Part shown: positions 1-64,000 of the stretch, one piece after another
Position numbering within the stretch: the first letter of the stretch is position 1
Layout: each line of letters starts with the position of its first letter
Source: Patescibacteria group bacterium
Lineage (GTDB): Bacteria; Patescibacteriota; Patescibacteriia; UM-FILTER-42-10
Length of the DNA stretch: 64,000 nucleotides
Direction of reading: 5' to 3'
Assembly: GCA_041664365.1 (NCBI GenBank)
Contig: JBAYKW010000002.1
Coordinates: forward strand, 11,858-75,857
Notes under the pieces: model-generated
Database searches by the model: none
Told to the model about the DNA's origin: nothing
The model's input: the letters and a program-made list of their open reading frames with translations, nothing else
Made by a program: the position numbers and the translations under genes

Positions 1-391
1 CAGCTCTCGCCATTCCGGCCTGAGCACGGACTCACCTTCGTCGGAGGCAAAGCAAATGCCGACTTCGCAGTGGCTCGAACAAGTGATCGACAGCGTCGCG
101 CATACTGTCGCGGCGCGAGTGTTCGATCCGCACGACGTCCCGCTTCTGGGACCGATTGCCGTACAGATCCACCATGTGGACGGCAATATCGTCACCGGGA
201 CGATCTGCTCCGCCGAGGAGCACGCGCCGGACATCGAGACGACCGGATCGCGTTTCACGACCGATGCGGAGCTCAAAGAGATCCGCATGGCTGTGTACTT
301 CCTGGTGGTCCAGGGTGAATCCTTCGTCACCAAGACTCGCGATGGGTCCATCCTATGGACCATCGGTCTCCCCGTTCCTTCGGAAGACTAG
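1..391 (+). CDS. C-terminal part of a GC-rich hypothetical protein; the gene begins upstream of the window
   Basis: The frame is open from position 2 with no upstream stop and runs in-frame into the listed 56..391 ORF. The segment is about 60% GC, unlike the backbone, and is followed by a hairpin plus T-run. No recognisable motif. Confidence 0.35.
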   Translation, partial: SSRHSGLSTDSPSSEAKQMPTSQWLEQVIDSVAHTVAARVFDPHDVPLLGPIAVQIHHVDGNIVTGTICSAEEHAPDIETTGSRFTTDAELKEIRMAVYFLVVQGESFVTKTRDGSILWTIGLPVPSED

Positions 392-394
392 TCC

Positions 395-440
395 CCGCCA
401 ATACATCTTTTATGGATTGAGGCGGTTTTTTTATTCCATT
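395..440 (+). terminator. rho-independent terminator
   Basis: CCGCC...GGCGG hairpin followed by TTTTTTTATT. The same GGCGGTTTTTTTATTC tail recurs after the next GC-rich gene at about 1760-1777. Confidence 0.5.
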
Positions 441-470
441 GACATTTATAAATATTCTGGTACAATCGTT
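439..470 (+). promoter_or_regulatory. sigma70-like promoter (TTGACA, 16-17 nt spacer, TACAAT) upstream of the glgC-like gene
   Basis: ccaTTGACAtttataaatattctggTACAATcg read directly. AT-rich, backbone-like signal driving a GC-rich gene. Confidence 0.4.
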
Positions 471-516
471 GCTCGCCCGTTCACACTCACTTTGTCCAAG
501 ACACGGAGGTAATTGT

Positions 517-1755
517 ATGTACCATATGGTCGACACCAGCAAAGTAATCGGCGTTATTCTTGCCGGTGGCGAAGGGGAGCGTGCCTATCCACTCACCCGT
601 TTCCGGGCGAAGCCAGCCATTCCGATCGGAGGTGTGTTCCGTCTCGCAGATGTGATGATCTCGAACTTCCTGAACAGCGACATCCGCAAGCTATACCTGA
701 TTGTGCAGAAGCGTCCGCACTCTCTGATGGTACACCTGGAGGGGTTCGTGGATGCCGTCGCTTCGATGCGTGGGCAGTTCATCCGGTGCCTGCCACCGCC
801 CAAGGAGCAGGATCGCTTCTACGCTTCGGACCTCGATTCCCTGCGTCATCATTCGCTGATCTGGCAGAATGATGATTCTGAGCTCGTGGTTCTGGCGATG
901 GGTGATCAGGTGGCGAAGATTGATCTGCGTCAAGCGATTATCCGTTTCAAAGAGACGGATGCTGATGTGGTGATGGTCTACAACCGGGTGACAACCCAGC
1001 AAGCAGCCGGGCGACTGGGCGTGATCACCTGTGATGGTGATCTGGTGACCGGTATGGAAGAGAAGCCGGAAGTTCCGGAAGAGATTCCGGGTGATCCGGG
1101 TTACTGCCGGGGCAACGTCGCGCTGTACGTCTTCAAGAAAGACCTTTTCACTGCAATGCTGACCAAGGCCAGTCGCCGGTGGGATCCCGCTCTGACGCTG
1201 AGCAAGATCGGTGTTCCCTGGTTGGTCCGGCATGCGCGAGTTGTGACCTACGATCTGGGTGACAACACCATCGCCGGGATGCATCCCTGCGAGCGCGCGA
1301 CGTTCTTCGAAGTCGGAACGCCGGACGACTACTTCGACACGCAGATGGCGTTTTGCATGCGCGAACCGCCGTTCAACTTTTACAACCCCGCGTGGCCGGT
1401 CTGGACCGCCCTGCGCTATCCGCTCATTCCGGCCAAAGTGGACCGGGTGAAGATGGAGGAAGTACTCCTCGCTCCGAACGTCGTCGTTCAGGATAACACG
1501 GAGATCACCCGCTCGGTTGTGAGCTACGGCGCGGTCGTCGGCAGTGGTAGTGTTCTGCAGAATGTCGTCATTCTGGACGGTGCGGTCGTCGGCAAGGGTT
1601 GTCAGATTACCAATACGGTAATCGAGAAGGGGATCGTCGTGCCGGATGGTACAATAATCGGTCCTGATCGGATCCCCGACGACAAGTCCATCGTTCTTTC
1701 ACAGAAGGGGAGGCTGTTCCTTCCCAAGTTCTTCGAGTTCAAGCGGCCGTCATAA
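517..1755 (+). CDS. glgC: glucose-1-phosphate adenylyltransferase-like sugar nucleotidyltransferase (GlgC family) with a C-terminal left-handed beta-helix
   Basis: N-terminus VIGVILAGGEGERAYPLTRFRAKPAIPIGGVFRLADVMISNFLNSDIRKLYLIVQKRPHSL matches the GlgC signature (ILAGGxGxRLxPLTxxRAKPAVPFGGxYRIIDFxLSNCxNSGI...VLTQYxSxSL). The C-terminal hexapeptide-repeat region (VVGSGSVLQNVVILDGAVVGKGCQI) fits the LbH domain. GGAGGT RBS 6 nt before the ATG at 517; the TTG at 439 is less likely as start. About 60% GC. Confidence 0.65.
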   Translation: MYHMVDTSKVIGVILAGGEGERAYPLTRFRAKPAIPIGGVFRLADVMISNFLNSDIRKLYLIVQKRPHSLMVHLEGFVDAVASMRGQFIRCLPPPKEQDRFYASDLDSLRHHSLIWQNDDSELVVLAMGDQVAKIDLRQAIIRFKETDADVVMVYNRVTTQQAAGRLGVITCDGDLVTGMEEKPEVPEEIPGDPGYCRGNVALYVFKKDLFTAMLTKASRRWDPALTLSKIGVPWLVRHARVVTYDLGDNTIAGMHPCERATFFEVGTPDDYFDTQMAFCMREPPFNFYNPAWPVWTALRYPLIPAKVDRVKMEEVLLAPNVVVQDNTEITRSVVSYGAVVGSGSVLQNVVILDGAVVGKGCQITNTVIEKGIVVPDGTIIGPDRIPDDKSIVLSQKGRLFLPKFFEFKRPS

Positions 1756-1851
1756 TCAAATGGCGGTTTTTTTATTCATAAAAAATTTTATTGTGGATAA
1801 CTGTAATATTTATTAATAATTGATGATAAAAAAACTGTAATCTTAGCAGGT

Positions 1852-1880
1852 TTGACCGGTTTTTTAAAATATGGTAATAT
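1852..1880 (+). promoter_or_regulatory. sigma70-like promoter (TTGACC, 17 nt spacer, TAATAT) reading into the C/T-rich tract
   Basis: tttgaccggttttttaaaatatggtaatat read directly, with consensus-like spacing. Confidence 0.4.
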
Positions 1881-2035
1881 TGAATCCAACAAGAGCTGAG
1901 TTAGTTATTTGAAAAGAGAATATCGGGAAAGGAAACCGTGGTCTTTGGGGAGCGATCTTTGCCTTCATTGATTTGAAGTCAAAGACTGCCCCCCAACCAC
2001 CCAACCTCCTTCATGAGTCGGAACATCACATGTTC

Positions 2036-2184
2036 CACACCCCCCGCCTTCCCCCCCCACCCCCCAACCCCGCCCTCCTCACCCCTCCTGCCTTCACTCT
2101 TCCTCTCTTCCTCCTACCCTCTCCTCGCTCCTTCTCTACTCATCCCACCATCCATTCTCTTTTCACCCATCTCATTTCAGATGA
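2036..2184 (+). repeat. C/T-rich, G-depleted low-complexity tract of about 150 nt (top strand is almost only C and T, with sparse A)
   Basis: ccccccccaccccccaaccccgccctcctcacccctcctgccttcactcttcctctcttcctcctaccctctcctcgctccttctctact... read directly. It contains many CCTCC/CCTCCT motifs. Confidence 0.85.
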
Positions 2185-2266
2185 AATAGCTATTTTTTTT
2201 CAGCTCTTTTGTCGTATATGGAGAAAACAATCATTTCAGTCAGTTTAAACCCTATTAGTGCAATGC

Positions 2267-2294
2267 TTGACATCTCCTATAAATATGATATATT
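2267..2294 (+). promoter_or_regulatory. sigma70-like promoter (TTGACA, 16 nt spacer, TATATT) for the trpR-like gene
   Basis: gcTTGACAtctcctataaatatgaTATATTgacc read directly. Confidence 0.4.
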
Positions 2295-2336
2295 GACCTG
2301 TGCGCTTTGCTTTAGCCTAATAAAGCATGAATTTAA

Positions 2337-2666
2337 ATGGAAATGAACAAAAAGAACAGCAAGAAAACTGAAGAATTATACCAGGCCATGCTTTCCTTAA
2401 AAAACACCAAGGAAGCCGTGGATTTTTTTCGTGATTTGCTGACGGAAAAAGAAATTATTGAATTAGGCAACCGCTGGCGTGCCGCTCGGATGCTCAATCA
2501 GAATATTCCATACAGCAAGATCATTGAAGATACCGGACTGAGCTCAACTACAATTGCCCGGACTTCAAAATGGTTGAAAAAAAGCAAAGGTGGTTTTAGA
2601 CTTATTCTCCAAAGAATTAATACCCATCGACACAACTCTTCCGTTCCTGAGAAAGGGTTGTTTTGA
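2337..2666 (+). CDS. TrpR-like / YerC-YecD family small DNA-binding protein
   Basis: 109 aa. ELGNRWRAARMLNQNIPYSKIIEDTGLSSTTIARTSKWLK matches the Trp-repressor-like HTH fold of the YerC/YecD family. Backbone GC. Confidence 0.6.
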   Translation: MEMNKKNSKKTEELYQAMLSLKNTKEAVDFFRDLLTEKEIIELGNRWRAARMLNQNIPYSKIIEDTGLSSTTIARTSKWLKKSKGGFRLILQRINTHRHNSSVPEKGLF

Positions 2667-2687
2667 TATAGCAGAAAATATATAAAG

Positions 2688-2724
2688 CCAGCCCCTTCTC
2701 ACGGAGAGAAGGGGCTTTTGATTT
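2688..2724 (+). terminator. rho-independent terminator
   Basis: AGCCCCTTCTC-acgg-AGAGAAGGGGCT followed by TTTTGATTT. Confidence 0.6.
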
Positions 2725-2811
2725 ATCGAAAGCCTTCAGCTTGAGAGACTTTTGATTTCCCAAAAGTTAAAGCTTAAGCTGAATTGTTCATTCACAGTTC
2801 GGAGGTTTGTC

Positions 2812-3888
2812 ATGAAGACGTACCGACCCTGCGCCGGCGCGATTCCCGAGTCGATTGATACCCGCTACCAGGAGGCGCTGCAGACCAAAGGACTTCGGTA
2901 TGGCATTATCGAAGTCACCACCCGTTGTCAGTGTGCCTGTCCGGGGTGCTATATGGTGCGCCGCAATTTCTTGAACAAAAAGGAGATGTCCCTGTCAGAT
3001 GCAATCCGGATTCTGGATTTGTGCCGTGATTACCGCGGCGCGGAACTGGAAACGATGGACCTCTTAGGCGGGGAGCCGCTGTTGTGGCCGCACCTGCAGG
3101 AGTTCATTGAGGAGCTGCTGCGCCGCGGGATTCTGCCTTGGGTTTTCACCAACATGCTGGCGATCACGCCCGAGCTCGCGCGGTGGTTGCATGAGCACAA
3201 GGTGCATGTTACCGGCAAGCTGAACATCGATCCTTCCGATCCCGCGCAGTATCCGCTGCAGGCGGAGATGCTGGGTCGGGGGATGAATGTGGTGCGGCAA
3301 CTGCTTTCCGCGATCCGGATTTTTCAGGCGGCCGGGTATGAGGACCCACTGTTCCGTTTGCAGAACCTGATCCGCAAACAGAACCTGGAATTTGTGCCGG
3401 GTTACTACAGTTGGTGCCTTGCACAGAAGATCGGCACGGATCTGGAACTGATGGGTTCCGGCGAGCCGATCGGTCCTGACTACTGGCGGATTGCCCCTAA
3501 CCCTAAACAGCTGGCGGGTATGATCCGCAAGATCCAGGCGGTCCGCAAGGAATTCGGCCTGGCGGAAGCCGAGGTACTGATGCCGCACGTGTTCGGCTCC
3601 TGTCCTTTCTACGACAAGGGTCTTTACTTCGCGGCGGACGGGCACATCCGCGCCTGCTCCAACTCTACGGTCCAGCTTTCACAAACCGCCGATCCGGATC
3701 CGATCCGGAAAGCCTATGAGTCACCGCTGATCTGTAGCCGTCTAATGCTTTCGCAGAGTGCGGTTGGGGAACCCTGTGGCAGCTGCAGTAAGTGGGACAA
3801 GTGCCGTGGCGGATGCCGGGCGACGGTGGAAGGTACCGGCGATCCTTTCGGCGGGTACCCGCTATGCCCGGTGCCTTTTCTGGACTGA
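2812..3888 (+). CDS. radical SAM enzyme with a C-terminal SPASM domain (peptide- or protein-modifying maturase family)
   Basis: CX3CX2C cluster motif TTRCQCACPGCY near the N-terminus. C-terminal CGSCSKWDKCRGGC is a Cx2Cx5Cx3C SPASM signature, and there are additional upstream Cys. GGAGG RBS 7 nt before the ATG at 2812. About 60% GC. Confidence 0.7.
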   Translation: MKTYRPCAGAIPESIDTRYQEALQTKGLRYGIIEVTTRCQCACPGCYMVRRNFLNKKEMSLSDAIRILDLCRDYRGAELETMDLLGGEPLLWPHLQEFIEELLRRGILPWVFTNMLAITPELARWLHEHKVHVTGKLNIDPSDPAQYPLQAEMLGRGMNVVRQLLSAIRIFQAAGYEDPLFRLQNLIRKQNLEFVPGYYSWCLAQKIGTDLELMGSGEPIGPDYWRIAPNPKQLAGMIRKIQAVRKEFGLAEAEVLMPHVFGSCPFYDKGLYFAADGHIRACSNSTVQLSQTADPDPIRKAYESPLICSRLMLSQSAVGEPCGSCSKWDKCRGGCRATVEGTGDPFGGYPLCPVPFLD

Positions 3889-3959
3889 CCTTGTGACAAA
3901 AGGTTGGGGCGGAGATTAATTTCTTCGCTCCAACCGCTTTATTTTTTAAATTTAAAGAT

Positions 3960-4415
3960 ATGAGAAAAGATATTCTAAAAATTGCCAATATTAAATTCAA
4001 AGAACTGTCAAAAAAGTACGACGGATTTATCAATGTGGTTATTGATGATTGGCGGGGTTTTCGTTTTGTTTTTGACACGGAAGATGTCCGCAAATGTAAA
4101 AACGACTGCCAGAATTGCCCGTTATTTAAATTACTAAAAGATGAAAAATCAGGATTATTCTCCACAGGATTATACCGGGCAACTAAAGAAGATAAATTAC
4201 TTTTCGGTCCGCAAAATTTTTTAAACTGTAAAACCATTATGCAATATCAAACATGCTATTTGAATTTTTTACAGCAATGCCGGTCGGAGGCTGAAATTAA
4301 GCAGGAATTAGCATTGGTTAAATCAATGAAATTAATTTATTCCAAAGGAAATATTAAAAAAACGGAAGATTTGTTTAAAAAAGAAATATTGTCCAAATAT
4401 CTTGATTTTTTATAG
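3960..4415 (+). CDS. hypothetical 151-aa protein carrying a CX3CX2C motif (CKNDCQNC); possible truncated radical-SAM-like remnant
   Basis: Backbone-type, Lys-rich composition. The motif VRKCKNDCQNCPLF is read directly. Too short for a full radical SAM core. Confidence 0.4.
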   Translation: MRKDILKIANIKFKELSKKYDGFINVVIDDWRGFRFVFDTEDVRKCKNDCQNCPLFKLLKDEKSGLFSTGLYRATKEDKLLFGPQNFLNCKTIMQYQTCYLNFLQQCRSEAEIKQELALVKSMKLIYSKGNIKKTEDLFKKEILSKYLDFL

Positions 4416-4477
4416 GGTATTTGTTAAGGTAAATGACCGTTTTAGCTGTTCACTTTAGGCACGAGGAGGTATACATC

Positions 4478-5836
4478 GTGATCATCAAGCGTTACGCACT
4501 GCTTCCGATGCGAGAACTTTGGCTCCGGGAAGAGAGCAAGTTCGAGCACTGGCTGGATGTTGAGCTAGCGGTTCTGCGCGCACGCGAACATTTGGGGATG
4601 GCACCTAAAGGTGCGTATATGAGCGTCCTCAAGCATGCTGCGTTCACTGTGGACAGGATCGCGGAGATCGAGGCGGAAGTGGATCACGACCTGATCGCTT
4701 TCGTCACCAACGTCCGCGAGTCGCTCGAAGCGGCCGGTATCGGCCATTTGTGTTCGGAAATCCATAAGGAGATTACGAGCTACGACGTGGAGGATCCGGC
4801 GCTGATTCTGATGCTCCGCAAGGCGGTCCATCTGGACATCAACGCGCTGAGATCGCTGGAACAGTCCTTACGGAGGAAGGCGCAGGAACACCAGTGGACC
4901 TGGATGATCATGCGCACGCACGGACAGTTCGCCGAACCTTCCACCTTCGGCCATCTTCTGCTGGTGTTTGCCGAAGAAATCCGGCGATGCATCGTCAAGC
5001 TCGAGACTCCGATGAACACTGATCTGTCCGAGGGGAAGATCTCCGGCGCGGTCGGCAGTTTCGCCGGCATTAGGCCAGCCGTGGAGCAGATTGCGCTGGA
5101 AGTGCTGGGTTTGATGCCTGCCAAGGCGGAAACCCAGATCCTACAGCGTGACCGTCACGCTGCGCTACTCTGCACGTTGGCAGTCTGCGGAGGAGTGATC
5201 GAGCAGATCGCAAAGACCTTCTGGGTGATGATGCGCAGCGAGGTGCGCGAACTCCGTGAACCGCGCAAGCCGAAGCAGAAGGGTTCCTCGGCGATGCCGG
5301 GCAAGCGCAATCCGATCCTGACGGAACGGCTCATGGGCATGTCCCGTCTGCTCCGTGCGGATGCAATGTGTGCGCTGGAGAACATCGCCACTTTCGAGGG
5401 ACGGGAAATCTCCCAGTCCAGTGTGGAACGCCACATCTTCGCGCGGTCAACGACGCTCGTTCACTACATGGCCATTAAGCTGGCCGGAATGGTGGACAGT
5501 CTCGAAGTTTTTCCGGAGCAGATGCTTCATAACCTGAAGGAGGAGTCACTCGGAGTGTGGGCCGGACAGCGGGTCCGTCATGCACTGGAGGAGGCGGGGA
5601 CTCACCACGAAGTGGCCTACCGCTACATTCAGGCGTGTTCGTTCCAGGCCGAGGCCGAACGGACGCATCTGCGAGACGTACTGCGCAGAACGTTGATTTG
5701 GGATGTTGTGGAAGACAGCGATGACGATCGTAGCGCCGAGGATCGGCTGGGTCGGAATGGTCTCAGGGCATGCTTCGACCACGAAGCCTATGCCACGGCC
5801 GGCATCGAACACATCTTCTCCCGCCAGACGGCGTAG
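4478..5836 (+). CDS. purB: adenylosuccinate lyase-like enzyme (fumarate-lyase superfamily, PurB-type)
   Basis: N-terminus VIIKRYALLPMRELWLREESKFEHWLDVELAVLRA parallels the PurB N-terminus (MIERYxxPEMxxIW..E.KFxxWL.VE). Fumarate-lyase signature GSSAMPGKRNP. GAGGAGG RBS before the GTG at 4478; the ATG at 4433 is an alternative start. About 60% GC. Confidence 0.65.
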   Translation: MIIKRYALLPMRELWLREESKFEHWLDVELAVLRAREHLGMAPKGAYMSVLKHAAFTVDRIAEIEAEVDHDLIAFVTNVRESLEAAGIGHLCSEIHKEITSYDVEDPALILMLRKAVHLDINALRSLEQSLRRKAQEHQWTWMIMRTHGQFAEPSTFGHLLLVFAEEIRRCIVKLETPMNTDLSEGKISGAVGSFAGIRPAVEQIALEVLGLMPAKAETQILQRDRHAALLCTLAVCGGVIEQIAKTFWVMMRSEVRELREPRKPKQKGSSAMPGKRNPILTERLMGMSRLLRADAMCALENIATFEGREISQSSVERHIFARSTTLVHYMAIKLAGMVDSLEVFPEQMLHNLKEESLGVWAGQRVRHALEEAGTHHEVAYRYIQACSFQAEAERTHLRDVLRRTLIWDVVEDSDDDRSAEDRLGRNGLRACFDHEAYATAGIEHIFSRQTA

Positions 5837-5904
5837 TTTGCACATTTCTTGGGTTCCGGGATCTGATCACAGATCTTAATGGGCCCTTTTTTATTTGGTT
5901 GAGT

Positions 5905-5990
5905 TGAGGGGATAGGGTTTTCCGCCTGAGGCGGATCAGCCTTGGGCTGAAGGGGATAGGGGTTAGGGGATAGGGTTTGGAAACTAGCAA
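5905..5990 (+). repeat. G-rich telomere-like repeat block (GGGGATAGGG / TTAGGGG units) with an internal CCGCC-tga-GGCGG hairpin
   Basis: tgaggggatagggttttccgcctgaggcggatcagccttgggctgaaggggataggggttaggggatagggtttgg read directly. A related block lies at 30273-30317. Confidence 0.8.
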
Positions 5991-6189
5991 TTGGTAATCT
6001 CTAATTCTAAACTCTTTATTCTTAAAATAGGCTAAAGCTTTTTTCTACAACCAAACGTGTAACGTCGCTTATTTTCAGCCGATAAATATAAACGAGTATT
6101 GTATCGTTCCGTGTTTTATTTTATTAGGATTTTTTGGCTAATTATAAGTAGACTTTTTAATCTTCAAGAAAGGTGTATAATATAAATCC

Positions 6190-7707
6190 ATGAAAAAAAT
6201 TGTTTTCATTATTCTAATTTTAAATTTTCTGATTACACCGCTCTTAGCCAGTGCGGCTGATCCCTGGGTGGCGACCAATGACCGGATCGGACTGAATGTC
6301 CACTGGGCATTGGGTGGTTTTGGCAAGGATGATTTATACCAACTGCGTTTGCATCAGAGCAGAACAACCTGGGTGCGAGAGCATTTTTATACTGAAGTGT
6401 TTATGGGGGAAAATCCTGAGGCTTGGTTTGAGCGTTACGACCTAATTCTGGAAAAATATCATCGGGAAGGGATAAAAGTTCTGGGCATGCTGGCATACAA
6501 TGTTAAACACGGGGATTTTTACCAGCCCGACCTTGCAGTGTGGGAAGAATTTGTCCGGACAGTTGTGAACCGCTACAAAGACAGGGTAGATGCGTGGGAA
6601 ATCTGGAATGAACCAGATTCGCCGACTTACCTTACCCCGCATAACCCGGAAACCTACGGACCAATTTTAGAAACTGCTTATCGAACCATCAAAAATATTG
6701 ACACCGAAGAGTTAGTCTTGACCGGCGGTTTGAGTTGGTTCAACTGGTATTTTGCCGAAAGACTTTTTAAAGATTATGGAGACTACTTTGATCGTTTAGC
6801 AGTTCATGGCTATTACTGCGAAAACCGGGATAATTCGAAAATGATGTCCGATCTGGCAGCGCTCAGAAGCGTGGTGGGTAAATACCGGCCGGGTGAGCAG
6901 ATTTGGATTACTGAGCTTGGCTGTTCCACCGGATCAATCGGAATCACTGAACAGGATCAGGTTGAATATTTGGATAATGCCACTAAAGAATTATTAGAAA
7001 CCACTTTTGTTGATAAAATTTTTCTTTATAATATCCGTAACCGGGAAATTGGTGATTTATATGAAGACAGCTTCGGACTTTTAGGTTTGGATATGCAGCC
7101 GAGGCTTGCCTGGTCGTGGTATCGCTCGCTTCCTTTCGGCCCGTATGATCAGAAAAGGATCTCTTTCAAACGGGAACAGAAGCGCGCTACCGAATTAAAA
7201 ACTGTTTTGGAAAAATTTTTTGGTAAAGATAAAATTCCGGTTACACAAGAAAACTGGAACAAGTTGGTTAATGCACATATTTATGGCGGTTATCCGGTGA
7301 TTGCCATAGTCCAGTCATTGCGTTTTGGTGGAAAAACGGTTCATCCGGAAATAAGTTATGACGATTGGAAAAAAAGTAAAACTTATAAAAAATATATCAA
7401 AAAGGATTTAGTGAACGGACGATTTGTCTTTGCATATGGTATGGCACGATTGCCAATCGAAACCGAACAGCAGAAGGCAACAGAATTGAAACAAAAACTT
7501 CAGACTCAATTTGGTTTGGAGAATTTAAGAATTAATGACGCGAACTGGGTAAAACTGTTTAACGCTTATGCTTACGGCGGGTATCCGGTGGAAGCAATCG
7601 CGCGTGCAGTGATTTATGGCGGTAAGACAGTGCACACAACTATTCCATGGAAATTCTGGAAAGAACGGTCTGAGTATTTGGAATATATGCAAAAACCGGT
7701 AAAATAA
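6190..7707 (+). CDS. secreted clan GH-A glycoside hydrolase-like protein with two tandem C-terminal repeats of about 100 aa
   Basis: Signal peptide MKKIVFIILILNFLITPLLASAA. WEIWNEPD (acid/base Glu) and WITELGCS (nucleophile Glu) motifs fit GH5/GH39-type enzymes. Repeated TELK..F.G..KIPVTQENWNKLVNAHIYGGYPV modules at the C-terminus. Confidence 0.55.
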   Translation: MKKIVFIILILNFLITPLLASAADPWVATNDRIGLNVHWALGGFGKDDLYQLRLHQSRTTWVREHFYTEVFMGENPEAWFERYDLILEKYHREGIKVLGMLAYNVKHGDFYQPDLAVWEEFVRTVVNRYKDRVDAWEIWNEPDSPTYLTPHNPETYGPILETAYRTIKNIDTEELVLTGGLSWFNWYFAERLFKDYGDYFDRLAVHGYYCENRDNSKMMSDLAALRSVVGKYRPGEQIWITELGCSTGSIGITEQDQVEYLDNATKELLETTFVDKIFLYNIRNREIGDLYEDSFGLLGLDMQPRLAWSWYRSLPFGPYDQKRISFKREQKRATELKTVLEKFFGKDKIPVTQENWNKLVNAHIYGGYPVIAIVQSLRFGGKTVHPEISYDDWKKSKTYKKYIKKDLVNGRFVFAYGMARLPIETEQQKATELKQKLQTQFGLENLRINDANWVKLFNAYAYGGYPVEAIARAVIYGGKTVHTTIPWKFWKERSEYLEYMQKPVK

Positions 7708-7720
7708 CGCAATAAAAAAA

Positions 7721-7741
7721 GGGGGTTTTTAAACTACCCCC
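7721..7741. terminator. hairpin terminator candidate (GGGGGT...ACCCCC), with a T-run on the minus-strand side
   Basis: aaaaaaagggggtttttaaactaccccc. On the minus strand the hairpin is followed by TTTTTTT, so it terminates the 7734..8060 minus gene and may act bidirectionally. Confidence 0.45.
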
Positions 7742-8060
7742 GTGTGCTTTTCCCGTTCCAGTCACGCTGCCATTCGTGGCGCTTGTCTTCCGGAATGTCA
7801 TCCGGCGGTGTGATGATTTCCAGCTGTTCCACCGGGTGGTGCAGGAAGGTGTCGTGGCCATCCGCAATGATGTGGCAGAGATGCTTGGTGGACCCGGCAC
7901 AGCCGAGGTCAAACAGCCTGCCGTCAAGCAGACGGACCATATGACGCGTCGAACCGCATCCTTCATGATCCCAAACACCGGGATTCCTCGGAACGATCGC
8001 ATTCAGCGGACTTCCGGGTTTGATCAGAATCCCGCAGACTTTGATTTTCAACTGAGACAT
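7734..8060 (-). CDS. GC-rich small hypothetical protein (about 108 aa) with an internal duplicated GCGSTRH / GCAGSTKH motif
   Basis: GGGAGGG RBS before the ATG (MSQLKIKV...). About 60% GC inside an AT-rich context. No family assigned. Confidence 0.45.
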   Translation of the reverse strand: MSQLKIKVCGILIKPGSPLNAIVPRNPGVWDHEGCGSTRHMVRLLDGRLFDLGCAGSTKHLCHIIADGHDTFLHHPVEQLEIITPPDDIPEDKRHEWQRDWNGKSTRG

Positions 8061-8127
8061 AATTTCCCTCCCCTCAGAGCCAAGGTACAAGGTTGCCAGT
8101 CTGTAGTATATTTATAATAGATATTTT

Positions 8128-8166
8128 GTCAACCCCGTTAGAGTCAATAACTCTAACGGGGTCAAT
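8128..8166. promoter_or_regulatory. palindromic intergenic element CCCCGTTAGAG-N7-CTCTAACGGGG (copy 1 of 3), upstream of the ispH promoter
   Basis: ttgtcaaccccgttagagtcaataactctaacggggtcaa. Near-identical copies at 36366-36403 and 49710-49745. A TTGTTT-17-TATAAT promoter follows at about 8178-8206. Confidence 0.6.
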
Positions 8167-8236
8167 ATGCGGAACCTTGTTTTTATAGGCATAATTGGTT
8201 ATAATACATAATGAAATAAAGGAATTTAGATACATT

Positions 8237-9172
8237 ATGAAAGTATTTATTGCCAGGCCAAGAGGATTTTGCGCGGGTGTAGCGCGGGCAGTGGAAGTAG
8301 TGGAATTAGCCCTAGAAACATTCGGCCCACCAATTTATGTCCGGCATGCTATTGTGCACAACCAGCATGTTGTGAATGACCTCGAAAAGAAAGGGGCCAT
8401 TTTTGTTGAAACGCTTTCAGAAATTCCAAGAGGCAGTAGGCTAGTATTCAGTGCGCATGGAGTATCCCCGCAGGTTCGGGCAGGGGCAAAAAAAAGAGAG
8501 CTTGATGTTATTGACGCAACCTGTCCCTTGGTAACGAAAGTTCATCTGGAGGCGATAAGGTTTGCCAAAGAAAACTACTCAATTGTTTTGATCGGTCATA
8601 AGGGGCATGTAGAATTAATCGGGACAGCCGGTGAAGCACCCGATAATATCTATATAGTTGAAACGGAAAAAGATATAAATGAATTAATAATTCCGGATGA
8701 ATCCAAAGTTGCTGTTTTAACCCAGACAACACTGAGTGTAAATGATACGAAAGGATTACTCGATATTTTAAAGAAAAAGTATCCAAGCTTGAAAGAACCG
8801 CCAAGGCAGGATATTTGTTATGCGACTACTAACCGACAAGCAGCAGTAAAAAATATTGCTAAGTATTGCGATGTAGTATACGTGATCGGCGATCCGGAAA
8901 GTTCAAATTCGAACCGACTGCGCGAGGCAGCAGAACAAACCAATATCCCGGCCTATTTAATCCAAAGCAGTTCTGATATAAAACCTGAACAGATAAGTGG
9001 TGTTAATGCGATTGGTGTTACTGCCGGTGCATCTGCTCCGGAACATCTGATTGAAGAAGTTATCGCATATCTGAAAAGTCACGGTGCTGATGATGTACAG
9101 GAAGTGGAAGCGGTCAAAGAAAATATGAAATTTCCGCTACCCCGCGAACTAAGTTCCAAGCTTAAAAATTAA
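8237..9172 (+). CDS. ispH: 4-hydroxy-3-methylbut-2-enyl diphosphate reductase
   Basis: MKVFIARPRGFCAGVARAVEVVELALE is the canonical IspH/LytB N-terminus with the conserved Cys. 311 aa. Confidence 0.8.
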   Translation: MKVFIARPRGFCAGVARAVEVVELALETFGPPIYVRHAIVHNQHVVNDLEKKGAIFVETLSEIPRGSRLVFSAHGVSPQVRAGAKKRELDVIDATCPLVTKVHLEAIRFAKENYSIVLIGHKGHVELIGTAGEAPDNIYIVETEKDINELIIPDESKVAVLTQTTLSVNDTKGLLDILKKKYPSLKEPPRQDICYATTNRQAAVKNIAKYCDVVYVIGDPESSNSNRLREAAEQTNIPAYLIQSSSDIKPEQISGVNAIGVTAGASAPEHLIEEVIAYLKSHGADDVQEVEAVKENMKFPLPRELSSKLKN

Positions 9173-9181
9173 TATACAACC

Positions 9182-10111
9182 ATGATTTATGATTTGATAA
9201 TAATTGGCGCATCAGCTGCTGGCATATCTGCCGGTATTTATTCCGCCAGAAGAAACCTGAATTTTTTGATAATTTCCAAGGATATTGGCGGAGAAGTGGC
9301 GAGGTCCGGTGAGGTTTGGAATTATCCAGGTTATCCGCAGACAGACGGAGTAGCTTTAAGCGAAAAATTTAAGGAGCATATCCTACTAAATAATATTACA
9401 CCGGAAACAGTGGTTACGGTTAAGGGTGTCAGAAAAGAGGATGGTAAATTTTATGTTGATGCGAGCAAGAACGGTTCAGATATTACATATGAAACAAAAA
9501 GCGTGATCGTGGCAACCGGCGTGGAACCACGGCATTTGGGAATCCCCGGTGAAGAAGATTTCAGAGGCAAGGGAGTAACCTATTGCACAACCTGTGACGG
9601 TCCGTTATTTCGCAATAAGGTTGTCGCGACAATTGGCGGTGGTAATTCCGCCCTGGAATCCGCGTTGATGCTTTCTGAAATCGCAACCAAAGTTTATCTG
9701 GTGAATCGTAATGAAGCAATGTCGGGTGAAGGCGTGTTGATTGATAAAGTAATGGCTGCCAAAAATATTGAACTGATTACCAACGCGGAAACAACAGAAA
9801 TAATCGGCGAGCAAATAGTTAAAACGTTGAAATATAAAGACAGAAAAACGGATGAGGAAAAAGAATTGGCTGTCCAGGGAATATTTGTTCACATTGGGAA
9901 CATCCCGAATTCCGGCATGATTGATATTGTAGAAAAAAATAAATTCGGGGAAATAATGGTTGACCGATTGGGCAAAACAAATGTTGCCGGAATATTTGCT
10001 GCGGGAGACGTCACAGATATACCATACAAACAAATTGCCATCGCGACCGGAATGGGCGTCGTTGCCTCCCTTTCGGTTGTTGATTATTTGAATAAATTAA
10101 AAAATGATTAA
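9182..10111 (+). CDS. trxB: thioredoxin reductase-like FAD/NAD(P)-dependent disulfide oxidoreductase
   Basis: GxGxxG FAD site (IIGASAAGISAGIY), redox-active CTTCDGPLF, and a second NAD(P) site (IGGGNSALESA). Confidence 0.75.
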   Translation: MIYDLIIIGASAAGISAGIYSARRNLNFLIISKDIGGEVARSGEVWNYPGYPQTDGVALSEKFKEHILLNNITPETVVTVKGVRKEDGKFYVDASKNGSDITYETKSVIVATGVEPRHLGIPGEEDFRGKGVTYCTTCDGPLFRNKVVATIGGGNSALESALMLSEIATKVYLVNRNEAMSGEGVLIDKVMAAKNIELITNAETTEIIGEQIVKTLKYKDRKTDEEKELAVQGIFVHIGNIPNSGMIDIVEKNKFGEIMVDRLGKTNVAGIFAAGDVTDIPYKQIAIATGMGVVASLSVVDYLNKLKND

Positions 10112-10128
10112 ACATTGATCACATATCT

Positions 10129-12354
10129 ATGATAAAAAAATACACAAATATAATAATAATCGCAGTTATTGCAGTAATTGCCGGCGTGGGAATATATTGG
10201 TATTCACAATACAGTACAGAGGAAATTTATGTTGATGCTTCATTGTCTAATGATAAGCAAACAGCGCTTGCAGCAACGCTTGCTTATCAGCAGGGTGATG
10301 TTATGGCGCAAATTGATGCTGCTGAATGGGGAATTGTGGAAACGGATACAGTCTTGCATGAAGGCGATGCCGTCAAGACCGGCCTTGATAGTAAAGCGAT
10401 TATTGAACTGGAGAACGGTGATGTATTACGGTTAGGCTATTCGACAGAAATATCGCTGACTAGCCTGAATGAATCCGGTGTGCTGATAAATCAGGTTTCC
10501 GGTGCCAGTTATAACCGGGTGACAAAGAATCTCGCCCGCACATATAAGGTCCAAACAGATGATGCAACAGTAGAGGCTTTGGGTACGGCATTTAATGTTG
10601 TTAAGACACCGGAACAAATGGATGTTACAGTAGTGGAAAGTAATGTAAACGTTATTACTGATGTTAATAAACAAGCATTGGCAGAAGGTAAACGGGGATC
10701 AATTAAGAATAAAGAAATTGAAATTTCGGACATCGATCCGGAAACCCTGAAAAATGATTGGTATACCTGGAACAAGGAAGAAGATTCCAAAAATGACGAT
10801 AGTCTTGGAGTACTGGAGCCGTTTGCCGGTCCGGATGTTATAATCACAAATCCTGTTGACGTTACGACAGTAACAAATCCCGGAGTAACCATTACCGGGA
10901 CAGTATCCGATGTCAGCGCCAAAATATCAGTTAACGGAACGGAAATAGCTAACAATGATGGAGCGTTCAGTCATGCAGTAATATTAGTTGCCGGTAAAAA
11001 CATGTTTACGGTAATTGCAGAAAACAGTAGCGGGTATAAGACAGTCAAAGAAATTAAGGTAATTTATCAGGCAGCATCATCGGCAACCCCGATTAAACTG
11101 GAAGCAGCAACCGAAGACGACGGTGTTCATCTTTCTTGGAGTAAGTCGACCGGATCCACATTCCAATATTACAAAGTAGTGCGTTCGGAGAATAATGCTA
11201 ACCTGAACTTTCCTGATGACGGATATATTGCAGCTTTAGTAATCGGCGAAGAATCTTATACGGATAAAGATGTGTCAGAAAATGGAACTTATTATTACCG
11301 TGTTTGTGAGGTAATGGCCGGCGATCAGGTTTTCTGTTCTAATGTCGCTCATATGAAGGGTAAAAAGGCACAAGAGCAAGAACAGGAACAGGAGCAGGAG
11401 CAAGAACAGGAACAGAACAATGAACGGGTTGGCATATTTCTTTCCGGTGAAGCTAAAACCGGCGGAATATTCTTGGAGTGGGAAGTTGAGAATATGACCA
11501 TCTCAAACGGTTTTAAGGTGGTTAAAGGTACTTCCGCCAATCCGGTCTACCCGGGTAGTGATTATAAACTGATTACTGATAATAATCTGACCAGCTACGC
11601 TTGGGATTTAACCGATGGAAAAACATACCATTTTCGAGTATGTGAGTATGATGGTTCCGGATCGTGTCTGGTTTACAGTAATGATATCAAAGTTACTGCC
11701 ACGGGCGGTTCCGATGACGAAGAAGATTCCGAAGGTTCAGCATCTGTAATATCTGTAACAGCAGAAGAAACCGGTGTGGGCATTTGGTGGACGGATACTT
11801 CCGCAAATCCCGGATTTAAGTATTATAAAATTGTGCGATCGGAGACCAATCCAAATTTGAGATATCCAGAGGATGGCTATATTGCAGTAAAACCGGAAGA
11901 TGATACAAGTTATCGGGATTTTTCCGCGGTAAATGGCACGAGTTATTACTACCGCATCTGTACGGTAGGTGACACTACTTTCTGCAGTAATGTTATCCAG
12001 GTTACAGCAATCAATAATAATGCCGTACCTTCAGCAGTTACCCTATCGGGCAGTATTGATGAAGGTAAATTGACTTTGAGTTGGACCAAATCGAACGAAG
12101 CGGACTTTAAGTATTACAAACTGGTATGGTCCAAAACCGATTCTACTCCGCAGTATCCAACTGACGGATATATAAAGGCAATTTCCAACATTGAATCATT
12201 AAGTTATGAGGATGAAGGTGATAAATCCGGATCGCGCACCGAAGACGAGAATTTAACAGAAGGTACTCATTATTATTCAATTTGTGTAGTTGATCAGGCA
12301 GATCAGGTAAAATGTAGTAACACGGTAACACTGACTGAAGGGGAAGTGCAGTAG
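10129..12354 (+). CDS. membrane-anchored surface protein with an N-terminal TM, a FecR-like domain, about 4 FN3/Ig-like repeats and a (QE)n linker
   Basis: N-terminal TM IIIIAVIAVIAGVGIY. FecR-like segment GDAVKTGLDSKAIIELENGDVLRLGYSTE...TAFNV. Repeated YYKxVRSExNxNLxxPxDGYI...YYYRxC modules. QEQEQEQEQEQEQEQN encoded by a hexanucleotide microsatellite at about 11360-11415. Confidence 0.55.
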   Translation: MIKKYTNIIIIAVIAVIAGVGIYWYSQYSTEEIYVDASLSNDKQTALAATLAYQQGDVMAQIDAAEWGIVETDTVLHEGDAVKTGLDSKAIIELENGDVLRLGYSTEISLTSLNESGVLINQVSGASYNRVTKNLARTYKVQTDDATVEALGTAFNVVKTPEQMDVTVVESNVNVITDVNKQALAEGKRGSIKNKEIEISDIDPETLKNDWYTWNKEEDSKNDDSLGVLEPFAGPDVIITNPVDVTTVTNPGVTITGTVSDVSAKISVNGTEIANNDGAFSHAVILVAGKNMFTVIAENSSGYKTVKEIKVIYQAASSATPIKLEAATEDDGVHLSWSKSTGSTFQYYKVVRSENNANLNFPDDGYIAALVIGEESYTDKDVSENGTYYYRVCEVMAGDQVFCSNVAHMKGKKAQEQEQEQEQEQEQEQNNERVGIFLSGEAKTGGIFLEWEVENMTISNGFKVVKGTSANPVYPGSDYKLITDNNLTSYAWDLTDGKTYHFRVCEYDGSGSCLVYSNDIKVTATGGSDDEEDSEGSASVISVTAEETGVGIWWTDTSANPGFKYYKIVRSETNPNLRYPEDGYIAVKPEDDTSYRDFSAVNGTSYYYRICTVGDTTFCSNVIQVTAINNNAVPSAVTLSGSIDEGKLTLSWTKSNEADFKYYKLVWSKTDSTPQYPTDGYIKAISNIESLSYEDEGDKSGSRTEDENLTEGTHYYSICVVDQADQVKCSNTVTLTEGEVQ

Positions 12355-12375
12355 AATTTGTATTTGGAATTAATA

Positions 12376-12405
12376 TAGGCGAGAATGCGCATTCTCGCCT
12401 ATTTA
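12376..12405 (+). terminator. rho-independent terminator
   Basis: TAGGCGAGAATGCGCATTCTCGCCTA followed by TTT. Confidence 0.55.
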
Positions 12406-12439
12406 GTATTGATTTGACATCGTCCTCTATCAGTAGTAT

Positions 12440-12472
12440 GTTAAATAGTAATCATTCCTAATAAGCATTATG
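12440..12472 (+). promoter_or_regulatory. Fur-box-like site overlapping the fur start codon (possible autoregulation)
   Basis: aatagtaatcattcctaataagcattatgg. TAATAAGCATTAT matches 11 of 13 positions of the Fur-box core TGATAATCATTAT. A TTGACA...TATGTT promoter lies just upstream at about 12411-12440. Confidence 0.35.
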
Positions 12473-12994
12473 GTAAACAGCAGCAAAATAACCAGATTAA
12501 CCGCCCAGAAAAAAGCGATTTTAGGTAGTATACGCGATTTTTGGCCGATTCATCCTTCTTCGCAAATGGTATATCAAAGGGTCAAAAAAACTGTACCCAG
12601 CATCTCATTAGGGACGGTCTATCGGAATCTCAATTCACTGCGCGAAGGCGGTTATATTGAAGAAATTGTCATCCACAACGAACCCAGTCGTTACGACAGC
12701 CACGTTGACGCGCATCTGCATTTCAAATGTGATGATTGCGGAGAGTTATATGATATTGATAACCCCAGCCTGTTAAAAAGCCATACTAAGCGATTAAAAG
12801 ACCAGGGGTTTATTGTACAGCGGTCCAGTATCATGTTCCAGGGATTATGCCAGAAATGTTATAAAAAGGCAGATCAAATCAGTCAGTCAGAATGCGTGGC
12901 GCACGGCAAAATAGAACCGCATGTGCATAAAAATAATTCATCCTGTAAAATTTGCGGTTTTCAGGAAGAGTGTTCTTACCATCCGAATAAATAA
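12470..12994 (+). CDS. fur: Fur-family metalloregulator with a Cys-rich C-terminal tail
   Basis: Winged-helix core ending in the HxH...CDDCG metal-site motifs (HVDAHLHFKCDDCGELYD). An extra C-terminal CQKCYKK...CKICGFQEEC segment of about 45 aa. Confidence 0.7.
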   Translation: MVNSSKITRLTAQKKAILGSIRDFWPIHPSSQMVYQRVKKTVPSISLGTVYRNLNSLREGGYIEEIVIHNEPSRYDSHVDAHLHFKCDDCGELYDIDNPSLLKSHTKRLKDQGFIVQRSSIMFQGLCQKCYKKADQISQSECVAHGKIEPHVHKNNSSCKICGFQEECSYHPNK

Positions 12995-13063
12995 AGCCTT
13001 TTGCGTTGACGGCAGTGGCAATTTGTTATAGAATTAAAGGGAAATAATCCTTAAATAAAGTAT

Positions 13064-13309
13064 ATGGCAGAAGAAAAAAAAGCCACGCCGAAAATTGCGA
13101 GAATTGAAGTCGACCGCGATGCGTGCATCAGCGTAGCCAGTTGCGTAGATATCGCACCGGAAGTATTCGAGCTTGATGACGAGGGAAAAGCAGTGGTCAA
13201 AAATGCAAAAGGCAATCCAGATGATGTTATCTTAGAATCAGCCCAGTCCTGCCCGGTAAACGCGATCATCCTTTATGATGAAGCAGGCAATAAAATCTGG
13301 CCCGTCTAG
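13064..13309 (+). CDS. small single-cluster ferredoxin
   Basis: 81 aa. ARIEVDRDACISVASCVDIAPEVFELDDEGKAVV...SCPVNAI matches Pyrococcus/Thermotoga-type [3Fe/4Fe-4S] ferredoxins. Confidence 0.65.
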   Translation: MAEEKKATPKIARIEVDRDACISVASCVDIAPEVFELDDEGKAVVKNAKGNPDDVILESAQSCPVNAIILYDEAGNKIWPV

Positions 13310-13403
13310 CCGACGAGGCTGGTCGGAATAATTAGGTATCATCCGATTAATCATCTGATTAGAGAAGGAATTTCCTTCTTTAATCTTTTTTATCAGAAAA
13401 AAC

Positions 13404-13973
13404 ATGAAAGAAATAGTATTAGACATTGAGACACAAACCGGATTCGGCGCCGGTGGCCGCAATAATAGAGATATGAAAATTTCTCTGGTCGGTATTTACC
13501 GCTATGAGACAGATACATATGAAGCGTTTCTGGAAAATGAATTGGTCAATCTCTGGCCGATCCTGGAACATTCCACGCGAATTATTGGTTACAATCTGGA
13601 TGGTTTCGACATGCCAATTTTAAACAACTATTATCCGGGTGATATTACCAAGATACCAACACTCGATATCATGGATGTGATTTACAAAGTACTGGGTTTC
13701 CGGGTGAAGCTTGATGACGTAGCTAAAGCTACACTCGATGTGGGAAAATCCGGAACCGGCTTGCAGGCAGTTACTTTGTTTAACGAAGGAAAGATTGAAG
13801 AGCTGAAAGATTATTGTCTGCAGGATGTGCGATTAACCCGTGATATTTATGAATATGGCAAACAAAACGGAAAAATATTTTATGAAAGCAAAATGAGTAA
13901 GGGAGAAGTGAAAATAAATTTTACTCCTCCGGAAAACCAGACTCATTCTATGAACTTAACCTTACCAATCTAA
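13404..13973 (+). CDS. RNase H-like 3'-5' exonuclease domain protein (DEDD/PolB-exo-like)
   Basis: LDIETQTGFG...YNLDGFDMPIL...DYCLQDVRLTRDIYEYG carry the Exo I/II/III-like acidic motifs. Stop overlaps the sufC start (TAATG). Confidence 0.5.
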   Translation: MKEIVLDIETQTGFGAGGRNNRDMKISLVGIYRYETDTYEAFLENELVNLWPILEHSTRIIGYNLDGFDMPILNNYYPGDITKIPTLDIMDVIYKVLGFRVKLDDVAKATLDVGKSGTGLQAVTLFNEGKIEELKDYCLQDVRLTRDIYEYGKQNGKIFYESKMSKGEVKINFTPPENQTHSMNLTLPI

Positions 13974-14725
13974 TGAAAAAAATGTTTTCAATCAAAAATC
14001 TAAAAATATCCGTTGATGATAAAAAGATTGTCAAAGGGATAACCTTGAATATTCCAAAGGGGGAGATCCACGCTTTGATGGGACCGAACGGTTCCGGCAA
14101 GAGCACACTCGCGCAGGCGGCAATGGGCCATCCGCGCTACCGGATTGATGCCGGTAATATTAAAATAAACGGCAAAGAGATTTCCAAATTATCACCGGAC
14201 AAAAGAGCGCGCGCGGGGTTGTTTTTATCCTTTCAGTATCCGAGTGAAATACCGGGCGTCAGTCTCCTGAATTTTTTACGCACAGCGTACAATCAGGTAA
14301 AGCGCACGCCAAAGAATCCGATCACCTTTGCGGATTTCAAAAAGCTGGCAAAGGAAAAACTGGAACTGCTGCAAATGGATCCGGATTTCCTGACCCGCTC
14401 CATTAATGAGGGATTTTCCGGTGGTGAAAAAAAACGCGCGGAAATACTGCAATTGGCCATATTAGAGCCGGAATACGCTATTTTAGATGAGACGGATTCC
14501 GGATTGGATGTGGATGCTTTAAGGATCGTGGCGGAAGGGATTAACGTCGTGCGTAAAAATTCCAAAACAGGGTTGCTGTTGATTACCCATTATCAACGAA
14601 TCTTAGAATATATTACACCGGATGTGGTGCATATCATGGTTGACGGAAAGATTGTAAAGACCGGCGATGCTAAATTGGCAAAACAGATTGAGAAAAACGG
14701 TTACCGGGGGATAATAAAAAAATAA
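13973..14725 (+). CDS. sufC: Fe-S cluster assembly ATPase SufC
   Basis: Walker A GPNGSGKSTL, ABC signature FSGGEKKR, Walker B/D-loop ILDETDSGLD, and suf operon context. Confidence 0.85.
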   Translation: MKKMFSIKNLKISVDDKKIVKGITLNIPKGEIHALMGPNGSGKSTLAQAAMGHPRYRIDAGNIKINGKEISKLSPDKRARAGLFLSFQYPSEIPGVSLLNFLRTAYNQVKRTPKNPITFADFKKLAKEKLELLQMDPDFLTRSINEGFSGGEKKRAEILQLAILEPEYAILDETDSGLDVDALRIVAEGINVVRKNSKTGLLLITHYQRILEYITPDVVHIMVDGKIVKTGDAKLAKQIEKNGYRGIIKK

Positions 14726-15244
14726 ATGTACTTACCGACTCAAAAGCAGTGTTTTGATCTTTGGGATAAATATCAAATGCCGGAACATATTAAACGGCAT
14801 TCAGCAACGGTAACTCAGGTTGCGGATACTGTTACTCTATATCTTGAAAGTCAGGGAGTTAAAATCGATAAAATTTTAGTTAATAGAGGTGCGCTGTTAC
14901 ATGATATTGCAAAAATAATAGCTGTGAATGAAAATCGTGAACGTGAACATGCAGAGATGGGTTCGGAAATTGCGGTCAGGGAAAATCTCGGTAAGGAGAT
15001 CTCGGAAATAATTCGCAAGCACTATATGAATACATTTAATGATCAATGCACTTTGGAAGAATTAATCGTCAATTATGCCGACAAAAGAGTTGCACAGAAT
15101 AAAATTGTTTCTTTGGCGGAAAGATTTGATTACATTTGTAAAAGATATCCTCGAGCTATTCCCGACATTATCAATAATCAGCAGAAATATTTTGAATTTG
15201 AAAAAGAATATCAGATTGACCAACTGGATTTGATGGAAAAATAA
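14726..15244 (+). CDS. HD-domain phosphohydrolase (YqeK-like) embedded in the suf operon
   Basis: HD motif ALLHDIAK and further His/Asp residues ([15 protein letters not shown]). Start abuts the sufC stop (TAAATG) and the stop overlaps the sufB start (TAATG). Confidence 0.55.
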
Positions 15245-16653
15245 TGAAGAAAAAAGTTCAAACAAAAAAAATCGTTTCAGATAAATACAAATTCGGGTTT
15301 GCCATGCCGGAAAATTTTGTGTTCAGGACACGCAAGGGTTTGGATGAGGAAGTGGTTAAAGAAATTTCCTGGCATAAAAAGGAGCCGGCTTGGATGACGG
15401 CACTTAGACTGAAAGGTTATGAATATTTTAAGGCGCGTCCCCTACCGAAATGGGGCGGTGATCTTTCGAAACTGAATTTTGACAATATTTATTATTACAT
15501 CAAGCCGACGGAAAAACAGGCTCGCACCTGGCAGGATCTGCCGAAAGATATTAAAACCACTTATGATCGGATTGGCGTTCCGGAAGCGGAAAAAAATTTC
15601 CTGGCCGGAGTCGGAGCACAGTATGATTCTGAAGTGGTCTATCATTCTTTGCAGAAAGAGCTGAGTAAACAGGGAATTATTTTTGTCAGCATGGATCATG
15701 CATTGCGTGATTATCCTGAATTGGTAAAGAAATATTTTGGTACTATTATTCCAGTCAATGATAATAAATTTGCCGCGCTCAATACGGCAACTTGGTCCGG
15801 TGGGTCATTTATTTACGTCCCTAAGGGTGTTAAGGTTAAACTGCCGCTTCAGGCATATTTCCGAATTAACGCGGCTAATATGGGCCAGTTTGAAAGAACT
15901 TTGATTATTGCTGATGAGGGAAGCTATGTGCATTATGTCGAGGGTTGTACGGCGCCGATTTACTCCACCGATTCACTGCATTCGGCTGTTGTCGAGATCG
16001 TGGTCAAAAAAGGAGCGCGGGTCCGGTATACCACCGTGCAGAACTGGAGTAATAATGTATATAACCTGGTGACCAAAAGAATGCGGGTGGAAGAAGAAGG
16101 AATCGGCGAATGGGTGGACTGCAATTTAGGCTCAAAACTGACTATGAAATACCCCAGCTGCATTTTGGTAGGTAAAAAAGCCCGGGGCGAAATTCTTTCC
16201 ATGGCGTATGCCGGAAAAGGACAGCATCAGGATGCGGGCGGGAAAATAATTCATGCGGCACCGGAAACCTCCGGCCGGGTAATCTCCAAATCAATCAGCC
16301 AACATGGTGGGCGGACGTCTTACCGCGGACTTTTGCAAATGACACCCAGAGCAGACCGGGCTAAAGCCAAGGTCGTTTGTGATGCCTTGATATTGGATCA
16401 TGATTCTCGTTCCGATACCTATCCCGATATGAAAATCAATAACCAGAACGTCCAGGTGGAACATGAAGCAACCGTTTCTAAAATCGGTGAAGACCAGCTT
16501 TTTTATCTGATGAGCCGTGGACTAGATCTGGCATCAGCTGAGGCATTAATTATCAACGGATTCATTGAACCGATTGTAAAAGAACTGCCTTTGGAATATG
16601 CGATTGAAATGAACCGCTTAATTCAAATGCAAATGGAAGGGAGTGTCGGATAA
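15244..16653 (+). CDS. sufB: Fe-S cluster assembly protein SufB
   Basis: 469 aa. Typical SufB blocks ([39 protein letters not shown]-terminal [16 protein letters not shown]). Confidence 0.85.
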
Positions 16654-16687
16654 TGGATAATGAAAAATGTATAAATTATAATTTATA

Positions 16688-17305
16688 ATGAAAAAAGAGC
16701 GAATTATAATTGATTATCTTGGGAAGAATAAGAACGTATCCGTTTTCGTAAAAAAGGGGGAATCTTTAATTTACATTTTACTGGGCTTTAAATCCGGAGA
16801 TAAAAATATTACGATCAATCTGGAAGGTGACGGTGCGGAAGCCAGAATCTTGGGAGCGATTTTGGGTTCTAAGGGAAAAACGAATATTAATACTTTCCAG
16901 CACCATCGCGCGCCGAACACAAAAAGTGATCTGCTGATTAAAGGTGTATTTCTGAATCAGACCAGTTATCAATATGAAGGCTTGATCAAGATTGATCCGA
17001 AAGCTCAAAAATCCAACGCGTATCAGAAGAATAATAATCTGCTACTGAGTGATCAGGCGCATGTTGACACCAGTCCTAAGCTCGAGATACTGGCGGATGA
17101 CGTCCGCTGTACGCACGGAGCGACTGTTGGTAGAATAGATGAAGAGGAACTGTTCTATCTGATGAGCCGCGGAATTTCGAGAAAAGAAGCGGAAAAATTG
17201 GTAATCAGCGGATTCCTAAAAAGCATCGCTAGGGATTTGAGTGATCAAAAGACCAGGCAGAAGATTGAGATTGTTTTAGATAAGGAAATAAGAAAACTGT
17301 TATAA
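16688..17305 (+). CDS. sufD: Fe-S cluster assembly protein SufD (short form)
   Basis: C-terminal [27 protein letters not shown] is the SufB/D signature. 205 aa, shorter than typical SufD. Confidence 0.7.
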   Translation: MKKERIIIDYLGKNKNVSVFVKKGESLIYILLGFKSGDKNITINLEGDGAEARILGAILGSKGKTNINTFQHHRAPNTKSDLLIKGVFLNQTSYQYEGLIKIDPKAQKSNAYQKNNNLLLSDQAHVDTSPKLEILADDVRCTHGATVGRIDEEELFYLMSRGISRKEAEKLVISGFLKSIARDLSDQKTRQKIEIVLDKEIRKLL

Positions 17306-17306
17306 A

Positions 17307-18530
17307 ATGCCGGATATCACAAAGGTAAAATTAGATTTTCCGATTTTAAGCCAAAAAATGAACGATCAGCGTTTGGTTTATCTTGATAATGCCGCAACAA
17401 CCCAAAAACCAAAAAAAGTTATTGATGCAATAACAGAATTTTATGAAAAGTATAATGCCAACACGCACCGGGGGATTTATCAGCTGAGCGAAAAGGCGAC
17501 TGCTATGTATGAAGATTCCCGGGAAAAGGTGAGAGCATTCATCGGCGCGGAAAAAACTGAAGAAATAATTTTTACGCGTGGAACAACCGAGTCAATCAAT
17601 CTGGTGGCTTATTCCTGGGGTAGGAAAAACATTGAAGCGGAAGACGAAATATTGCTGACGGAAACGGAACATCATTCCAATATTGTACCATGGCAATTGC
17701 TGGCAAAAGAAAAAGGGGCAGTAATAAAATATATTCCGGTAGATAAAAATGGCAAGCTGAATTTGGATAATATTGACCAATATTTCACGAAAAAAACCAA
17801 GCTTCTGGCGCTAATCCATGTTTCCAACGTGCTCGGTGTCGTTAATCCGATCAGGGAAATAATTACAAAGGCGCATACTAGTGGTGTGCCGGTTTTGCTA
17901 GATGGCGCGCAGTCAACTCCGCATATGCCGGTAAATGTCAGGGAGCTCGATTGTGATTTCTTTGCTTTTTCCGGGCACAAAATGCTAGGTCCGACGGGAG
18001 TTGGCGTATTGTATGTGAGAGAAGATATTCTGGAAGAAATGCCCCCGTTCTTATCCGGCGGCAATATGATCCGGGAAGTGACCATGGCGGAAACAAAATT
18101 TGAAGACCTGCCTTTAAGGTTTGAAGCGGGGACAATGCCGATCGCACAGGTGATCGGGCTCGGTGTGGCGATTGATTATCTGAAATCAATCGGTATGGAA
18201 AATATCTGGCAGCATGAACAGGAAATAGTAAACTATGCTTTAGCAAAGATCAGAGCGATCAGCGGAGTCACCGTATATGGGCCGGAAGAAACGGTTGAGC
18301 GTAGCGGTGTGGTATCTTTCGCGATTGACGGTATTCACCCGCATGATTTAGCATCTGTTTTAAACGAAGCCGGCGTAGCGATCCGGGCCGGGCATCATTG
18401 CGCCCAGCCACTACTCAGTGCTTTGGGAACGGAAGCAACAGCGCGCGCCAGTTTTTATATCTATAATGACCAGAAAGATGTGGATCAATTAGTGGATGCG
18501 ATTAATCAAGCGATTAAAATATTAAAATGA
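17307..18530 (+). CDS. sufS: cysteine desulfurase SufS (class V aminotransferase)
   Basis: PLP site FFAFSGHKMLGPTGVGVLY and the catalytic region RAGHHCAQPL. 407 aa. Confidence 0.85.
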   Translation: MPDITKVKLDFPILSQKMNDQRLVYLDNAATTQKPKKVIDAITEFYEKYNANTHRGIYQLSEKATAMYEDSREKVRAFIGAEKTEEIIFTRGTTESINLVAYSWGRKNIEAEDEILLTETEHHSNIVPWQLLAKEKGAVIKYIPVDKNGKLNLDNIDQYFTKKTKLLALIHVSNVLGVVNPIREIITKAHTSGVPVLLDGAQSTPHMPVNVRELDCDFFAFSGHKMLGPTGVGVLYVREDILEEMPPFLSGGNMIREVTMAETKFEDLPLRFEAGTMPIAQVIGLGVAIDYLKSIGMENIWQHEQEIVNYALAKIRAISGVTVYGPEETVERSGVVSFAIDGIHPHDLASVLNEAGVAIRAGHHCAQPLLSALGTEATARASFYIYNDQKDVDQLVDAINQAIKILK

Positions 18531-18901
18531 GCATCTCGGATATTTATCGCGAAGAAATTATCGATCACGCGAAAAATCCGCGTAATTACGGAAAACTTGC
18601 TGATTTTGATTTTGAACACAAGGAGAATAATCCGGTCTGCGGGGATACAATAACGTTTCAGCTGAAATTGGACGGACAAAAAAAGGTAAAAGATATTGCG
18701 TTTGAAGGCAATGGCTGTACAGTTAGTCAGGCCGCAACTTCCCTGCTTTTTGAATCGGTTAAGGGAAAGACGGTTAGAGAAATTAAAAAATTATCACAAG
18801 CTGATGTGCTGGATTTACTGGGCCTCGACAATATTACTCCTTCGCGGGTAAAATGTGCCCTGCTTTCCTTGGAAGCATTAAAGAATGGGATTAAACAATA
18901 A
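18527..18901 (+). CDS. sufU: SufU/IscU-like Fe-S scaffold or sulfur acceptor
   Basis: NPVCGD...GNGCTVSQAATSLL...KCALL give three conserved Cys in NifU-N-like spacing. Start overlaps the sufS stop. Confidence 0.7.
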   Translation: MSISDIYREEIIDHAKNPRNYGKLADFDFEHKENNPVCGDTITFQLKLDGQKKVKDIAFEGNGCTVSQAATSLLFESVKGKTVREIKKLSQADVLDLLGLDNITPSRVKCALLSLEALKNGIKQ

Positions 18902-18962
18902 ACCCTATCATAAGATTGATAGGTTAGAATATAGTAGCAACTCATAAATTAACCAAAAAAAT

Positions 18963-19544
18963 ATGAAATACGAATTACCAAAACTTAATTATTCATACGA
19001 TGCGCTAGAGCCTTACATCGACAAGGAAACGATGGAAATCCATCATTCTAAACATCACCAGGCTTATACGGACAACTTTAACAAAGTCCTGGAATTGCAT
19101 CCGGAATTATCGGAGATGTCGGTTGAAAAACTGCTGGCGGACGTTAATAATTTGGAAATTGAGGAGAAGGACAGAAATGTAATCCGCAACCACGGCGGTG
19201 GGTATTATAACCATAAATTGTTCTGGGAAATTATGGATCCGGCCAATACTAAAGATGCGGCATTAGTTGCAGATTTGGAAAGAGATTTCGGTTCTGTGGA
19301 TGCGTTCAAGGAAAAGTTTAATGAAGCGGCTAAATCCCAGTTCGGTAGCGGGTGGGCATGGCTCGCGCGAAATCCGGAAGGCAAACTGGAAGTTTATTCC
19401 ATGCCAAACCAGGACAGTCCGCTGCAGAAAGGGCATACGCCGATCCTGCTACTTGATGTCTGGGAGCATGCTTATTATCTCAAATACCAGAATAGAAGAC
19501 CGGAATACATTGAAAACTGGTGGAAAGTAATTAAATTAATCTAA
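18963..19544 (+). CDS. sodA: Fe/Mn superoxide dismutase
   Basis: LPKLNYSYDALEPYIDKETMEIHHSKHHQAYTDN and the C-terminal DVWEHAYYLKYQNRRPEYI are SodA/SodB hallmarks. Confidence 0.85.
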   Translation: MKYELPKLNYSYDALEPYIDKETMEIHHSKHHQAYTDNFNKVLELHPELSEMSVEKLLADVNNLEIEEKDRNVIRNHGGGYYNHKLFWEIMDPANTKDAALVADLERDFGSVDAFKEKFNEAAKSQFGSGWAWLARNPEGKLEVYSMPNQDSPLQKGHTPILLLDVWEHAYYLKYQNRRPEYIENWWKVIKLI

Positions 19545-19562
19545 ACTTGTAAAGGAAAAAAT

Positions 19563-20282
19563 ATGCATCATAATGAAAAAGAATGCGAATGCACGGGAGA
19601 CTGTGCAGAAAACGGCGAATGTAATTGCAAAGAAACTGGTGATGATTGCTGCAATGAAAACAATTCAGGCGTTTGTGATTGTGATTCAGACGATTGTTGC
19701 GAAGACAATGGCGCGTCAGGATGTGATTGCGATGAGGCAGATGACTGCTGTTGTGATGGGGGCAATATACAGGTCAACAAACCCGCTCCGGGATTTACGC
19801 TGGAGGGGATTGATAAAGAGGGTGTTAAGAAATATGGTCTAAGTGATTACAAGGGAAAATGGCTGGTGTTGTATTTCTATCCGCTCGATTTCACCTTCGT
19901 CTGCCCGACTGAAGTAACCGAGTTTTCCAAAAGGTTGAAAGAATTTGAGAAACTCGATACCAAGGTCCTGGGGTGCAGTACGGACAGCGTGCATTCACAC
20001 AAAGCATGGTTGAAGGAACTGGGTGACCTCGGCTACCCACTGCTTAGCGATATGACACACGAGGTAAGTAAAAGGTATCAGGTTCTACTTGAAGATGAAG
20101 GAGTCGCACAACGCGGATTATTCATCATTGACCCTGAAGGTGAACTGCGATACCAAGTAGTTCATGATTTCGATGTCGGACGCAATGTTGACGAAGTTTT
20201 GAGAGTATTAGAAGCTTTGCAAAACGGTGGTTTGTGCCAAGTCGGCTGGAAACCGGGCGATAAAACGTTGAAAGAGAAATAA
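19563..20282 (+). CDS. typical 2-Cys peroxiredoxin (AhpC/Prx1 type) fused to an N-terminal Cys/Asp/Glu-rich metallothionein-like extension of about 70 aa
   Basis: Peroxidatic FTFVCPTE and resolving C-terminal GGLCQVGWKPGDKTL. The N-terminus MHHNEKECECTGDCAENGECNCKETGDDCCNENNSGVCDCDSDDCCEDNGASGCDCDEADDCCCDGG contains 20 Cys. Confidence 0.75.
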   Translation: MHHNEKECECTGDCAENGECNCKETGDDCCNENNSGVCDCDSDDCCEDNGASGCDCDEADDCCCDGGNIQVNKPAPGFTLEGIDKEGVKKYGLSDYKGKWLVLYFYPLDFTFVCPTEVTEFSKRLKEFEKLDTKVLGCSTDSVHSHKAWLKELGDLGYPLLSDMTHEVSKRYQVLLEDEGVAQRGLFIIDPEGELRYQVVHDFDVGRNVDEVLRVLEALQNGGLCQVGWKPGDKTLKEK

Positions 20283-20295
20283 TTGCTGCAATTAA

Positions 20296-20326
20296 AAAAT
20301 CCCGCTCTGAAAGAGCGGGATTTTTG
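20296..20326. terminator. bidirectional rho-independent terminator
   Basis: AAAAAATCCCGCTCT-gaa-AGAGCGGGATTTTT lies between convergent genes. Confidence 0.65.
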
Positions 20327-20336
20327 ATATGTATGA

Positions 20337-20573
20337 TTATTCCTGGGCGGTATAACCGGCCTTTTTTATTTCAGCGGACATTTTCTCCGGAGTAACCTTT
20401 TGCGGATCGTAAATCACTTTGGTTATCTGTTTGGCGTAATTTGTGGTGCTTTCCAGTACTCCGTCAAGTTCTTCCAATGCGCCGTCAATATTCATAGCAC
20501 AACTGGGGCAATGCATGCCGGATATCTTGAATTCTATTTCGGTACCTTCTTTTTTTGGTTTCGAATTGAACAT
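20337..20573 (-). CDS. copZ: heavy-metal-associated (HMA) domain copper chaperone
   Basis: GMHCPSCAMNIDGALEEL is the MxCxxC ferredoxin-like metal-binding fold. 78 aa. Confidence 0.75.
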   Translation of the reverse strand: MFNSKPKKEGTEIEFKISGMHCPSCAMNIDGALEELDGVLESTTNYAKQITKVIYDPQKVTPEKMSAEIKKAGYTAQE

Positions 20574-20590
20574 ATATTTCGGTTACTTAA

Positions 20591-21655
20591 TTAAATAACT
20601 TCCATTACTCCGGTGTACATGCCCATCGAGCAGGCGAAGACGAATTTACCTTTTTTCTGCGGTGTGAATTTAAAGGTCTGGGAGTCGGTCGGGTCCAGCA
20701 GTTCATAAATTTCAAATTCTTTGAAAGTAAAAGCGCTGGCACAGGAATAAGTATCCTCAGTTTTTACCGTTAATTCTACCGGCACTCCCGCCTGCACCTT
20801 GAAACGATTGGGACTGTAGCCGTTATTTTCCACATCAATTGTAATTCTTTGCACATTTTCCGAATCCATCAGTGACGGATCTGATAACGTAGCAAAATCC
20901 ACCGGCTCTTTTGATTCATCAAATAATGCAAGTTTAATCCGCTGCCAGGAAATCGGCGCATCCATTGCCTGCAAAGCCCCATTAATTCCGTAAAGAGACA
21001 TGAATATCAGTAATACGGCGGCGAATTTCATAAATTTTATTTGCATAGAGCCGGAAAGTTTGGCGGTAACAATTCCGATTAAACCGAAGACCGGCGCGGT
21101 CCCCAGAACAAACATAAACATTATTAATGCACCCATAACTGGGCTACCACTGTTAATTGCTAATACTTCCATCGCTTGAGTAACACCGCAGGGGATAAAG
21201 ATCGTAAAGAATCCTAATGTAGCGGGTGCAAAAAAGTAATTAGCCCTGCTGGTTGAACGCACCCAGCGTTGCATAAATTTCGGCGGCTGGAACATGACAA
21301 ACCGGAACATCGGGTGGACATTTAATAGATTCAGCGCAGTTGCCAGCATAAACAGGGCGGCCAATATCTGGAAAGTAATTCGTACGCCAAAACTTAGTGT
21401 CAGTACGGAACCTAATGCGCCAAGTAAAAATCCTAAAATTGTATGGGAAATCAATTTAGCGGAAAGGAACATCACTACGGGCATGACATTGTCCCTATGT
21501 AAAATGTTTTGTGTTTTTTGCTTTAATTCTTGATTATCCTGATTTTCTTTTCTTTTTTGATTGGCGACCACTGAAGCAAGCAAGCCTCCTTGCATCGCGA
21601 CACAGGAGATTCCACCCGTTGTCAGTCCGGTCAAAAATACTAGCCAAAGGTCCAT
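20591..21655 (-). CDS. polytopic membrane protein (DsbD_2/TauE-like permease fold) with a C-terminal cupredoxin-like Cys/Met-rich domain; probable copper handling
   Basis: Multiple TM helices in the N-terminal two-thirds. The C-terminal beta-rich domain carries YSCASAF...FACSMGMYTGVMEV. Sits in the cop operon between copA and copZ. Confidence 0.5.
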   Translation of the reverse strand: MDLWLVFLTGLTTGGISCVAMQGGLLASVVANQKRKENQDNQELKQKTQNILHRDNVMPVVMFLSAKLISHTILGFLLGALGSVLTLSFGVRITFQILAALFMLATALNLLNVHPMFRFVMFQPPKFMQRWVRSTSRANYFFAPATLGFFTIFIPCGVTQAMEVLAINSGSPVMGALIMFMFVLGTAPVFGLIGIVTAKLSGSMQIKFMKFAAVLLIFMSLYGINGALQAMDAPISWQRIKLALFDESKEPVDFATLSDPSLMDSENVQRITIDVENNGYSPNRFKVQAGVPVELTVKTEDTYSCASAFTFKEFEIYELLDPTDSQTFKFTPQKKGKFVFACSMGMYTGVMEVI

Positions 21656-21659
21656 TTGT

Positions 21660-23897
21660 TTATTCCTTAGTTATCTGTTTAGTTAAAGATATTGTTTTTA
21701 AACGCAAGGCATTGGTCACAACCGAAATACTGGAAAAGGCCATTGCCATGCTGGCTAGCATTGGATTTAAACGAATGCCGAAGAATGGAAATAAAATTCC
21801 CATGGCAACCGGTATCAGCAAAATGTTATAGCCAAACGCCCAAAGCAGATTCTGACGGATATTATTCATGGTTACTCTGGCAAGTTTTAAAGCTTTTGGC
21901 ACTAATAGAAGATCCCCCCGCAATAGCGTAATGCCGGCGGATTCAATCGCTACACCTGTACCCTCATCCATTGCAATGCCGATGTCTGCTGTTGCCAGCG
22001 CCGGTGCATCATTTACGCCGTCACCAACCATAGCGACAACTGCGCCCTGACTTTTCCTCTTTTTCACTTCCTGCTCCTTATCTTCTGGAAGCACCTCCGC
22101 GCTGAATTCATCGATCTGGAGCGTTTTGGCAATTGTCTGTGCCGTATTATAATTATCACCTGTAATCATTACTGAATTGATTTTCATCGCTCTTAGTTGT
22201 CCGATTGCAGCTTTGGAGTTTTCTTTTGGAGCATCTGAAATATCAAATCTGATTTTTATTTCATTATCAATTGCTACAAAAACCAGCGTACCATAATCAA
22301 CCTGTGTCTCCATAATTTTTGACGGGTCAGATATATTTCTCTCCCGCATTAACTTGGCGGTTCCAATCAAGACTTGTGAACCGTCAACAGTAGCGGTTAC
22401 TCCGCGACCTGGCAGATCTTCAAAATTTTCCACTTGCTGTGCTTTTTTTATTCCCAATTCTGCCAGATAATCAACAATAGATTTGGCTAAAGGGTGCTGT
22501 GACAGTTCTTCTGCGGCCATTGCTTGCGACAAAGCGAAATTTTTTTGTTCGTGCTCTAATCCGGAGGCAGAAACCAGATTGTTTACCTCCGGCTTGCCGA
22601 CGGTTAGTGTCCCTGTTTTGTCAAAAATTACCACAGAAACTTTTTTAGCCGCTTCCAGTATTTCCGCGTTTTTAATTAAAATTCCGTCCCGAGCCCCTCG
22701 TCCGATGGCAACGGTCAGGGAGGTGGGGGTAGCTAAACCCAGTGCGCACGGACAGGCGATAATCAGAACAGAGATCATACTGACCAGTGCATTGGGTAGT
22801 TTGGGGTCCGGTCCGAAAATAATCCAGATAACAAAAGTAATTATGGAAAGCCCGATTACAATCGGTACAAAGTATGAGGAAATCTTATCCACCAATTTTT
22901 GAATCGGCGGTTTTGACCCCTGTGCCTGGCGCACCATGTTAATAATTTGCGACAACCTGGTTTTTTCACCGATCTGCTGAGCTTCCATCTCAAAAGCTCC
23001 GGAAGAGTTGATGGTGGCGGCAAACACCGAATCCCCGGATTTTTTTTCTACCGGCATGCTTTCCCCGGTCAACATGCTTTCATTAACTGCGCTGCTGCCG
23101 CTGATTATTGTGCCGTCAATGGGAATTTTTTCGCCCGGCTTAACCATTAATACATCTCCGATACTTATACTATTAACCGGCACGTCTTCCCATTTATTAT
23201 CTCTTTTTACGTGGGCAACCTGTGGTTGGAGCTGCAACAGTTTTTTTATCGCATCTGAAGCCCTGCCCTTAGCGCGTGATTCCAGATATTTTCCAAGTAG
23301 TACTAATGTCAGAATAGCAGCTGAGGTTTCAAAATAAACATGGTCATCAATACCTTTGTCCATTAAATAACTTGAAAATAGTAGAACAATCAGTGAATAG
23401 CCGTAAGCAACAGACGTTCCCAATGCAACCAAAGTATCCATATTGGTTGTTTTGTTCTTTAGCGCAGACCAGGCACTGCGATAAAACCCGGAGCCAAGCC
23501 AGATTTGAATCGGTGTGGCCAACGCAAGCATTACCCACCGGTTCATCAAAAATTCCGGCGCGCCGGGTAGCATCGCGCCAATAATTAATCCTAGTGAGAG
23601 AATACTGCCGAATATAATTTTCTGTTTCAGCGATTTTAATTTCTCTTCATGTTCGTGTTCTGTTATCTCTTCTTCTTTTTCTTTATCCAAAATGGCTTTA
23701 TAACCCAGTGAGCTGACGATTTCAGCGATCTTTGATTCATTAATCGTATTTGGATCATAATCTAGATAGGCCTGCTCGTTGGCATAATTAACTGATGCGT
23801 CTTGGACACCGTCAGCTTTTTTTAGTTTTCTCTGGATATTCATCGCACATGATGCGCAGTGCATTCCGGAGACATGAAAATCAATTGATTTAGACAT
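21660..23897 (-). CDS. copA: copper-translocating P1B-type ATPase
   Basis: N-terminal [17 protein letters not shown]6 CPC motif [13 protein letters not shown], phosphorylation site DKTGTLT, and hinge GDGVNDAP. Confidence 0.9.
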
Positions 23898-24366
23898 ATT
23901 TTTTGGGATTTTTTAAAAATTCTTTTTTACAACCCGAAGCGCAGAAATAATAAGCGGTTCTTTTATAATATCCGGAAAAAGCCGTGTGCCTTGGTAATAC
24001 TTTCATTTTGCAAACGGGGTCAATGAATTCCGGAACAGCCGGTAGGGCAGAGTGGTTAATTACCGTTTTTTCCTGTGTCCGGTCGGCAAGGATTCTTTGA
24101 ATGGAATCCAGCACCTTAATAAATTCGGGGTGGGAGATGCAATATTTTATTTCTTTGCCGTTCCGCTCAGTAACTACTACACCCTCGCGGCGCAGTACCT
24201 GCAGATGCTGACTGATGTTGGCCTGGCTGATTCCGGTCATTTTTTTCATTTCCGACACGGTCAGGCAGTGACTACGCAAAAGCTGCATTATTTCAATGCG
24301 TTTAGTGTTTTTTATCGCCTCGATTAATCGGGCGTATTGCGTGTAATTAATGTTAGACATATTCAT
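23890..24366 (-). CDS. ArsR-family HTH metalloregulator fused to a C-terminal YHS/TRASH copper-binding domain
   Basis: [33 protein letters not shown] followed by DPVCKMKV...YYFCASGC, which is YHS-like. First gene of the divergent cop operon. Confidence 0.65.
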
Positions 24367-24406
24367 AGTTTTGAATATATCATCACATTAAATCTCTGTC
24401 AAATGG

Positions 24407-24436
24407 GGTAGCTTGGGTGACGTCACCCAAGCTACC
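24407..24436. promoter_or_regulatory. perfect 30-bp palindrome (15-bp arms) in the divergent intergenic region between the cop regulator and the purA-like gene
   Basis: GGTAGCTTGGGTGAC|GTCACCCAAGCTACC read directly. A TTGACT-17-TAAGAT promoter for the purA-like gene follows at about 24445-24473. Confidence 0.6.
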
Positions 24437-24517
24437 CACTGCGTTTGACTCAATTCAGATGTTTTTGTAAGATGATAGACCGTTTTAGTGAGGATTTTCG
24501 GACCAGGGGAGGGTTAT

Positions 24518-25867
24518 ATGCCTATCGACACGATTTGTGGTCTCCAACGGGGAGACGAAGGCAAGGGCGCGATCGTTGATCGCAAACTGGCCTCAGGTAA
24601 GTACACCTGGAATGTCCGTTTCCAGGGAGGTGCCAACGCTGGCCACACTGTGAAGGCTGGTGGAAAGAAGTTGATTCTGCACCAAATCCCTTCTGGCGTC
24701 ATGCACGAGCGGGTCAGGCTGGGCCTCGGTCAGGGCATGATTATCGATCCGTTCGGTCTCCGCGATGAAGTCGAACAGCTTCGGGTTATGGACATCGATG
24801 CGACGGCGCGACTGTGTGTTTCTTCCGGTGCCAAGATCGTCTGTCCGTGGGACAAGCTCCTGGACGGCGCGATCGATCGCGTGCGAGCCAAGGCTATGGG
24901 CATGCAGGTCGCGGAGGGCGGCGGCGTCGGTACTACCAACCGCGGGATCGGTCCCGGCTATGCTAATGCGGTGTCACGGGACGGCATCACGGTGGCGCAG
25001 CTGGTCCGGCCGAACGTGCTCTTCAATCGGATCAAAGTCGTGGTCCCGGTGATCAACTGCATGATCCGCGGTGTGCGCCAGGAGCTGGATTTATCGGAAG
25101 AGCAGCTACCGGAGTACACTGTTTCCGGTGCGTTTGAACAGCTCGCTCCGATCGGCGAATGGATGTCGCTGATTGCGTATCCGCTGCATGAACTGCTGCG
25201 GGTTGCACTTATGGAAGGTGAATTCTTACTCGCAGAGGGCGGACAGGGTTATTTCCTGTCCAACGACTGCACTGTGAGCTATCCCAGCTGCACTTCCTCG
25301 ATCACGACGGCCAACGCCGTTTTCTCGGGGCTCGGACTCGAACTGCGAAGAAGCTGGATCGGTAGCACGATCGGCGTGGTCAAGGCGTACCAGACGGCAG
25401 TGGGTAATCATCCGATGCCCACCTACATCGGCAACGAGTACCAGGAGCGTATCCAGCGGATCGGTGGCGAAATCGGCGCGTCGACCGGCCGGATACGTGA
25501 CTGCTGCTGGCTGAACGGTTTGGAGCTTCGCGAGGCTGCTCAGTTTTGCGACGTGATCTACGTCACCAAGCTGGATGTGCTGTCCGGGATTCCGCTGATT
25601 CCGATCGCAACCGCCCTGCATCCTGACAACCATGCTCCGAATCATCCAGTGCTGACCGATCTCCCGCAAACCTGGGAGGAGTACATGCTCTGCCAGCCGA
25701 TCTACGGCATCAACGTGACCGGCTGGAACGAGGACATCTCCGGCATTCGCAGGATTGCCGACTTGCCGAGCAGTGCGCAGGAATACTTGGCTACGATTGC
25801 CAAGATTGCGTCCAGGATGGTCATCTGCGTCGGTGTCGGTCCTGAACGCGAGCAGTTCTGCGTTTAG
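24518..25867 (+). CDS. purA: adenylosuccinate synthetase family protein (PurA-like; substrate specificity not resolved)
   Basis: GLQRGDEGKGAIVD (P-loop, catalytic Asp), RFQGGANAGHTV (catalytic His retained, first His replaced by Ala), GTTNRGIGPGY, GASTGRIRDCCWLN, TKLDVL. GGGGAGGG RBS before the ATG at 24518. About 62% GC. Confidence 0.7.
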   Translation: MPIDTICGLQRGDEGKGAIVDRKLASGKYTWNVRFQGGANAGHTVKAGGKKLILHQIPSGVMHERVRLGLGQGMIIDPFGLRDEVEQLRVMDIDATARLCVSSGAKIVCPWDKLLDGAIDRVRAKAMGMQVAEGGGVGTTNRGIGPGYANAVSRDGITVAQLVRPNVLFNRIKVVVPVINCMIRGVRQELDLSEEQLPEYTVSGAFEQLAPIGEWMSLIAYPLHELLRVALMEGEFLLAEGGQGYFLSNDCTVSYPSCTSSITTANAVFSGLGLELRRSWIGSTIGVVKAYQTAVGNHPMPTYIGNEYQERIQRIGGEIGASTGRIRDCCWLNGLELREAAQFCDVIYVTKLDVLSGIPLIPIATALHPDNHAPNHPVLTDLPQTWEEYMLCQPIYGINVTGWNEDISGIRRIADLPSSAQEYLATIAKIASRMVICVGVGPEREQFCV

Positions 25868-26155
25868 CAGCTCTTTTGGGAGGTAGTGGGGAGTGTATGC
25901 ACAAGCATCCTTCCCATTTTTTTATTCAAAAGTATTCTTAACTGCCGAAAACTATAATTTATTTGGTTTCTGAAGATGCACTTTATGGGACTTTTTTAAA
26001 GCTATTTGACATTGAATTATGGATAGGAGTATTATAAATCCACGTAAACAAAAACCAAAAAAAATTAGAAACCTTCGCAGCTATGGGGTTATTTTTTTCC
26101 GCCCATTTTACAAAAATACGTTTAAAAATGTGAAAAGTGGGGAGTTTTGACAGAT

Positions 26156-26204
26156 ACTATATTTTGTGATACAATTACCATTAGAACCACAATATATAGT
26201 GTTG
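26156..26204 (+). promoter_or_regulatory. pair of NrdR boxes upstream of nrdR-nrdJ
   Basis: CACAATATATAGTGTT matches the NrdR-box palindrome acaCwAtATaTwGtgt. A weaker box ACTATATTTTGTGAT sits about 32 bp upstream. Confidence 0.5.
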
Positions 26205-26288
26205 TACATGTTTTGAAAGATACGGTGTGGGGTGAAAGACCCAAATTTACCGCTTATACATAAAAAAGCTATATTTTTTTGAAAAATT

Positions 26289-26765
26289 ATGCAGTGCCCT
26301 GTGTGCCACAATATGGATAGTAAAGTTATCGACTCCCGTTCAATAGAAGAAGGGATTGCTATTCGCCGGCGCAGAGAGTGTGAAAAATGTCAGTTCCGAT
26401 TTTCAACATATGAAGAGGTGGAAATTCTGGACCTCTCGGTGGTTAAACAGGACGGTCGCAGAGAGGTATACATTCGTGAGAAGATTGAAAACGGATTGAA
26501 GCGGGCGCTCGAAAAAAGGCCGGTTGACCGTGAAGCATTCCGAAGACTAATCAGTCATATTGAAAGGGATATTCAACTTCGTAGCAAACCGGCATCCGCA
26601 AAAAATAACGGAGCACGCCGGGAGATAGAAACTTCCAAAATCGGAGAGATTGCCATCAAGCATTTGAAGAAATTGGATCCCGTAGCCTATATCCGTTTCG
26701 CATCCGTTTATAAATCTTTTGAAGACATTGATTCATTTAAAAAAGAACTTAAAAAAATAAGCTAA
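26289..26765 (+). CDS. nrdR: transcriptional repressor NrdR
   Basis: MQCPVCHNMDSKVIDSR...RRRECEKCQFRFSTYE zinc ribbon followed by an ATP-cone. Confidence 0.85.
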   Translation: MQCPVCHNMDSKVIDSRSIEEGIAIRRRRECEKCQFRFSTYEEVEILDLSVVKQDGRREVYIREKIENGLKRALEKRPVDREAFRRLISHIERDIQLRSKPASAKNNGARREIETSKIGEIAIKHLKKLDPVAYIRFASVYKSFEDIDSFKKELKKIS

Positions 26766-26783
26766 TTAATTATAGGAGGCGCC

Positions 26784-29714
26784 ATGCCAGAAGAAACACA
26801 AACAATTACACAAACAAAGGTTCAGGGAAACGAAACAAGTATTAAAGATTCTTCTCTTGATGAGAGCGAAGAAATACAAATAGAAAAAAAGAAAGGTTTA
26901 ACTTTTGAACGTTTCTTCTCTCATTCAGGGAAGCATCCCTTTGACGATGTTAAATGGGAAAGGCGCGATGCTACAATTACTGATCCGAAAGGAAATATAA
27001 TCTTCGAACAGAAGAATGTAGAGTTTCCTGTTTTTTGGACTCAGAATGCAACCAATATTTGTGTTTCCAAATATTTCTATGGCGACGAAAAAAAAGGTGA
27101 AAGAGAAAACAGTGTAAAACAGCTTGTTGATCGTGTTTCACGAACCATGACCGATTGGGGAAAGAAAGACGGATATTTCGCCTCGGAAGAGGATGGAGAA
27201 AATTTTTATAACGAACTAACCTTCCTGTTAGTAAATCAGTATGCCGCCTTCAACAGCCCGGTGTGGTTTAACTGTGGTGTAAATCGTTATGATACAGGAT
27301 CCGGAGCCGGCAGATACTATTGGAATAAAGAACAGGGGAAAGTATTATTGGCCGAGGATGACTACACTTATCCGCAATGCTCCGCCTGTTTTATTAATTC
27401 CGTGGAAGATTCTATGGATTCTATTTTGAGTTTATCCAAAACAGAAGGAATGCTGTTCAAGTTCGGATCCGGCACCGGTACTAATCTTTCAACTATCAGA
27501 TCTTCAAGGGAAAGGTTGAGTGGCGGAGGGCAGTCGTCCGGTCCAGTATCATTTATGAAGGGTTTTGATGCGTTTGCGGGTGTTATTAAATCCGGTGGAA
27601 AAACCCGCCGGGCCGCTAAAATGGTGATTCTAAACGCTGATCATCCGGATATCGTTGATTTTATTGATTCCAAGGCCAATGAAGAAAAGAAAGCCTGGGC
27701 TTTGATTGACGCGGGATACAATGGTGCAATTGACGGCGAAGCATATACTTCTATTTTCTTCCAAAATGCCAATAACAGTGTCCGAGTAACCGATAAGTTT
27801 ATGGAAGCAGCGATGGAAAACAAGAAATGGAAAACGCACGCGGTGACAACCGGTGAAGAAATGGAAACGTATAATGCCCGGGATCTGATGCAAAAGATTG
27901 CCGATGCAACATATATTTGCGGTGATCCGGGTCTGCAGTTTGATACAACGATCAATGATTGGCACACTTGTCCGAATACCGACCGGATTAACGCATCCAA
28001 TCCTTGCAGTGAATACATGTTCCTGAACGATTCTGCCTGCAATCTGGCCTCCCTTAATTTAATGAAATTTACAAATGAACAGGGAGTATTTGACATTGAT
28101 TCTTATTTGCATGCCGTGGACGTAATGATTACTGCGCAAGAAATTGTAGTTGATCATGCCAGCTATCCAACGGCAGAGATTACAAAGAATAGTCATCTGT
28201 TCAGACCGCTAGGGCTTGGGTATGCTAATCTCGGAGCACTCTTAATGTCGCTAGGTCTTGCGTACGACAGCGACGAAGGAAGAGCCTGGGGCGGGTTAGT
28301 TACTTCAATCATGACCGGGCGCGCTTACCGGCAGTCAACTTTGATTGCTAATGTCGTGGGTACATTCGCGGAATATGAAACGAACCGCAGCCCGTTCCTG
28401 CGCGTTATGAGAAAACACAGAGACGCTGTTTATGATATCAGAGATTTTAATAAACAATCAGCGGAATTGAAAATAACGGCCGGGGAAATCTGGGATGAGG
28501 TAGTGGAAATGGGACAGCAATACGGATTCCGCAATGCTCAAACAACAGTACTTGCTCCGACCGGAACAATCGGGTTCCTAATGGACTGTGATACTACCGG
28601 AATTGAGCCCGACATTGCTTTGGTCAAATATAAGAAGTTGGTCGGTGGTGGCTATATGAAGATCGTAAATTCAACCGTGCCATTGGCGCTTAGACATTTG
28701 GGATACACTAATGAGCAGATCAATGCAATTATTGACTACATTGACAGTAACGACACGATTGAAGGCGCGCCTTCTTTGGATGAAGATCATCTGTCTGTAT
28801 TTGACTGCGCATTCAGACCAAGTAATGGCGTAAGATCGATTCATCATATGGGTCATATTAAAATGATGTCCGCGGCTCAACCTTTCCTGTCCGGTGCAAT
28901 TTCTAAAACAGTTAATATGCCGGAAGAATCCAAGGTGGAAGATATCATGGACGCATATATTCAAGCCTGGAAGCTGGGCCTGAAAGCAGTTGCGGTTTAT
29001 CGTGACGGTTCCAAGCGCACGCAGCCGCTAAATACTGGTAAGGAAGACGGCAATAAAAAGGAAAAGACAAACGGTGATCAGGTGATCCGTCTGAAACTGC
29101 CTGATGAAAGACAGTCAATTACCCATAAATTTGAAATAGCCGGACATGAAGGATATATCACCGCGGGACTCTACGAAACAGGTGAAGTTGGGGAAATCTT
29201 TATCACCATGTCCAAAGAGGGTAGTACACTCTCCGGAATTATGGACGCATTTGCTACTTCCATATCTCTTAACCTGCAATACGGCGTGCCTTTGAAAGTT
29301 CTGGTCAGTAAGTTCACCCATTCCCGTTTTGAACCGGCAGGATTTACCTCCAACAAACAGATCCCGATGGTTAAATCAATTATGGATTATATTTTCCGCT
29401 GGCTTGCGATCAAATTCCTGAGACCGGAAGAAGCGGCACTGGTTCATAATGCTTTGTTGATTGGCAATGACCAGAAGGAGATGGAAGTAAAAAATACTGA
29501 AGTTAGAAAAGAGAAGGAAAAAGAAACCGTTGCAAAACCCGGTGCAGGACAGGAACCACTACCTTCATTCAAAGAAAAGTCCGAACAACAGGAACTGTTA
29601 ACATTCCAGAATTCTGAGGATGCCCCATTCTGCGGGGAGTGTGGATCAATCATGGTGCGCAGCGGATCCTGCTATAAATGCATAGAATGCGGATCTACCA
29701 GCGGGTGCTCTTAA
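26784..29714 (+). CDS. nrdJ: class II (adenosylcobalamin-dependent) ribonucleotide reductase with a C-terminal zinc ribbon
   Basis: 976-aa RNR fold with an N-terminal ATP-cone-like region and the active-site Cys/Asn/Glu region (NPCSEYMFLNDSACNLASLNL). C-terminal CGECGS...CYKCIECGS. Context: nrdR upstream, cobalamin adenosyltransferase downstream. Confidence 0.75.
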   Translation: MPEETQTITQTKVQGNETSIKDSSLDESEEIQIEKKKGLTFERFFSHSGKHPFDDVKWERRDATITDPKGNIIFEQKNVEFPVFWTQNATNICVSKYFYGDEKKGERENSVKQLVDRVSRTMTDWGKKDGYFASEEDGENFYNELTFLLVNQYAAFNSPVWFNCGVNRYDTGSGAGRYYWNKEQGKVLLAEDDYTYPQCSACFINSVEDSMDSILSLSKTEGMLFKFGSGTGTNLSTIRSSRERLSGGGQSSGPVSFMKGFDAFAGVIKSGGKTRRAAKMVILNADHPDIVDFIDSKANEEKKAWALIDAGYNGAIDGEAYTSIFFQNANNSVRVTDKFMEAAMENKKWKTHAVTTGEEMETYNARDLMQKIADATYICGDPGLQFDTTINDWHTCPNTDRINASNPCSEYMFLNDSACNLASLNLMKFTNEQGVFDIDSYLHAVDVMITAQEIVVDHASYPTAEITKNSHLFRPLGLGYANLGALLMSLGLAYDSDEGRAWGGLVTSIMTGRAYRQSTLIANVVGTFAEYETNRSPFLRVMRKHRDAVYDIRDFNKQSAELKITAGEIWDEVVEMGQQYGFRNAQTTVLAPTGTIGFLMDCDTTGIEPDIALVKYKKLVGGGYMKIVNSTVPLALRHLGYTNEQINAIIDYIDSNDTIEGAPSLDEDHLSVFDCAFRPSNGVRSIHHMGHIKMMSAAQPFLSGAISKTVNMPEESKVEDIMDAYIQAWKLGLKAVAVYRDGSKRTQPLNTGKEDGNKKEKTNGDQVIRLKLPDERQSITHKFEIAGHEGYITAGLYETGEVGEIFITMSKEGSTLSGIMDAFATSISLNLQYGVPLKVLVSKFTHSRFEPAGFTSNKQIPMVKSIMDYIFRWLAIKFLRPEEAALVHNALLIGNDQKEMEVKNTEVRKEKEKETVAKPGAGQEPLPSFKEKSEQQELLTFQNSEDAPFCGECGSIMVRSGSCYKCIECGSTSGCS

Positions 29715-29720
29715 GAATCC

Positions 29721-30269
29721 ATGCCAAAAAAACCTCAGGGAACTAAGGGATTAGTCATCGTTTACACTGGTAGCGGTAAAGGTAAGACAACTGCTGCGCT
29801 GGGGATTGCCCTGAGAGCAGCTGGGTATAAGAAAAAGGTGTTGATTGTTCAGTTTATCAAAGGTTCCTGGGACACTGGGGAAATCAATAGCATTAGGCGA
29901 CTTTCGCCGGAGATTGAGTTGGTCAGGATGGGTGAGGGGTTTGTCGGCATTATTGATGATCAGAAGGAATTCAAAGAGCATGTGCTGGCGGCAAAGCGCG
30001 CGCTTGCCATTGCCCGGAAGGCAGTTATTTCAAAAAAATATAGTGTTGTCATTCTGGATGAGATCAATTACGCAGTCAAAGGCAAATTGATTAAACAACA
30101 GGATGTACTGGATTTAATAAAAATGAAGAATGAGAAACTGCATTTGGTGCTGACCGGGAATTTTGCCGGGCCGAAAGTTATCGCGAAAGCGGATTTGGTG
30201 ACGGAAATGAAAGCGGTCAAGCATCCTTATCAAAAAGGAATCAAAGCGCAGAGAGGAATTGATTATTGA
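29721..30269 (+). CDS. ATP:cob(I)alamin adenosyltransferase (CobA/CobO/BtuR family)
   Basis: GLVIVYTGSGKGKTTAALGIALRAAGYKKKVLIVQFIKG P-loop block and HLVLTGNFA. 182 aa. Confidence 0.7.
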   Translation: MPKKPQGTKGLVIVYTGSGKGKTTAALGIALRAAGYKKKVLIVQFIKGSWDTGEINSIRRLSPEIELVRMGEGFVGIIDDQKEFKEHVLAAKRALAIARKAVISKKYSVVILDEINYAVKGKLIKQQDVLDLIKMKNEKLHLVLTGNFAGPKVIAKADLVTEMKAVKHPYQKGIKAQRGIDY

Positions 30270-30272
30270 TGT

Positions 30273-30317
30273 GGTTAGGGATTAGGGGATAGGGATAAGG
30301 GTGTTAGGATTAGGGCA
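30273..30317 (+). repeat. G-rich telomere-like repeat block (TTAGGGATTAGGGGATAGGGATAAGGG...), related to 5905-5990
   Basis: ggttagggattaggggatagggataagggtgttaggattaggg read directly. Confidence 0.8.
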
Positions 30318-30329
30318 TTGAAAACATAA

Positions 30330-30527
30330 TATTAAACTGGAATAGTACCAGGGAACACCGGTGTAAATCCGGGGCAGTCCCGCTACTGTAATCTCAGGGC
30401 ATTTTTTTAGAAAATGTACTGGGAAAGTCAGAATACTGGTATATTCAAAATTAATTCTTTCTCCGCGGATAGGGAAAGAGGTAAAACTGCCGATTTTGCC
30501 TTCCTGTCCTAGGAAGGTTTTTTAATA
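30330..30527 (+). ncRNA. cobalamin (AdoCbl) riboswitch with a terminator-type expression platform
   Basis: cAGGGAAcaccGGTGtAAATCCggggcagtcccGCTACTGTAA matches the conserved core and B12-box of the cobalamin riboswitch consensus. Downstream hairpin GCCTTCCTGTCCTAGGAAGG plus TTTTTT lies 30 nt before the 30557 gene. Confidence 0.7.
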
Positions 30528-30556
30528 AAAGATTAACTAATTGTCATAATAAAATC

Positions 30557-31021
30557 ATGATCAAGAAGAGAATCGCATTTCTTTTTTCATTACTCCTGCT
30601 GACAACAATAATAGGAGCGGGGTGTACAAATAATCAAGATGCTAACAATCAAGATGTCAACAATCAAAATGTCGGCACAACAAATACTGCTACTGAAAAC
30701 AGCAATGAATCAAATGTTTCAGATGTTGATAGCGATCTGAGTCTTGTAATTACTATGGATGACCAAAGTACCACTTACCCGGTCACAATCCAGAAATATT
30801 CCACTGCGCTGGATGTCTTAAGAAAGGTTGCCGGTGATAATAATCTCGAACTGGATACGCAGGAATCTACCTATGGTGTATATGTTAATGGTCTGGCCGG
30901 GAAAACGGGTGGTGACAACAACAAGTATTGGCTGTATTATATTAACGGAGAGTCTGCCACAATGAGTGTGGTGGATTATATTATTAACGAAGGGGATTCA
31001 ATTGAATTTAAATTTGAATAA
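30557..31021 (+). CDS. secreted lipoprotein, putative cobalamin-binding (DUF4430 / transcobalamin-like) protein
   Basis: Lipobox LTTIIGAGC, a low-complexity NNQD linker, and a C-terminal YWLYYINGE...GDSI.F domain. Directly controlled by the B12 riboswitch. Confidence 0.45.
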   Translation: MIKKRIAFLFSLLLLTTIIGAGCTNNQDANNQDVNNQNVGTTNTATENSNESNVSDVDSDLSLVITMDDQSTTYPVTIQKYSTALDVLRKVAGDNNLELDTQESTYGVYVNGLAGKTGGDNNKYWLYYINGESATMSVVDYIINEGDSIEFKFE

Positions 31022-31022
31022 T

Positions 31023-31598
31023 ATGAAAAATATTTCTTGGAGAAAATTAGTATTCGCTTTACTGCTTATCGCGTTTGGCACACTTGGCAGATATTTGTTA
31101 CTGGATATGCCGAATATTGAAACTATGACGGCGATTTCGCTGTTGGCCGGAGCGCTCTTAGGCGGAGGGTATGCGCTGGCGGTTCCTTTGTTATCAGTTG
31201 CTCTATTTGATATTTTCTACGGTAACAGTTCGATTCTTTTCTTTACCTGGTCGGCCTGGGCAATGATCGGACTGATCGGGTTAGTTTTGAAAAAGAAAAA
31301 GATGTCTGCATGGAAGTTTACAGCCGGTATGACCGGACTGGGAGTTTTATCATCAGTATTATTTTATATATGGACAAATTTCGGTGTCTGGCTGATCGGC
31401 GATTGGTATCCGGAAACAGTAGGTGGTCTAATGACCTGCATGATTGCCGGATTGCCATTTCTTAAAGCGCAAATACTGGGAAACCTGATAGTCGTCCCGA
31501 TAATTTCCATTTCTCTAAGTTTCGTCTGGCAAAAATTTGAGGTTTTACAGCTAAGATTAACGAAAAATAAGCCAAAAAACTCCGATATTGTAATTTAA
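31023..31598 (+). CDS. ECF-transporter S-component-like membrane protein (putative cobalamin-specific, CbrT-like)
   Basis: About 190 aa with 5-6 TM helices. Immediately downstream of the riboswitch-controlled B12-binding protein. The ATG at 31023 is preferred over the overlapping TTG/ATG at 30966. Confidence 0.45.
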   Translation: MKNISWRKLVFALLLIAFGTLGRYLLLDMPNIETMTAISLLAGALLGGGYALAVPLLSVALFDIFYGNSSILFFTWSAWAMIGLIGLVLKKKKMSAWKFTAGMTGLGVLSSVLFYIWTNFGVWLIGDWYPETVGGLMTCMIAGLPFLKAQILGNLIVVPIISISLSFVWQKFEVLQLRLTKNKPKNSDIVI

Positions 31599-31621
31599 TA
31601 ACATTTACAAATCAGAAGATG

Positions 31622-31652
31622 AAGGGCGCTTCGACAAAAAGCGCTCTTTTAT
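31622..31652 (+). terminator. rho-independent terminator
   Basis: GGGCGCTT-cgacaaa-AAGCGCTC followed by TTTT. Confidence 0.55.
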
Positions 31653-31698
31653 CATGCTCACACCTTGACAAATCAAAAAAAGTATGACAAAGTAGTCT

Positions 31699-31716
31699 GT
31701 TACGAATATTCGTAAC
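31699..31716. promoter_or_regulatory. perfect 18-bp palindrome GTTACGAATATTCGTAAC upstream of the SPFH-like gene; candidate operator
   Basis: Read directly. About 140 bp upstream of the ATG at 31854. Confidence 0.55.
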
Positions 31717-31853
31717 TCAGTATAGAATGACCTTTGAAAAACAGGTTTTGTTACCTGTGTCATAACACAACTAGAAAACACTTGGCAGATAGACGAAGAA
31801 ACGGGGAAATCAATTCTGGTTTTCCCAACGGGACACGAGTGAAGGAGACAGTC

Positions 31854-33647
31854 ATGAATTCGTTCAACAAGTTCGGCCAAGCTCGGTGGTATGCGATGGT
31901 CTTCATCGGCGTGATTACCGCTGCGCAGGTGGTTAGGGGCAACTGGTTCGGTTTCGTGGAAGGTCTGTTGTCGATGGGAATCATGGCCGTCATGATGTGG
32001 GTGTGGCTGCCGATCTTCATCCGACAGCTGGCCGACCAGTACCTTTTCTTCTTGCGGGCGAAGGAAATGCGCGCCTACATGATTGAGAAGGACGGAAAGT
32101 TGGTCCGGCTCATCATCGCGGTACTGGCAAAGGACCGTCCGCGGTTCGAGGTGCTCAAGATGGAACAAGAAGCAAGGGGAATCCGGGTTGACCTGGTTGA
32201 CCCTTCGAGCTCCTTGTATTACATCGGAGTGCCTTGGAAGTTCAAGGCCAAGTTTTGGTTTGAGTATCCGGCGGACGAAACGTCTCCCGAATTGCATCCC
32301 CAGTACTCGATGATTCTTTCTGAAAGGACCATCGATTACCAAGCGCCCGAAGTGCCCACGGCGGACTTCATTGAGATCACTGCCAAGCTGGTGATCTCAT
32401 TGATTGTGGTGAATCCGCTCAAAGCAGTTTATGGCGTTAACCATTACATGGAGGCAGTGATCTTCCTGATCAACTCCAGGTGGCGTAGGGTTGCCACTAC
32501 TCTGCACTTCTTCTACTACGGAGAGGATGCAGAGGCGCCAAAGGATCTCAATACGGTGCTCTCCAGACTGGAGACACTAAAGAGAGATCCGGAAATCTAT
32601 CAGAAGGCTCACGGAGCACTGCTGGTGGATCTCTGGCTGGCCGGGCGCTGTCAGAAGTACAAGGTCGCTGTCGGGGAAGATGGCAATCCCAAAGCAATTG
32701 CTGACGGGAGGCCGGAACCTCGATACTGGAACGTCCAGGACTCCAAGGTAATGGATGGCACGGAGACTTTCGGAGGAAATGTCTACAACGTCTATGGAGA
32801 CTTTGAAGGCAGATTCTTCTATGTTCGCGAAGAAGCGGATGAAAGCCTCGTGCTGATGTGTGGTAAGGAAGGAGAATCCCCGATTTCATTCGTCGAAAGC
32901 GACCGTAGCAAGGTCGTGGTCAGACCGGAACAGCGCGTGCTGTTTCTGTTTACCAAGTCGGGAGATTCTTGGGATGGGGTCCGTGCCTACTTCAAGTACG
33001 GGATTCCCGCCGACAAGCCGGCTCGTCGGCTAGTCATACACTTCGGTGTCTTCCCGAAAGACGTCGAAATACAAGACATCGGCACCCAGCGCAATATCAA
33101 GGAGGCCCTGGAAAAGCCCGCTATTGCCATTGCCAATGCTCTTGCTGCCAGGCAAGAAGCAGAAGGAATGAAAGCGGTCAAGGTTCTTGAAGCAGAAGGG
33201 GAAAAGCAGGCCAAGATCCTTCAGGGTGAAGGTGAAGAGAAGCGTTTGTCCTCTGTGGGCGCAGGCGAGGGCACAGCGAAGCGCCTGGTTGGTGAAGGAG
33301 AAGGCGCGGCAGTGCTTGCGGTCCACAAGGGACACGCCGATGGTTTCGCCGCTCAAATGGCGGCGCTTGGAATCAAACCGGGCGAGGCGGCTGCCTTGTC
33401 TATGTTGAGTGCCGAAGCAGTGCGTCAAATGGCAATTTCTGCTAAGCAGCTCACTGTTATAGGGGCTGAAGGCATTAACAACCTATTTGGCGTTGTGCCG
33501 GCTCTTGCGCAGCTCTGGAACAGAGAAGGGAACACTCCCTCTGAAGCTGATGTGATCAAAGTATTGTCCGGCCTTAGCGTGGCTGAACGACAGTCCGTGT
33601 TCGATGCGTTGCCCAGAACCAATAGTGGTGAGGACAGCGTTTCCTAA
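31854..33647 (+). CDS. SPFH/band-7 domain protein with a flotillin-type C-terminal coiled/EA-repeat region and a central insertion of about 200 aa
   Basis: N-terminal TM helices. Band-7 block DFIEITAKLVISLIVVNPLKAVYGVNHYMEAVIFLINSRWRRVATT fits the SPFH pattern D..ka.y.v.ny..av..l..t.lR. The C-terminus (KEALEKPAIAIANALAARQEAEGMKAVKVLEAEGEKQAKIL...AAALSMLSAEAVRQMAISAKQLTVIGAEG) resembles flotillin/YqiK tails. AAGGAG RBS. About 60% GC. Confidence 0.6.
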   Translation: MNSFNKFGQARWYAMVFIGVITAAQVVRGNWFGFVEGLLSMGIMAVMMWVWLPIFIRQLADQYLFFLRAKEMRAYMIEKDGKLVRLIIAVLAKDRPRFEVLKMEQEARGIRVDLVDPSSSLYYIGVPWKFKAKFWFEYPADETSPELHPQYSMILSERTIDYQAPEVPTADFIEITAKLVISLIVVNPLKAVYGVNHYMEAVIFLINSRWRRVATTLHFFYYGEDAEAPKDLNTVLSRLETLKRDPEIYQKAHGALLVDLWLAGRCQKYKVAVGEDGNPKAIADGRPEPRYWNVQDSKVMDGTETFGGNVYNVYGDFEGRFFYVREEADESLVLMCGKEGESPISFVESDRSKVVVRPEQRVLFLFTKSGDSWDGVRAYFKYGIPADKPARRLVIHFGVFPKDVEIQDIGTQRNIKEALEKPAIAIANALAARQEAEGMKAVKVLEAEGEKQAKILQGEGEEKRLSSVGAGEGTAKRLVGEGEGAAVLAVHKGHADGFAAQMAALGIKPGEAAALSMLSAEAVRQMAISAKQLTVIGAEGINNLFGVVPALAQLWNREGNTPSEADVIKVLSGLSVAERQSVFDALPRTNSGEDSVS

Positions 33648-33664
33648 ATTCGTGGAGGTGTGTC

Positions 33665-34768
33665 GTGGACATTCTGCTTCTCATAGTTCTTCTGCTGGCA
33701 TTTGGTGCGTATTCCCTGAATTCCTGGTTCAGGAAACGCAACGGCACCAGCACTCAACGCAGAGTAACGAGTAGTTCGAGACTGCTCTTCCCAACCATCG
33801 CGCTCATCGTGATCGCGGTGATCGGACACTACGTCTTTCACTGGAAGGTGGGTAGCGCCATCTTCCTCATCATCCTGACTGCTGCGGTGGTCGGTGGTAT
33901 CTGGTGGTTCCGGCGCAAACCGGCCTACTCCCGTTTCGGTGGTAAGCCGTTCGGTACGTTCGTCGGTAACAATATCAAACTCATCGGATGGCTCGTGTTC
34001 CACGTGGCCTTCTGGTGCGTGGTCGCAAACATGGACGGCAACTGGGACTACGTCAAGGAGTGGTGGTGGGGTAAGTACAGCTTGTTTCTGTACCCCATGC
34101 ACTTGATCTACATCACGCGCGGCAGCTTTCCGGACGTGGTCACAGGGAAGTACACTTTCCCGAACAGGATCACGAAGTGGGCATTCACATTCCTGTTCAT
34201 TCTGATGCTGTATGCACCGTTCTGCCACGTTACTCAGCGCGAGTCGATCCTGAGCCGATACGCGGGCTTCAACGAGTCCGGTTCGGCGCACTACAACATT
34301 CCGGGTCGGCAGTCGCCTGACTCGGACGAACTTCAGCGCGGGCAGTTCAATATCAACGTCACGCCGGAAGGACGTGACGCGAACGGTCTCGTGAAGAAGA
34401 TGAGGGTTGGCACTTTGCCGGCCGGTACCACGTGGATCCAGACCTGGAATATCAGTGGTCGGGTCTACACCAAATATCTGATCTATCAGTGGATCGGCGA
34501 CCGGCTGAAAGTCTACGACAAGATCCTCGTTGACAACAATCAGTTGGCTTCGCCGGACACCGATGGCGATGGCTTCTTGACCGTCAGCCAGAGTCCGTTG
34601 ATGCTCATGCTGGGTGCCGACGGGAAGACGGGGTGGAAGATCGTCAATTCCGAGCGGTACGAATTCGCACCCCTGGCTCAGGATACCGAGGTATTTGTCC
34701 TGATCTACTCCGATCAGGAGAGACCCGGTACTGGAGGCGTCAGCTTCCATCTGCGGTCAGGAATCTGA
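33665..34768 (+). CDS. GC-rich polytopic membrane protein (about 6 TM) with a C-terminal soluble beta-rich domain; operon partner of the SPFH protein
   Basis: Hydrophobic helices (LLLIVLLLAFGAY, LLFPTIALIVIAVIGHYVF, AIFLIILTAAVVGGIWWF, IGWLVFHVAFWCVV...). Begins 17 bp after the upstream stop. A strong terminator follows. Confidence 0.5.
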   Translation: MDILLLIVLLLAFGAYSLNSWFRKRNGTSTQRRVTSSSRLLFPTIALIVIAVIGHYVFHWKVGSAIFLIILTAAVVGGIWWFRRKPAYSRFGGKPFGTFVGNNIKLIGWLVFHVAFWCVVANMDGNWDYVKEWWWGKYSLFLYPMHLIYITRGSFPDVVTGKYTFPNRITKWAFTFLFILMLYAPFCHVTQRESILSRYAGFNESGSAHYNIPGRQSPDSDELQRGQFNINVTPEGRDANGLVKKMRVGTLPAGTTWIQTWNISGRVYTKYLIYQWIGDRLKVYDKILVDNNQLASPDTDGDGFLTVSQSPLMLMLGADGKTGWKIVNSERYEFAPLAQDTEVFVLIYSDQERPGTGGVSFHLRSGI

Positions 34769-34805
34769 TATGTACATTTCCTGGGTGGCCCCATGCACAG
34801 TGTCT

Positions 34806-34862
34806 TACAAACGCTCGTGCATGGACCACCCTTTTTTCTTACAAAAAAAACTGTTTTCAGTG
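34806..34862 (+). terminator. rho-independent terminator
   Basis: GGTGGCCCCATGCAC...GTGCATGGACCACC long hairpin followed by CTTTTTTCTT. Confidence 0.6.
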
Positions 34863-34997
34863 CATTAATTGAATTTTGTTTGAATTAAATATTGGGGCCC
34901 CCGACGAGCGTAGCTCGGTGGGGAAAGGGGTATAGACTCGAAACTAAAATAATCGAGTTTATAACTCGATTATGACAGTGGAGAGTCTAATGACCCG

Positions 34998-35074
34998 TGG
35001 TAGCAGGGGAGAGGTTCGAACTCTCGACCTCGGGCTTATGAGTCCCGCGCTCTAACCAGCTGAGCTACCCTGCC
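34998..35074 (-). tRNA. tRNA-Met (CAT), elongator-type
   Basis: Minus-strand cloverleaf GGCAGGG-TA-GCTC.AGCTGGTTA.GAGC...CTCATAA...GAGAG.TTCGAAC.CTCTC-CCCTGCT-A-CCA. G1-U72 pairs, CCA encoded. Confidence 0.75.
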
Positions 35075-35377
35075 GCGTCCTTTTTATGCTTCAGGTTTCG
35101 TACTTCCCGCTTTGCGGGAACTACTTCACCTTTCGCATAAAAACTCCTTTCCTCGCAAAGGCGTGCTCGTCGAGCTTACGCTCTCCTGCGCTACTCCTTT
35201 GCTCGGGTTTTTATTCTTTATATTTTATGACTTGTGTGCTTCTATAACACTCGGTTGGTTTTGAGTTTAATTGGGGCCCCCGACGAGCAAAGCTCGGTGG
35301 GGAAAGGGGCATAATGCGTAGGGTGAAGTGAATGCAATAATTTGCAGACACGGAACCCGAAGCATTTAAATGACCCT

Positions 35378-35453
35378 TGGTTGCGGGGGGCGGACTCGAA
35401 CCGCCGACCTCCAGGTTATGAGCCTGACGAGCTGACCACTGCTCTACCCCGCG
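35378..35453 (-). tRNA. tRNA-Met (CAT), initiator-like (C1xA72 mismatch)
   Basis: CGCGGGG-TA-GAGC.AGTGGTCA.GCTC...CAGG.CTCATAA.CCTG...GGCGG.TTCGAGT.CCGCC-CCCCGCA-A-CCA. An unpaired C1/A72 and GG/CC pairs next to the anticodon loop suggest tRNA-fMet. Confidence 0.65.
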
Positions 35454-35818
35454 TCGAGTGATCGCGAACTGCGACCTACATTTGTCCGGAACTGATGTTC
35501 CGAACAAATTCCGATCTCCGTTCGCGTCCCTCTCTCCTCGCAAAGGCGTGCTCGTCGAGCTCACGCTCTCCTGCGCTACTCCTTTGCTCGGGTTTTATAT
35601 TCTATGCCTTATGCGCTTCCAATTTACTCGTTAGAATTTTTATTGTTAATATGCTACCGCAGTTTAGCCTAAATATATTATTTTGGCAAGTTTCATAGTG
35701 TATATCGTAAAATGGGGTCCCCGACGAGCAAAGCTCGGTGTGGAGAGGGACACAAATGTGAAAGGTGAAGTGAATGCAATAATTTGCAGACACGGAACCT
35801 AAAACATTTGATGACCCG

Positions 35819-35905
35819 TGGTACCGGGAGAGAGACTTGAACTCTCATGATGTTGCCATCACTGGATTTTGAGTCCAGCGCGTCTGCCAGTTCCGCCATC
35901 CCGGC
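35819..35905 (-). tRNA. tRNA-Leu (CAA) with a long variable arm
   Basis: GCCGGGA-TG-GCGG.AACTGGCAGA.CGC...CTGGA.CTCAAAA.TCCAG-TGATGGCAACATCATG-AGAG.TTCAAGT.CTCT-CTCCCGGT-A-CCA read from the minus strand. Confidence 0.75.
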
Positions 35906-35912
35906 TTGATTT
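35888..35912. repeat. 25-bp direct repeat DR1 (the tRNA-Leu 5' end plus 7 nt of upstream flank)
   Basis: cagttccgccatcccggcttgattt. Identical to 36280-36304 except that the preceding base differs. Confidence 0.8.
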
Positions 35913-35913
35913 A

Positions 35914-36168
35914 CTATATGTTCGATAATGTGTTTCTGAGCAATGCTCTTAATGATTTCTTTCCTTTACTGGTTTTAAAGTAGCGTTCTCTTTTTTCAGC
36001 ATCTTCTTTATTATTGAACATTTCATAGAAAATAATCTTAACAGGTAATCTATGTTTAGTAAAAGTGCTTTTACCCTGCCTATGTTCTTTTAAACGTCTT
36101 TCAAGGTTATTAGTAATACCTGCATAAAGTTGCTTATTGGATAAAAGCAAAATATAAACAGAAAACAT
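35914..36168 (-). CDS. small GIY-YIG nuclease-domain protein (UPF0213/YhbQ-like, 84 aa)
   Basis: MFSVYILLLSNKQLYAGITNNLERRLKEHRQGKSTFTKHRLPVKIIFYEMFNNKEDAEKRERYFK carries the GIY-YIG core (VYIL...YAGIT.NLERRL.EH...E). AT-rich. Lies between the two 25-bp direct repeats. Confidence 0.65.
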   Translation of the reverse strand: MFSVYILLLSNKQLYAGITNNLERRLKEHRQGKSTFTKHRLPVKIIFYEMFNNKEDAEKRERYFKTSKGKKSLRALLRNTLSNI

Positions 36169-36279
36169 GTTGATATTGTATTACGGATTATTAAATAACA
36201 ATGATTAGTAAATAGTAATTTCCGCCATCTCGTACCACACAGGGTACGTGATAGCCATGAACCCTTTAGTGGTTCATGG

Positions 36280-36304
36280 CAGTTCCGCCATCCCGGCTTG
36301 ATTT
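36280..36304. repeat. 25-bp direct repeat DR2 (an orphan copy of the tRNA-Leu 5' end), preceded by a perfect hairpin GCCATGAACC-ctttagt-GGTTCATGGC
   Basis: ggttcatggCAGTTCCGCCATCCCGGCTTGATTTgaaaca read directly. Confidence 0.8.
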
Positions 36305-36365
36305 GAAACAGATATTACAAATATCTTTATCTCATACACTAGTCTAAATGGAATACAGCTTTCCT

Positions 36366-36403
36366 GTCAACCTCGTTAGAGAAAAACTCTCTAACGGGGT
36401 CAA
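36366..36403. promoter_or_regulatory. palindromic intergenic element (copy 2) upstream of the parA promoter
   Basis: gtcaacctcgttagagaaaaactctctaacggggtcaa. A TATAAT sits at about 36451 before parA. Confidence 0.55.
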
Positions 36404-36481
36404 CTGGTTTAATTGGTAGTGGCAATATCTGTAAAAATTGGTATAATATAAAAGTTATATAACAATAAAGAGTATCTTTTA

Positions 36482-37246
36482 ATGGCTCGAATTATTTCGT
36501 TAGTAAATCAGAAAGGTGGTGTTGGTAAAACAACCACTGCGGTCAATCTCGGAGCATATCTGGCGCAAATGGGCCGTTTTGTTTTGTTGGTGGATATTGA
36601 TCCGCAGGGTAATGCATCTTCAGGTGTGGGAGTCGAAATGAGAAAGGTCCAAAAAGGTGTTTATGAAGCAATTATCAACCAAGCTTCTTTTCGGGATATC
36701 ACGCAACATACTCAAATTGATGGATACAAAGTAGCTCCGGCAACCATGTCACTAGCCGGTGCCAATATTGAACTGGTGCCTTTTGAGCAGAGAGAGTACC
36801 GGTTGCATAATAGTTTGATGGAGATAAAGCACGATTTTGATTACATAATAATTGATTGTCCACCAAGTCTGGGTCTTTTGACTATTAACGGGTTGGTGGC
36901 AGCCGATGAAATATTAATCCCGGTCCAAAGTGAATACTATGCGCTGGAAGGATTGGGCCATCTGCTTAATACCGTGAATTTGATTAAGGAGAATCTGAAA
37001 CCGGATTTAAAAATATTGGGTGCGGTCTTAACAATGTATGACCGGAGATATCAGTTGTCTCAGGAGGTAATGAACGAATTATACAAATTCTTCCCGGATA
37101 AAATATTCCGCTCGGTTATACCGCGTAATGTAAGACTGGCGGAAGCCCCGTCTTTTGGTGAGTCAATTCTAACCTACGATCCAAAATCAAAAGGCGCGAA
37201 AGCTTATGAGCGTTTGGCGCGTGAAATTATTGATACAGAAAATTAA
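36482..37246 (+). CDS. parA: chromosome partitioning ATPase ParA/Soj
   Basis: Deviant Walker A NQKGGVGKTTTAVNLGAYLA and ParA-family blocks (LLVDIDPQGNAS, IIIDCPPSLGLLT). Confidence 0.85.
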   Translation: MARIISLVNQKGGVGKTTTAVNLGAYLAQMGRFVLLVDIDPQGNASSGVGVEMRKVQKGVYEAIINQASFRDITQHTQIDGYKVAPATMSLAGANIELVPFEQREYRLHNSLMEIKHDFDYIIIDCPPSLGLLTINGLVAADEILIPVQSEYYALEGLGHLLNTVNLIKENLKPDLKILGAVLTMYDRRYQLSQEVMNELYKFFPDKIFRSVIPRNVRLAEAPSFGESILTYDPKSKGAKAYERLAREIIDTEN

Positions 37247-37258
37247 TAAATTTAAATA

Positions 37259-38116
37259 ATGAAACACAACCATAGTCTGGGCAAAGGGTTAGCCGCACTG
37301 ATTCCGATCAAGCAGGTGGCGGGTGTCACCACCGCGCAGTTGGCCGGTGCGAAAGAAGAATCAATCCATGAGTTGTCGATTGATGAGATTCAGGTTAATC
37401 CGATGCAACCGCGCACATACTTTGACGCACACGCGGAACAAGAGCTAGTTGAGTCAATTAGGGAACACGGAATAATCCAACCGTTAGTCGTCACTAAAGA
37501 TGGTGAGCAATATCAGCTGATTGCCGGTGAAAGAAGACTGCGGGCTGCTAAGGTCGTTGGCTTGAAAACAGTACCGACTGTTTTACGTAACGTTTCTCAG
37601 CAACAAAAGCTGGAGGTCTCTTTGATTGAGAATATTCAAAGGCAGGATTTGAATCCGATAGAGGAAGCGCTTGCCTATTTGAGATTAATGCATGAGTTCA
37701 GCTTGACCCAGGAGCAAATGGCAAAGCGGGTTGGCAAAAATCGTGCCACTGTGGCTAATCTTTTGAGAATTCTTGAACTGCCTGCGGAAGTGCAACAGGC
37801 ATTGATTGATCGGAAGATAACTTTAGGCCACGCAAAGGTGATATTATCTTTAGATTCCGAAAAAGACCAGATAAACACTTTTAAAAAAATATTAAGAGGG
37901 GGATTGAACGTGCAGGAAGCGACACGGGTTGTTCATGCTATCAAGCCTTCCAAGAAAAGCAAAACAATTGATTTTGATCTCCAGGAAAAAGAGGAAAAGC
38001 TCAGGTCGGCACTTTCGACGAAAGTAAGAATCGAACAGCATGGCAGGGGTGGGAAGATAGTTATAGAATACTATTCTTCCGACGAGCTAGATTCACTAAT
38101 TAATAAAATTGTATAA
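37259..38116 (+). CDS. parB: chromosome partitioning protein ParB/Spo0J
   Basis: ParB-box IQPLVVTKDGEQYQLIAGERRLRAAKVVGLKTVP and HTH LTQEQMAKRVGKNRATVANLLRIL. Confidence 0.85.
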   Translation: MKHNHSLGKGLAALIPIKQVAGVTTAQLAGAKEESIHELSIDEIQVNPMQPRTYFDAHAEQELVESIREHGIIQPLVVTKDGEQYQLIAGERRLRAAKVVGLKTVPTVLRNVSQQQKLEVSLIENIQRQDLNPIEEALAYLRLMHEFSLTQEQMAKRVGKNRATVANLLRILELPAEVQQALIDRKITLGHAKVILSLDSEKDQINTFKKILRGGLNVQEATRVVHAIKPSKKSKTIDFDLQEKEEKLRSALSTKVRIEQHGRGGKIVIEYYSSDELDSLINKIV

Positions 38117-38127
38117 AATAAAAATTT

Positions 38128-40404
38128 ATGTGGTTAAAAATCGTAAAAAATCCGATAACTAAGAAAAAGAATCTGGCAGAAAAAGTGATTCATAACTGCC
38201 TTTATGCGATTGTCTTTTTATTCCCATTAATATTTTTCCCAAATACTGATACCGTGCTGGAATTTCCGAAGCTATTTTTATTTGGAATTCTGGTTATTGT
38301 CGCGACTTCGGCATGGTTAGTTAGAATAATGTTAGAAAAAAAAGTTGTTTTACAACAAAGCCCACTTAATTTATTTGTGCTGATTTTTGGTCTGCTGTAT
38401 CTGCTTGCCACCCTGTTTTCCGTGGATCGATTTATTAGTTTCACCGGCGACGGCTTGTCCCACGGCAGTTTTATCAGTGTTTTATTCGGCATAATTTTCT
38501 ATTTTTTGATTGTAAATTCTGTTCGTGACGTAAAAGATGCTTGGGAGTTAATCCGCGCATTTTTATTCTCCGGACTTTTTGTATTAATTTTCAATTTGTC
38601 TCAGCTTTTTGGTGTGAATATATTCACCTATGATTTTGCCCAAAACAACGCATTTAACTTAGTTGCTAATTCCGTTTCAATATTTGTGATTTACCTGGTT
38701 GTATTATTCATGATTGCCTTCGGATTTTTGGTTAAAAGCGCAAAAAAAATCGACCGGATATTAAGTGAAGTAGTTTTGGTCCTGGCATTTGCGACATTAT
38801 TCTTTCTGGATAAACAACTGGGTTGGTATTTACTGATTGTCGGCATGTTCAGTTGGCTGGTCCTGTTATCCATGCAATCCAGGAAACTAAAGACAGCTAT
38901 AATTATCATTCCAACCGTTCTTTTAGTCATTGCAATCGGCTTTCTGTTTTTCAATACTTCGGCGATTACGGCAGTTGTCGCACCTCAGGACGTTAAGCTG
39001 GATTTCCAGACCGCCTGGCAAATTACGAAAACCGGCGGTATGCAAATGTTCCTGTTCGGTTCTGGTCCGGAGACTTTTTTGCATGATTTTACGAAATTCC
39101 GGCCGGATGATTTCAATAATTCATTGTTATGGCAACTTCGGTTTGATCGCTCTTATAATGAACTATTCCAGATTTTTGCTACCACGGGATTTTTTGTGAC
39201 AATTCTATTTATCGGATTGTTTATTTGGTCGTTGATTCAAATAGGTAAAAAGGTGTTTCAGGCAAAACAGCCGGATGAATCCTGGTTTTACATGGTGACA
39301 ATTATGACTGCGTTATTAGTGCTGTTTATTTCCACTTTTTTCCATCATTTCAGCAGTGCGACATATCTGTTATTTTGGATATTATTAGCTTTAAGTGCAA
39401 GCATTGTTTCTACAAAATCGAAAAAGATTGATTTCCAAAAATCTTCTTTGGGAAATTTCGCGCTTTCCTTCATCTTGGCGCTGCTATTGGTCGGTTCTGT
39501 CTCATTTCTTTATTTTGGCGTGAGGATCCTGGCTAGTGAAAACAATTTTGCTCGGGCAGAAATTGAAGCAAAAAATTCAAAAGATATCAGTACGGTTAAC
39601 AAGTATTTGGAAAATTCCGTGAAACAGACGCCATGGAATTCCCAGTATCATCTTACCCTGGCTGAACAATATGTCTTAACAAGCAGTTTGGATTCGAGTA
39701 GTGTCAGCGCGATGCAATATCTGGCTGATGCAAAATCCGAGGTTGATCTTGCAATAAAGCGGGCACCGAAGAATGTTTCGGTTATTGAGCAAAGCGCGGA
39801 GATCTACCGGATAATTAACAATCTGAACGGTCCGGTGTCAGTCACAGATGTTTTTGATACTTACAAAAAAGCAATTTTACTTGACCCGAACAATGCAAGT
39901 TTGATTTATAACGTTGCCAAGGTTTATCTCGCCAGCGCGGAAACTTTGGGTCAATCGGACAGCATTACTCCTGAAATTGAGGAGGAAATAAACACTTTAC
40001 TGTTAGCATCCGAGCAATATGCCCGTGAGTCAATTGGTTTGAGAAATGATTTTTGGGAAGCGGAATTGATACTGGCGAAAACATTAAAACTCCAGGATAA
40101 AACTCAGGATGCTGTTGATATTCTTACCGAGTCGGTCAATCGTAATCCTTACAATCTCTCATTACGCGAAGAATTTGCTGTTGATTTGATTGCTTTGAAT
40201 GAGTTAGATAAAGCTAAAGAGCAATTACAGATAATAATTTCCCTGCAACCAGACCATGCCAACGCCCATTTCTGGCTAGCGGTAGTATATGAACAACTAG
40301 GGGATAAAGAAAACGCCATTACTGAGTTAGAAATGGTGCTTAGTACAAATCCGGATAATGAAATTATAAAAGAAAAATTGTCTAAATTAAAGGAAGGGGA
40401 ATAG
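38128..40404 (+). CDS. large polytopic membrane protein (O-antigen ligase/Wzy_C-like) with C-terminal TPR repeats
   Basis: At least 10 predicted TM helices in the N-terminal roughly 450 aa. The C-terminal roughly 280 aa contain TPR-like repeats (e.g. NAHFWLAVVYEQLGDKENAITELEMVL). Confidence 0.45.
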   Translation: MWLKIVKNPITKKKNLAEKVIHNCLYAIVFLFPLIFFPNTDTVLEFPKLFLFGILVIVATSAWLVRIMLEKKVVLQQSPLNLFVLIFGLLYLLATLFSVDRFISFTGDGLSHGSFISVLFGIIFYFLIVNSVRDVKDAWELIRAFLFSGLFVLIFNLSQLFGVNIFTYDFAQNNAFNLVANSVSIFVIYLVVLFMIAFGFLVKSAKKIDRILSEVVLVLAFATLFFLDKQLGWYLLIVGMFSWLVLLSMQSRKLKTAIIIIPTVLLVIAIGFLFFNTSAITAVVAPQDVKLDFQTAWQITKTGGMQMFLFGSGPETFLHDFTKFRPDDFNNSLLWQLRFDRSYNELFQIFATTGFFVTILFIGLFIWSLIQIGKKVFQAKQPDESWFYMVTIMTALLVLFISTFFHHFSSATYLLFWILLALSASIVSTKSKKIDFQKSSLGNFALSFILALLLVGSVSFLYFGVRILASENNFARAEIEAKNSKDISTVNKYLENSVKQTPWNSQYHLTLAEQYVLTSSLDSSSVSAMQYLADAKSEVDLAIKRAPKNVSVIEQSAEIYRIINNLNGPVSVTDVFDTYKKAILLDPNNASLIYNVAKVYLASAETLGQSDSITPEIEEEINTLLLASEQYARESIGLRNDFWEAELILAKTLKLQDKTQDAVDILTESVNRNPYNLSLREEFAVDLIALNELDKAKEQLQIIISLQPDHANAHFWLAVVYEQLGDKENAITELEMVLSTNPDNEIIKEKLSKLKEGE

Positions 40405-40411
40405 CAGGCTG

Positions 40412-41851
40412 CTAATTTTGCCTGCTGTAGTACCTGATCTTTTCCCGCGCGATATTTGTTTTAACGAAGCTGAGCCAGTCGGTGCTCGGCTTTTTACGAT
40501 TTTTATCAATAATTATTTCTACCATATCGCCGCTTTTCAATGTCGTATCCAGACTCGCTATTTTTTCGTTTATTCTTGTGCCAATACATTTAATCCCGAC
40601 ATCTGTGTGGATAGTAAATGCAAAATCAACTGGCGTCGAATCTTCCGGTAAATCAATTACATCTCCTTTGGGTGTAAAAACAAAAATTCTGTTTTGAAAA
40701 ATATCTACTTTTATCGCTTCCAAGAAATGAGTTTTGTCTTTTGACTCTTTTTGTATAGTAACGAGATCTTTTATCCAGTTGGGGGAATCAATCGTAATTC
40801 CCCGGCCATTTTTTGTTTTTCCTGATTCAGAATAATGCCAATGGGCGGCAATTCCGTATTCAGCAAATTCATGCATTTCGGGAGTCCGAATCTGAAACTC
40901 CACCAGTTTGCCGTTTAAACAAAAAACTGTGGTGTGCAGTGATTGATAACCGTTCGGTTTTGGCGTGGCAATATAGTCTTTAATTCTGCCTGTTAGAGGC
41001 TTCCAGTATTTATGGATGATTCCAAGGGTGGCATAGCAGTCGCTGATTGTCGGTACGATTATACGCAACGCTACAAGATCGTATATTTTACTGAAATCCT
41101 TATCCTTCATCAGCAGTTTTTTATACAAGCTATACAGATATTTAGTACGGCCATGGATCGATAAGGATTCGATTCCCTCTTTTCTTAATATTACTTTAAT
41201 TTCTTTTATGACCTCTTCTAAATATTTCTCTTGTTTTACAATTCTTCCTTTTGTTTCTTTCATCAGCCAGGCATATTCCTCCGGTAGGACATGGGGAAAT
41301 GATAGATCCTCAAGCATACCTTTTATTTCGCCCATACCGAGTCTGTTGGCGATCGGGGAATAAATCTCCAGGGTTTCCATGGCAATTCTCCTCCGCTTTT
41401 CTTCCGGTAGGGCATCCAGTGTTTCTAAATTATGCATGCGGTCGGCAAATTTGATCAGAATTATTCTGACATCTTTGGCCATGGCCAGGAACATTTTTCT
41501 GAGATTCTCCACATATCTTTGCATACCGCGGTATTTTATTTTACCGAGTTTGGTGATCCCCGCAACCAAAGTTGCGATGTCTTTGCCGAATTCTTTTCTG
41601 ATATCTTCAATTGTTAAATCGGTATCTTCCGGAACGTCGTGCAATAATCCGGCAATAATAATTTTTTCGTCCAACCCCATATCTACTAAATTGCTGGCTG
41701 TATGGAGCGGATGTTGTATATAATCCTCTCCAGAGCGTCTTTTCTGCCCCTTGTGGGCCTCTTTGGCATAATCATAAGCCAAACGAATCATGTCCAGATC
41801 CATTTTGGGGTTTTTCTTCGCTATTTTATTCAGTAATTGTTGTATAGTCAT
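40412..41851 (-). CDS. rel: bifunctional (p)ppGpp synthetase/hydrolase, RelA/SpoT homologue (short form)
   Basis: HD hydrolase domain (HPLHTASNLVDMGLDEKIIIAGLLHDVPEDT), synthetase domain (DLVALRIIV...RIKDYIATPKPNGYQSLHTTV), and a C-terminal TGS domain. Confidence 0.8.
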   Translation of the reverse strand: MTIQQLLNKIAKKNPKMDLDMIRLAYDYAKEAHKGQKRRSGEDYIQHPLHTASNLVDMGLDEKIIIAGLLHDVPEDTDLTIEDIRKEFGKDIATLVAGITKLGKIKYRGMQRYVENLRKMFLAMAKDVRIILIKFADRMHNLETLDALPEEKRRRIAMETLEIYSPIANRLGMGEIKGMLEDLSFPHVLPEEYAWLMKETKGRIVKQEKYLEEVIKEIKVILRKEGIESLSIHGRTKYLYSLYKKLLMKDKDFSKIYDLVALRIIVPTISDCYATLGIIHKYWKPLTGRIKDYIATPKPNGYQSLHTTVFCLNGKLVEFQIRTPEMHEFAEYGIAAHWHYSESGKTKNGRGITIDSPNWIKDLVTIQKESKDKTHFLEAIKVDIFQNRIFVFTPKGDVIDLPEDSTPVDFAFTIHTDVGIKCIGTRINEKIASLDTTLKSGDMVEIIIDKNRKKPSTDWLSFVKTNIAREKIRYYSRQN

Positions 41852-41950
41852 TGGGGGGGGTCGAAATATATTTCCAGTTTAGAATACAATCACCCAACAA
41901 TCAAGCGTAAATCAAAAGAAGAGCATTTCGCTCTTCTTTAATAAGAATAT

Positions 41951-42667
41951 TTATTTGATTTTTTTAGCCTTTTTTTCAAGCATAGCAATCGCATCTTCCA
42001 GCGTGACGGAATCGCTGGTAATTGTTTTAGGAACGGATACATTTATTTTACCGTTCGTAATATATGGTCCGAATTTTCCTTCTTTGATAATAATGTCATT
42101 TCGCTCCTCATCCTGTCCCAGATTGATCACCGCAGATTTACCGCCCGGCCTGAGCTTGTCACCCTTCAGTAGGTCTCTTGCCTCATCCAGCGTGATTTTT
42201 AATGGTGACAGGTTTGACGGGAGACTGCGGGTTTCTTTTCCCGCTTTGATGTAAGGTCCGAATTTTCCGTTGGATACTGTAATAATTTCACCATCATCAG
42301 CTGTGCCCAGAGTTTTCGGTAAAGTCAAAAGTTCCAGGGCCGTATCAAGATTTAATTTTTTAGCATCCATTCCCCTAAGTAGTGATGCTGTTTTTGGTTT
42401 TCTGCCCTTTTCTGAATCTCCCAGCTGAATATATGTGCCATAACGTCCTTCTTTCAGGTAAACCGGTTTTTTTGTTTCCGGATCATCACCGATTAACCGG
42501 TCCTCATGCATTTCTTGCTTAACTCCTTCTCGGACAATATTAATCGTATTTTTGCAGTCAGGATAACCGGTACATGCCAGAAACTCACCGTATCTGCCGG
42601 ATCTTAAAACCATCGTTTTCCCGCATCGGTCGCAAATTTCTTCAATTTTAGGCTCTGTATTATCCAT
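41951..42667 (-). CDS. topA: DNA topoisomerase I C-terminal segment (zinc ribbon plus Topo_C repeats), encoded as a separate ORF
   Basis: CDRCGKTMVLRSGRYGEFLACTGYPDC zinc ribbon followed by repeated KFGPYIKAGK / KFGPYITNGK TopA C-terminal repeats. Its ATG lies 1 nt after the stop of the upstream topA ORF and in a different frame. Confidence 0.6.
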   Translation of the reverse strand: MDNTEPKIEEICDRCGKTMVLRSGRYGEFLACTGYPDCKNTINIVREGVKQEMHEDRLIGDDPETKKPVYLKEGRYGTYIQLGDSEKGRKPKTASLLRGMDAKKLNLDTALELLTLPKTLGTADDGEIITVSNGKFGPYIKAGKETRSLPSNLSPLKITLDEARDLLKGDKLRPGGKSAVINLGQDEERNDIIIKEGKFGPYITNGKINVSVPKTITSDSVTLEDAIAMLEKKAKKIK

Positions 42668-42668
42668 G

Positions 42669-44870
42669 TTATTTTGTCAGTTTATGTGGGTTATGGTTCG
42701 GGCAGGTTTTATCACTGCACCTTTCCGGGATCGTTTTTGTTCCCTCCATCATTAGAGCACCGCATACTCCCGTTTCTCTGGTATATTCACAAAATCTTCC
42801 GGTCGGTTTGGCCTTGATGGCGTGTTTGCATTTCGGATAATTAGAACAGCTGTAAAATTTTCCGAACCGCCCTCTTTTTTCCACCATTTCACCGTCTTTG
42901 CATACAGTACATTTAACTCCAGTGGAATTCTGGCCGTTTTCACTGTTCTTGATGTATTTGCATTTCGGATAATTAGAACAGGAGATAAATAATCCGTACT
43001 TTCCTTCGCGTTCCACCTGTTTACCGTCCTTACATTCCGGACACGGATCACCGGTTTCTTTCGGACCCTGCATTTCCTTGCCGTCGATTGTCCTGCTACC
43101 ACTGCAATCGGGAAACTTGGCACAGCTTAAAAATTTTCCGGAGCGTCCGAGTTTGATTATCATTTCAGACTGGCATTTCGGGCACTTGATATCTTTATCC
43201 GCTTTACCGAGGTTGGTTATTTTTGCTATTTTATCTTTTGCTTTCACGTCTTTGGAAAAAGGTCCATAAAAATCTTTGAGGGTTTTTACATAATCTCTTT
43301 TACCCTGGGCGATTTCATCCAATTCATCTTCCATTTCAGCGGTAAATGAATCGCTAATATAATTTGCAAAATTGTCCTCCAGGAATTTGCTGACCACTTC
43401 GCCGGTATCGGTCGGTTTTAAAGCACGGCCTTCTTTTTCAACATATCCTCGGGAAATTATCGTATTAATAATTGACGCGTAAGTGCTCGGTCGTCCGATT
43501 CCTCGTTTTTCCAGTTCTTTAACCAGGCCGGCTTCAGTGTATCTGGGTAGCGGTTGTGTTTGCTTTTCGAGCGAATTTATTTGATCTAAAGTCAGGGGAT
43601 CTGCAACTTTCAATTTCGGCAGATCCACCTCTTCATTACGCGCTGTCGGATCAGCCAGAAGCCATCCGGGATTAATAATATGTGTTCCGTTGACAGCAAA
43701 ATCAGGTATACTGCCATTTGTGATATTTGCAGTGATCTTTGTTTTCAATAGCAATGCGTCAATCATTTGGCTCGCCATGGTTCTTTGCCAAATCAGCTGG
43801 TAAAGTTTTTTCTGATCATCAGTGGCGCCGGCAGTTTTTTTGGAAAAATCTGACGGTCTGATCGCTTCGTGCGCTTCCTGCGCATTTTTACTTTTGGTTT
43901 TGAATACTCTGACCTGGACTAATTTATCACCATACTCTTTAGTTATGGTCCTCGTGATGTTGCCGAGTGATTCTTTACTCAGATTGGTACTGTCGGTACG
44001 CATGTAGGTGATGTATCCAGCTTCATAAAGCCTCTGAGCAGTACTCATCGTACGCGATGGAGTAAAACCAAAACGTGAACTGGCGGTTTGTTGCAGGGTA
44101 GAAGTTGTAAAAGGTGCGCGCGGACTCCGCTTTGCTTCATTTTCTTTCATTTCAATAACCTGCCAGGCGCCTTTTTTGCCTTGTTCAATAATACTGTCAA
44201 CTTCTTTGATGTCTTTTGGTTCGACAGAACAATTGAATTGTATTTTAATATTTTCTTTAGTTACCAAATCAGCAGTTATCTGCCAATAGGTCTCCGGCAC
44301 AAATTTCTGGATCAGTCTCTCTCGCTCAACCAAAATCCGCAAGGCGGGGGATTGAACTCTCCCTGCTGACAAACCATATCTAACCTTTTTCCAGATTAAT
44401 CCGCTCAGATCATAACCAACCAGCCTGTCTAGTACCCTGCGTGCTTCCTGTGCAATACGCAGATTCTGATCGATCTCCCTCGGATTAGCGATCGCTTCGT
44501 CTATTGCTGACTGGGTAATTTCGTGAAATACAATTCGTTTGATTTTTTTACTATTTCCGTCACTATTCAGTACCTCGGCTATATGCCAGGCAATAGCCTC
44601 TCCTTCACGGTCAGGGTCAGTTGCCAGCAAAATCTCATCCGACACTTTCGCAATCTTTCGCAATTCCGCCACAATTACTCTTTTATCTGCCGAAATCTCA
44701 TACCTTGGCACAAATCCCGCCTCAATATCGATTGCCTGCTTATTACTTTTCGGAATATCGCGAATATGACCGACACTGGCCTTAACGGTGTATTCTGAAT
44801 GATCACCTAAAAGTTTAGTAACTGTTTTTGATTTCGTAGGTGACTCAACGATGACTAGTTTTTTTGTCAT
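42669..44870 (-). CDS. topA: DNA topoisomerase I (Toprim plus catalytic core plus four zinc ribbons)
   Basis: Toprim block KLVIVESPTKSKT...ASVGHIRDIP, type IA core, and four CxxC...CxxC ribbons (CPKCQSE...CAKFPDC, CPECKDG...CSNYPKC, CTVCKDG...CSNYPKC, ...). Confidence 0.85.
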   Translation of the reverse strand: MTKKLVIVESPTKSKTVTKLLGDHSEYTVKASVGHIRDIPKSNKQAIDIEAGFVPRYEISADKRVIVAELRKIAKVSDEILLATDPDREGEAIAWHIAEVLNSDGNSKKIKRIVFHEITQSAIDEAIANPREIDQNLRIAQEARRVLDRLVGYDLSGLIWKKVRYGLSAGRVQSPALRILVERERLIQKFVPETYWQITADLVTKENIKIQFNCSVEPKDIKEVDSIIEQGKKGAWQVIEMKENEAKRSPRAPFTTSTLQQTASSRFGFTPSRTMSTAQRLYEAGYITYMRTDSTNLSKESLGNITRTITKEYGDKLVQVRVFKTKSKNAQEAHEAIRPSDFSKKTAGATDDQKKLYQLIWQRTMASQMIDALLLKTKITANITNGSIPDFAVNGTHIINPGWLLADPTARNEEVDLPKLKVADPLTLDQINSLEKQTQPLPRYTEAGLVKELEKRGIGRPSTYASIINTIISRGYVEKEGRALKPTDTGEVVSKFLEDNFANYISDSFTAEMEDELDEIAQGKRDYVKTLKDFYGPFSKDVKAKDKIAKITNLGKADKDIKCPKCQSEMIIKLGRSGKFLSCAKFPDCSGSRTIDGKEMQGPKETGDPCPECKDGKQVEREGKYGLFISCSNYPKCKYIKNSENGQNSTGVKCTVCKDGEMVEKRGRFGKFYSCSNYPKCKHAIKAKPTGRFCEYTRETGVCGALMMEGTKTIPERCSDKTCPNHNPHKLTK

Positions 44871-44965
44871 AAAAAATAAAGAATTTTTACAATACTTCTA
44901 TATATAACCGCAAATGAGATTACTGTCAAATATTCCCGCCATAATTCTGTTTTCGGTGGGAAGAT

Positions 44966-46048
44966 CTATTTAGCAATAACGTAATTCATTCCGCCGATAT
45001 TTCTTACCTTTCCCTTCATTTCCATTAATGTCAGGGTGGAGCTTGTTACTGTCGCGCTAAGTCCGCTTTGCGTAACGATATCGTCAATGTGAGTCGGTTC
45101 AGATGAAATAGCAGAGAATATTTTAGCCTCTTCCGGATTATCGGCTATTACATCGCTTTTCACCTGCCTGGTAATTTTTGCTGAAATATTTAATGTTTCC
45201 AAAATGTCGTCTGAACTGGTTACCACTCTTGCACCCATTTTAATCAGGTTATTCGGACCAACAGAACTTTTTTGATAGATACTGCCGGGTACGGCAAAAA
45301 CCTCCCGATTCTGTTCAAGGGCGAATCGTGCTGTAATTAATGCCCCGCTTTTTTGACCCGCCTCTATCACTACACAGCCCTTACTTAATCCGGAAATTAT
45401 TCTGTTTCTGATCGGGAAATGATATTTTAGCGGGGCAGTGCCAAGCGGAAATTCGGAAATGATCATGCCATTTTTTTCAATAATCTCATGCGCAAGGATT
45501 GTATGAGTCTGGGGGTGCAATATATCCAGTCCCGAGCCTAAAACAGCCACGGTTGTCCCGTCATTATCTAATACCGCCTGATGTACAATCCCATCAATGC
45601 CCAAAGCCATCCCGGAGGCAATACAAATTTTTTCCTGGGCAAGATTACCCGCAATGTCTTTTGCAACTTCCCGACCGTAAGCGGTAGGGTTGCGGGTACC
45701 GACAATGGCGATTGTTAATTTATTTAACGCGTCCCGGTTACCTTTCCAATACAACACAGCTGGTGGACTGGATATTTCTTTCAAAAGATTGGGATATGCT
45801 TGGCTTTCTAAGGTAATCATTTTCACGCCGTGCTTTTCCAGTTTTTCCCACTCCTTGGTCGGGTTAATCAGACATCTTTTTTCCACAATTATCTGCGCAA
45901 TTTTTGGCAGTACGCCACATGCACATAATTCAAGATATGTAGCTTTCCATGCATTTTCCATATTGCCAAAACCGGCAATCAGCTTTTTAAAAGTCCGTGG
46001 TCCGACCTGCGGGATGCAGTTAAAGCTATTCCAGAATATTTGATCCAT
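44966..46048 (-). CDS. dprA: DNA processing protein DprA/Smf
   Basis: Rossmann-like DprA core (IAIVGTRNPTAYGREVAKDIAGNLA, GMALGIDGIVHQAVL, ISEFPLGT) and a C-terminal winged-helix region. Confidence 0.8.
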   Translation of the reverse strand: MDQIFWNSFNCIPQVGPRTFKKLIAGFGNMENAWKATYLELCACGVLPKIAQIIVEKRCLINPTKEWEKLEKHGVKMITLESQAYPNLLKEISSPPAVLYWKGNRDALNKLTIAIVGTRNPTAYGREVAKDIAGNLAQEKICIASGMALGIDGIVHQAVLDNDGTTVAVLGSGLDILHPQTHTILAHEIIEKNGMIISEFPLGTAPLKYHFPIRNRIISGLSKGCVVIEAGQKSGALITARFALEQNREVFAVPGSIYQKSSVGPNNLIKMGARVVTSSDDILETLNISAKITRQVKSDVIADNPEEAKIFSAISSEPTHIDDIVTQSGLSATVTSSTLTLMEMKGKVRNIGGMNYVIAK

Positions 46049-46190
46049 TATGTTTGACAGGTTAATGCGTAGATGTTAAGTTTTTTCTGTTATCGGGTAC
46101 CCCGATAGCAGTGAAAGGTTGGTGAATGGTTTTGCTCATTGATTTTCCACCTTGACCGGGAGCTTTACTCCCACGTCGAAAGAGGGGAAC

Positions 46191-46460
46191 ATGCCTCATA
46201 CCAGTCATCCTGCGGACCAGCCGGAACTGTTTCCTGCCGTGTCCGAACCTCAGGAAAAGGAGATCTTCCGGTGGGAGATCAGGGTTCTTGGCGGAGAGAC
46301 GTTTACGGTAGACGGCACTACTCTGCGCGAAGCAATCACCGAAGTTGGTCGCGCAAAAGGGCTGACCGGTCAGCCCGAAACCGTTTACCGCAATGCTCAT
46401 CGGCTGTATCAGCCGGAATTTGTCTCCAAGACCGCAGTGCGGTTTCTGGAACAAAAATAA
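46191..46460 (+). CDS. GC-rich small hypothetical protein (about 89 aa)
   Basis: AGAGGGGAA RBS before the ATG (MPHTSHPADQ...). About 57% GC in an island between dprA and mfd. The opposite-strand ORF 46062..46514 is treated as a shadow. Confidence 0.35.
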   Translation: MPHTSHPADQPELFPAVSEPQEKEIFRWEIRVLGGETFTVDGTTLREAITEVGRAKGLTGQPETVYRNAHRLYQPEFVSKTAVRFLEQK

Positions 46461-46497
46461 CAGGGCCAATAGTGTTTGGACGCCCTGTTTTTCTTTC

Positions 46498-49400
46498 TTA
46501 GAGAATACTAACACACTTCTTAATATCTTTCAACCAGTCTTTTGCAAGTGCATCGAGATCAATCTTAACCGTAAACTCACCAAGTGACCATTGGTCACTG
46601 ACGGTAAATAACTGTTCAATTTGGGTCGGTACTAAACTTTTATTAAATTTAAAGACAATTCTTTTTCTGGCTACTTCTTCCGAGTCAGTTACAAAAGTGG
46701 TATCTATGCTTGTTACACTGCTTTTCTGGGCTAGTACTTTTATTTCTAATAGAGAGATGAGGTTCCTGTATTCTTCCGGTGCTTTTGTCATCAAGGAAAA
46801 CTGATTGGCCAATTTGTGTAATTCTTTTATATCGCGCGTGGCAGATAATTTTTGATACCAATGCAGCCTCTTTTCTTCGCGTGGTTCCATTGATGTGGGG
46901 ATTAATGCGGAAATCGGGAGATCAATACTGACATCTCTGACCGGTTCCGCGATCTTTCCTGTTTTGATTTCTTCTGCTGATTGCTGGATCAGATTCAAAT
47001 ATAAATTCAGGCCGATTGCATTTATTTTTCCGTGTTGTTGTTTTCCTAAAAGATTGCCGGTACCGCGGATTTCCAGGTCACGCAGAGCAAGTTGGAATCC
47101 ACTGCCGAGTTCTTTTGCCTCCATCAGTGCAATCAGTCTTTTTTTTGCGTCCGGGGTAAGTTGTTTACTTTTGTACAAGAAATAGGCAAAGGCCTGCCGG
47201 TCGGCACGGCCGATCCTTCCTCTTAATTGATATAGCTGTGACAAGCCGAAGTTAGTTGCATCCTCCACAATTAATGTATTGGCATTCGGCAGGTCTAACC
47301 CGTTTTCAATTATTGTAGTTGAAACTAAAACATCGATTTCTCCGTTATCAAAACTTTCCATGACATTCATCATCGCATGTTCTTCCATTTGCCCGTGTAC
47401 AATTCCGATTCTGGCTCCGGGCGCCAGTTTTTTAATTTGTTTTGCTTTGGCTTCGATTGTTTCTACTTGATTATGGAGAAAATAAACCTGGCCATTGCGC
47501 TTTAATTCCGATTGGATTGCGTCAATTATCAATTCATCCTGAGCCGGACGGATAATCGTTTCGATCGGCAGTCGCCCAGGGGGTGCGGTTTCAATGGTAC
47601 TAATATCTTTTAATCCCGACAGGGCAAAGTTTAGTGTGCGGGGTATGGGTGTGGCAGTCAGGGTTAAAATGTGAACATTACTTTTCAGTCTTTTTAATTT
47701 TTCTTTATGTTCAACACCGAAACGCTGTTCTTCATCCACAATAATCAACCCAAGATTTTTGAATCGAATATCTTTGGAAAGCAGCCGATGGGTTCCAATA
47801 ACAATATCAATTTGATTATTATTCAGCTGTTCTACGATTTCTTTCTGTTCTTTCGATGTTTTTAGCCGGCTGAGCAAAGCGATGTTGATGCCAAAATGCT
47901 CCAGCCGTTCTTTAAATGTATCATAATGCTGTTGAGTCAGAATGGTAGTGGGGGAAAGTAGCGCGACCTGCATGCCGTTCATCACTGTTTTAAATGCCGC
48001 TCTGATTGCGACTTCCGTTTTGCCAAATCCTACATCTCCGCAAACCAGACGGTCCATGGGAACATTTTTTGCCAGATCACTATTTATTTCATCAATTGAG
48101 CGTTTTTGATCAGCTGTCATTTCAAACTCAAAAGTATTAGCCAGTTTTCTTTCATCCGCAGTTTCTTTTTTTAACGGGATTGTTTCCGATTGTGTTCTTA
48201 GTGTTGATGTTTCTAAAAGTTGTCTTGCTAGTTTTAATGAATCACGTTTTATTCTTAAACACACTTCTTTCCAATTCCCGCTACCAAGCCGGTGTAAGGG
48301 GGGATTCTGCTTGCCGATATATTTATTCAGTTTTTCTGCCTGGTAGATGGGGACGAACAGCTTGTCACCGTGATCATATTCCAGATAGAAAAATTCCCGG
48401 AGCATCCCTTCTATTTCTTTTTTTACCATACCGCGAAACCGAGCGATGCCATGGTCCAGATGAACAACGATATCCCCGGCTTTCAATTCCGCCAAAAATT
48501 TATGATCAATGCTTGATGCCTTGATTTTTTGTTCCCCATTTGAATAACCGAAGATTTCCTGATCAGTAAAAAAAGCGATTCTGTGTAACGGCAGGGTAAA
48601 ACCTTCCAATAATGGAGGCGCGGCATTGATAAAATTAATACTTTTTCTTAACGGACCTAATTTCTTAATTACATTTTCCAGTTCCGGCTTTTTTGAAGTT
48701 GCAATAAATATTGAATATTTATTCCTTGCTAATTCAGTGACTTCTATAACAAATTTTTCCAGATTATGATGGAAGAGAGGGGCGCTTTTAAAATCAATAA
48801 TTATTTCCTTAGCATCTTTCGGAAAGGATTCAAAAACAATTCTGGGGTGGGGGTATAATTTTTTATCGATTCTTTTCCAATCGTATGAAAATTCCTCAAG
48901 CTCAACGGGATCCATATATACGATACTTAGAGAATTATGCATGGAAACGTATTCCAATATTGAATGTTCAAATCGGGAAACAGGAAAATTACCAAGGATT
49001 GATACAGAGTCAACACCCCCTTTACTTTTTTTATCAGCCGGGTCGTAGAAAGAAATATTTTCCACTATTTCTCCTTCAAAATCTATTTTTACCGGCAATG
49101 GATATTGAGGTGAAAAAATATTTAACGTGCCACCTTTTTGACTGAACATCAAAGGTGCAGACGCGAAATTTTCTTTTACATATCCTAATTCAACTAATTT
49201 TTTTGCCAGGTCGGTTGTCGGGATAGTGCTGTCTTTTAAGATATTAATCTGATGATTTTCAAAATCTTTCGGGTCAGCTACAATCTCTTCCAATCCGGAT
49301 ATCGAGCATAAAACAATCACCGGTTTTTGAGTAAGTAGTGACCAAAGTATTTTGGTCTTTTCTGTTTCATTTTGATTGTCCCAAACATAAACCTCGCGCG

Positions 49401-49647
49401 TATCAAATGCAAATGATTTCAACCAAAAATTCAGCATTACCCTAATTGTCTCCGATTGTCCTGAATCCTTGGTTAACCAAAAAAGCGCCCTGTGATCAAA
49501 TGAGGGGGAGGTGAGGATATTACTGATGATTAATGATTGCAGAGTTCCGTTACTCAGGGCTGAAAACGTGTTTTCAGTCAGCTCATTTCCGTGTTTTGGT
49601 AATGCTTCTGAGATGAGGTTGCGGAATCCGAGATTGATTTTTTCCAC
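46498..49647 (-). CDS. mfd: transcription-repair coupling factor
   Basis: 1049 aa. Superfamily-2 helicase core ([36 protein letters not shown]), UvrB-homology N-terminus and TRCF C-terminal domain. Confidence 0.85.
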
Positions 49648-49709
49648 TTTTGTTAAATTTCGAGGCTAAAATTAGCCAAATATTATACTGTTTGAGTTTA
49701 TAAATCTTG

Positions 49710-49745
49710 ATCCCGTTAGAGGATTTTCTCTAATGGGGTTGACAA
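49710..49745. promoter_or_regulatory. palindromic intergenic element (copy 3), followed by TTGACA
   Basis: tcccgttagaggattttctctaatggggTTGACAaaaaaacaaattatgcTAACAT. The palindrome abuts a possible promoter facing the ncRNA/tRNA region. Confidence 0.5.
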
Positions 49746-49939
49746 AAAAACAAATTATGCTAACATTATACTTCACATTTCAAGAAACAGCCAGCATATT
49801 TTACAAATAAATATCAAAGTTACTGTTTACCAAGCTGCTTGCAAGTGGCGAAAATTTAAACAACCCCTCCTTAGTTTTTATTAGTAGCTATAAAGATAGG
49901 AACTATTTCTACATGGAATATTTCTATCGCTTGTAAGTG

Positions 49940-50200
49940 GCCTAGTGAACAGTAGATGTAGTGCCCAGCGTGCTATTTATAAGTCGGTTAAGAGTATTGT
50001 ATCCTCCTTAACAATACCCTTTGCCATCAGACTTATAGATAGCACCCTGGGTATTATGACATATTGGGTCCGTTGGCATCTCCGATGCCAAACTGAAGAA
50101 GCGATGGGGCTCTCCGCAAGGAAGCCCGTTTCCGAAAGGAATCCCTTGGCGAGCATCGACCAATCAGTTTCTCGCTCACGCGAGACGGGCCCACCTAAGT
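49940..50200 (+). ncRNA. candidate structured RNA (GC-rich, [11 protein letters not shown] leader or ncRNA) upstream of the tRNA cluster; identity unresolved
   Basis: Perfect hairpin TTGGCATC-tccg-GATGCCAA, and an imperfect long hairpin with an apical GNRA loop (CGCAAGGAAGCCCG-TTCC-GAAA-GGAA-TCCCTTGGCG). The overlapping ORF 49945..50247 runs into a tRNA and is not credible as coding. Confidence 0.3.
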
Positions 50201-50206
50201 CTTGTT

Positions 50207-50282
50207 GGGGATGTAGCTCAGTTGATAGAGCATCCTGCTTTCAGTAGGAAGGTCGTAGGTTCAAGTCCTACCATCCCTGCCA
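50207..50282 (+). tRNA. tRNA-Glu (TTC)
   Basis: GGGGATG-TA-GCTC.AGTTGATA.GAGC-A-TCCTG.CTTTCAG.TAGGA-AGGTC-GTAGG.TTCAAGT.CCTAC-CATCCCT-G-CCA. Confidence 0.7.
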
Positions 50283-50292
50283 TTTATTTGGT

Positions 50293-50367
50293 GTCCCGTT
50301 AGCTTAATGGCAGAGCAGCTGACATCTCAATCAGCCGATCGGGGTTCGAGTCCTCGACGGGGCACCA
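50293..50367 (+). tRNA. tRNA-like gene with an 8-nt anticodon loop (CATCTCAA); anticodon unresolved (CTC or TCT possible)
   Basis: GTCCCGT-TA-GCTT.AATGGCA.GAGC-A-GCTGA.CATCTCAA.TCAGC-CGAT-CGGGG.TTCGAGT.CCTCG-ACGGGGC-A-CCA. The cloverleaf is otherwise good. Confidence 0.5.
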
Positions 50368-50385
50368 TTCTGCACATTGTAAGGT

Positions 50386-50460
50386 TGGCGCGTAGCTCAG
50401 CTGGATAGAGCGTCCCACTCTGTGGGAAGGTCTCGGGTTCGATTCCCGACGCGCCGACCA
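50386..50460 (+). tRNA. tRNA-like gene with a shortened anticodon arm (5-bp stem plus 5-nt loop TCCCA.CTCTG.TGGGA); possible pseudo-tRNA or unusual tRNA
   Basis: TGGCGCG-TA-GCTC.AGCTGGATA.GAGC-G-TCCCACTCTGTGGGA-AGGTC-TCGGG.TTCGATT.CCCGA-CGCGCCG-A-CCA. It is 75 nt, 2 nt short in the anticodon arm. Confidence 0.45.
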
Positions 50461-50476
50461 TTTGGTCTCACTGGTT

Positions 50477-50547
50477 GCCAGCGTAGTTCAGCTTGAAGAA
50501 CACTTGATCTGTTTTCAAGAGTTCGTCAAACTCCTCCGCTGGCACCA
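50477..50547 (+). other. tRNA-like fragment or pseudogene (71 nt, ends in CCA; no regular T-arm)
   Basis: GCCAGCG-TA-GTTC.AGCTTGAA.GAAC-A-CTTGA.TCTGTTT.TCAAG-...-CGCTGGC-A-CCA. The acceptor, D-arm and anticodon arm are tRNA-like, but the region between anticodon arm and acceptor is too short. Confidence 0.35.
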
Positions 50548-50554
50548 GAAAATC

Positions 50555-50627
50555 GCCCACGTGGCTCAAATGGTAGAGCATCACACCAGGAGTGTGAAGA
50601 TTACTAGTTCGAATCTAGTCGTGGGCT
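50555..50627 (+). tRNA. tRNA gene of standard length (no CCA encoded) with a non-canonical anticodon loop CCAGGAG (no U33); anticodon unresolved
   Basis: GCCCACG-TG-GCTC.AAATGGTA.GAGC-A-TCACA.CCAGGAG.TGTGA-AGATT-ACTAG.TTCGAAT.CTAGT-CGTGGGC-T, followed by a T-run. Confidence 0.5.
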
Positions 50628-50632
50628 CTTTT

Positions 50633-51166
50633 TTATTGCAAAAAATTTTTGATTCTTGCTACAAACTCCGGCAGTTGTGATTTTAACTGCTTCTTTTCCT
50701 GCAGGGTAAATTTCTGCAAAACAAAACTCGCCGGATCTATTTTGGCAAGCAGGTCATTTTTAATACCCACTTTAATTTGAATAAAACCTTTACTGCCGAT
50801 ATTTTCAATAATTGAATTAATGCCGTTGTGCCCGCCGGAACCGCTGTCTTGCTTTTCCCGGTACTTCCCGAATTCCAGATCCAAATCATCCCGCACAATT
50901 ACAATATCTTCCAGATCCACCTTGTAAAAGTTTTTTAAGAGTGATACTGCCTTTCCGGAATTATTCATGAAAGTCAGTGGTTTAGCCAAAATCAACTTTT
51001 GATCATTGATCTGCCCCTGAGTGAGGTCGGATTGAAACTTCTTCACAGTTTTAAAGGAAGAAATAGACAAAGCCTTGATCAGCTCATCCAACATTAACCA
51101 GCCGACATTATGCCTTGTGTTTTTGTATTTTATCCCCGGGTTTCCTAACCCTATGATTAGTTTCAT
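50633..51166 (-). CDS. pth: peptidyl-tRNA hydrolase
   Basis: MKLIIGLGNPGIKYKNTRHNVGWLMLDEL is the canonical Pth N-terminus with the catalytic His. Confidence 0.85.
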   Translation of the reverse strand: MKLIIGLGNPGIKYKNTRHNVGWLMLDELIKALSISSFKTVKKFQSDLTQGQINDQKLILAKPLTFMNNSGKAVSLLKNFYKVDLEDIVIVRDDLDLEFGKYREKQDSGSGGHNGINSIIENIGSKGFIQIKVGIKNDLLAKIDPASFVLQKFTLQEKKQLKSQLPEFVARIKNFLQ

Positions 51167-52505
51167 GTCTTTTAAGTTTAACCTTCAAAATAATTGGCGT
51201 ACCCCAAATATCAAACTTTTCCCGAATAGCCTTTTTTAAAGTATCAGTAACAGCATGGGGAGGCGGAATTTTTGCATTTACTCTCAAAAGAAAGGTGGGG
51301 GGGTTAATATCCTCCTGTTCAAGTGATGTCATTTTAAACGGCTTAGTGTCTTTTCTTTGCTTGCTGTTAATATCTATTGTAAATTCTTTGATAAATTCCA
51401 GAAGCTGTTCAGAATCAATCACTTTCTCCCTGTTTTCTTTCATTTTCAATGCGAAATCTATCGGATTCTTCAGACGGATTTTGTCTTTGGCAGAAATAAA
51501 CACATATGGTGCCCATAAAAGGAACGGAAAAAAGCTATGGACATACTTCAGGTAGTCTTTAATGGTTTTCACATTTTTATCCCGGATCAAATCCCATTTG
51601 TTTAAAACCACTACAATGCCTGTTTTGGCATCCACCACTTCACTGGCAATATGCTTGTCCTGGAACGAGATTTCTTCAGTAATATCCAGCATCAGTAATA
51701 CGACGTCCGCATGTTTTATCGCGAGCAGAGATTTTCTGGCGCTTTCTGCTTCGATCGCTCTTATCCCTGACTCTCCTTTTTTAATCTTATTTCTTCTTAA
51801 TCCGGCCGTATCCACAAGCAGCACTCTTTTTTTGTTATACTGGATTTCAATATCCTGAGGATCACGCGTGGTGTGGGGTTGCGAACTAACAATCACTCTG
51901 TTTTCTCCGAGCAGGGCGTTTACGTAGGAAGATTTTCCGACATTTGTTTTGCCTACAATTGCCAGTTTCAAATCCGGCTCTTTCAGCTCCGTCGATTTCT
52001 CCGGAACTTTTTTGATGATGGCGTCTAGCAGATCCCCGGTTCCACTCCCATTGATGGAAGAAACATAGATTGTATCTTTTATCCCCAGTTGATAAAACTC
52101 ACTGCCTGCTTCCGCTTTTCTTTTTGGGTTATCTATTTTATTGACGGCTAAAATTACCGGCACTTTGGATTTTTTTAACCAGCGAACGATGTCCTTATCC
52201 TGTCGCATCATACCTTGTGCGCCGTCAACAACAAAAACGATACAGTCTGCTTCCCCGGCGGCAATTTCAGCCTGCTTTTTGATACTTTCTTCAATCTCTT
52301 CACCTTTAATAATATTCACACCACCACTGTCGACTAAAGTAATTTTTTTCCCTTGCCAATTACATATGCCAAAATTGCGATCACGGGTGGTCGCAGGGAC
52401 AGAGGATGTTATGGCCTTTCGTCTTTCCAGTAAAGTATTAAAAAGCGTTGATTTACCAACATTCGTTCGGCCAATCAATGCAACTTGCGGTAACTTTTTT
52501 GACAT
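51108..52505 (-). CDS. der: ribosome-associated GTPase Der/EngA (tandem GTPase domains plus KH-like C-terminus)
   Basis: Two P-loops (GRTNVGKSTLFN and GKTNVGKSSYVN), each with DTAG/DSGG and NKxD motifs. The 3' end overlaps the pth start by 59 nt. Confidence 0.85.
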   Translation of the reverse strand: MSKKLPQVALIGRTNVGKSTLFNTLLERRKAITSSVPATTRDRNFGICNWQGKKITLVDSGGVNIIKGEEIEESIKKQAEIAAGEADCIVFVVDGAQGMMRQDKDIVRWLKKSKVPVILAVNKIDNPKRKAEAGSEFYQLGIKDTIYVSSINGSGTGDLLDAIIKKVPEKSTELKEPDLKLAIVGKTNVGKSSYVNALLGENRVIVSSQPHTTRDPQDIEIQYNKKRVLLVDTAGLRRNKIKKGESGIRAIEAESARKSLLAIKHADVVLLMLDITEEISFQDKHIASEVVDAKTGIVVVLNKWDLIRDKNVKTIKDYLKYVHSFFPFLLWAPYVFISAKDKIRLKNPIDFALKMKENREKVIDSEQLLEFIKEFTIDINSKQRKDTKPFKMTSLEQEDINPPTFLLRVNAKIPPPHAVTDTLKKAIREKFDIWGTPIILKVKLKRHETNHRVRKPGDKIQKHKA

Positions 52506-52509
52506 AATA

Positions 52510-54030
52510 TTATTGTGTATCGGAATTGGTTATAGAACTGTTTGTCTGATTGATTCCATCAGCACCTAGAAGAATCAGAAAATCAACTTCGCCACTTTGC
52601 GAAACAATATCTGAATTTAAAGGCGCGCTTAATCCCTGATAGGTAACTTCATTTTTATCAGGAGTATATAAATATGCAGGAACGGTCGATGCAATCTCTG
52701 ATCCGATTTCCTCTTTTAACGCGTTTAAAGTCTGCGGCTTTGTCCCGCCGGTTAAATCATAAATCGTCGTAATCTGGTTGTTTTGTTCCGCTGCGTTACC
52801 GACTGCGACAACATTGTAACCGGCGTTGCGCAGAGTTTCCGCTGTTTTAGCAGCGAGGCCGTTAATTTTTGTACCATTATGGATTTCGATGGTGGCATTT
52901 TCCCGGGTTACAGTTTTCGTCTCTTCAACTTGGAAAATGTTTTGAGCAATTTCCTGAATTTCGGAGAAATCATCCAGCCCGGCATTTGGACGTAATATGT
53001 ATGCTCCGTCAATTGTTGTTTCCGAATGCAGAGGACCGTCTGGGCTGTTATCAATCACCTCGTCAATAATCTGATCGGCGGAAACATCTTTAATCATGTT
53101 ATAAAGTTTGATCATTTCCCATGGTTCCATATTCATACGGACATGATCGGCAAGATCATCCACAATGTTTAAAATCAAACTGGGGTTGAGTAGCGTAGAT
53201 GTTGATAACAGTTTTTCTTTTGCCGCCAGTAGTATTTTCTGCTGTCTCTGTGACCGGGCAAAATCCGAACCTTCATTGTTATTGCCGTGTCTGGAACGGG
53301 CGAATTGTAGCGCTTTTTCCCCGTTGAAATGATTGTTTCCCTGTTGGAATGAAACCGGCTGATAGCCGTAGTTATAATCGGGGTATAGTGGATCATAAAA
53401 TGTCCGCTCTACTGTAACGTCGACTCCGCCGATATCGTCGATGACTTTTCGGAAACCCTCAAAATCAACTCTCCCGTAATAATGAATCTTTAAACCAGTG
53501 ATGTCTTCAATTACTTCGATCATCAACTCTTCACCGCCGCTTTCCGGATCTTCATTATAGCCGAATGCATAAGCGTTATTTATTTTTCTCCAGCCATTGT
53601 CCGGTATGGGCACGTAAAGGTCCCGCGGTATGGATATAAAAGCGACCTCCTTTGTCGATGGTTTAACACTGGCAATCATGATCGTATCGGCCAGATATCC
53701 ACCGCTGTGTCCCTGTCCGCCCATACCCAGCATCAGAACATTGATCCGATCCTCTTTTTCTCCGTCAATCATATCTTCCGGTGCTACAACAAAATATTTT
53801 AACTGGCTGATCAGTGAAGGTATGTCAGATGATGCAATTACACTATTGGCAGAAAGCAGTACCTTGTAAGAAAAAGTGAGACCGACCAGGACAACAACAA
53901 CGCAAAGATAAACAAAAAATTTACCGACAAAAAAACCGAAACCATGACGTTTTTTCTTTTTTTCGAGTGCCTGTCCTTTTTCTACTTTATCCAGGAGGTT
54001 AAATTCCTTTTCTGAATTAATTCTTTTCAT
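52510..54030 (-). CDS. LytR-CpsA-Psr (LCP) family cell-envelope phosphotransferase with an N-terminal TM and a C-terminal extra domain
   Basis: TM FFVGKFFVYLCVVVVLVGLTF. LCP core NVLMLGMGGQGHSGGYLADTIMIASVKPSTKEVAFISIPRDLYVPIP...NNAYAFG. Confidence 0.65.
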   Translation of the reverse strand: MKRINSEKEFNLLDKVEKGQALEKKKKRHGFGFFVGKFFVYLCVVVVLVGLTFSYKVLLSANSVIASSDIPSLISQLKYFVVAPEDMIDGEKEDRINVLMLGMGGQGHSGGYLADTIMIASVKPSTKEVAFISIPRDLYVPIPDNGWRKINNAYAFGYNEDPESGGEELMIEVIEDITGLKIHYYGRVDFEGFRKVIDDIGGVDVTVERTFYDPLYPDYNYGYQPVSFQQGNNHFNGEKALQFARSRHGNNNEGSDFARSQRQQKILLAAKEKLLSTSTLLNPSLILNIVDDLADHVRMNMEPWEMIKLYNMIKDVSADQIIDEVIDNSPDGPLHSETTIDGAYILRPNAGLDDFSEIQEIAQNIFQVEETKTVTRENATIEIHNGTKINGLAAKTAETLRNAGYNVVAVGNAAEQNNQITTIYDLTGGTKPQTLNALKEEIGSEIASTVPAYLYTPDKNEVTYQGLSAPLNSDIVSQSGEVDFLILLGADGINQTNSSITNSDTQ

Positions 54031-54325
54031 TTGACGGGTTAGAAATACAAAATTATTGATTCATATCGCTAATATTATATAATATTTTCAACAAAAAATC
54101 TACTACAATAATTAATACGTAATCGGCCTGATTAAGATTTCATCCGAGGGGCTTGAAATATTACTTTCTTTGTGTTACAATAAGGCTACTTCGTGTGCTA
54201 TCTCCTTTATTTACAGGGGTTCGTAGCTCTCGCCCGCTTACGTCTGTGCGCAAGCGATGGCGACGGGCGGCTGGTTATATGCCTTTCGGCAGGCAGTGAG
54301 CACTATCCACACATCTGTCCACCGC

Positions 54326-54402
54326 GCTCGTGTAGCTCAGTTGGTTAGAGCGTTCGATTCACATTCGAAAGGTCTCTGGTTCAAATCCAGACACGAGCAC
54401 CA
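54326..54402 (+). tRNA. tRNA-Val (CAC)
   Basis: GCTCGTG-TA-GCTC.AGTTGGTTA.GAGC-G-TTCGA.TTCACAT.TCGAA-AGGTC-TCTGG.TTCAAAT.CCAGA-CACGAGC-A-CCA. Canonical U33 and A37. Confidence 0.8.
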
Positions 54403-54469
54403 CTCGACTTATCCTGGTGAACACCGGATAAGACCTAATATAATTTGAGATTCAATATTAAAAAATCAA

Positions 54470-55117
54470 ATGGCAAAAAAAACAGAGCAGAAAGATGAAA
54501 AGGAAATTAATGATGCGCTGGATGAGTTAAATGAAAAAAGCATCACACCGGATCCGTTTTGGAAAGCAACGGGACTTTTTGTTTTAGAAGTTGCAAAGAT
54601 TATTATCATTTCGCTGGCGATAATAATTCCGATCAGATATTATCTGGTCCAACCTTTTTATGTTAAAGGCGCTTCCATGGAACCGACCTTTCATGATTAT
54701 GAATATCTAATTATCAATGAAATCAGTTATCGTTTTAATGCACCGGACCGGGGAGATATTATCGTATTGAAGGATCCAAGGAACACATCGCAGTTTTTTA
54801 TCAAAAGAATTATCGGTCTGCCGGGTGAAACAGTACAGGTAAAAAATGGCACAGTGATAATTCAGAATACCGCAAACCCGGAAGGAATCATTTTGGACGA
54901 AAGTGTTTATCTGGATGATACAGTTTATACCAGTGGAAATATTGATATTGTGCTAGATGCGGATAAATATTATGTAATGGGCGACAACAGGGGATCCAGT
55001 CTTGATTCCAGAATTATCGGACCCATAGGAAAAGAATTCATTGTAGGAAAAGCATGGGTCAGAGCGTGGCCTTTTAATAAATTAACTCATTTTAATTTAC
55101 CCGATTACAACATTTAA
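54470..55117 (+). CDS. lepB: signal peptidase I
   Basis: N-terminal TM. Catalytic Ser box GASMEPTF, Lys box (DRGDIIVLKDPR), and GDNRGSSLDSR. Confidence 0.85.
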   Translation: MAKKTEQKDEKEINDALDELNEKSITPDPFWKATGLFVLEVAKIIIISLAIIIPIRYYLVQPFYVKGASMEPTFHDYEYLIINEISYRFNAPDRGDIIVLKDPRNTSQFFIKRIIGLPGETVQVKNGTVIIQNTANPEGIILDESVYLDDTVYTSGNIDIVLDADKYYVMGDNRGSSLDSRIIGPIGKEFIVGKAWVRAWPFNKLTHFNLPDYNI

Positions 55118-55129
55118 CCGAAATTTATA

Positions 55130-56509
55130 ATGCCAAAAAGTAAAGTCACAAAAGCCCCTGTCAAAGATGAGAAAAATGCAGAACCGAAGAAAAGAAGTTC
55201 GAAGCATCCCCAACTTTTAAGAGGAATGAAAGATATCTTGCCGGAATCCCAGAAATACTGGAATTATGTCCGGAAATTGGTGGAAGAAGTAGCGGAGGAT
55301 TATACCTACGAAATGATCGATACACCAATTCTGGAAGAAACTAGCTTGTTTACCCACTCTGTCGGCGAGAATACTGACATAGTGGAAAAAGAAATGTTTT
55401 CTTTTGATGACCGAAGCGGTTTGAATGTTTCCATGCGACCGGAAAACACCGCCGGCATCGTCAGGGCATACATCGAACACGGGATGTTGGACAGACCACA
55501 GCCGGTAAGACTTTTCTATTGGGGACCATTTTTCCGTTACGACCGCCCGCAAGCGGGCAGATACCGACAGTTTCACCAGTTCGGATTTGAAGCGATCGGG
55601 GATAACAATCCGATTATTGACGCGCAAATAATTGTGATGTGCCAAAGTATTTATAAGACAATCGGAATACCGGTCGTAACTCAAATAAACAGCGTCGGCT
55701 GTAAAAAGTGCAGAAAAGATTATGAGCAGCTGTTCGCAGATTATTTAACTTCCAGAAAAAAGTTTCTCTGCGAAGACTGCAAAAGGCGTTTGACGAAAAA
55801 TCCTCTGCGTGTGCTCGATTGCAAAGTGAAAGAATGCAAGGAAATATTAGTTGATGCTCCGCACATTGTTGATCATTTGGATGAAGAGTGTAAAGAGCAT
55901 TTTGTAAAAGTTCTGGAATATCTGGATGAAGCGGATATTGCTTATCAGCTGAACCCGTTCCTGGTCCGGGGATTGGACTATTATACCAGGACGACTTTTG
56001 AAATCTGGCCGGAAAATGATGACGGTTCACAGTCGGCGCTGGGTGGCGGTGGTCGCTACGACGATCTGACAGAAATTCTGGGTGGCAGACCGACACCGGG
56101 CTGTGGCTATGCCGGTGGAGTTGAACGTTTGGTACTGGCTATGCGGGAAAAGGAAATTGTGATCCCTCTGCCGGAACCGCCAGATGTTTTTGTCGCTCAA
56201 CTCGGTGAAAGTGCGAAAAAGCAGGCACTGAAGCTGGTTGAGGACCTGCGGGCAAAAGGAATCCGGGCAGCAAGCAATTTTTCCAAAGAGGGTTTGAAAT
56301 ATCAGTTGTCGGTCGCGGCAAGGCTCCGAGTAAAGTTTTCACTGATTCTGGGACAAAAAGAAATGCTGGATAAAACGATACTCTTAAGAGATATGGAGGG
56401 CGGATCACAAGAGGTGGTCGATTATAACAAAGTGTATAACGAACTGAAAAAGCGTTTGGAAAAAGCCAAGGCGATTATCCAAAACACCAATAACCATTTT
56501 GAGGAATAA
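55130..56509 (+). CDS. hisS: histidyl-tRNA synthetase with a Cys-rich insertion
   Basis: Class II motifs (RYDRPQAGRYRQFHQFGFEAIG, GGGGRYDDL), HisRS N-terminal block LRGMKDILPESQKYWNYV, and an anticodon-binding C-terminus. Insertion CKKCRKDY...CEDCKRRL...CKVKEC. Confidence 0.8.
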   Translation: MPKSKVTKAPVKDEKNAEPKKRSSKHPQLLRGMKDILPESQKYWNYVRKLVEEVAEDYTYEMIDTPILEETSLFTHSVGENTDIVEKEMFSFDDRSGLNVSMRPENTAGIVRAYIEHGMLDRPQPVRLFYWGPFFRYDRPQAGRYRQFHQFGFEAIGDNNPIIDAQIIVMCQSIYKTIGIPVVTQINSVGCKKCRKDYEQLFADYLTSRKKFLCEDCKRRLTKNPLRVLDCKVKECKEILVDAPHIVDHLDEECKEHFVKVLEYLDEADIAYQLNPFLVRGLDYYTRTTFEIWPENDDGSQSALGGGGRYDDLTEILGGRPTPGCGYAGGVERLVLAMREKEIVIPLPEPPDVFVAQLGESAKKQALKLVEDLRAKGIRAASNFSKEGLKYQLSVAARLRVKFSLILGQKEMLDKTILLRDMEGGSQEVVDYNKVYNELKKRLEKAKAIIQNTNNHFEE

Positions 56510-56511
56510 AT

Positions 56512-56850
56512 ATGGACTGTGTATTCTGTTCAATTATCAAAAAAGAAGGCTACGCGGACATAGTATTTGAAGATGATGAAATGATCGCATTCAAAGACAT
56601 CGCCCCTCAGGCCCCGGTGCATATTTTAGTCGTCCCAAAAAAACATGTGGAAAAAATTTCTGACTTGTCAGAAAATGACGCAATAATGCTGGGAAGTCTG
56701 ATTGACCGGGCGAGGATTTTGGCAAAAAAATATGATATTTCCCAATCCGGCTACCGGCTGGTCTTTAACTGTGGTGACGAGGGTGGCCAGATTATTGATC
56801 ATATCCACCTGCATTTGATTGGCGGGAAAAAACTGGGGGCAATCGGATAG
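56512..56850 (+). CDS. HIT-family (histidine triad) nucleotide hydrolase
   Basis: HIHLHLIGG histidine triad. 112 aa. Confidence 0.8.
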   Translation: MDCVFCSIIKKEGYADIVFEDDEMIAFKDIAPQAPVHILVVPKKHVEKISDLSENDAIMLGSLIDRARILAKKYDISQSGYRLVFNCGDEGGQIIDHIHLHLIGGKKLGAIG

Positions 56851-56975
56851 AAAAATTAAATATCAGATAAAACAACCCTTCTACCTCTAGAAGGGTTGTT
56901 TATTATATTTGACGTTATTAAACAAGAGTGTTATATTAAAAAAGAACTAACTATTAAATATACACCTTAAGGGAG

Positions 56976-57236
56976 GTGAATAATTTGGTTGAAGTAAAAA
57001 AGAAAGACAGTGAAACATCCGAAAGCCTGATCAGACGATTTTCTAAGAAAGTCCAGCAGAGTGGCGTTTTAATTAGGGCTAAAAAAAGCCGTTTTCATGA
57101 GCCGGAAAAGAACAAAAGGAAAACAAAAGATGACGCTTTAAGGCGCAAAGATATTAAGTCTAAAAAGGAATATCTGAGGAAAATCGGCAAACTGGAAGAG
57201 GTTGATCGATCGAAAAAAAGAGGCGGCAGAAGATAA
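56976..57236 (+). CDS. rpsU: 30S ribosomal protein S21-like
   Basis: MNNLVEVKKKDSETSESLIRRFSKKVQQSGVLIRAKKSRFHEPEKNKRK parallels bS21 ([26 protein letters not shown]...RRREFYEKPT). Confidence 0.6.
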   Translation: MNNLVEVKKKDSETSESLIRRFSKKVQQSGVLIRAKKSRFHEPEKNKRKTKDDALRRKDIKSKKEYLRKIGKLEEVDRSKKRGGRR

Positions 57237-57290
57237 ATACACTAAAATTGGTGTTTTAACGTTTGTTATTAGATTAATTTTCGAATATTT

Positions 57291-57734
57291 ATGGGTCTGA
57301 AGGAAAAGTTAGAACAAGATGTTGTCACAGCCTTGAAAGCGAAAGAACCGGAAAAAGTCAGTACGCTTAGGATGGTGCTTTCGGCTGTAAAAAATGAATC
57401 AATCGCCAAAAGAAAAGAGCTGTCGGAAGAAGAGACGATGATTGTTGTGCAGAGAGAGATAAAAAAAAGAAAAGAGTCCGCAGAAGCGTTTGAAAAGGGG
57501 GGTAGAACAGAATTATCTGAAGCAGAATCCGCAGAAGCTAATCTTTTACAGCAATATCTGCCCGAACCACTTTCTGAAACAGAATTGGAGCAGATAATCA
57601 AAGAGGCGATCGAATCAACCGGAGCAGAGTCTATGAAGGACATGGGTAAAGTGATCAGTCAGGTAATGGCGAAAGCACAGGGAAAAGCGGAAGGCAAGGT
57701 AGTCAGTGAGAAAGTGCGCCAGATTCTTTCGTAA
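57291..57734 (+). CDS. GatB/YqeY-domain protein
   Basis: LKEKLEQDVVTALKAKEPEKVSTLRMVLSAVKNESIAKRKELSEEETMIVVQREIKKRKESAEAFEKGGR and the C-terminal GKVISQVMAKAQGKAEGKVVSEKVRQIL are YqeY hallmarks. Confidence 0.7.
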   Translation: MGLKEKLEQDVVTALKAKEPEKVSTLRMVLSAVKNESIAKRKELSEEETMIVVQREIKKRKESAEAFEKGGRTELSEAESAEANLLQQYLPEPLSETELEQIIKEAIESTGAESMKDMGKVISQVMAKAQGKAEGKVVSEKVRQILS

Positions 57735-57772
57735 AAAAATAGTAATCAAAAATAAATAACCACCTTTCAACT

Positions 57773-60700
57773 ATGTTGACCAAAGGGAGGAAAAACTCAA
57801 AACAAAAAAGTTTTTTTGGACTAGGTATGCTGACTAGCGCTTTACTGGGGGTTTTTGTGACCGGCGCGGTCAGTTTTTTTGTTACACCGATTGCAAATGC
57901 AATATCATTTGATTCTACTTTGGGTGCCACTTTTGGTCTGGGTACCAGAGACCTTCTGGAGACGGTAATCAACATTGTCCAATGGGCATTGGGCCTTTTG
58001 GGTCTGGTGGCGGTAATTATCATAATGTACGGCGGGTTTGTTTGGATGACTGCCAAAGGCAATCAGGATAAAATTGCCAAGGCAAAAAAGATTATATTTA
58101 ACGGTTTGATCGGTCTCGCGATTGTCCTATTATCGTGGGCGATTGTATTTTTTGTCATGCGGACGATTGATGACGCGACGAGCGGTGGGTCGGTAATGTG
58201 TGGTGCAGCTGTTTGCAGTGAGACTTGTTGTCCCGGCAATATTTGTGCAACCAGTTGCGGTAGCGGATCATTCCCAACAGCTGATCTTGAGATTACAGGA
58301 TTTGAAGCTTCGCGTGAAACGCAACCATCTGGCCCCGTTACTCAGTGTTCATCAATAAAAGCGGTGTTTAACGTTCCAATTAATCCTGCAACTGTAGAAG
58401 CGGCAGAACTGCCGGACAATCTGAGAACTGAAGATATTGCAGTCGGTGGACCATTTGCAAGTACAACGGATGACTTTTTAACTTCGGCAAGAACCGTAAC
58501 ATATTATCATGATAGTCTTTTTAACGCCGGAGATTATGAAGAATGGTACCCGACAACAGGTACTCCAATCCAGGATCTGGATTTTAGAAATATTTCAGTT
58601 TGCGACGACTGTACGGACGGACCTGATCCTTGGAAATGGGATTTTACTGTGGGTAATGAAACCGACATCACTCCGCCGGAGATTGATTCTACTTACCCGA
58701 TCTTTTCCGGGGCGGGGTATCCGGACCGGAATGTGTCTCGGGCACCTATTTTCACACTACATTTCGATGAACCGATTGATGATAATTCCATAATGGATGC
58801 AAGTGGGCACCCAAAAAATAATTTTGAACTTTGGGAATGTACGGACGACTCTTGTGGTTCGTTTGTGAGTCAATATAGCAATAACAATCTATTAGTGCAG
58901 TCAATTTCCCAAGGAGTAAATATCTACATTGAGAATCCGGCCGTAAATCCATTAAACTCATTTACTTGGTATCAGATCAGGGTCCAGGGTGTTGAAGATT
59001 TGTGTACTAACCCGATGGTAGGACAGATAGTTTGGGAGTTTGAAACGAACGATGCCGTTCCGGGAGTAGTGAGCTGGTATCCGACCGGACTGAATGAATG
59101 TCCGAGTACGGATATTTACATCACCTTCGGCACTTCCATGTATAACCAAACTTTGCAGATTACGATTGATAATGGCACTGACTTTAGACAATCCCCACCG
59201 CTTTCTCCATCAACAATACCATCTCCAGGACCTTACTATGTCCAATTTGGTAATAATTTTTTTGAAGCAGTGGATACTGCTACCCCTAATGATTTCAAAG
59301 TATTCAGGCTTAGGCCGGACCCGGATCTTGTTGCGAATTCTGCATACATCGTTAATGTCGCAACAAATATGGTGATAGATATTAATGGTAACTATTTAAG
59401 CAAGCAGTGGGGATTTTCCGTTACAGATCCTGCCAGTTGTACCTGTTCACCGTATGTTGCCTATTTCAGTCCCACACAAGGTCCACGTGAGTCGTGTGTA
59501 ACAATTCAGGGCGCTTGTTTCAAAGGAACGCCCGCAAACCCTGCTGTCCCAACTCATATAATTTTTGATGATAATGTGCGTCCTCAGCAATCCGTTGTAC
59601 CTGCACTTGGGACATATGATGATAATTATATTACGACAAAAATCCCGGCAGTATATGATAATAATGACCGTCCACAGGTTCAGGTAGAACTTGATTATGA
59701 TAATCCCAGTTATGGTGTTCTATATTCCGCCGCCTATTATCTTGGCGGGCCGAACTTCTTTGTAAACAGTACGGAAGTATCTGATGGGCCGTGTTTGTGG
59801 TCGATTAGTCCGACTTCGGGCTATGTAGGAACGGGAATGAATGCAACCGGCGAAAGATTTGGTGCAACTCAAGGGTCGGGTCATATCGACTATGGCGGGG
59901 GAGTATCCGGAGTTGTCGGTGGCTGGTCTGATACCGCGATTTCAACATCAGTGCCGGCGGGTGCCGTGAGTGGGGATGTAACTGTAACTAGTGACGTAGC
60001 AGGACCGAGTAACGGGATTAATTTTACAGTTCTGACCGTTCCACCAGGAACACCATATGTTGTGATAAACAATTTTTGTGATCAATATACACTATCATCA
60101 CCTTCCCCATGGCCTGATTATCAGGAAGTATGCCGTAATGTTAAATTTTCTGCTCGGTTTAGCGAAAACATGAATCCTTCAACGATCAATGGTGCAAATG
60201 TTTTTTTTCAACCATGTAATGATGCATCTTGTTTAGTCGTTGGCGCAGCATTAACAGGGGCATTAACCATGCCAACTGGTGATACATTCGAATTTGATCC
60301 CTCAGCATTTTTAAATCCTAACACATGGTATCGCGGTACAATTACCACCGGTGTTCGAAGTCTTTCATCAAACACATCTATGGCAACAGATTATGTTTGG
60401 AAATTTAGGACCAAATTAGATACTACGGAATGCGGTATTGAAGCTTATAATTTAATCGCAGATACGTATTTTCTTTATACTGTTAATTCCGCTCCAAATG
60501 CAATGTTTACTTCTTCTGCGATTGGACCCGCATGTCAGATTTTATCTGGTACTTATGATTGGAATTGGAATGCTAATGTCGGAACTGTACCACCCTATGT
60601 AGCCGAAAGAGTCTTATCATCCGGACCTACGGTATCTCATTATCAAGGTCGTAATGAAGGCTCTGGCATGGTAAGAGCGTGGATATCTGGATCATCAATT

Positions 60701-63613
60701 CCTCCGGTAGAACGTTTACTTACAGTTGATCCTACATTTTGTGAAGATTCAATTCATTGTAATTCATTATGCTCCGGCAGTACTTGCGTGAATAATCACT
60801 GCACGCCGATTATCCAAAGTATTGTGCCAAACCCTTCACCAATTGGCACTGGGGTTACTATCAATGGTTGTATGTTTGGCAGTTATACTGGACTTGCAGG
60901 AGTTGATTTTTCTGGAAGCCCTGGTCCGTGGGTTCCGACATCATGGCCGGCATGTGGTCCGGCGGGAACAACCTGGACGGACACATCTATCGTCGTGGAA
61001 GTGCCGAATGAAGATACTCCGGCAACTTTTGATGATGCGGTAGATGGTCCGATAAGAATAAGAAATAGTTATGGTGAAAGAGATTACACCAATACTCCAC
61101 CAGGTCCAATTATATCTTTTGATGTCGATGGGCCTTTCCATCCAACCCTTTGCTATTTTAATCCGAGCAGCGGAACTCAGGGGCAATTGAATGCTACTGA
61201 AGCGGTGGGAGAAGATTTTGGCACGGATGGCACGATTGATTTTACCAGTAGTGCCGGCAGATCAGATTCTCCGGGATTTACCTCATGGGATGAAACTTCA
61301 ATACAGGAAATAGATCTTCCGGCCGATGCACTGACCGGAACTGGGATTGTACATTCTACGGTTCCTACAGTAGGCGACAGTAATCCTGTTCCATTTGGTA
61401 TTACATGCAATGTTAATTCGGACTGTACCAGCGGATGCTGTTTTACCGGAATGTGTTCCGACCTGGCAATGTGCAGTACCGGCGAACCGGGAGCGCTTTG
61501 TCAAATCCCTGACAATACTTCTTGTCTTTCGGGCCCGCTGTCTTTTCCGGCCGGATATCGCTGTATCAGTGATACCGGTGATATTTATCCTGAAACTCCA
61601 CCACCACCAGGACCACAGGGAGCTGACTGCAGATCGTGTTGTATGCCTGGCACTGAATATAATGGTCTGACTTGTTTATCAAACCAGGATGGCTGTACCG
61701 GACCTGCAAGAGGGCTTTATTGCGGGTGTGCTACTGATGATCAATGCGGAGCCCCGAATACCATCGGTTGCGGTGATATGGGCGGAACTATGTGCTGTAC
61801 CGGCAGGCCGGCTGTATTAAACGTGGATCCGTTTGATGGAGAGCCGAATGTATGTACAAACCGGTCAATCGTGGTTGAATTTAACCAGATTATGGATGCA
61901 TCAACATTTAATTCTTCCACATTTATTGTGGAGGACGCATCCGGTACACCATATACTGGGACGATAGATAGCTACAACGATGGAATCCATACTTTTCTGG
62001 TGTTTTATTCGGATACTGAATGGAATCCGAGTGAATCGCATACCATAACCATTAACGGTGAATCAGATATTAATGACGGTGTTCATGATGGTGTTTTAAA
62101 TCAGTATCAAGTGGGTATGGATGGCATTTTTACATCAACTTTTGATACCGATGCAGACAGGTGTTTATTGGATCACGTCGAAATAAGTATTCAATACGGT
62201 GCTCCATATCCAGCTCAACCAGTTGCTTTTCATGACATGTATACATGTATTCAAAGCAATTGTACCGGTGATGTAGATCCTGTTGCTGGCAACCAGCATA
62301 GATATTTGGCTTGGGCAAAAAATGAATTTAACGCTAATATTTCTGGCGGTACTTGGAACTGGAATAATTCGGTAACCAACGGTGTACTAAATATTTCTTT
62401 ACCAAATTCTCCTTCAACATTAATAGGCACGGATCAAGGTCTGGATGGAACCGCGATGATTCGTGCGGATGTTACTATGCCGTCTGGGGGAGGGTCAGGA
62501 TTTGCGGTGGTACAGGCCACGGTACAGGCGTGCCAGGATCCATGGCCGACTATACCACCATTCTTCTTCAGTGATCCTGCACCGTCCACAAATTTCACGG
62601 ATTTCTATTGTCGTGAGGGCGGTTTACCTGGTACTGCTGATCCTATGATTATTTCCCGTTCACCTGTCGATCCTCTGAAGGATGAACTGCTTAAAGAAAT
62701 GTTTTTCTCAATATGTAAAGACGACGATGCTACATGTATTAGTAGTAATACTTCCGGAGATGTGATTGGAATTCGTGTTATGGAAAACGGCAGTTTTCTT
62801 TCGCCAACCGCCTGGTTCAACCAAATTTTCCCGGAGGATACCGGATCGTGCGTACCAATCGGCACGGTTGATGGATATCAGGCTTGTCGGGCGGGCAGAA
62901 CTATTTATGTCGCGGCATCCAATCATGACGGCACGACACTGTGGCCGAATATCTACCTTATTTCCTATAACGAAGGGGCAAGCGGTCAGACAATCAATAT
63001 CTATAATCAATTAGTTCAGAATTGGTATTTCAACTCCGGACCGAGTTTAATGAATTCTCCTTGCGCCGGAGGAACAAATAAAGATTGTATTGTTCGTGAT
63101 ACGAAGCGTGTTACCGATATCGGTGAAATTGGCTATCTCCTCTTAAACTATGGGTATCATAACAGTGGTTTTCCGGAGCTTTCCGCCGGGACATTCTTGT
63201 CGGGATTTACTTCCAGTAAATGGCCGTCTTGGATGGCTGAATTCGGTAATGCTATTGGCATGAATCCGCCTCTGGATCCGATCAATGAATTTTCCGGAAC
63301 ACCGGCCTGTAGCGTTCCGCCCTACGATCCATCCGGCACCTGCTGGAATGATGCTGAGCATACATTCAATTGTCCCAACACTTCCAAAACCTACGCATAC
63401 CAGTATGATAGTTCAAACCCAAAATTGTTTACCAGACTGGAGTATTCAGGCTTGGGAGCGTATAACAGCGGTATAAGGTCGGATAGACTTTATAGCGGGA
63501 ATCCTTGTGCCGGCTACGCTGGATCTAATTGTTCTGCTTGTTTCAACTATTCTGCTGAAGCTGCGGACGGTACTAACGGATTTTGGATTAACAATTGGCA
63601 ACAACCAAATTAG
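57773..63613 (+). CDS. giant (1946 aa) Cys-rich cell-surface protein with an N-terminal membrane anchor (about 3 TM, pilin/VirB2-like appearance) and many Ig-like/IPT-like beta domains
   Basis: N-terminal hydrophobic helices (LGMLTSALLGVFVTGAVSFFV, ALGLLGLVAVIIIMYGGFVWMTAKG, LIGLAIVLLSWAIVFFV). The remainder is Thr/Ser/Gly/Pro/Cys-rich with repeated beta-domain-like modules and several CxxC/CC clusters. No enzymatic motif recognised. Confidence 0.5.
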   Translation: MLTKGRKNSKQKSFFGLGMLTSALLGVFVTGAVSFFVTPIANAISFDSTLGATFGLGTRDLLETVINIVQWALGLLGLVAVIIIMYGGFVWMTAKGNQDKIAKAKKIIFNGLIGLAIVLLSWAIVFFVMRTIDDATSGGSVMCGAAVCSETCCPGNICATSCGSGSFPTADLEITGFEASRETQPSGPVTQCSSIKAVFNVPINPATVEAAELPDNLRTEDIAVGGPFASTTDDFLTSARTVTYYHDSLFNAGDYEEWYPTTGTPIQDLDFRNISVCDDCTDGPDPWKWDFTVGNETDITPPEIDSTYPIFSGAGYPDRNVSRAPIFTLHFDEPIDDNSIMDASGHPKNNFELWECTDDSCGSFVSQYSNNNLLVQSISQGVNIYIENPAVNPLNSFTWYQIRVQGVEDLCTNPMVGQIVWEFETNDAVPGVVSWYPTGLNECPSTDIYITFGTSMYNQTLQITIDNGTDFRQSPPLSPSTIPSPGPYYVQFGNNFFEAVDTATPNDFKVFRLRPDPDLVANSAYIVNVATNMVIDINGNYLSKQWGFSVTDPASCTCSPYVAYFSPTQGPRESCVTIQGACFKGTPANPAVPTHIIFDDNVRPQQSVVPALGTYDDNYITTKIPAVYDNNDRPQVQVELDYDNPSYGVLYSAAYYLGGPNFFVNSTEVSDGPCLWSISPTSGYVGTGMNATGERFGATQGSGHIDYGGGVSGVVGGWSDTAISTSVPAGAVSGDVTVTSDVAGPSNGINFTVLTVPPGTPYVVINNFCDQYTLSSPSPWPDYQEVCRNVKFSARFSENMNPSTINGANVFFQPCNDASCLVVGAALTGALTMPTGDTFEFDPSAFLNPNTWYRGTITTGVRSLSSNTSMATDYVWKFRTKLDTTECGIEAYNLIADTYFLYTVNSAPNAMFTSSAIGPACQILSGTYDWNWNANVGTVPPYVAERVLSSGPTVSHYQGRNEGSGMVRAWISGSSIPPVERLLTVDPTFCEDSIHCNSLCSGSTCVNNHCTPIIQSIVPNPSPIGTGVTINGCMFGSYTGLAGVDFSGSPGPWVPTSWPACGPAGTTWTDTSIVVEVPNEDTPATFDDAVDGPIRIRNSYGERDYTNTPPGPIISFDVDGPFHPTLCYFNPSSGTQGQLNATEAVGEDFGTDGTIDFTSSAGRSDSPGFTSWDETSIQEIDLPADALTGTGIVHSTVPTVGDSNPVPFGITCNVNSDCTSGCCFTGMCSDLAMCSTGEPGALCQIPDNTSCLSGPLSFPAGYRCISDTGDIYPETPPPPGPQGADCRSCCMPGTEYNGLTCLSNQDGCTGPARGLYCGCATDDQCGAPNTIGCGDMGGTMCCTGRPAVLNVDPFDGEPNVCTNRSIVVEFNQIMDASTFNSSTFIVEDASGTPYTGTIDSYNDGIHTFLVFYSDTEWNPSESHTITINGESDINDGVHDGVLNQYQVGMDGIFTSTFDTDADRCLLDHVEISIQYGAPYPAQPVAFHDMYTCIQSNCTGDVDPVAGNQHRYLAWAKNEFNANISGGTWNWNNSVTNGVLNISLPNSPSTLIGTDQGLDGTAMIRADVTMPSGGGSGFAVVQATVQACQDPWPTIPPFFFSDPAPSTNFTDFYCREGGLPGTADPMIISRSPVDPLKDELLKEMFFSICKDDDATCISSNTSGDVIGIRVMENGSFLSPTAWFNQIFPEDTGSCVPIGTVDGYQACRAGRTIYVAASNHDGTTLWPNIYLISYNEGASGQTINIYNQLVQNWYFNSGPSLMNSPCAGGTNKDCIVRDTKRVTDIGEIGYLLLNYGYHNSGFPELSAGTFLSGFTSSKWPSWMAEFGNAIGMNPPLDPINEFSGTPACSVPPYDPSGTCWNDAEHTFNCPNTSKTYAYQYDSSNPKLFTRLEYSGLGAYNSGIRSDRLYSGNPCAGYAGSNCSACFNYSAEAADGTNGFWINNWQQPN

Positions 63614-63636
63614 TAATTTATCATTAGGAATATAAT

Positions 63637-64000
63637 ATGCCAGAACCAACAACACCCCTATCAAACTTTCCAATGGGCGATCCAGCCGAAGATATTTTTG
63701 AAGAAACGGATGTCACGACGGAAACTCCTTCTACATTTCCGTCGTCAGCGCCTGTGGGTGATGGAGCAATGCCTCCTGCTGCCCCGCGTCCGACTGCTAA
63801 TCCGACGATGGTTCCTCCGCCAAATCCGCTGGCAGAAGTGCCGGGAGCGGAAGTACCTAAGCCAAAAGGAGGGAAGAAAATGCTGTTTCTTTTTGTACTG
63901 CTGCTTCTGGTTGTTTTTGGCGCTGGCGCTGCATATTATTTTTTGGTGCTCAATAAAGATAACGCAAATACCAACGTCAACAACAATACAAATGTTCCGG
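63637..64000 (+). CDS. start of a further secreted or membrane protein (Pro-rich N-terminus, then a TM); continues beyond the window
   Basis: ATG at 63637. MPEPTTPLSNFPMGDPAEDIFEETDV...KKMLFLFVLLLLVVFGAGAAYYFLVL. No stop within the window. Confidence 0.4.
   Translation, partial: MPEPTTPLSNFPMGDPAEDIFEETDVTTETPSTFPSSAPVGDGAMPPAAPRPTANPTMVPPPNPLAEVPGAEVPKPKGGKKMLFLFVLLLLVVFGAGAAYYFLVLNKDNANTNVNNNTNVP

Follow-up and report, generated by a model that had tools for sequence, protein, structure and literature searches.

The window analyzed here is the whole 64,000-nucleotide stretch of a Patescibacteria (CPR) contig; our locus L001 is the same contig, reaching 7.2 kb upstream of the window. At its left end, four GC-rich genes (56 to 60% GC), namely sm111, a glgC-like gene, a radical SAM (rSAM) gene, and purB, are each led by GGAGG 6 to 8 nt 5' of the start codon and interspersed with segments of 30 to 42% GC, the backbone of this CPR genome being at ~42% (Table 1). 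The original prediction described genes of roughly 60% GC with GGAGG sites alternating with AT-rich segments, and 300-nt windows agree: GC is 0.55 to 0.61 over 1-1650, 0.37 to 0.43 over 2100-2850, 0.57 to 0.61 over both 2850-3900 and 4500-5850, and 0.32 to 0.34 over 3900-4500, with a whole-window backbone of ~0.42. Its identifications of the GlgC-like nucleotidyltransferase, the TrpR-family regulator, the rSAM enzyme, and purB are confirmed, and the PurA-like gene that it placed elsewhere was found; its partial ORF at 1-391, however, is actually a complete 111-aa ORF.

Table 1. Features of the window
Feature	Position	Strand	Details
sm111	56-391	+	Complete 111-aa ORF; GC3 0.76; GGAGG at 43-47
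Left direct repeat GGCGGTTTTTTTATTC	421-436	+	Exact 16 nt; 3' half of sm111 terminator plus T-run; left edge of glgC-like insertion
glgC-like promoter-like site, sigma-70	439-466	+	Near-consensus TTGACA-16-TACAAT, TG-extended, 11/12
glgC-like	517-1755	+	GlgC-like sugar-1-phosphate nucleotidyltransferase; GC3 0.70; GGAGG at 505-509
Right direct repeat	1762-1777	+	16 nt; second flank of glgC-like insertion
Candidate structured non-coding RNA	1884-2215	+	Promoter-like site at 1852-1880
Module promoter-like site, sigma-70	2267-2294	+	TTGACA-16-TATATT, TG-extended, 11/12
HisR-type palindromic operator CTTTAGCCTAATAAAG	2310-2325	+	11 nt 5' of repressor start codon
TrpR-like repressor	2337-2666	+	HisR/YerC family; 109 aa; GC3 0.45 (backbone-like); no SD
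Terminator/attenuator hairpin	2690-2716	+	AGCCCCTTCTC-ACGGA-GAGAAGGGGCT, then T-run
Radical SAM enzyme	2812-3888	+	358 aa; GC3 0.72; GGAGG at 2801-2805
Intercistronic hairpin rSAM-orf151	3902-3935	+	14 bp
orf151	3960-4415	+	151 aa, basic, pI 9.2; GC3 0.31; no SD
purB (adenylosuccinate lyase)	4478-5836	+	GTG start; GC3 0.73; GAGGAGG at 4463-4469
Small GC-rich SD-led ORF	7734-8057	-	GGGAGG 5' of ATG; called as 108-aa gene in L001
PurA-like adenylosuccinate synthase	24518-25867	+	GC3 0.72; GGGAGG 5 nt 5' of ATG
GC-rich SD-led ORF	31854-33647	+	AAGGAG; no function assigned
GC-rich SD-led ORF	33665-34768	+	GGAGG, GTG start; no function assigned

The alternation is a synonymous effect. GC3 is 0.70 to 0.76 in sm111, glgC-like, rSAM, and purB, 0.45 in the TrpR-like gene, 0.31 in orf151, and 0.34 to 0.50 in some 40 backbone genes. 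All GC-rich genes of this clade are led by Shine-Dalgarno (SD) sites and its backbone genes are essentially SD-less; the sites are kept on the orthologues in L003, L033, and L035.

Two Cys-rich 108-aa paralogues (cys108) lie before sm111, upstream of the window; sm111 itself has orthologues in L035 (75%), L042 (71%), and L003 (52%) and matched no family. The glgC-like gene is a 1341-bp single-gene insertion between 16-nt direct repeats (repeat family D10, spaced 1341 nt); it is missing at this site in L003, L033, and L042, the last having a single repeat copy after sm111. Scoring 262 bits, below its family cut-off of 458, it is a long-branch orphan with relatives at 87%, 76%, and then at most 46%. 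PurB passes TIGR00928 (332.7 versus a cut-off of 326.2) and adjoins the rSAM gene and its partners only in this small clade, and the PurA-like protein, whose true start is the ATG at 24518, reaches 313 bits, below a cut-off of 402.

The rSAM protein carries the core motif CX3CX2C (C39, C43, C46) and a full seven-Cys SPASM domain (C264-X12-G277-X4-C282, C322-X2-C325-X5-C331-X3-C335, C352); by its sequence, it has all ten cluster-ligand cysteines of an rSAM enzyme with two auxiliary clusters. These motif positions are kept in 27 of 30 sequences, with one position altered in each of L012, L028, and L029 and a frameshift in L031, and C71 and C202 are conserved in nearly all loci. PF04055 is passed (38.8 versus 29.5), no NCBIfam subfamily exceeds 41 bits, and the SPASM region of PqqE aligns with E = 4.6e-4. 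Foldseek neighbors of the structural model, whose SPASM region is of low confidence (pLDDT <50), are SuiB, anSME, SkfB, PqqE, BlsE, and CteB, at TM ~0.6 and 13 to 18% identity. Judged by these profiles, the enzyme is of the SPASM type, as predicted, and falls outside every named subfamily. The view that no credible precursor lies nearby also stands: no precursor peptide gene was found at the locus, the rSAM-orf151 spacers (38 to 130 nt) are filled with hairpins, and the ORFs within 1756-2336 are broken by 1- to 2-nt indels in L035. No RRE (recognition) domain was detected in the enzyme, including the part that precedes its core. Since mean identity across CPR classes is 61% for the enzyme (45% for orf151) and its surroundings are housekeeping genes, its substrate would be a conserved cellular one rather than a variable RiPP.

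The regulator passes TIGR02531 (68 bits versus 42.2), and its best solved relative is structure 3G1C (E. eligens HisR, E = 1.2e-16), which assigns it by sequence similarity to the HisR/YerC subfamily. Its operator, within the repressor 5' UTR, is the only match in the 64-kb window, where 0.08 was expected, and agrees with the published HisR consensus cacTTTAnnnnnnTAAAgtg (PMC9413887). The operator recurs at the equivalent position in 15 other loci, in tandem in 5 of these, and six loci have a second, TGTTAATACA-like operator type; thus, DNA specificity has diverged. By analogy, the repressor ligand would be amino-acid-like and possibly histidine; to our knowledge, however, CPR bacteria lack the histidine pathway, leaving nothing there to regulate. 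The promoter-like sites at 439 and 2267 are the strongest in 1-6200, a search that found none upstream of rSAM or purB, and most related loci have a TTGACA...TATACT-type site where the one at 2267 lies here. The hairpin at 2690-2716 has a canonical terminator shape, and its stem sequence is partly conserved from one CPR class to another, with variants that are compensatory. A strong hairpin also fills the rSAM-orf151 spacer in all 26 loci having both genes, its sequence not being conserved.

In 5'-to-3' order, the core of the region holds a promoter-like site, the HisR-type operator, the gene of the HisR/YerC-like repressor, a hairpin, the SD-led radical SAM/SPASM gene, a second hairpin, and the SD-less orf151, in what appears to be a single autoregulated transcription unit. 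Co-transcription through the hairpin at 2690-2716 is suggested solely by the lack of a recognizable internal promoter, and the two hairpins may be attenuators, through which each of the three genes would be expressed at its own level.

Mapping these genes across 29 GTDB loci by tblastn, we found the TrpR-like, rSAM, and orf151 genes in that order in most of them, with other neighbors varying. When all ORFs of the 29 loci were clustered, only three families were present in more than five loci: rSAM (26), orf151 (26), and the TrpR-like gene (23). L014 and L029 have room for orf151 but none adjoining rSAM. Other neighbors include ArgRS, IF3, L20, SmpB, EF-G, YchF, and RibD, with no conserved peptidase or transporter among them, and in close locus pairs the nearest neighbors are congruent. 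The TrpR-like gene and orf151, formerly taken as backbone, are true partners of the enzyme, and we lean toward a three-gene module of many CPR lineages as the core of the region.

The original prediction instead treated the GC-rich GlgC-like, rSAM, PurB, and PurA-like genes as a jointly acquired foreign set, forming one unnamed pathway around rSAM. Such a set would account for their common composition (GC3 0.70 to 0.73) and strong SD sites, and the glgC-like gene is indeed a repeat-flanked insertion. Moreover, bias-corrected synonymous similarity to L035 is 0.28 to 0.49 in the cys108-to-purB block versus 0.09 to 0.17 in its flanks, so close relatives exchange this block as a whole. GC-rich genes do travel together among very close relatives, but their association is conserved only in a small clade: no glgC or purA match was found near rSAM in the 29 loci, and purB only in L003. 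The exchanged block also includes AT-rich genes, the glgC-like gene is absent from the site in three loci, and the PurA-like gene lies 20 kb away. PurA and PurB convert IMP to AMP, an ordinary role that speaks against a special pathway. The rSAM gene itself is not foreign: in most of the 29 loci the same pair of AT-rich genes flanks it, and it has diverged from relatives to the same extent as backbone genes. We therefore regard a foreign pathway as very unlikely, although the gene set indeed matches no nameable pathway. Synteny already largely refutes this explanation.

Another explanation of the composition is that GC-rich donors using SD sites passed on the GC-rich SD-led genes long ago by horizontal transfer and that amelioration is incomplete, the SD sites and codon usage of these genes being donor relics. 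It has a real, though lesser, chance of being correct. GC3 is uniform (~0.70 to 0.73) across four unrelated enzymes, codon usage resembles that of a ~60% GC genome, the glgC-like gene is demonstrably inserted, and within their families glgC-like, purA-like, and purB sit on long branches or count as borderline. Backbone synonymous similarity to L003 is ~0.2 rather than 0, so the clade is perhaps young enough for partial amelioration, and rSAM GC3 has fallen to 0.48 in L003 and L033. However, the SD sites are conserved on orthologues, no glgC-like donor was detected among 5.8 billion proteins, and rSAM occupies its ancestral CPR position, flanked by two genes of native composition. Composition is in fact gene specific across CPR classes, with rSAM usually GC3-richer than its own genome (mean +0.11, maximum +0.46, in most loci), the co-inherited orf151 GC3-poorer (mean -0.09, maximum +0.02), and the TrpR-like gene neutral; a homogeneous donor therefore cannot explain the pattern, and GC-richness of rSAM recurs in its orthologues. 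We think it somewhat probable that cys108, sm111, glgC-like, and purB form with rSAM one clade-peculiar gene class, defined by high GC3 and a strong SD site, and that these four have no functional tie to the module.

The module spreads patchily across CPR, in at least 29 species genomes. This distribution, the adjoining HTH regulator, and weak matches of residues 35-129 to pVip models (33.5 bits) and viperin structures would suit a viperin-type antiphage defense, with the radical SAM enzyme making a chain-terminating nucleotide. However, the matches are confined to the generic rSAM core, and, unlike viperins, the enzyme contains a complete SPASM domain. Very high sequence conservation, housekeeping neighbors instead of defense islands, and the absence of any PADLOC model matching orf151 or the regulator make this role highly improbable.

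The third gene, orf151, encodes a genuine protein, folded and conserved, with no homology to rSAM. The predicted fold is confident (pLDDT 93.5) and looks novel, the CX3CX2C motif CKNDCQNC is present as predicted (residues 46-53), and D29, W31, R32, D39, C46, C50, C53, D78, F82, G83, N89, C90, K91, and Y96 are invariant in alignment A3. The 59 close homologues are named, if at all, only as hypothetical, and the family has just 104 representatives among 1.84 billion clusters. A displaced native rSAM homologue or fragment, as once proposed, was rejected (hhalign probability 0.3%, different fold). The alternative proposal of a small Fe-S partner remains plausible as a role, but HMM searches found no similarity to Fe-S families. 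P0300 joins an N-terminal rSAM part to orf151 close to a TrpR-like gene; this fusion could be a deletion artifact.

Peptides or proteins are the usual substrates of SPASM enzymes, and orf151 might itself be the substrate, cross-linked or otherwise modified on the Cys trio or close to it, so that the module matures one specific protein, as with QhpC for QhpD or sulfatases for anSME. The best structural neighbors all modify peptides or proteins (SuiB, anSME, SkfB, PqqE, CteB, ChlB), orf151 lies directly 3' of rSAM in 26 loci, its Cys, Asp, Lys, and Tyr residues include invariant ones, and no alternative candidate substrate is encoded nearby. Nevertheless, this is an unlikely role for what is predicted to be a globular 151-aa protein rather than a leader-core peptide, next to an enzyme whose core no recognition domain precedes and which is far better conserved (61% versus 45%) than maturases serving one small protein usually are. 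In L024, C46, C50, and C53 have all been lost although the rSAM remains intact, and L025 and L028 have another residue in place of C90. Distant orf151-like proteins, sharing 20 to 30% of positions, have no adjoining rSAM in the five contexts examined, two of which end at a contig end, and may have another role; one relative (P0366) is fused to C_GCAxxG_C_C, a putative redox domain. Because of these rSAM-free relatives, the redox-domain fusion, and the lineage without the Cys trio but with an intact enzyme, orf151 would be an accessory partner of rSAM, as a metal- or Fe-S-binding or substrate-presenting subunit, rather than its dedicated substrate. Our best reading, held with modest confidence, is thus a radical-SAM system that regulates itself, does not make a RiPP, and has orf151 as an accessory partner.

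Upstream of the module, the candidate non-coding RNA (MFE -81.1, z = -8.3) matches no Rfam family. It is predicted to fold into a closing helix and two hairpins, with a G-free pyrimidine tract of ~170 nt containing four CCTCC motifs left unpaired. It shares 89% nucleotide identity with L035, with indels that break ORFs, and two further copies of it were found.

Comparing the region with one genome per GTDB species, we obtained 29 loci and found, by tblastn with all region proteins, that the order TrpR-like repressor, radical SAM/SPASM enzyme (rSAM), 151-aa ORF (orf151) is kept in nearly all of them. The named lineages among these loci are Gracilibacteria, Peribacteria, Peregrinibacteria, Buchananbacteria, Kerfeldbacteria, Gribaldobacteria, Magasanikbacteria and Saccharibacteria. 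When all ORFs were clustered, the widely shared families were rSAM (26 loci), orf151 (26 loci) and the TrpR-like gene (23 loci), the next family reaching at most 5 loci. GlgC-like and PurA-like genes were never found in the 29 loci by tblastn, and PurB was found in the closest relative only. Synteny therefore largely refutes the original prediction of a foreign pathway set of GC-rich genes around rSAM: outside one small clade these genes do not travel together, and only the triad is widely shared. The conserved unit, or module, is the triad of TrpR-like gene, rSAM and orf151, not the GC-rich gene set. In close pairs of loci all three genes have the same nearest neighbor, so the triad is inherited together. 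Its surroundings are housekeeping regions and not an island, with ArgRS, IF3, L20, SmpB, EF-G, YchF, RibD, a glycosyltransferase and an O-antigen-ligase-like protein as lineage-specific neighbors.

The window is a piece of a Patescibacteria (CPR) genome, and NCBI gives identical proteins the label 'Patescibacteria group bacterium'. Homologues of rSAM at E <= 0.001 number more than 200; identity is 59-88% in the best 120, and the organism, where named by the source, is nearly always a CPR lineage; the family is apparently confined to CPR. The identical protein occurs on ENA contig ERZ27249449 k141_468525 (locus L001, which reaches 7.2 kb upstream of the window and whose coordinates are window + 7189) and on a Logan contig. 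CPR bacteria account for a large part of the diversity of bacteria and possess very few genes for biosynthesis. The enzyme system described here, kept at about 60-88% identity in Gracilibacteria, Peribacteria, Peregrinibacteria, Saccharibacteria and several Parcubacteria lineages, probably does something indispensable to these organisms, because it is conserved, embedded among translation genes and without a named family. Found widely in CPR, the module is wholly uncharacterized. Six module loci (L004, L014, L017, L018, L023 and L031) are titled 'uncultured Gammaproteobacteria bacterium' (TPA_asm MAGs), labels that may be wrong because the module and its neighbors there look like those of CPR loci.

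Features of the window and of related loci (window coordinates unless a locus is named)
Feature	Coordinates	Strand	Remarks
sm111	56-391		complete 111-aa ORF
16-nt direct repeats	421-436, 1762-1777		exact; bound the glgC-like unit
glgC-like gene	517-1755
promoter-like site of candidate RNA	1852-1880
candidate structured RNA	1884-2215	+
sigma-70 promoter-like site	2267-2294		11/12, TG-extended
HisR-type operator, predicted	2309-2326		GCTTTAGCCTAATAAAGC
core of predicted operator	2310-2325		CTTTAGCCTAATAAAG
TrpR-like repressor gene	2337-2666		start codon 2337
terminator-shaped hairpin	2690-2716		after repressor gene; stem CCCCTTCTC/GAGAAGGGG
rSAM gene	2812-3888
orf151	3960-4415
purB	4478-5836
window-specific insertion	5900-6170		GGGGATAGGG x3 + one-mismatch copy (5908, 5952, 5959, 5966)
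SD-led GC-rich gene	7734-8057	-
purA-like gene	24518-25867
nrdJ	26784-29714		B12-dependent ribonucleotide reductase
GGGGATAGGG, further exact copy	30285
AdoCbl riboswitch	30324-30487	+	57.3 bits vs gathering score 50
genes downstream of riboswitch	30557-31598
SD-led GC-rich ORFs	from 31854, from 33665
tRNA genes	50293-50367, 50555-50628	+	four-base anticodon (tctc) call beside tRNA-Arg(tct)
1946-aa ORF	57773-63613	+	GC2 0.50
GC-rich ORFans	L001 822-1316, 1677-2072	-	5' of window
GC-rich ORFans	L001 2249-2852, 3061-3696	+	5' of window
cys108a, cys108b	L001 6462-6788, 6851-7177		just 5' of window
second rSAM/SPASM paralogue	L006 2974-4074
P0300	L038 1023-1940		305 aa

By motif and predicted fold, rSAM is assigned to the radical SAM superfamily and its SPASM subgroup, upholding the class first read from the sequence, and it falls outside all named subfamilies. 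It scores 38.8 bits with the radical SAM Pfam family PF04055, over a cut-off of 29.5. Positions of the ten-Cys motifs were taken from an alignment of 24 family members and a 30-sequence alignment. CX3CX2C (C39, C43, C46) is kept in 30/30 aligned sequences, and the SPASM signature CX9-15GX4C, CX2CX5CX3C, C (C264-X12-G277-X4-C282, C322-X2-C325-X5-C331-X3-C335, C352) in 28/30, features shared with the group of anSME, PqqE, MftC, SuiB, CteB, SkfB and QhpD. The Pfam SPASM family PF13186 is carried by the homologue P0099 and by a second, divergent radical SAM/SPASM paralogue directly upstream of the triad's TrpR-like gene at L006; the window protein has no match to it at E <= 0.01, so its SPASM membership rests on motif and fold. 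A PDB profile search returned the PqqE SPASM segment only (E = 4.6e-4). The AlphaFold model (pTM 0.79) has beta/alpha alternation over residues 30-213 (pLDDT 83-98) and low confidence in the cluster-binding loops, as expected without metal. Compared with the PDB, it gave 93 matches at E <= 0.001, and each of the 50 listed is a radical SAM enzyme. Its predicted partial TIM barrel can be superposed with those of SuiB, anSME, SkfB, PqqE, BlsE, CteB and ChlB at a TM of about 0.6.

In the HMM check against subfamilies, no NCBIfam model scored above 41 bits, with cut-offs of 225-725. The RiPP-maturase models gave 41 vs 265 (MftC, the best), 32.1 vs 381 (PqqE), 29.4 vs 340 (PapB) and 22.2 vs 625 (StsB). 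The enzyme is a new SPASM subfamily. Unlike the solved SPASM enzymes, with which identity is 13-18%, it comes with neither an RRE/PqqD-like domain nor a precursor peptide, a peptidase or a transporter. The stretch ahead of the core has only about 30 residues, none of rSAM, orf151 and the regulator has a PqqD-type Pfam match, and the loci share no peptidase or transporter gene near rSAM. Also unlike known SPASM enzymes, it has two extra cysteines, C71 and C202, kept in nearly all loci, and its conservation is unusually high (mean 61% identity). This conservation and the context make it resemble a housekeeping enzyme more than a RiPP maturase.

The lack of a precursor gene, remarked on from the outset, was borne out across the loci. 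ORF clustering gave no small ORF family shared among them as a precursor candidate, and the spacers on the two sides of rSAM, in most loci 64-200 nt and 38-130 nt long, are filled by hairpins. The ORFs within 1756-2336 are disrupted by indels in L035, a syntenic relative; those of 45-91 aa in 1864-2346 were rejected as peptide genes on the alignment of this spacer to L035 with 1-2-nt indels. A hidden peptide gene in 3889-3959 was likewise rejected, the stretch being a hairpin. The long rSAM homologues P0091, P0101, P0032 and P0062 proved to have N-terminal extensions only and are not rSAM-orf151 fusions. Among PADLOC defense models, pVip matched the rSAM core only (residues 35-129, 33.5 bits), with no match for orf151 or the regulator, and PHROGs gave generic rSAM-core matches only.

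With 59 close homologues, the orf151 reading frame is a genuine gene. Across 1.84 billion clusters, an exhaustive profile search recovered only 104 representatives, of which about 23 are close and about 60 make up a more distant subfamily of 180-220 aa. The protein is basic (pI about 9), and D29, W31, R32, D39, C46, C50, C53, D78, F82, G83, N89, C90, K91 and Y96 are invariant. Judged by profile searches, it appears to belong to no described family: Pfam and NCBIfam gave no match for the window protein, including radical SAM and Fer4 families, and no consistent match for 42 homologues, and a PDB profile search gave nothing below E = 0.027. Pfam DUF5651, on which we found nothing in the literature, was rejected as its family, matching 11/42 homologues weakly (best E = 0.005) and neither the window protein nor 10 re-scanned members. 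The minimal nucleotidyltransferases of the Pol-beta fold (MNT antitoxins, kanamycin nucleotidyltransferase) were set beside orf151 as a comparison system. The orf151 family would be a small Cys-protein with a new predicted fold.

Two roles had been proposed for orf151. A displaced native homologue of rSAM is contradicted by hhalign, which gives a probability of 0.3% against the rSAM family and aligns only a 12-residue Cys motif. A small Fe-S partner stands as a possible role, without the Fe-S family HMM similarity that was looked for in Pfam and NCBIfam. With moderate confidence, we favor from sequence comparison an accessory or partner role over that of a dedicated substrate, because distant relatives occur without rSAM, because orf151 takes part in two fusions and because its cysteines can be lost. 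The distant subfamily (P0366; L036, L037, L039, L040, L041) is found without an rSAM next to it, in contexts that look archaeal; one member adjoins threonine synthase, and SAM-dependent methyltransferase genes lie at or near 3/5 of these contexts. In P0366 (JGI 3300072015), an orf151-like domain is fused to a C_GCAxxG_C_C putative redox domain. P0300 joins the first 134 residues of such an rSAM (CX3CX2C, GGEP, PWLFTN) to a complete orf151 domain; seen on a single contig, close to a divergent TrpR-like gene, it may be either a true fusion or the result of a deletion. The Cys trio is missing from orf151 in L024, and C90 in L025 and L028, with all rSAM motifs intact at these loci.

The regulator is a member of the HisR/YerC family, which makes histidine its candidate effector. 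It passes the TIGR02531 (YerC/YecD) cut-off (68 bits vs 42.2), and its best PDB match is 3G1C (E = 1.2e-16), followed by 3KOR and 3FRW. Ashniev et al. treat 3G1C, from Eubacterium eligens, as HisR, a histidine-responsive regulator whose gene in B. subtilis is yerC, and describe its operator in Firmicutes and Actinobacteria as a 20-bp palindrome with the consensus cacTTTAnnnnnnTAAAgtg (PMC9413887). The sequence ahead of the TrpR-like gene fits this consensus; its core occurs once in 64 kb (0.08 expected) and sits between the promoter-like site and the start codon. A HisR-type motif has an equal position in 15 other loci, as tandem pairs in 5/15. This CTTTA-N6-TAAAG arrangement ahead of the regulator's own gene resembles the reported autoregulation of HisR. 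Unlike known HisR regulons, which comprise histidine biosynthesis and uptake, the only visible target here is the radical SAM operon. Organisms of this kind are generally held to lack amino-acid biosynthesis. A search with the operator for further regulon members gave a sole non-cognate match, rejected because it lies inside a coding region (L023: 2089). Also unlike HisR, six module loci (L012, L013, L016, L020, L025 and L026) have before the TrpR-like gene a different palindrome (TGTTAATACA...TTAATACA type) in place of the HisR-type operator, suggesting that operator specificity switched within the module; the TGTTAATACA-type palindrome is closer to the proteobacterial TrpR/HisR motif. With its operator and repressor and a candidate ligand, HisR-type control provides an experimental handle on the module.

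The terminator-shaped hairpin behind the repressor gene is semi-conserved across classes, with compensatory variants, and is followed by a short leader ending in GGAGG ahead of rSAM. Transcription from the repressor promoter would read through this hairpin into rSAM, because no promoter-like site was found between the two and the distance from hairpin to rSAM start is ~45 nt in some loci. A second strong hairpin separates rSAM from orf151 in 26/26 loci (MFE -15 to -42 kcal/mol, z -2.7 to -9.3); a T-rich tail follows it in roughly half of them.

Pfam and NCBIfam upheld the gene identities first named in the region, and the claimed alternation of GC-rich and AT-rich genes is real, both in 300-nt windows and in GC3 per gene. 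The ORF taken as partial at 1-391 exists and is complete (sm111). The window backbone is ~42% GC; GC per 300-nt window is 0.55-0.61 in the GC-rich genes, 0.32-0.34 in orf151 and 0.37-0.43 in the TrpR-like gene and spacers. The alternation is located at synonymous sites: GC3 is 0.70-0.76 in sm111, the glgC-like gene, rSAM and purB, 0.45 in the TrpR-like gene, 0.31 in orf151 and 0.34-0.50 in about 40 backbone genes. The elevation recurs in syntenic relatives, with rSAM at 0.47, 0.48, 0.68 and 0.68 in L003, L033, L032 and L035 and purB at 0.66, 0.65 and 0.71 in three relative genomes, vs a background of 0.25-0.42. Within this small clade, GC3 values of 0.5-0.7 could mean that genes transferred long ago from a donor of very high GC have not fully ameliorated, which is conceivable because backbone synonymous similarity to L003 is ~0.2 and not zero. 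However, the family-wide pattern of rSAM and orf151 is the stronger argument, and it favors a gene-specific equilibrium. Over 26 CPR loci, the GC3 offset of a gene from the locus median averages +0.11 for rSAM (range -0.20 to +0.46), -0.09 for orf151 (-0.25 to +0.02) and 0.00 for the TrpR-like gene (-0.09 to +0.08). Thus, adjoining co-inherited genes hold opposite synonymous compositions over very long times, which cannot be explained by one homogeneous donor. Independent replacement of rSAM by horizontal gene transfer (HGT) as the source of its GC is unsupported as well, since the nearest neighbors of the three genes agree in close pairs and the divergence of rSAM from L003 equals that of the backbone. 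Atypical GC together with a 'foreign-looking' ribosome-binding site can therefore be stable and gene-specific without recent transfer, which bears on HGT detection in reduced genomes.

Exchange on a shorter scale was examined with a bias-corrected synonymous similarity; it replaced raw same-codon fractions, which are misleading because biased genes share codons by chance. Compared with L035, the block from the paralogous cys108 pair to purB gives 0.28-0.49 and its flanks 0.09-0.17; compared with L003, the block gives 0.02-0.14 (trpR 0.21) and the flanks 0.18-0.22 downstream and ~0 upstream. The history of this block, AT-rich genes included, differs from that of its flanks, so the block was exchanged as a unit among close relatives. 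The glgC-like gene was inserted in a separate event, as a 1341-bp unit of promoter, SD (Shine-Dalgarno) sequence and ORF inside direct repeats. The unit occurs in L035 and L043 but not in L042, L003 or L033, and deviant composition, direct repeats and presence/absence variation coincide in this gene only. No convincing cassette-type repeats were found around the purA-like island or the island at 31.7-34.8 kb, and neither L001 nor the window region showed an integrase or transposase. The glgC-like protein has only two close relatives (87% and 76% identical, next <=46%), is <=35% identical to ordinary GlgC and scores below the GlgC equivalog cut-offs (NF002023, 262 vs 458; TIGR02091, 221.5 vs 424.9); on these scores, it is best called a putative GlgC-like sugar-phosphate nucleotidyltransferase, not GlgC proper. 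PurB passes TIGR00928 (adenylosuccinate lyase) marginally (332.7 vs 326.2). The purA-like product stays under the PurA cut-offs (NF002223, 313 vs 402; TIGR00184, 259 vs 395.6) and is much nearer PurA than PurZ (68 bits).

Several smaller features accompany this region. The tandem paralogous cys108a and cys108b genes encode GC-rich 108-aa proteins with two CxxC-type pairs each, resembling double zinc ribbons, and have no family matches; the pair is kept in L035, L042, L033 and L003, always followed by sm111. More GC-rich ORFans (GC3 0.61-0.87) lie farther upstream in L001, where a 164-aa ORFan is 96% identical to its L035 orthologue with a corrected synonymous similarity of 0.73, far over its neighbors, which suggests a very recent exchange. 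Between purB and a glycosyl-hydrolase-like gene, the window has a specific insertion of ~270 nt, absent in L035, L003 and L033. Its repeat recurs just 5' of the AdoCbl riboswitch, which lies downstream of nrdJ.

Composition is further linked to translation signals. With curated starts, all GC-rich genes (sm111, the glgC-like, rSAM, purB and purA-like genes, and the SD-led genes and ORFs listed in the table) have GGAGG, GGGAGG or AAGGAG 5-10 nt before the start, and ~40 backbone genes have no recognizable SD, with nrdJ among few exceptions. No SD precedes orf151 in the window, L003, L033 or L035, and nearly all other rSAM-orf151 spacers among those listed are likewise without one. An automated Fisher test of the link between GC3 and SD, biased against the effect, gave p = 1.8e-4 in the window, 3.3e-3 in L035, 0.021 in L003 and 2.3e-3 in L033. 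In Bacteroidetes, translation is SD-independent, and rare SD-led genes such as rpsU are selectively translated. Like this type, the region combines an SD-less backbone with a small minority of genes with a strong, conserved GGAGG; unlike it, the SD-led genes here also form a class by composition (GC3 +0.3), made up of metabolic enzymes and ORFans. GC-rich 5' regions may be unfit for structure-poor SD-independent initiation and hence would need an SD. The 16S anti-SD motif was undetected in about half of Parcubacteria by Tsurumaki et al. (PMC9297842), who give no description of a GC-rich SD-led minority class. The two-class pattern was unexpected and offers a clue to translation initiation in CPR lineages reported to be without an anti-SD.

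The spacer between the glgC-like and TrpR-like genes contains a candidate structured non-coding RNA, preceded by a promoter-like site of its own. It is 89% identical to L035, vs about 82% for flanking coding sequence, and has a fold z-score of -8.3, with a long closing helix and a ~170-nt G-free pyrimidine tract whose four CCTCC motifs are predicted to be unpaired. Two more copies occur (L042, L043), one without an adjoining glgC, and it is absent in L003 and L033. No Rfam family matches it, a permissive Rfam scan of 1700-2850 giving chance miRNA matches only. In a speculative scheme, which we consider improbable, there would be two translation regimes within one genome of this CPR clade, an AT-rich SD-less bulk and a GC-rich GGAGG-led translational regulon, with this RNA as an anti-SD mimic titrating the mRNAs of the latter. 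The proposed regulon, with the radical SAM enzyme, PurA-like, PurB, GlgC-like and several ORFans, may be heritable and separately controlled.

Elsewhere in the window, ARAGORN called a tRNA with a four-base anticodon beside tRNA-Arg(tct) (Rfam tRNA 52.6 bits), and a tRNA-Pro with anticodon AGG, unusual for bacteria. The 1946-aa ORF stands out by its GC2, vs about 0.35 in other genes.

Follow-up and report, generated by a model that had tools for sequence, protein, structure and literature searches.

In a stretch of 64,000 nucleotides from a Patescibacteria group bacterium (the window), the genes fall into two classes. The GC-rich minority, whose members are preceded by SD sequences, is probably long-resident and held gene by gene at a separate high-GC equilibrium, with a presumable tie to SD-dependent translation in a genome that otherwise does without SDs. 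The initial annotation had noticed the same mosaic and ascribed it to at least eight insertions from one or more high-GC donors. The observation was confirmed. Repeated import, however, was not supported: no donor was found, the genes are syntenic, the four genes tested have CPR relatives and synonymous sites are at a high-GC equilibrium.

Two classes of genes

The window has a mean GC of 0.439 and is part of a chromosome of about 42% GC (Patescibacteria/CPR, Parcubacteria-like). The host is a groundwater bacterium with a small genome. By per-gene GC, nine of the 53 genes, corresponding to 13.8% of the bases, make up the GC-rich class: purA, purB, a GlgC-like transferase, a radical-SAM/SPASM enzyme, an SPFH-like gene with its membrane partner and three small genes of unknown function (Table 1). 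Their coding sequences (CDSs) show a GC of 0.53-0.60 and a GC3 of 0.62-0.76; the values of backbone genes are 0.35-0.48 and 0.30-0.50, respectively, typically about 42% GC with a GC3 of about 0.42. Both measures split the genes cleanly, and by both the nine are atypical for the genome. The steps coincide with the edges of the CDSs: the rise in GC lies no more than about 50 nt from the start codon, the fall no more than about 45 nt from the stop. Inside 3 kb it alternates 0.59/0.30/0.59, so the effect is not a regional one.

Table 1. Features of the window discussed in the text (positions in nucleotides of the window)
Feature	Position	Strand	GC (GC3)	Signals and remarks
Gene of unknown function, 111 aa	56..391	+	0.60 (0.76)	SD GGAGG 43-47
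Terminator tail of 111-aa gene	421	+		GGCGGTTTTTTTATTC
GlgC-like self-contained unit	439..1775	+		Promoter-like TTGACA-16-TACAAT 439-466; SD GGAGG 505; terminator 1745-1775
GlgC-like nucleotidyltransferase CDS	517-1755	+	0.57 (0.70)
TrpR-like gene	2337..2666	+	0.40	AT-rich; no SD; triad member 1
Radical-SAM/SPASM unit	2801..3945	+		SD GGAGG 2801; terminator 3902-3945
Radical-SAM/SPASM CDS	2812-3888	+	0.59 (0.72)	GC-rich, SD-led; triad member 2
Cys-rich 151-aa gene	3960..4415	+	0.30	Extremely AT-rich; no SD; triad member 3
purB (adenylosuccinate lyase) unit	4465..5895	+		SD GGAGG 4465; hairpin and T-tail near 5887
purB CDS	4478-5836	+	0.59 (0.73)	GTG start
108-aa gene, self-contained unit	7690..8132	-		Promoter-like TTGACA-16-TATACT 8132-8105; SD GGGGAGGG near 8067
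108-aa CDS	8060-7734	-	0.56	Terminator with T-tail at 7720
purA-like unit	24445..25925	+		Promoter-like TTGACT-17-TAAGAT 24445-24473; leader GATAGACCGTTTTAG, conserved; SD GGGGAGGG
purA-like CDS	24518-25867	+	0.59 (0.71)	Terminator tail 25917
Class II ribonucleotide reductase	26775..29714	+	0.44	Backbone-like GC
Bicistronic GC-rich unit	31842..34845	+		Hairpin and T-run 3' of stop
SPFH-like CDS	31854-33647	+	0.53	SD AGGAG
Membrane-protein CDS	33665-34768	+	0.56	SD GGAGG 33654
tRNA-Met, tRNA-Met, tRNA-Leu(CAA)	34885..35905	-		Non-protein part of GC-rich block 31854-35910
Small gene, 89 aa	46182..46500 (CDS 46191-46460)	+		SD GAGGGG; terminator hairpin
Structured leader before tRNA cluster	49940..50206	+		Non-coding for protein
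GC-rich leader of tRNA-Val	54188..54325	+
rpsU (ribosomal protein bS21)	56971..57236	+	0.38	AT-rich CDS

Sliding-window and per-gene GC reproduced every segment that had been listed, but some had to be resolved into their parts. Segment 1-1755 is GC-rich as described, but comprises two genes (56-391 and 517-1755) split by an AT-rich promoter gap; 4433-5990 is purB (4478-5836) with a G-rich repeat tail; 31854-35910 is a composite of the SPFH-like gene, the membrane-protein gene and three tRNA genes with structured trailers; and 46100-46480 is an 89-aa ORF of the plus strand (46191-46460), flanked by the minus-strand genes dprA and mfd. The identity of purB is backed by a score above the TIGR00928 cut-off. 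The purA-like gene reaches 259-313 bits with purA models, which is below their cut-offs; a PurZ-type phage enzyme was rejected in view of a weak NCBIfam PurZ match (68 bits versus a cut-off of 300). A C/U-rich tract at 1985-2165 was likewise rejected as a gene. It is more likely non-coding, since its ORFs end in different frames across relatives.

Structured RNA does not explain all of the blocks. The main ones are clearly protein-coding, and the Rfam matches in the window are only tRNAs and one AdoCbl riboswitch. The GC-rich tRNA flanks, which had been listed together with the gene-bearing segments, are a different phenomenon, mostly structured RNA leaders and trailers. Behind each of the three tRNAs at 34885..35905 lies a structured trailer of about 115 nt; the three trailers share one fold (z = -4.7 to -7.4). 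The leader of the tRNA cluster contains a long hairpin at 49958-50057 with the loop AUCCUCCUUA (z = -9.9) and a multibranch fold at 50060-50206 (z = -4.3), while that of tRNA-Val folds no better than shuffled sequence (z = -0.13).

GGAGG-type ribosome-binding sites, which had been noted for most GC-rich segments, precede all nine GC-rich protein genes, each with a strong SD. The predicted energy of the SD:anti-SD duplex is -8.2 to -13.1 kcal/mol in nine of nine, versus a backbone median of +0.2; merely two of 39 curated backbone genes reach -8 kcal/mol or less. One of these is the class II ribonucleotide reductase, the sole curated backbone gene with a clear AGGAGG motif. Backbone leaders (-20 to -1) consist of 46% A and 9% G. 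The folding energy of the start region also differs, being -11.5 kcal/mol in the GC-rich and -4.0 kcal/mol in the backbone genes (p = 7e-5). When nine loci were pooled whose gene starts had been curated or called independently, a strong SD was found in 24 of 32 GC3-high genes versus 18 of 157 others (Fisher p = 1e-12). The link is not one-to-one. Eight of the 32 GC3-high genes lack a strong SD, and the class II ribonucleotide reductase and rpsU have one without high GC.

That the GC-rich units carry their own promoter-like site and terminator was borne out for several of them. Where seen, each unit has a sigma-70-like promoter and an intrinsic terminator of its own; the promoter-like sites match at 11 of 12 positions before 517-1755 and before 7734-8060 (minus strand), and at 9 of 12 upstream of purA. 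The shared T-rich terminator tail is real, too: GC-rich genes end at five of the nine T6+ATT tails of the window, and GGCGGTTTTTTTATTC occurs exactly twice there, at 421 and 1762.

Ancestry and residence of the GC-rich genes

Sharp switches of composition are, of course, a classic warning sign of a chimeric assembly or of contamination by reads from a GC-rich organism. This explanation can practically be dismissed. Two other assemblies (L001 and L002) match the window at 100% identity over the purA junctions and the parAB region (spans 18518-31867 and 36271-41816), by which a chimera is already refuted for the purA junctions; the remaining junctions are common to five sister genomes from different sites, and conserved promoters adjoin the GC-rich genes. 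The initial annotation had argued against a chimera, and rightly so.

A search of 5.8 billion proteins yielded no donor for the GC-rich genes. The named nearest relatives of purB, the radical-SAM gene and the GlgC-like gene are all CPR bacteria. Among the contigs fetched, all purA relatives above about 50-52% identity and all purB homologues above 57% identity reside in mosaic, low-GC contigs. One non-CPR locus surfaced, an Ilumatobacteraceae contig, which was discarded as donor, being just 39% identical to purB. As judged from these similarities, the four genes tested (purB, radical-SAM/SPASM, GlgC-like and purA) belong to CPR families.

The GC-rich genes are found at the same positions, and with the same GC contrast, in the related lineages L003/L016, L095, L005/L017 and L007/L013. 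The identity matrices of purA and purB return the four-lineage grouping of the backbone, and promoter, leader, SD and terminator of purA are conserved among relatives. In many other CPR-type loci, purB is SD-led, and few neighbouring genes, if any, exceed it in GC3. The 111-aa gene has GC-rich orthologues in L095 (75% amino acid identity), L013 and L016, and the 108-aa gene (sm108) has orthologues in L016, L095 and L017. The L003 orthologues of the SPFH-like/membrane pair are merely 39-45% identical, yet GC-rich too. Synteny in the relatives and grouping with the backbone mark the GC-rich genes, by sequence comparison, as long-resident.

Their slots are not all stable. Every lineage that was examined has purA and purB. 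The radical-SAM pair, the GlgC-like gene and sm108 are lacking in one lineage each, where the vacant slot has at times been filled again. The variable slots and one recombination breakpoint bear witness to ongoing gene flux, and individual genes may have been acquired at some time. Hallmarks of mobility (integrase, flanking repeats, tRNA insertion) do not flank any of the nine genes; the sole mobility-like feature is an AT-rich GIY-YIG ORF between duplicated tRNA-Leu ends at 35886-36300. An origin from phages or defence islands was rejected: the PADLOC and PHROGs matches were weak and limited to generic families, with nothing specific to defence systems or phages.

One might still imagine that an unsampled GC-rich reservoir (a host, plasmid or phage) recurrently replaces these genes by gene-confined homologous recombination and thereby refreshes their composition. 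Such a process would yield blocks that respect the limits of the CDS and would mimic a high-GC equilibrium; the competence-related gene dprA lies in the window, and the left block is nearer to L095, the backbone to its right nearer to L016. This incongruence, however, is regional and not class-specific, with sm108 tracking its backbone neighbours; promoters and leaders are co-inherited with the genes; and neither the mosaic contigs that harbour all close purA and purB homologues fetched nor the PHROGs/PADLOC results speak for such a reservoir. Recurrent replacement is very unlikely.

One conserved arrangement is the triad of the TrpR-like, the radical-SAM and the Cys-rich gene. The Cys-rich gene adjoins the radical-SAM gene in every place where the latter was found, and the same sawtooth of GC and the same SD pattern recur in Buchananbacteria and in a relative that bears a Doudnabacteria name, which represent two distant CPR classes. 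There, the radical-SAM gene is GC-rich and SD-led (dG about -9.4) and the partner gene has 26-28% GC and no SD. In the window, TrpR shows a backbone-like substitution behaviour amid the GC-rich genes of the left block.

A separate equilibrium at synonymous sites

Substitutions were polarised by parsimony in a star-like trio consisting of the window, L095 and L016; the test covered four GC-rich genes with 359 four-fold sites in this one trio. At four-fold sites, S>W changes amount to 0.096 in the GC-rich genes versus 0.182 in the backbone (p = 1e-7), W>S changes to 0.231 versus 0.159 (p = 0.01). The implied equilibrium GC4* of the GC-rich genes is 0.71 [0.65-0.76], their current value 0.73; for the backbone, the corresponding values are 0.47 [0.43-0.50] and 0.48. 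Decay at backbone rates is rejected with p = 1.7e-7 at four-fold sites and 9e-12 at all synonymous sites, and the four genes behave alike. In the three closest lineages, the synonymous sites of the GC-rich genes are therefore at a separate high-GC equilibrium, and amelioration towards the composition of the host was not seen. Polarisation with L017/L013 gave an S>W:W>S ratio of 84:38, near the noise expectation, the outgroups being saturated. Hypermutation of the GC-rich genes was rejected, since their four-fold identity is not below that of the backbone; only their amino acid divergence is higher.

An ancient horizontal transfer would have brought the genes into the ancestor of the clade from GC-rich, SD-using donors, possibly GC-richer CPR bacteria, and their composition would still be drifting. 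All three codon positions indeed resemble a genome of about 60% GC. At positions 1 and 2 the GC-rich genes suffer a slight net loss of GC (GC* 0.46 versus a current 0.52), which fits a GC-richer past and makes an old acquisition of some of them possible. They also lie in variable slots, and their evolution is faster than that of the adjacent genes. Transfer into Patescibacteria comes mostly from other Patescibacteria (PMC12455944), and GC-richer CPR loci with purB exist, e.g., L025 with flanks of 0.58. Yet the trio shows no net synonymous decay (S>W:W>S of 71:50 observed versus 134:34 expected at backbone rates). The contrast moreover persists across lineages with saturated four-fold sites, in which the backbone GC4 shifted from about 0.2 to about 0.5, distant CPR classes share the radical-SAM sawtooth, and the searches with purA, purB, the radical-SAM and the GlgC-like gene revealed no donor. 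We consider unfinished amelioration of an ancient import unlikely.

Taken together, equilibrium, synteny, CPR ancestry and shared sawtooth argue that high GC is maintained gene by gene. A weak bias towards the fixation of G and C, estimated at about 1 in scaled selection units, holds the composition. GC variation linked to GC-biased gene conversion occurs in bacteria, and conversion at recombination hot spots could raise GC locally. The rise of W>S and the drop of S>W can be fitted with a single bias parameter, recombination is evident among the lineages, and the affected genes show faster protein evolution. The blocks, however, respect CDS limits, with TrpR (GC 0.40) and the 151-aa gene (GC 0.30) interleaved, and the SPFH-like gene has a long 5' UTR that is not rich in GC. 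Further, synonymous sites show a bias of about 2.6-fold relative to the backbone, positions 1 and 2 one of only about 1.1-fold, and distant classes have high GC in these same genes. Gene conversion is quite unlikely to be the cause.

Many bacteria have stronger SDs and a more pronounced codon bias in genes of higher expression. Classical translational selection for optimal G/C-ending codons and strong SDs in highly expressed genes would agree with this and with a bias that is strongest at synonymous sites. The likely candidates for high expression do not comply: superoxide dismutase, AhpC, the SUF genes and bS21 of the window are AT-rich, and RpS2 and EF-Ts of the distant relative L097 have a GC3 of 0.39-0.41 and no SD (bS21 being the one ribosomal gene of the window in this check). 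In the GC-rich genes, both G- and C-ending codons are raised, including AAG over AAA, and the class contains small proteins of unknown function and accessory enzymes. This explanation is highly improbable.

Translation start and comparison with known systems

Under the preferred reading of long-resident genes at their own equilibrium, the fixation bias may be selection on the mRNA that is tied to the mode of translation start. The default ribosomes would start without an SD on open, A-rich leaders, and the minority class would depend on SD:anti-SD pairing. GC-rich, structured mRNA might either demand such pairing or shield the message from default initiation. The data hint at two separate modes of starting protein synthesis in one cell.

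A precedent is known. In Bacteroidia, translation is SD-blind and rpsU is autoregulated through an extended SD; in F. johnsoniae, rpsU is reportedly essentially the sole gene with a strong SD (PMC7797042, PMC9976891, PMC13000453, PMC13000457). The anti-SD is sequestered there in a pocket formed by bS21, bS18 and bS6. In the window, too, an SD is missing from nearly all genes, the leaders are A-rich and weakly structured, and rpsU has an unusually strong extended SD, GGGAGGTGA, at 56971-56979, a 5-nt spacer and a TTG start at 56985, as in Bacteroidia (PMC9976891, PMC13000453). Unlike there, rpsU is not nearly alone: at least ten more strong-SD genes are found in the 64 kb, nine of the ten being GC-rich. 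Neither further rpsU copies nor a 16S rRNA gene turned up in the 98 fetched loci, the latter being absent from the window as well. The extended SD of rpsU suggests a regulated access to the anti-SD like that in Bacteroidia; in that case, the GC-rich genes might together constitute an SD-dependent regulon.

About half of the Parcubacteria 16S sequences lack the anti-SD motif (PMC9297842). This loss, reported for the same phylum-level group, would account for backbone genes without SDs, but the paper does not describe an SD-led GC-rich minority, which is present in this genome. The SDs are conserved across lineages, which argues that the clade keeps a working anti-SD.

With genomic islands and phage morons the GC-rich genes share a deviant GC at the scale of single genes, a promoter-like site and terminator of their own in several units, a location between conserved operons and, for some of the genes, a presence that varies among relatives. 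In contrast to these, no integrase, repeats or prophage context surround them, their nearest relatives belong to their own phylum, they follow the lineage grouping of the backbone without amelioration, and the gene-specific GC contrast recurs in distant CPR classes. The bimodal GC3 of grasses and warm-blooded vertebrates (PMC2895627, PMC5460877) is similar in that two GC3 classes coexist in one genome and are held by fixation bias, not by history. Here, however, the switch operates at single-gene resolution and not regionally, in a genome of about 1 Mb, and is tied to a ribosome-binding signal.

One can go a step further, tentatively and by analogy. The GC-rich, SD-led genes of this and many other Patescibacteria might be a translational regulon that is read only by ribosomes with an exposed anti-SD, e.g., those without bS21. 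High synonymous GC would then be selected for keeping the mRNAs folded and thereby hidden from the default, SD-independent pathway of initiation, and base composition would be part of an expression switch conserved across CPR classes. We regard this as possible, though rather doubtful.

Deviant GC commonly passes for a sign of foreign DNA, and island finders are built on this. In this genome the rule fails: native, long-resident genes are kept, gene by gene, at a second equilibrium of composition, and the class of a gene goes hand in hand with whether it has a ribosome-binding site. In such genomes, about 15% of the sequence would be mislabelled by transfer calls and binning filters that rely on composition. 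If the link to translation is true, the idea of SD-blind ribosomes plus a specialised subpopulation would extend from Bacteroidia to a second, very large radiation and widen from one gene to a whole class of genes. It would also offer a testable case of selection on mRNA composition outweighing mutation bias in a tiny genome.

Two classes of genes in one chromosome segment

According to Pfam annotation, the window is a segment of a bacterial chromosome. It comprises genes of replication, repair and partition (parAB, topA, dprA, mfd), of translation (pth, der, hisS, rpsU), lepB, a SUF operon, a class II ribonucleotide reductase with nrdR, a copper ATPase cluster and a gene for a protein of 1946 aa with a T4SS-pilin domain. 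Contigs with exact and near matches to it are named Patescibacteria group bacterium.

The mean GC of the window is 0.439. All GC-rich segments listed in the initial annotation were reproduced by sliding-window and per-gene GC, although several of the blocks are composite. Nine protein genes with a GC of 0.53-0.60 and a GC3 of 0.62-0.76 make up 13.8% of the window (8,856 bp). The roughly 44 remaining genes, here called the backbone, range from 0.35 to 0.48 (GC3 0.30-0.50), and one window gene lies at 0.30. The switch at the gene edges is sharp: GC is 0.20-0.41 at 150-50 nt upstream of the GC-rich genes, reaches 0.45-0.62 already in the first 60 nt of the coding sequence and drops back no more than about 45 nt past the stop. 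The nine encode a GlgC-like nucleotidyltransferase, a radical-SAM/SPASM enzyme, PurB (above the TIGR00928 cut-off), a divergent PurA (matched by purA models below their cut-offs), an SPFH-like protein with its membrane partner, and three small proteins for which profile searches yielded no family match.

They also differ from the backbone in the start signal. SD-rich starts had been noticed before, and a canonical Shine-Dalgarno sequence (SD) is indeed present in 9 of 9, 5-8 nt from the start, with SD:anti-SD duplex energies of -8.2 to -13.1 kcal/mol. The median of 39 curated backbone genes is +0.2 kcal/mol, and two of them reach -8, the reductase (-10.2) and one other (-8.6). Backbone leaders are rich in A (46%), poor in G (9%) and weakly folded; the fold of the start region (-30..+30) amounts to -4.0 kcal/mol in the backbone vs -11.5 in the GC-rich genes (p = 7e-5). 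When the window, with curated starts, was pooled with eight other loci with independently called genes, a strong SD was seen in 24 of 32 GC3-high genes vs 18 of 157 others (Fisher p = 1e-12); over the same nine loci GC3 and SD correlate with a Spearman coefficient of -0.44 (p = 1.5e-10). A consensus scan detected promoter-like sites with an 11/12 match directly 5' of two genes, the GlgC-like and the 108-aa one, and a site with a 9/12 match 5' of purA. The GC-rich genes are followed by hairpins with T-tails.

Full-text literature searches turned up neither a GC-rich, SD-led gene class nor bimodal GC3 described for Patescibacteria. As related known kinds we rate classes of codon usage within one genome, and translation that is SD-blind apart from a specialised subset of SD-led genes.

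Coordinates of features in the window and of the gene triad in two relatives
Feature	Position (strand)	Remarks
Conserved element of about 340 nt	1852-2225 (+)	3' of promoter-like site 1852-1880; complementary ends AAGAGCUG ... CAGCUCUU could close a fold
C/U-rich tract of this element	1985-2165	variable, with four CCUCC (anti-SD-like) motifs; the 5' half of the element is conserved
Triad TrpR-like, radical-SAM, Cys-rich	2337-4415	window
Same triad, Buchananbacteria genome	9553-11603	L097
Same triad, contig with Doudnabacteria-named protein	9552-11634	L098
GACCGTTTTAG motif	24474-24490; 4448-4460	purA and purB leaders, just 3' of the -10 box
G-rich direct repeats (GGGGATAGGG variants)	5895-5985 (+)	flank a GC hairpin 3' of the purB terminator
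Palindromes CCCGTTAGAG ... CTCTAACGGGG	8128-8166; 36367-36405; 49711-49740	abut -35-like TTGAC boxes of three promoters
AdoCbl riboswitch	30324-30487 (+)	5' of DUF4430 and DUF6580 genes; adjoins B12-dependent reductase and corrinoid adenosyltransferase
Three tRNA trailers	34885-35818 (-)	same two-hairpin fold, different sequences
tRNA-Leu(CAA) 5' end, duplicated	35886-35912; 36271-36300	one public assembly is broken exactly at 36271
GIY-YIG endonuclease ORF, AT-rich	35914-36168 (-)	between these copies; adjoins degraded-tRNA-like sequence
topA, two adjacent ORFs	42669-44870; 41951-42667 (-)	second starts right after the stop of the first
Hairpin, near-perfect, 100 nt	49958-50057 (+)	apical loop contains AUCCUCCUUA
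tRNA cluster	50207-50628 (+)	weak, sub-threshold YrlA-like match
tRNA in this cluster	50293-50367	apparently an 8-nt anticodon loop; ARAGORN calls a 4-base anticodon
tRNA-like remnant, uncalled	50461-50550	
rpsU (bS21)	56971-57236 (+)	extended SD GGGAGGTGA, TTG start, AT-rich coding sequence

Some of the features tabulated deserve a comment. The GACCGTTTTAG motif is kept in the purA leaders of the related loci L003 and L005, has diverged in L007, and could be a common operator of purA and purB. The riboswitch and its neighbours probably form a module for B12 uptake and use. The break in topA may stem from a frameshift, from a sequencing error or from genuine splitting of the gene.

Probable descent instead of import

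The assembly is not chimeric: a 47 kb contig of another assembly is 100% identical over 18518-31867, a stretch with both junctions of purA. Over 36271-41816 a third assembly is identical as well, and the other junctions are common to five related lineages from groundwater and marine biofilm. The proposal that the GC-rich genes had been acquired from high-GC donors is not supported: a search of 5.8 billion proteins revealed no donor lineage for the genes tested. PurB is matched at 82, 76, 72, 71 and 70% identity, then by more than 100 proteins at 50-57%, and the named matches are all Patescibacteria or Parcubacteria. For the radical-SAM protein the significant relatives number only 181. Identities of the listed ones are 59-88%, and their names, where given, place them in Buchanan-, Gracili-, Doudna-, Gribaldo-, Peri- and Magasanikbacteria. 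Outside the cluster of the GlgC-like protein itself, an exhaustive HMMER scan gave no match above 46%; among the top clusters, those with names are Parcubacteria, Giovannonibacteria and Veblenbacteria. PurA has a few relatives at 52-78%, then at most 39% for everything else; those with fetched contigs all reside in contigs that are mosaic and low in GC, one of them with the order purA-nrdR-reductase retained.

A Buchananbacteria genome and a contig with a Doudnabacteria-named protein both contain, in the same order, the triad of genes for a TrpR-like, a radical-SAM and a Cys-rich protein (151 aa in the window). In both, trpR is AT-rich without SD, the radical-SAM gene has a GC of 0.48-0.50 and an SD of about -9.4 kcal/mol, and the third gene, 44-51% identical to that of the window, has a GC of 0.26-0.28 and no SD. 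The Cys-rich protein (about 150-175 aa) is encoded by extremely AT-rich sequence in every case. Because this order recurs in distant classes of the Patescibacteria radiation, the radical-SAM gene does not appear to be an insertion. Among metagenome purB loci with scorable flanks, purB often ranks among the few highest genes of the locus in GC3, and it is usually SD-led. Its GC3 excess over the flanks is extreme in the window's clade (+0.33 to +0.36); GC-rich loci with distant homologues (35-41% identical) differ little from their flanks.

In sister genomes the GC-rich genes occupy the same locations and are GC-rich there too, regardless of a backbone GC3 of 0.25-0.30 in L005 and L007 vs 0.44 in the window. 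Judged by identity matrices, purA and purB group as the backbone genes do, ((window, L003/L016), (L005/L017, L007/L013)), which with four lineages is a weak test. Promoter, leader motif, SD and terminator are conserved along with purA. Between the two lineage pairs 4-fold sites are about saturated (identity 0.22-0.41 vs about 0.25 by chance), and the GC contrast persists despite this saturation.

Gene flux in the clade is nevertheless real. In L016 a different radical-SAM-like gene, also GC-rich and SD-led, takes the place of the radical-SAM pair, L013 lacks the GlgC-like and the 108-aa gene, and L005 has extra GC-rich genes (AIRS, 3HCDH, ECH). L095 is the closer relative over the left 5.9 kb of the window and L016 over the backbone on its right side, and there appears to be a recombination breakpoint at about 5900-6200. 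The ferredoxin gene on the right side has a 4-fold identity of 0.93 to L016 vs 0.32 to L095. The proteins of the GC-rich genes evolve faster, with identities of 39-78% vs 74-99% for their neighbours.

Compositional equilibrium and its proposed cause

In a star tree of the three closest genomes (window, L095, L016), synonymous differences were polarised by majority. Per branch, 4-fold changes from G/C to A/T (S>W) amount to 0.096 per S site in GC-rich genes vs 0.182 in the backbone (p = 1.3e-7), the reverse changes (W>S) to 0.231 vs 0.159 (p = 0.011). For the GC-rich genes, now at 0.73, these rates imply an equilibrium GC4 of 0.71 [0.65-0.76]; for the backbone, now at 0.48, they imply one of 0.47 [0.43-0.50]. 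Decay at backbone rates would have produced 134 S>W and 34 W>S changes; 71 and 50 were observed (p = 1.7e-7; for all synonymous sites, p = 9e-12). The test on the S>W:W>S proportion is independent of branch length, and it is conservative, because errors of parsimony would be expected to raise S>W where the sequence is GC-rich. Gene by gene, equilibrium GC is 0.61-0.79 in all four GC-rich genes and 0.29-0.49 in all eleven backbone genes; trpR, amid the GC-rich genes of the left block, falls with the backbone. These results come from one trio and four GC-rich genes; in a second pair, L017/L013, the outgroups are saturated.

Relative to the backbone, W>S is raised by a factor of 1.45 and S>W lowered to 0.53 of its value, which by our own calculation fits a single fixation bias of about 1 scaled unit. 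The bias is not regional, because three adjacent genes have a GC of 0.59, 0.30 and 0.59 and the leader of about 150 nt that precedes the SPFH-like CDS is not GC-rich. The effect falls mostly on synonymous sites, where the W>S/S>W ratio relative to the backbone is about 2.6-fold, as compared to about 1.1-fold at positions 1+2. Both features argue against gene conversion or local mutation bias as the cause of the high GC. Positions 1+2 of the GC-rich genes drift slightly downward (equilibrium 0.46 vs current 0.52), which leaves room for a GC-richer past. Expression level does not seem to be the cause either. The AT-rich, SD-less class includes superoxide dismutase, AhpC, SUF and bS21 in the window (with an SD kept by rpsU) and ribosomal protein S2 and EF-Ts of the Buchananbacteria locus, and both G- and C-ending codons are elevated, including AAG. 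As the SD is the only covariate found, we infer that selection on mRNA tied to the mode of initiation sustains the high GC.

RNA elements and possible SD-blind translation

The flanks of tRNA genes, initially counted among the GC-rich islands, are RNA features instead, as judged from fold z-scores. These are -4.7 to -7.4 for the three trailers and, in the leader of the tRNA cluster, -9.9 for the long hairpin and -4.3 for a multibranch domain; the tRNA-Val leader, an exception, folds no better than shuffled sequence. Trailers and leaders have no Rfam match. In our reading of the anticodon loops, tRNA-Arg(UCU) and a tRNA called Pro(AGG) have C at position 33.

The conserved element at 1852-2225 is 88% identical over three lineages that have diverged by about 50% at neutral sites. 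L013 and L017 lack it, and Rfam has no family that matches it. It is probably a non-coding RNA, which could pair with the GGAGG sites of SD-led genes.

In the ribosomes of Bacteroidia, bS21, bS18 and bS6 sequester the anti-SD; mRNAs there lack an SD and rpsU alone has a strong one, which is favoured by ribosomes without bS21 (PMC7797042, PMC9976891, PMC13000453). An rpsU with an extended SD in an otherwise SD-poor genome is the layout of bS21 autoregulation there; the window shows the same arrangement but differs from Bacteroidia by at least 10 further SD-led genes. About half of the Parcubacteria 16S sequences lack the anti-SD motif (PMC9297842). Our translation model for the GC-rich genes is an inferred one, and, because SDs are conserved across its lineages, we argue that the window's clade probably keeps the anti-SD.

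Follow-up and report, generated by a model that had tools for sequence, protein, structure and literature searches.

A short palindrome that recurs beside promoters could be the binding site of a regulator or a piece of DNA that was inserted there. We addressed this question for a 64,000-nucleotide stretch of DNA (the window), a housekeeping stretch of a Patescibacteria (CPR) MAG. The IspH and DprA encoded in it are 100% identical to NCBI proteins with the name 'Patescibacteria group bacterium'. GC skew tracks gene orientation in this stretch. An earlier note on the same DNA had described a palindrome upstream of three promoters and had proposed either a transcription-factor operator or a REP-like structural repeat. 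Based on the flanking sequences, on relatives with and without the palindrome and on its occurrence in other genomes, we consider it probable (about 0.8) that each copy represents the insertion of a very small non-autonomous MITE/REP-like mobile palindrome targeting TTKA|C, and not a regulator binding site.

Anatomy of the three copies

All three palindromes could be confirmed in the window. Copy 1 is a 29-bp palindrome, CCCCGTTAGAG TCAATAA CTCTAACGGGG (8133–8161), with a perfect 13-bp stem, placed between a TCAA on its left (8129–8132) and a TCAA on its right (8162–8165), and spans 8129–8165 with both repeats. Likewise, the 29-bp palindrome of copy 2, CCTCGTTAGAG AAAAACT CTCTAACGGGG (36371–36399), carries one arm mismatch and is placed between TCAA repeats at 36367–36370 and 36400–36403, covering 36367–36403 in total. 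Copy 3, whose orientation is opposite to that of copies 1 and 2, comprises a 28-bp palindrome with two arm changes, TCCCGTTAGAG GATTTT CTCTAATGGGG (49711–49738), preceded by TTGA (49707–49710) and extending over 49707–49742 with both repeats. The TCAA flanks of copies 1 and 2 read TTGA on the other strand. The (G)TCAA that had been counted as part of the palindrome is one half of a direct repeat, (G)TCAA...TCAA, lying outside of it.

None of the three copies would be predicted by chance, the exact hairpin pattern having an expectation of 0.00 from 100 shuffles. Allowing up to one mismatch, the arm 10-mer occurred 10 times compared to 4.1 expected, and every perfect match to it in the window falls within the three copies. 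A relaxed scan of the window and 7.6 kb more of the same contig yielded no fourth copy. Folding as single-stranded DNA gave −14.8, −11.1 and −7.4 kcal/mol for copies 1, 2 and 3, with z-scores of −9.3, −6.7 and −3.8, respectively. The arms are separated by 6 or 7 nt in the window copies and by 5–9 nt elsewhere, and the 28–29-bp element has no coding capacity. The terminal inverted repeats CCCCGTTAGAG / CTCTAACGGGG, 11–13 bp in length, are present in this short form as well as in the long form described below.

Several known classes of site were rejected. Integron attC sites have the order 5'-RYYYAAC ... GTTRRRY-3' and occur in cassette arrays, whereas the boxes of the palindrome are inverted (GTTAGAG ... 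CTCTAAC) on both strands and its copies are solitary. An Xer/dif-like site and a CRISPR repeat were rejected on anatomy.

Occurrence across genomes

We scanned one genome per species for 185,579 species with the pattern CGTTAGAG-N4-9-CTCTAAYGGGG. At least 120 loci matched in the species-genome collection, and a second scan, of metagenomes, likewise gave at least 120. Among the matches listed, the carriers are labelled Omnitrophota, including the complete genome of Ca. Velamenicoccus archaeovorus, many Patescibacteria lineages, Planctomycetota, Nitrospirota, Desulfobacterota ('Deltaproteobacteria'), Elusimicrobia, WOR-3, Balneolaceae and a few others. Two carrier MAGs among the matches listed are labelled archaea; we take these and the 'Streptomycetaceae' labels with caution because MAG binning can err. 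The viral collection contained three isolated copies.

Chance matches were estimated at ~50 in 596 Gb, a rough estimate that assumes uniform composition. Of 116 copies with flanks among the matches listed, 78 carry an extra CCC that completes the palindrome, and most copies lacking it have a conserved upstream sequence in common, features which argue that the matches form a real family. The same 19-nt core is found in MAGs under many phylum-level labels without a shared gene context. With so many phylum labels, the element does not appear as specific to a species or genus.

Neither the window nor 12 loci had an Rfam match at the gathering threshold, and one long-form copy had none at E ≤ 10. 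A full-text literature search with the arm sequences returned unrelated primer matches alone, and a keyword search of the literature found no description of such an element in these phyla. In the searchable literature we thus found no prior description of the element.

A structured long form with the same ends

Many matches of the scan belong to a related structured element of 110–113 nt with the same ends, arranged as TTTA-CCCCGTTAGAG-AAA-[hairpin 1]-[hairpin 2]-CGTTAGAG-loop-CTCTAACGGGG-TTTA. Compensatory changes support the three hairpins of this long form: 11 pairs show double changes, corresponding to 67 cells compared to 24.8 in shuffles. So high a number did not arise in any of 500 shuffles (0 of 500), and slid controls were much lower. 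Pairing is also evident within the short form, where two or more additional inner pairs are present in 50 of 78 copies compared to 8.3 in shuffles. These copies comprise 72 distinct inner sequences, with a modal loop of 3 nt and stems paired up to it. The short form reads like the long form minus the segment between its two direct copies of CGTTAGAG, and loss of this segment would be a plausible origin for it.

A 4-bp direct repeat at the insertion point

We compared the bases on either side of the palindrome in 86 symmetric copies among the matches listed. The four bases before CCCC were identical to the four bases after GGGG in 40 copies and matched at three of four positions in 14 more, whereas shuffled flank pairs gave 4.7 perfect repeats on average and never more than 12 in 1000 trials. 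Repeat lengths of 3, 5 and 6 showed little or no excess. Copies with identical arms differ in their repeats, which include TTTA, TAAA, TTGA, TCAA, TCAG, CTCG, CTAA, TGGA, TATA, CGGA and others. A perfect repeat is seen in just 47% of copies, though the search demanded perfect arms. Judged from the sequences, this flank pattern is the signature of a 4-bp target-site duplication, and it is present at all three copies of the window.

Copies found within other sequences add to the evidence for mobility. A long-form element of L053 is interrupted by a nested short copy, flanked by a TCAG duplication, at a point where the family consensus has a single TCAG. In other genomes some copies sit in frame inside ORFs, for example a pilin leader and several giant Omnitrophota ORFs. 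In the pilin leader (MTQKGFTPLEMKSLTG|FTLIEL), the duplication together with the terminal GGG rebuilds the G|FT cleavage site.

Separately, TTTA+CCCCGTTAGAG and the FTLIE-coding sequence TTTACCCTGATTGAG agree at 12 of 15 positions. An origin in, or a targeting of, pilin genes was rejected, with just 5 of 136 long copies located in pilin leaders, and we leave the resemblance as a curiosity.

Empty and filled sites in relatives

Syntenic contigs of relatives were fetched via homologues of IspH (81–84% identity) and DprA (72–75% identity). At site 2, upstream of parA, the element is absent from L131 and L133, which read ...gcttttctg TCAA ctacct.../atactt... with a single TCAA, and whose flanks align base for base with those of the window. 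At site 3, between mfd and the tRNA genes, L131, L132 and L133 are all empty and have a single TTGA within an uninterrupted c-TTGACA-N17-TAACAT promoter. The fit of these empty sites to an insertion model is exact at sites 2 and 3. At site 1, upstream of ispH, L127–L130 lack the element and have a single TCAA at the orthologous position; here the empty-type alleles read TCAA CCCC(GT)..., resembling the element's own end, and may represent either a preferred target or a deletion remnant, leaving the fit at this site ambiguous. All three copies are missing from two sister lineages, NODE_39 and k141_469602, across the same 42 kb, and the promoter blocks on either side are conserved regardless of whether the element is present.

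Two of the sites are also filled in relatives. Site 1 carries the element with a different loop in L125/L126, the arms of the window copy and L125 being identical at 21 of 22 positions and the loops at 3 of 7, with a right flank that is mostly different. Site 2 is filled in L132 by the variant CCCTGTTAGAG-AGTTTCT-CTCTAACAGGG, where the arms agree at 19 of 22 positions and the loops again at 3 of 7, and where a C-G pair of the arms is replaced by T-A through compensatory changes. Judged by ParB identity, the window and L132 look like sister lineages. The better conservation of arms than of loop and flanks would be compatible with either independent hits at a hot spot or selection on the hairpin.

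The latter would imply that mobile insertions were later co-opted, the hairpin or cruciform being kept by selection between divergent promoters, e.g., as a supercoil-sensitive spacer or a protein-binding site. The conserved arms, the compensatory pair, the apparent sister relationship to L132 and the position of all three window copies between divergent promoters speak for such a scenario. On the other hand, close relatives manage without the element at the same promoters, and copies 2 and 3 carry arm mutations that are unpaired. Furthermore, independent insertions into a highly specific target would produce this pattern as well, and CCCTG...CAGGG variants occur elsewhere (L065). Weighing these points, we regard co-option as unlikely, though worth keeping in mind.

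Promoters adjoining the three insertions

All three copies sit between divergent transcription units, and each of them abuts a TTGACA. For copy 3 this had been noted before; promoter scans extend it to copies 1 and 2, where the hexamer lies on the minus strand. Copy 1 separates a gene for a 108-aa protein (minus strand) from ispH (plus strand). The 108-aa gene is faced by a promoter-like TTGACA-16-TATACT (8105–8132, minus strand; 11 of 12 matches), the TTGA of whose TTGACA (8132–8127) is the left duplication, and this TTGACA is also found in relatives without copy 1. The likely ispH promoter, TTGTTT-17-TATAAT (8177–8205, plus strand), was read by eye from the sequence 11 nt downstream of copy 1; it was missed by the consensus scan because its −35 matches at just three of six positions. 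Its CTTGTTT and TATAAT blocks are kept in relatives with and without the element.

Copy 2 is located between a tRNA-Leu gene (minus strand) and parA-parB (plus strand). A promoter-like TTGACA-18-TAGACT (36341–36370, minus strand) faces tRNA-Leu, its TTGACA (36370–36365) again beginning with the left duplication, and is kept in L131–L133 with tRNA-Leu shortly downstream. On the other side, the promoter scan indicated GTGGCA-17-(TG)TATAAT (36419–36447, plus strand) for parA, 16 nt downstream of copy 2, a block likewise kept in relatives with and without the element. Copy 3 lies between mfd (minus strand) and a conserved non-coding stretch with a tRNA cluster behind it (plus strand). The latter two are faced by TTGACA-16-TAACAT (49739–49766, plus strand), where the right duplication forms the TTGA of the TTGACA (49739–49744). 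At all three sites, a TTGACA −35 hexamer thus takes its initial TTGA from one outer copy of the duplication, and the far-side promoters of ispH and parA begin 11–16 nt past the element.

Such an arrangement raised the possibility of an operator for a dimeric transcription factor with the adjacent genes as its regulon. A palindrome with conserved 11-bp arms beside promoters and between divergent genes would be expected for an operator, and at sites 1 and 2 relatives differ less in the arms than in loop and flanks. The copies are, however, flanked by target duplications, and orthologous promoters of relatives that lack them keep their −35 and −10 elements. The spacing of the arms varies and the inner bases pair as a stem, and in other genomes the same element is found inside ORFs and nested in repeats, under many phylum labels and with no common gene context. 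The earlier note had also suggested looking for a functional gene set and for a cognate regulator. The neighbours ispH, parA, mfd, the tRNA genes and a hypothetical gene are functionally unrelated, and no obvious candidate regulator is present among the genes of the window. Taken together, these data make an operator very improbable. The association of the copies with promoters is real and is explained by the choice of the target site (TTGA|CA) rather than by regulation.

The stable hairpin and the covariation of the long form might also point to a function at the RNA level, as a terminator, an attenuator or a small RNA hairpin. In the window, however, the hairpins are located upstream of the −35 boxes on both sides and so are not transcribed from those promoters. 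They have no T-tract, scans found no terminator-like site, and neither the short nor the long form has an Rfam family. In addition, G.T and A.C mismatches are equally frequent in the long form, indicating that neither strand is preferred. An RNA-level element is hence the least probable of the explanations considered. An intrinsic terminator was specifically rejected, as scans detected no terminator-like site and the hairpins are situated between divergent promoters.

Target preference

Among the matches listed, 15 short copies are followed by TTGA, 12 of which read TTGACA, and 11 of those 12 have a TAnnnT 16–18 nt downstream. As a background, TTGACA accounts for just 11 of the 83 intergenic TTGA sites in the window. 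In an unbiased set of 45 long-form copies, TTTA is present on both sides in 29 and TAAA on both sides in none. A C follows the right repeat (+1) in 37 of 45 copies, whereas a G precedes the left repeat (−1) in just 16 of 45. This asymmetry of the flanks indicates that the target is an asymmetric TTKA|C(W), entered in one orientation by the asymmetric long form. No enrichment of a −10 element was detected downstream of TTTAC, as it would be for a −35 box, in other phyla, from which we conclude that the promoter association is specific to hosts whose −35 matches the target. In this Patescibacteria lineage the association follows from the choice of target, since TTGAC(A) also serves as the sigma-70-type −35 hexamer and the element consequently lands inside promoters.

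In the mobile-palindrome reading, a protein encoded elsewhere would recognise the conserved arms and make 4-bp staggered cuts. Insertion at TTKA|C leaves the four bases TTKA on both sides of the element. At a TTGACA, the duplication rebuilds the full hexamer on one side and leaves TCAA on the other, so that the divergent promoters are kept and simply moved 32–33 bp apart. The copies probably do little for the host, and they may be tolerated because the −35 is restored.

Candidate enzymes

No transposase was found in the window. An autonomous parent element with the same ends was found neither in 240 pattern-selected loci nor in ~1.9 Mb of fetched loci nor, by BLAST, in plasmids. Solo ends in the 120 genome loci listed proved to be degenerate copies or nested elements and contained no autonomous element, and among the matches listed from a metagenome scan with the long-form left end there were just elements of 50–200 nt plus truncated or degenerate ones. 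The dense loci L119 and L053 have housekeeping genes only. A GIY-YIG nuclease gene adjoins copy 2 in the window. Such a nuclease was rejected as a partner, with just two other matches in 1.9 Mb.

We also considered a REP/PATE-type element that a Y1 HUH transposase (RAYT or IS200/IS605 TnpA) would move in single-stranded form. The flanking repeat would then be a left target site plus an identical right cleavage site borne by the element, and not a duplication. Consistent with this, hairpin pairing is kept by compensatory changes, the long form is found 3' of TTTA(C) in a single orientation without exception (29 to 0), and about half of the copies have an imperfect repeat. Moreover, TTKAC resembles the targets of IS608 (TTAC) and ISDra2 (TTGAT). 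Y1_Tnp genes were present in 4 of the 120 loci listed, but none has the motif within 500 bp, and the two in L038 and L118 each have their own, unrelated flanking hairpins, so that no RAYT/Y1_Tnp gene is linked to the element in these loci. The flanking repeat varies widely with the same arms and without a visible guide sequence for each variant, no GTAG head is present, and the long form shows no orientation bias versus neighbouring genes (84 to 77). Finally, the element has terminal inverted repeats and duplications, both of which IS200/IS605 elements lack (PMC2817692). We therefore view a Y1 HUH element with reversed interpretation of the flanks as possible but doubtful, at about one chance in four.

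For the preferred reading, an insertion with a true duplication, the enzyme could be of more than one type. A DDE-type transposase is the leading candidate, at somewhat less than even odds, and is favoured by the inverted-repeat ends, the sharp 4-bp duplication and the variable sequence of that duplication. A single-strand or hairpin-based (HUH-like) enzyme comes second, at a little under one third, favoured by the 29-bp size, by stems that stay paired as far as the loop, by the structure of the long form and its fixed orientation, and by repeats that are imperfect in half of the copies despite perfect arms. Other enzymes would take up the remaining quarter. Both leading candidates face a difficulty: a 29-bp duplex is too short for a classical DDE complex to join both ends, and we know of no single-strand mechanism that makes duplications. 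Tentatively, and with odds of somewhat less than one in three, the element could represent an undescribed kind of transposon, in which the mobile unit is roughly one DNA hairpin of 26–31 nt, served by a widely distributed enzyme and homing to TTKAC, the −35 hexamer in Patescibacteria. Its mechanism would unite traits regarded as distinct, namely the pairing-dependent and orientation-specific insertion of single-strand HUH elements and a true 4-bp duplication.

Implications

In CPR and Omnitrophota genomes, a palindrome beside a promoter can be a piece of mobile DNA instead of an operator, and inferring a regulon from such motifs would then be wrong. With ~29 bp, inverted-repeat ends and a 4-bp duplication, the element comes close to the minimum size of a transposon and is hard to square with a classical transpososome, so that identifying its enzyme could bring an unusual mechanism to light. 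That its 11-bp ends recur under many phylum labels would point to wide horizontal spread or to a partner protein that is highly conserved among poorly known lineages. Insertion with a duplication that rebuilds the −35 also illustrates how a parasite can persist in streamlined genomes that are ~89% coding, and the insertion sites offer natural markers for strain tracking.

Comparison with known systems

The element shares with bacterial MITEs (Correia/NEMIS, RUP, MITEAba12) that it is non-coding and dispersed, has perfect terminal inverted repeats and a target-site duplication of fixed length, varies in presence among relatives and can occupy promoter and in-frame gene sites. MITEs are roughly 50–500 bp long and usually confined to one species or genus, and to our knowledge none is as small as 28–29 bp. 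Unlike them, the element is little more than a loop between two inverted repeats, the loci and plasmids searched contained no related autonomous IS that could be its parent, its 11-bp ends occur under many phylum labels and its long form inserts in a fixed orientation.

Like REPs and REPINs, it is a palindrome of ~20–35 nt that is mostly intergenic, present in many copies per genome and kept paired as its sequence varies, presumably depending on a trans-acting enzyme. REPs have a conserved 5' GT[AG]G head and are species-specific, and the RAYT gene is often flanked by REPs (PMC2817692). The position 5' of the palindrome holds no GT[AG]G head, the flanks being variable direct repeats (TTTA, TTGA, CTCG). 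Thus, calling the element a REP-like structural repeat is apt in so far as it is a short dispersed palindrome, but it differs from the REP/RAYT system by the missing head, the 4-bp flanking duplication, the absence of a linked RAYT gene and its occurrence across phyla instead of within one species.

With IS200/IS605 elements and PATEs it has in common that its ends form hairpins, that it inserts beside a short T-rich tetra- or pentanucleotide (here TTKAC) and, for the long form, a fixed orientation 3' of this conserved sequence. That family lacks terminal inverted repeats and duplications (PMC2817692), whereas the present element has both inverted-repeat ends and a duplication that varies between copies. 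Rickettsia palindromic elements (RPEs) are likewise small mobile palindromes tolerated in frame in protein-coding genes; they are 100–150 bp long and restricted to Rickettsia, and we know of no defined 4-bp duplication or −35 targeting for them. By analogy only, the mobile GC clusters of yeast mitochondrial DNA, non-coding palindromes of 30–50 bp flanked by a short duplicated target, have spread without coding capacity, in a different compartment and with a different sequence. The element described here acts like a MITE or a REP, and neither definition fully fits it.

Copies of the palindromic element in coding sequence

Besides the intergenic copies, the leader peptides of type IV pilin-like genes at six other loci carry the short palindrome or its long, 110–113-nt structured form in frame (L028, 6622–6650; L146, 2824; also L112, L120, L147 and L191). 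Here, the end of the element together with the 4-bp flanking duplication re-encodes the ...LTG|FT of the pilin leader, and 12 of the 15 nucleotides of TTTA+CCCCGTTAGAG agree with the sequence that encodes FTLIE. For the long form, the element length plus 4 was divisible by three in 99 of 153 copies.

Non-coding and tRNA regions adjoining copies 2 and 3

Next to copy 2, an insertion of ~392 bp on the minus strand (35906–36306) separates the tRNA-Leu promoter, a promoter-like site at 36341–36370, from tRNA-Leu(CAA), and it is missing in all three syntenic contigs of related Patescibacteria that were compared (L131–L133). Both ends of the insertion carry the 25-nt direct repeat AAATCAAGCCGGGATGGCGGAACTG, composed of 7 nt of upstream sequence and nucleotides 1–18 of the tRNA, and its interior holds an 84-aa minus-strand ORF for a GIY-YIG nuclease (36168–35914; Pfam E = 2.4e-16). 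The insertion resembles a compact mobile or homing cassette that rebuilds its tRNA target.

Next to copy 3, a non-coding stretch of ~430 nt (49770–50200) lies between the plus-strand promoter at 49739–49766 and the tRNA cluster. This stretch is well conserved in the relatives, e.g. AAGCTGCTTGCAAGTGGCGAA...CAACCCCTCCTTAG, and matched no family in Rfam; it is a candidate for a lineage-specific non-coding RNA. Within the tRNA genes, ARAGORN reported irregular anticodon loops for the window tRNA at 50293–50367 (a 4-nt 'tctc' anticodon; Rfam tRNA score of 52.6 bits) as well as for the L131 tRNA at 5666–5738 (a 2-nt 'ct' anticodon).

Further palindromes, a riboswitch and neighbouring genes

The perfect 32-bp palindrome GGGTAGCTTGGGTGAC|GTCACCCAAGCTACCC (24406–24437) precedes a divergent ArsR-type/YHS regulator gene by 40 nt; this gene is the first of a heavy-metal P-type ATPase operon. 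The palindrome is a far stronger operator candidate than the three reported hairpins. A second perfect palindrome of 28 bp, ATAGGCGAGAATGC|GCATTCTCGCCTAT (12375–12402), lies between a FecR-domain gene and fur and could be either a Fur-type operator or a terminator. An AdoCbl riboswitch (30324–30487; 57 bits) precedes a DUF4430 gene and follows the genes for NrdR, class II ribonucleotide reductase and corrinoid adenosyltransferase.

Topoisomerase I is encoded on the minus strand by two adjoining ORFs (41951–44870), the first of 733 aa comprising Toprim, Topoisom_bac and zinc ribbons, the second of 238 aa comprising a zinc ribbon and the C-terminal repeats. As three relatives show the same arrangement, the gene is truly split and a sequencing error is ruled out.

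Immediately before the window on its contig, locus L257 (position 7665 of which is window position 1) contains two tandem, uncharacterised cysteine-rich ORFs of 108 aa each (6937–7652), similar to each other and with CSVCG...CLLCGG motifs. Neither the adjoining 111-aa ORF (window 56–391) nor the 108-aa gene beside copy 1 is related to them.

Comparison with Y1 transposase units

IS200-like Y1 transposase genes flanked by their own perfect hairpins were found at two loci (L038, 5584–6406; L118, 5507–6257) in MAGs of Yanofskybacteria and Kaiserbacteria. These hairpins (AACATCCTAATTGAGGTT... and TTGGGTTTCGTAAATCC...) are unrelated to the reported palindrome, and together with their Y1 genes they look like typical RAYT/REP-style units.
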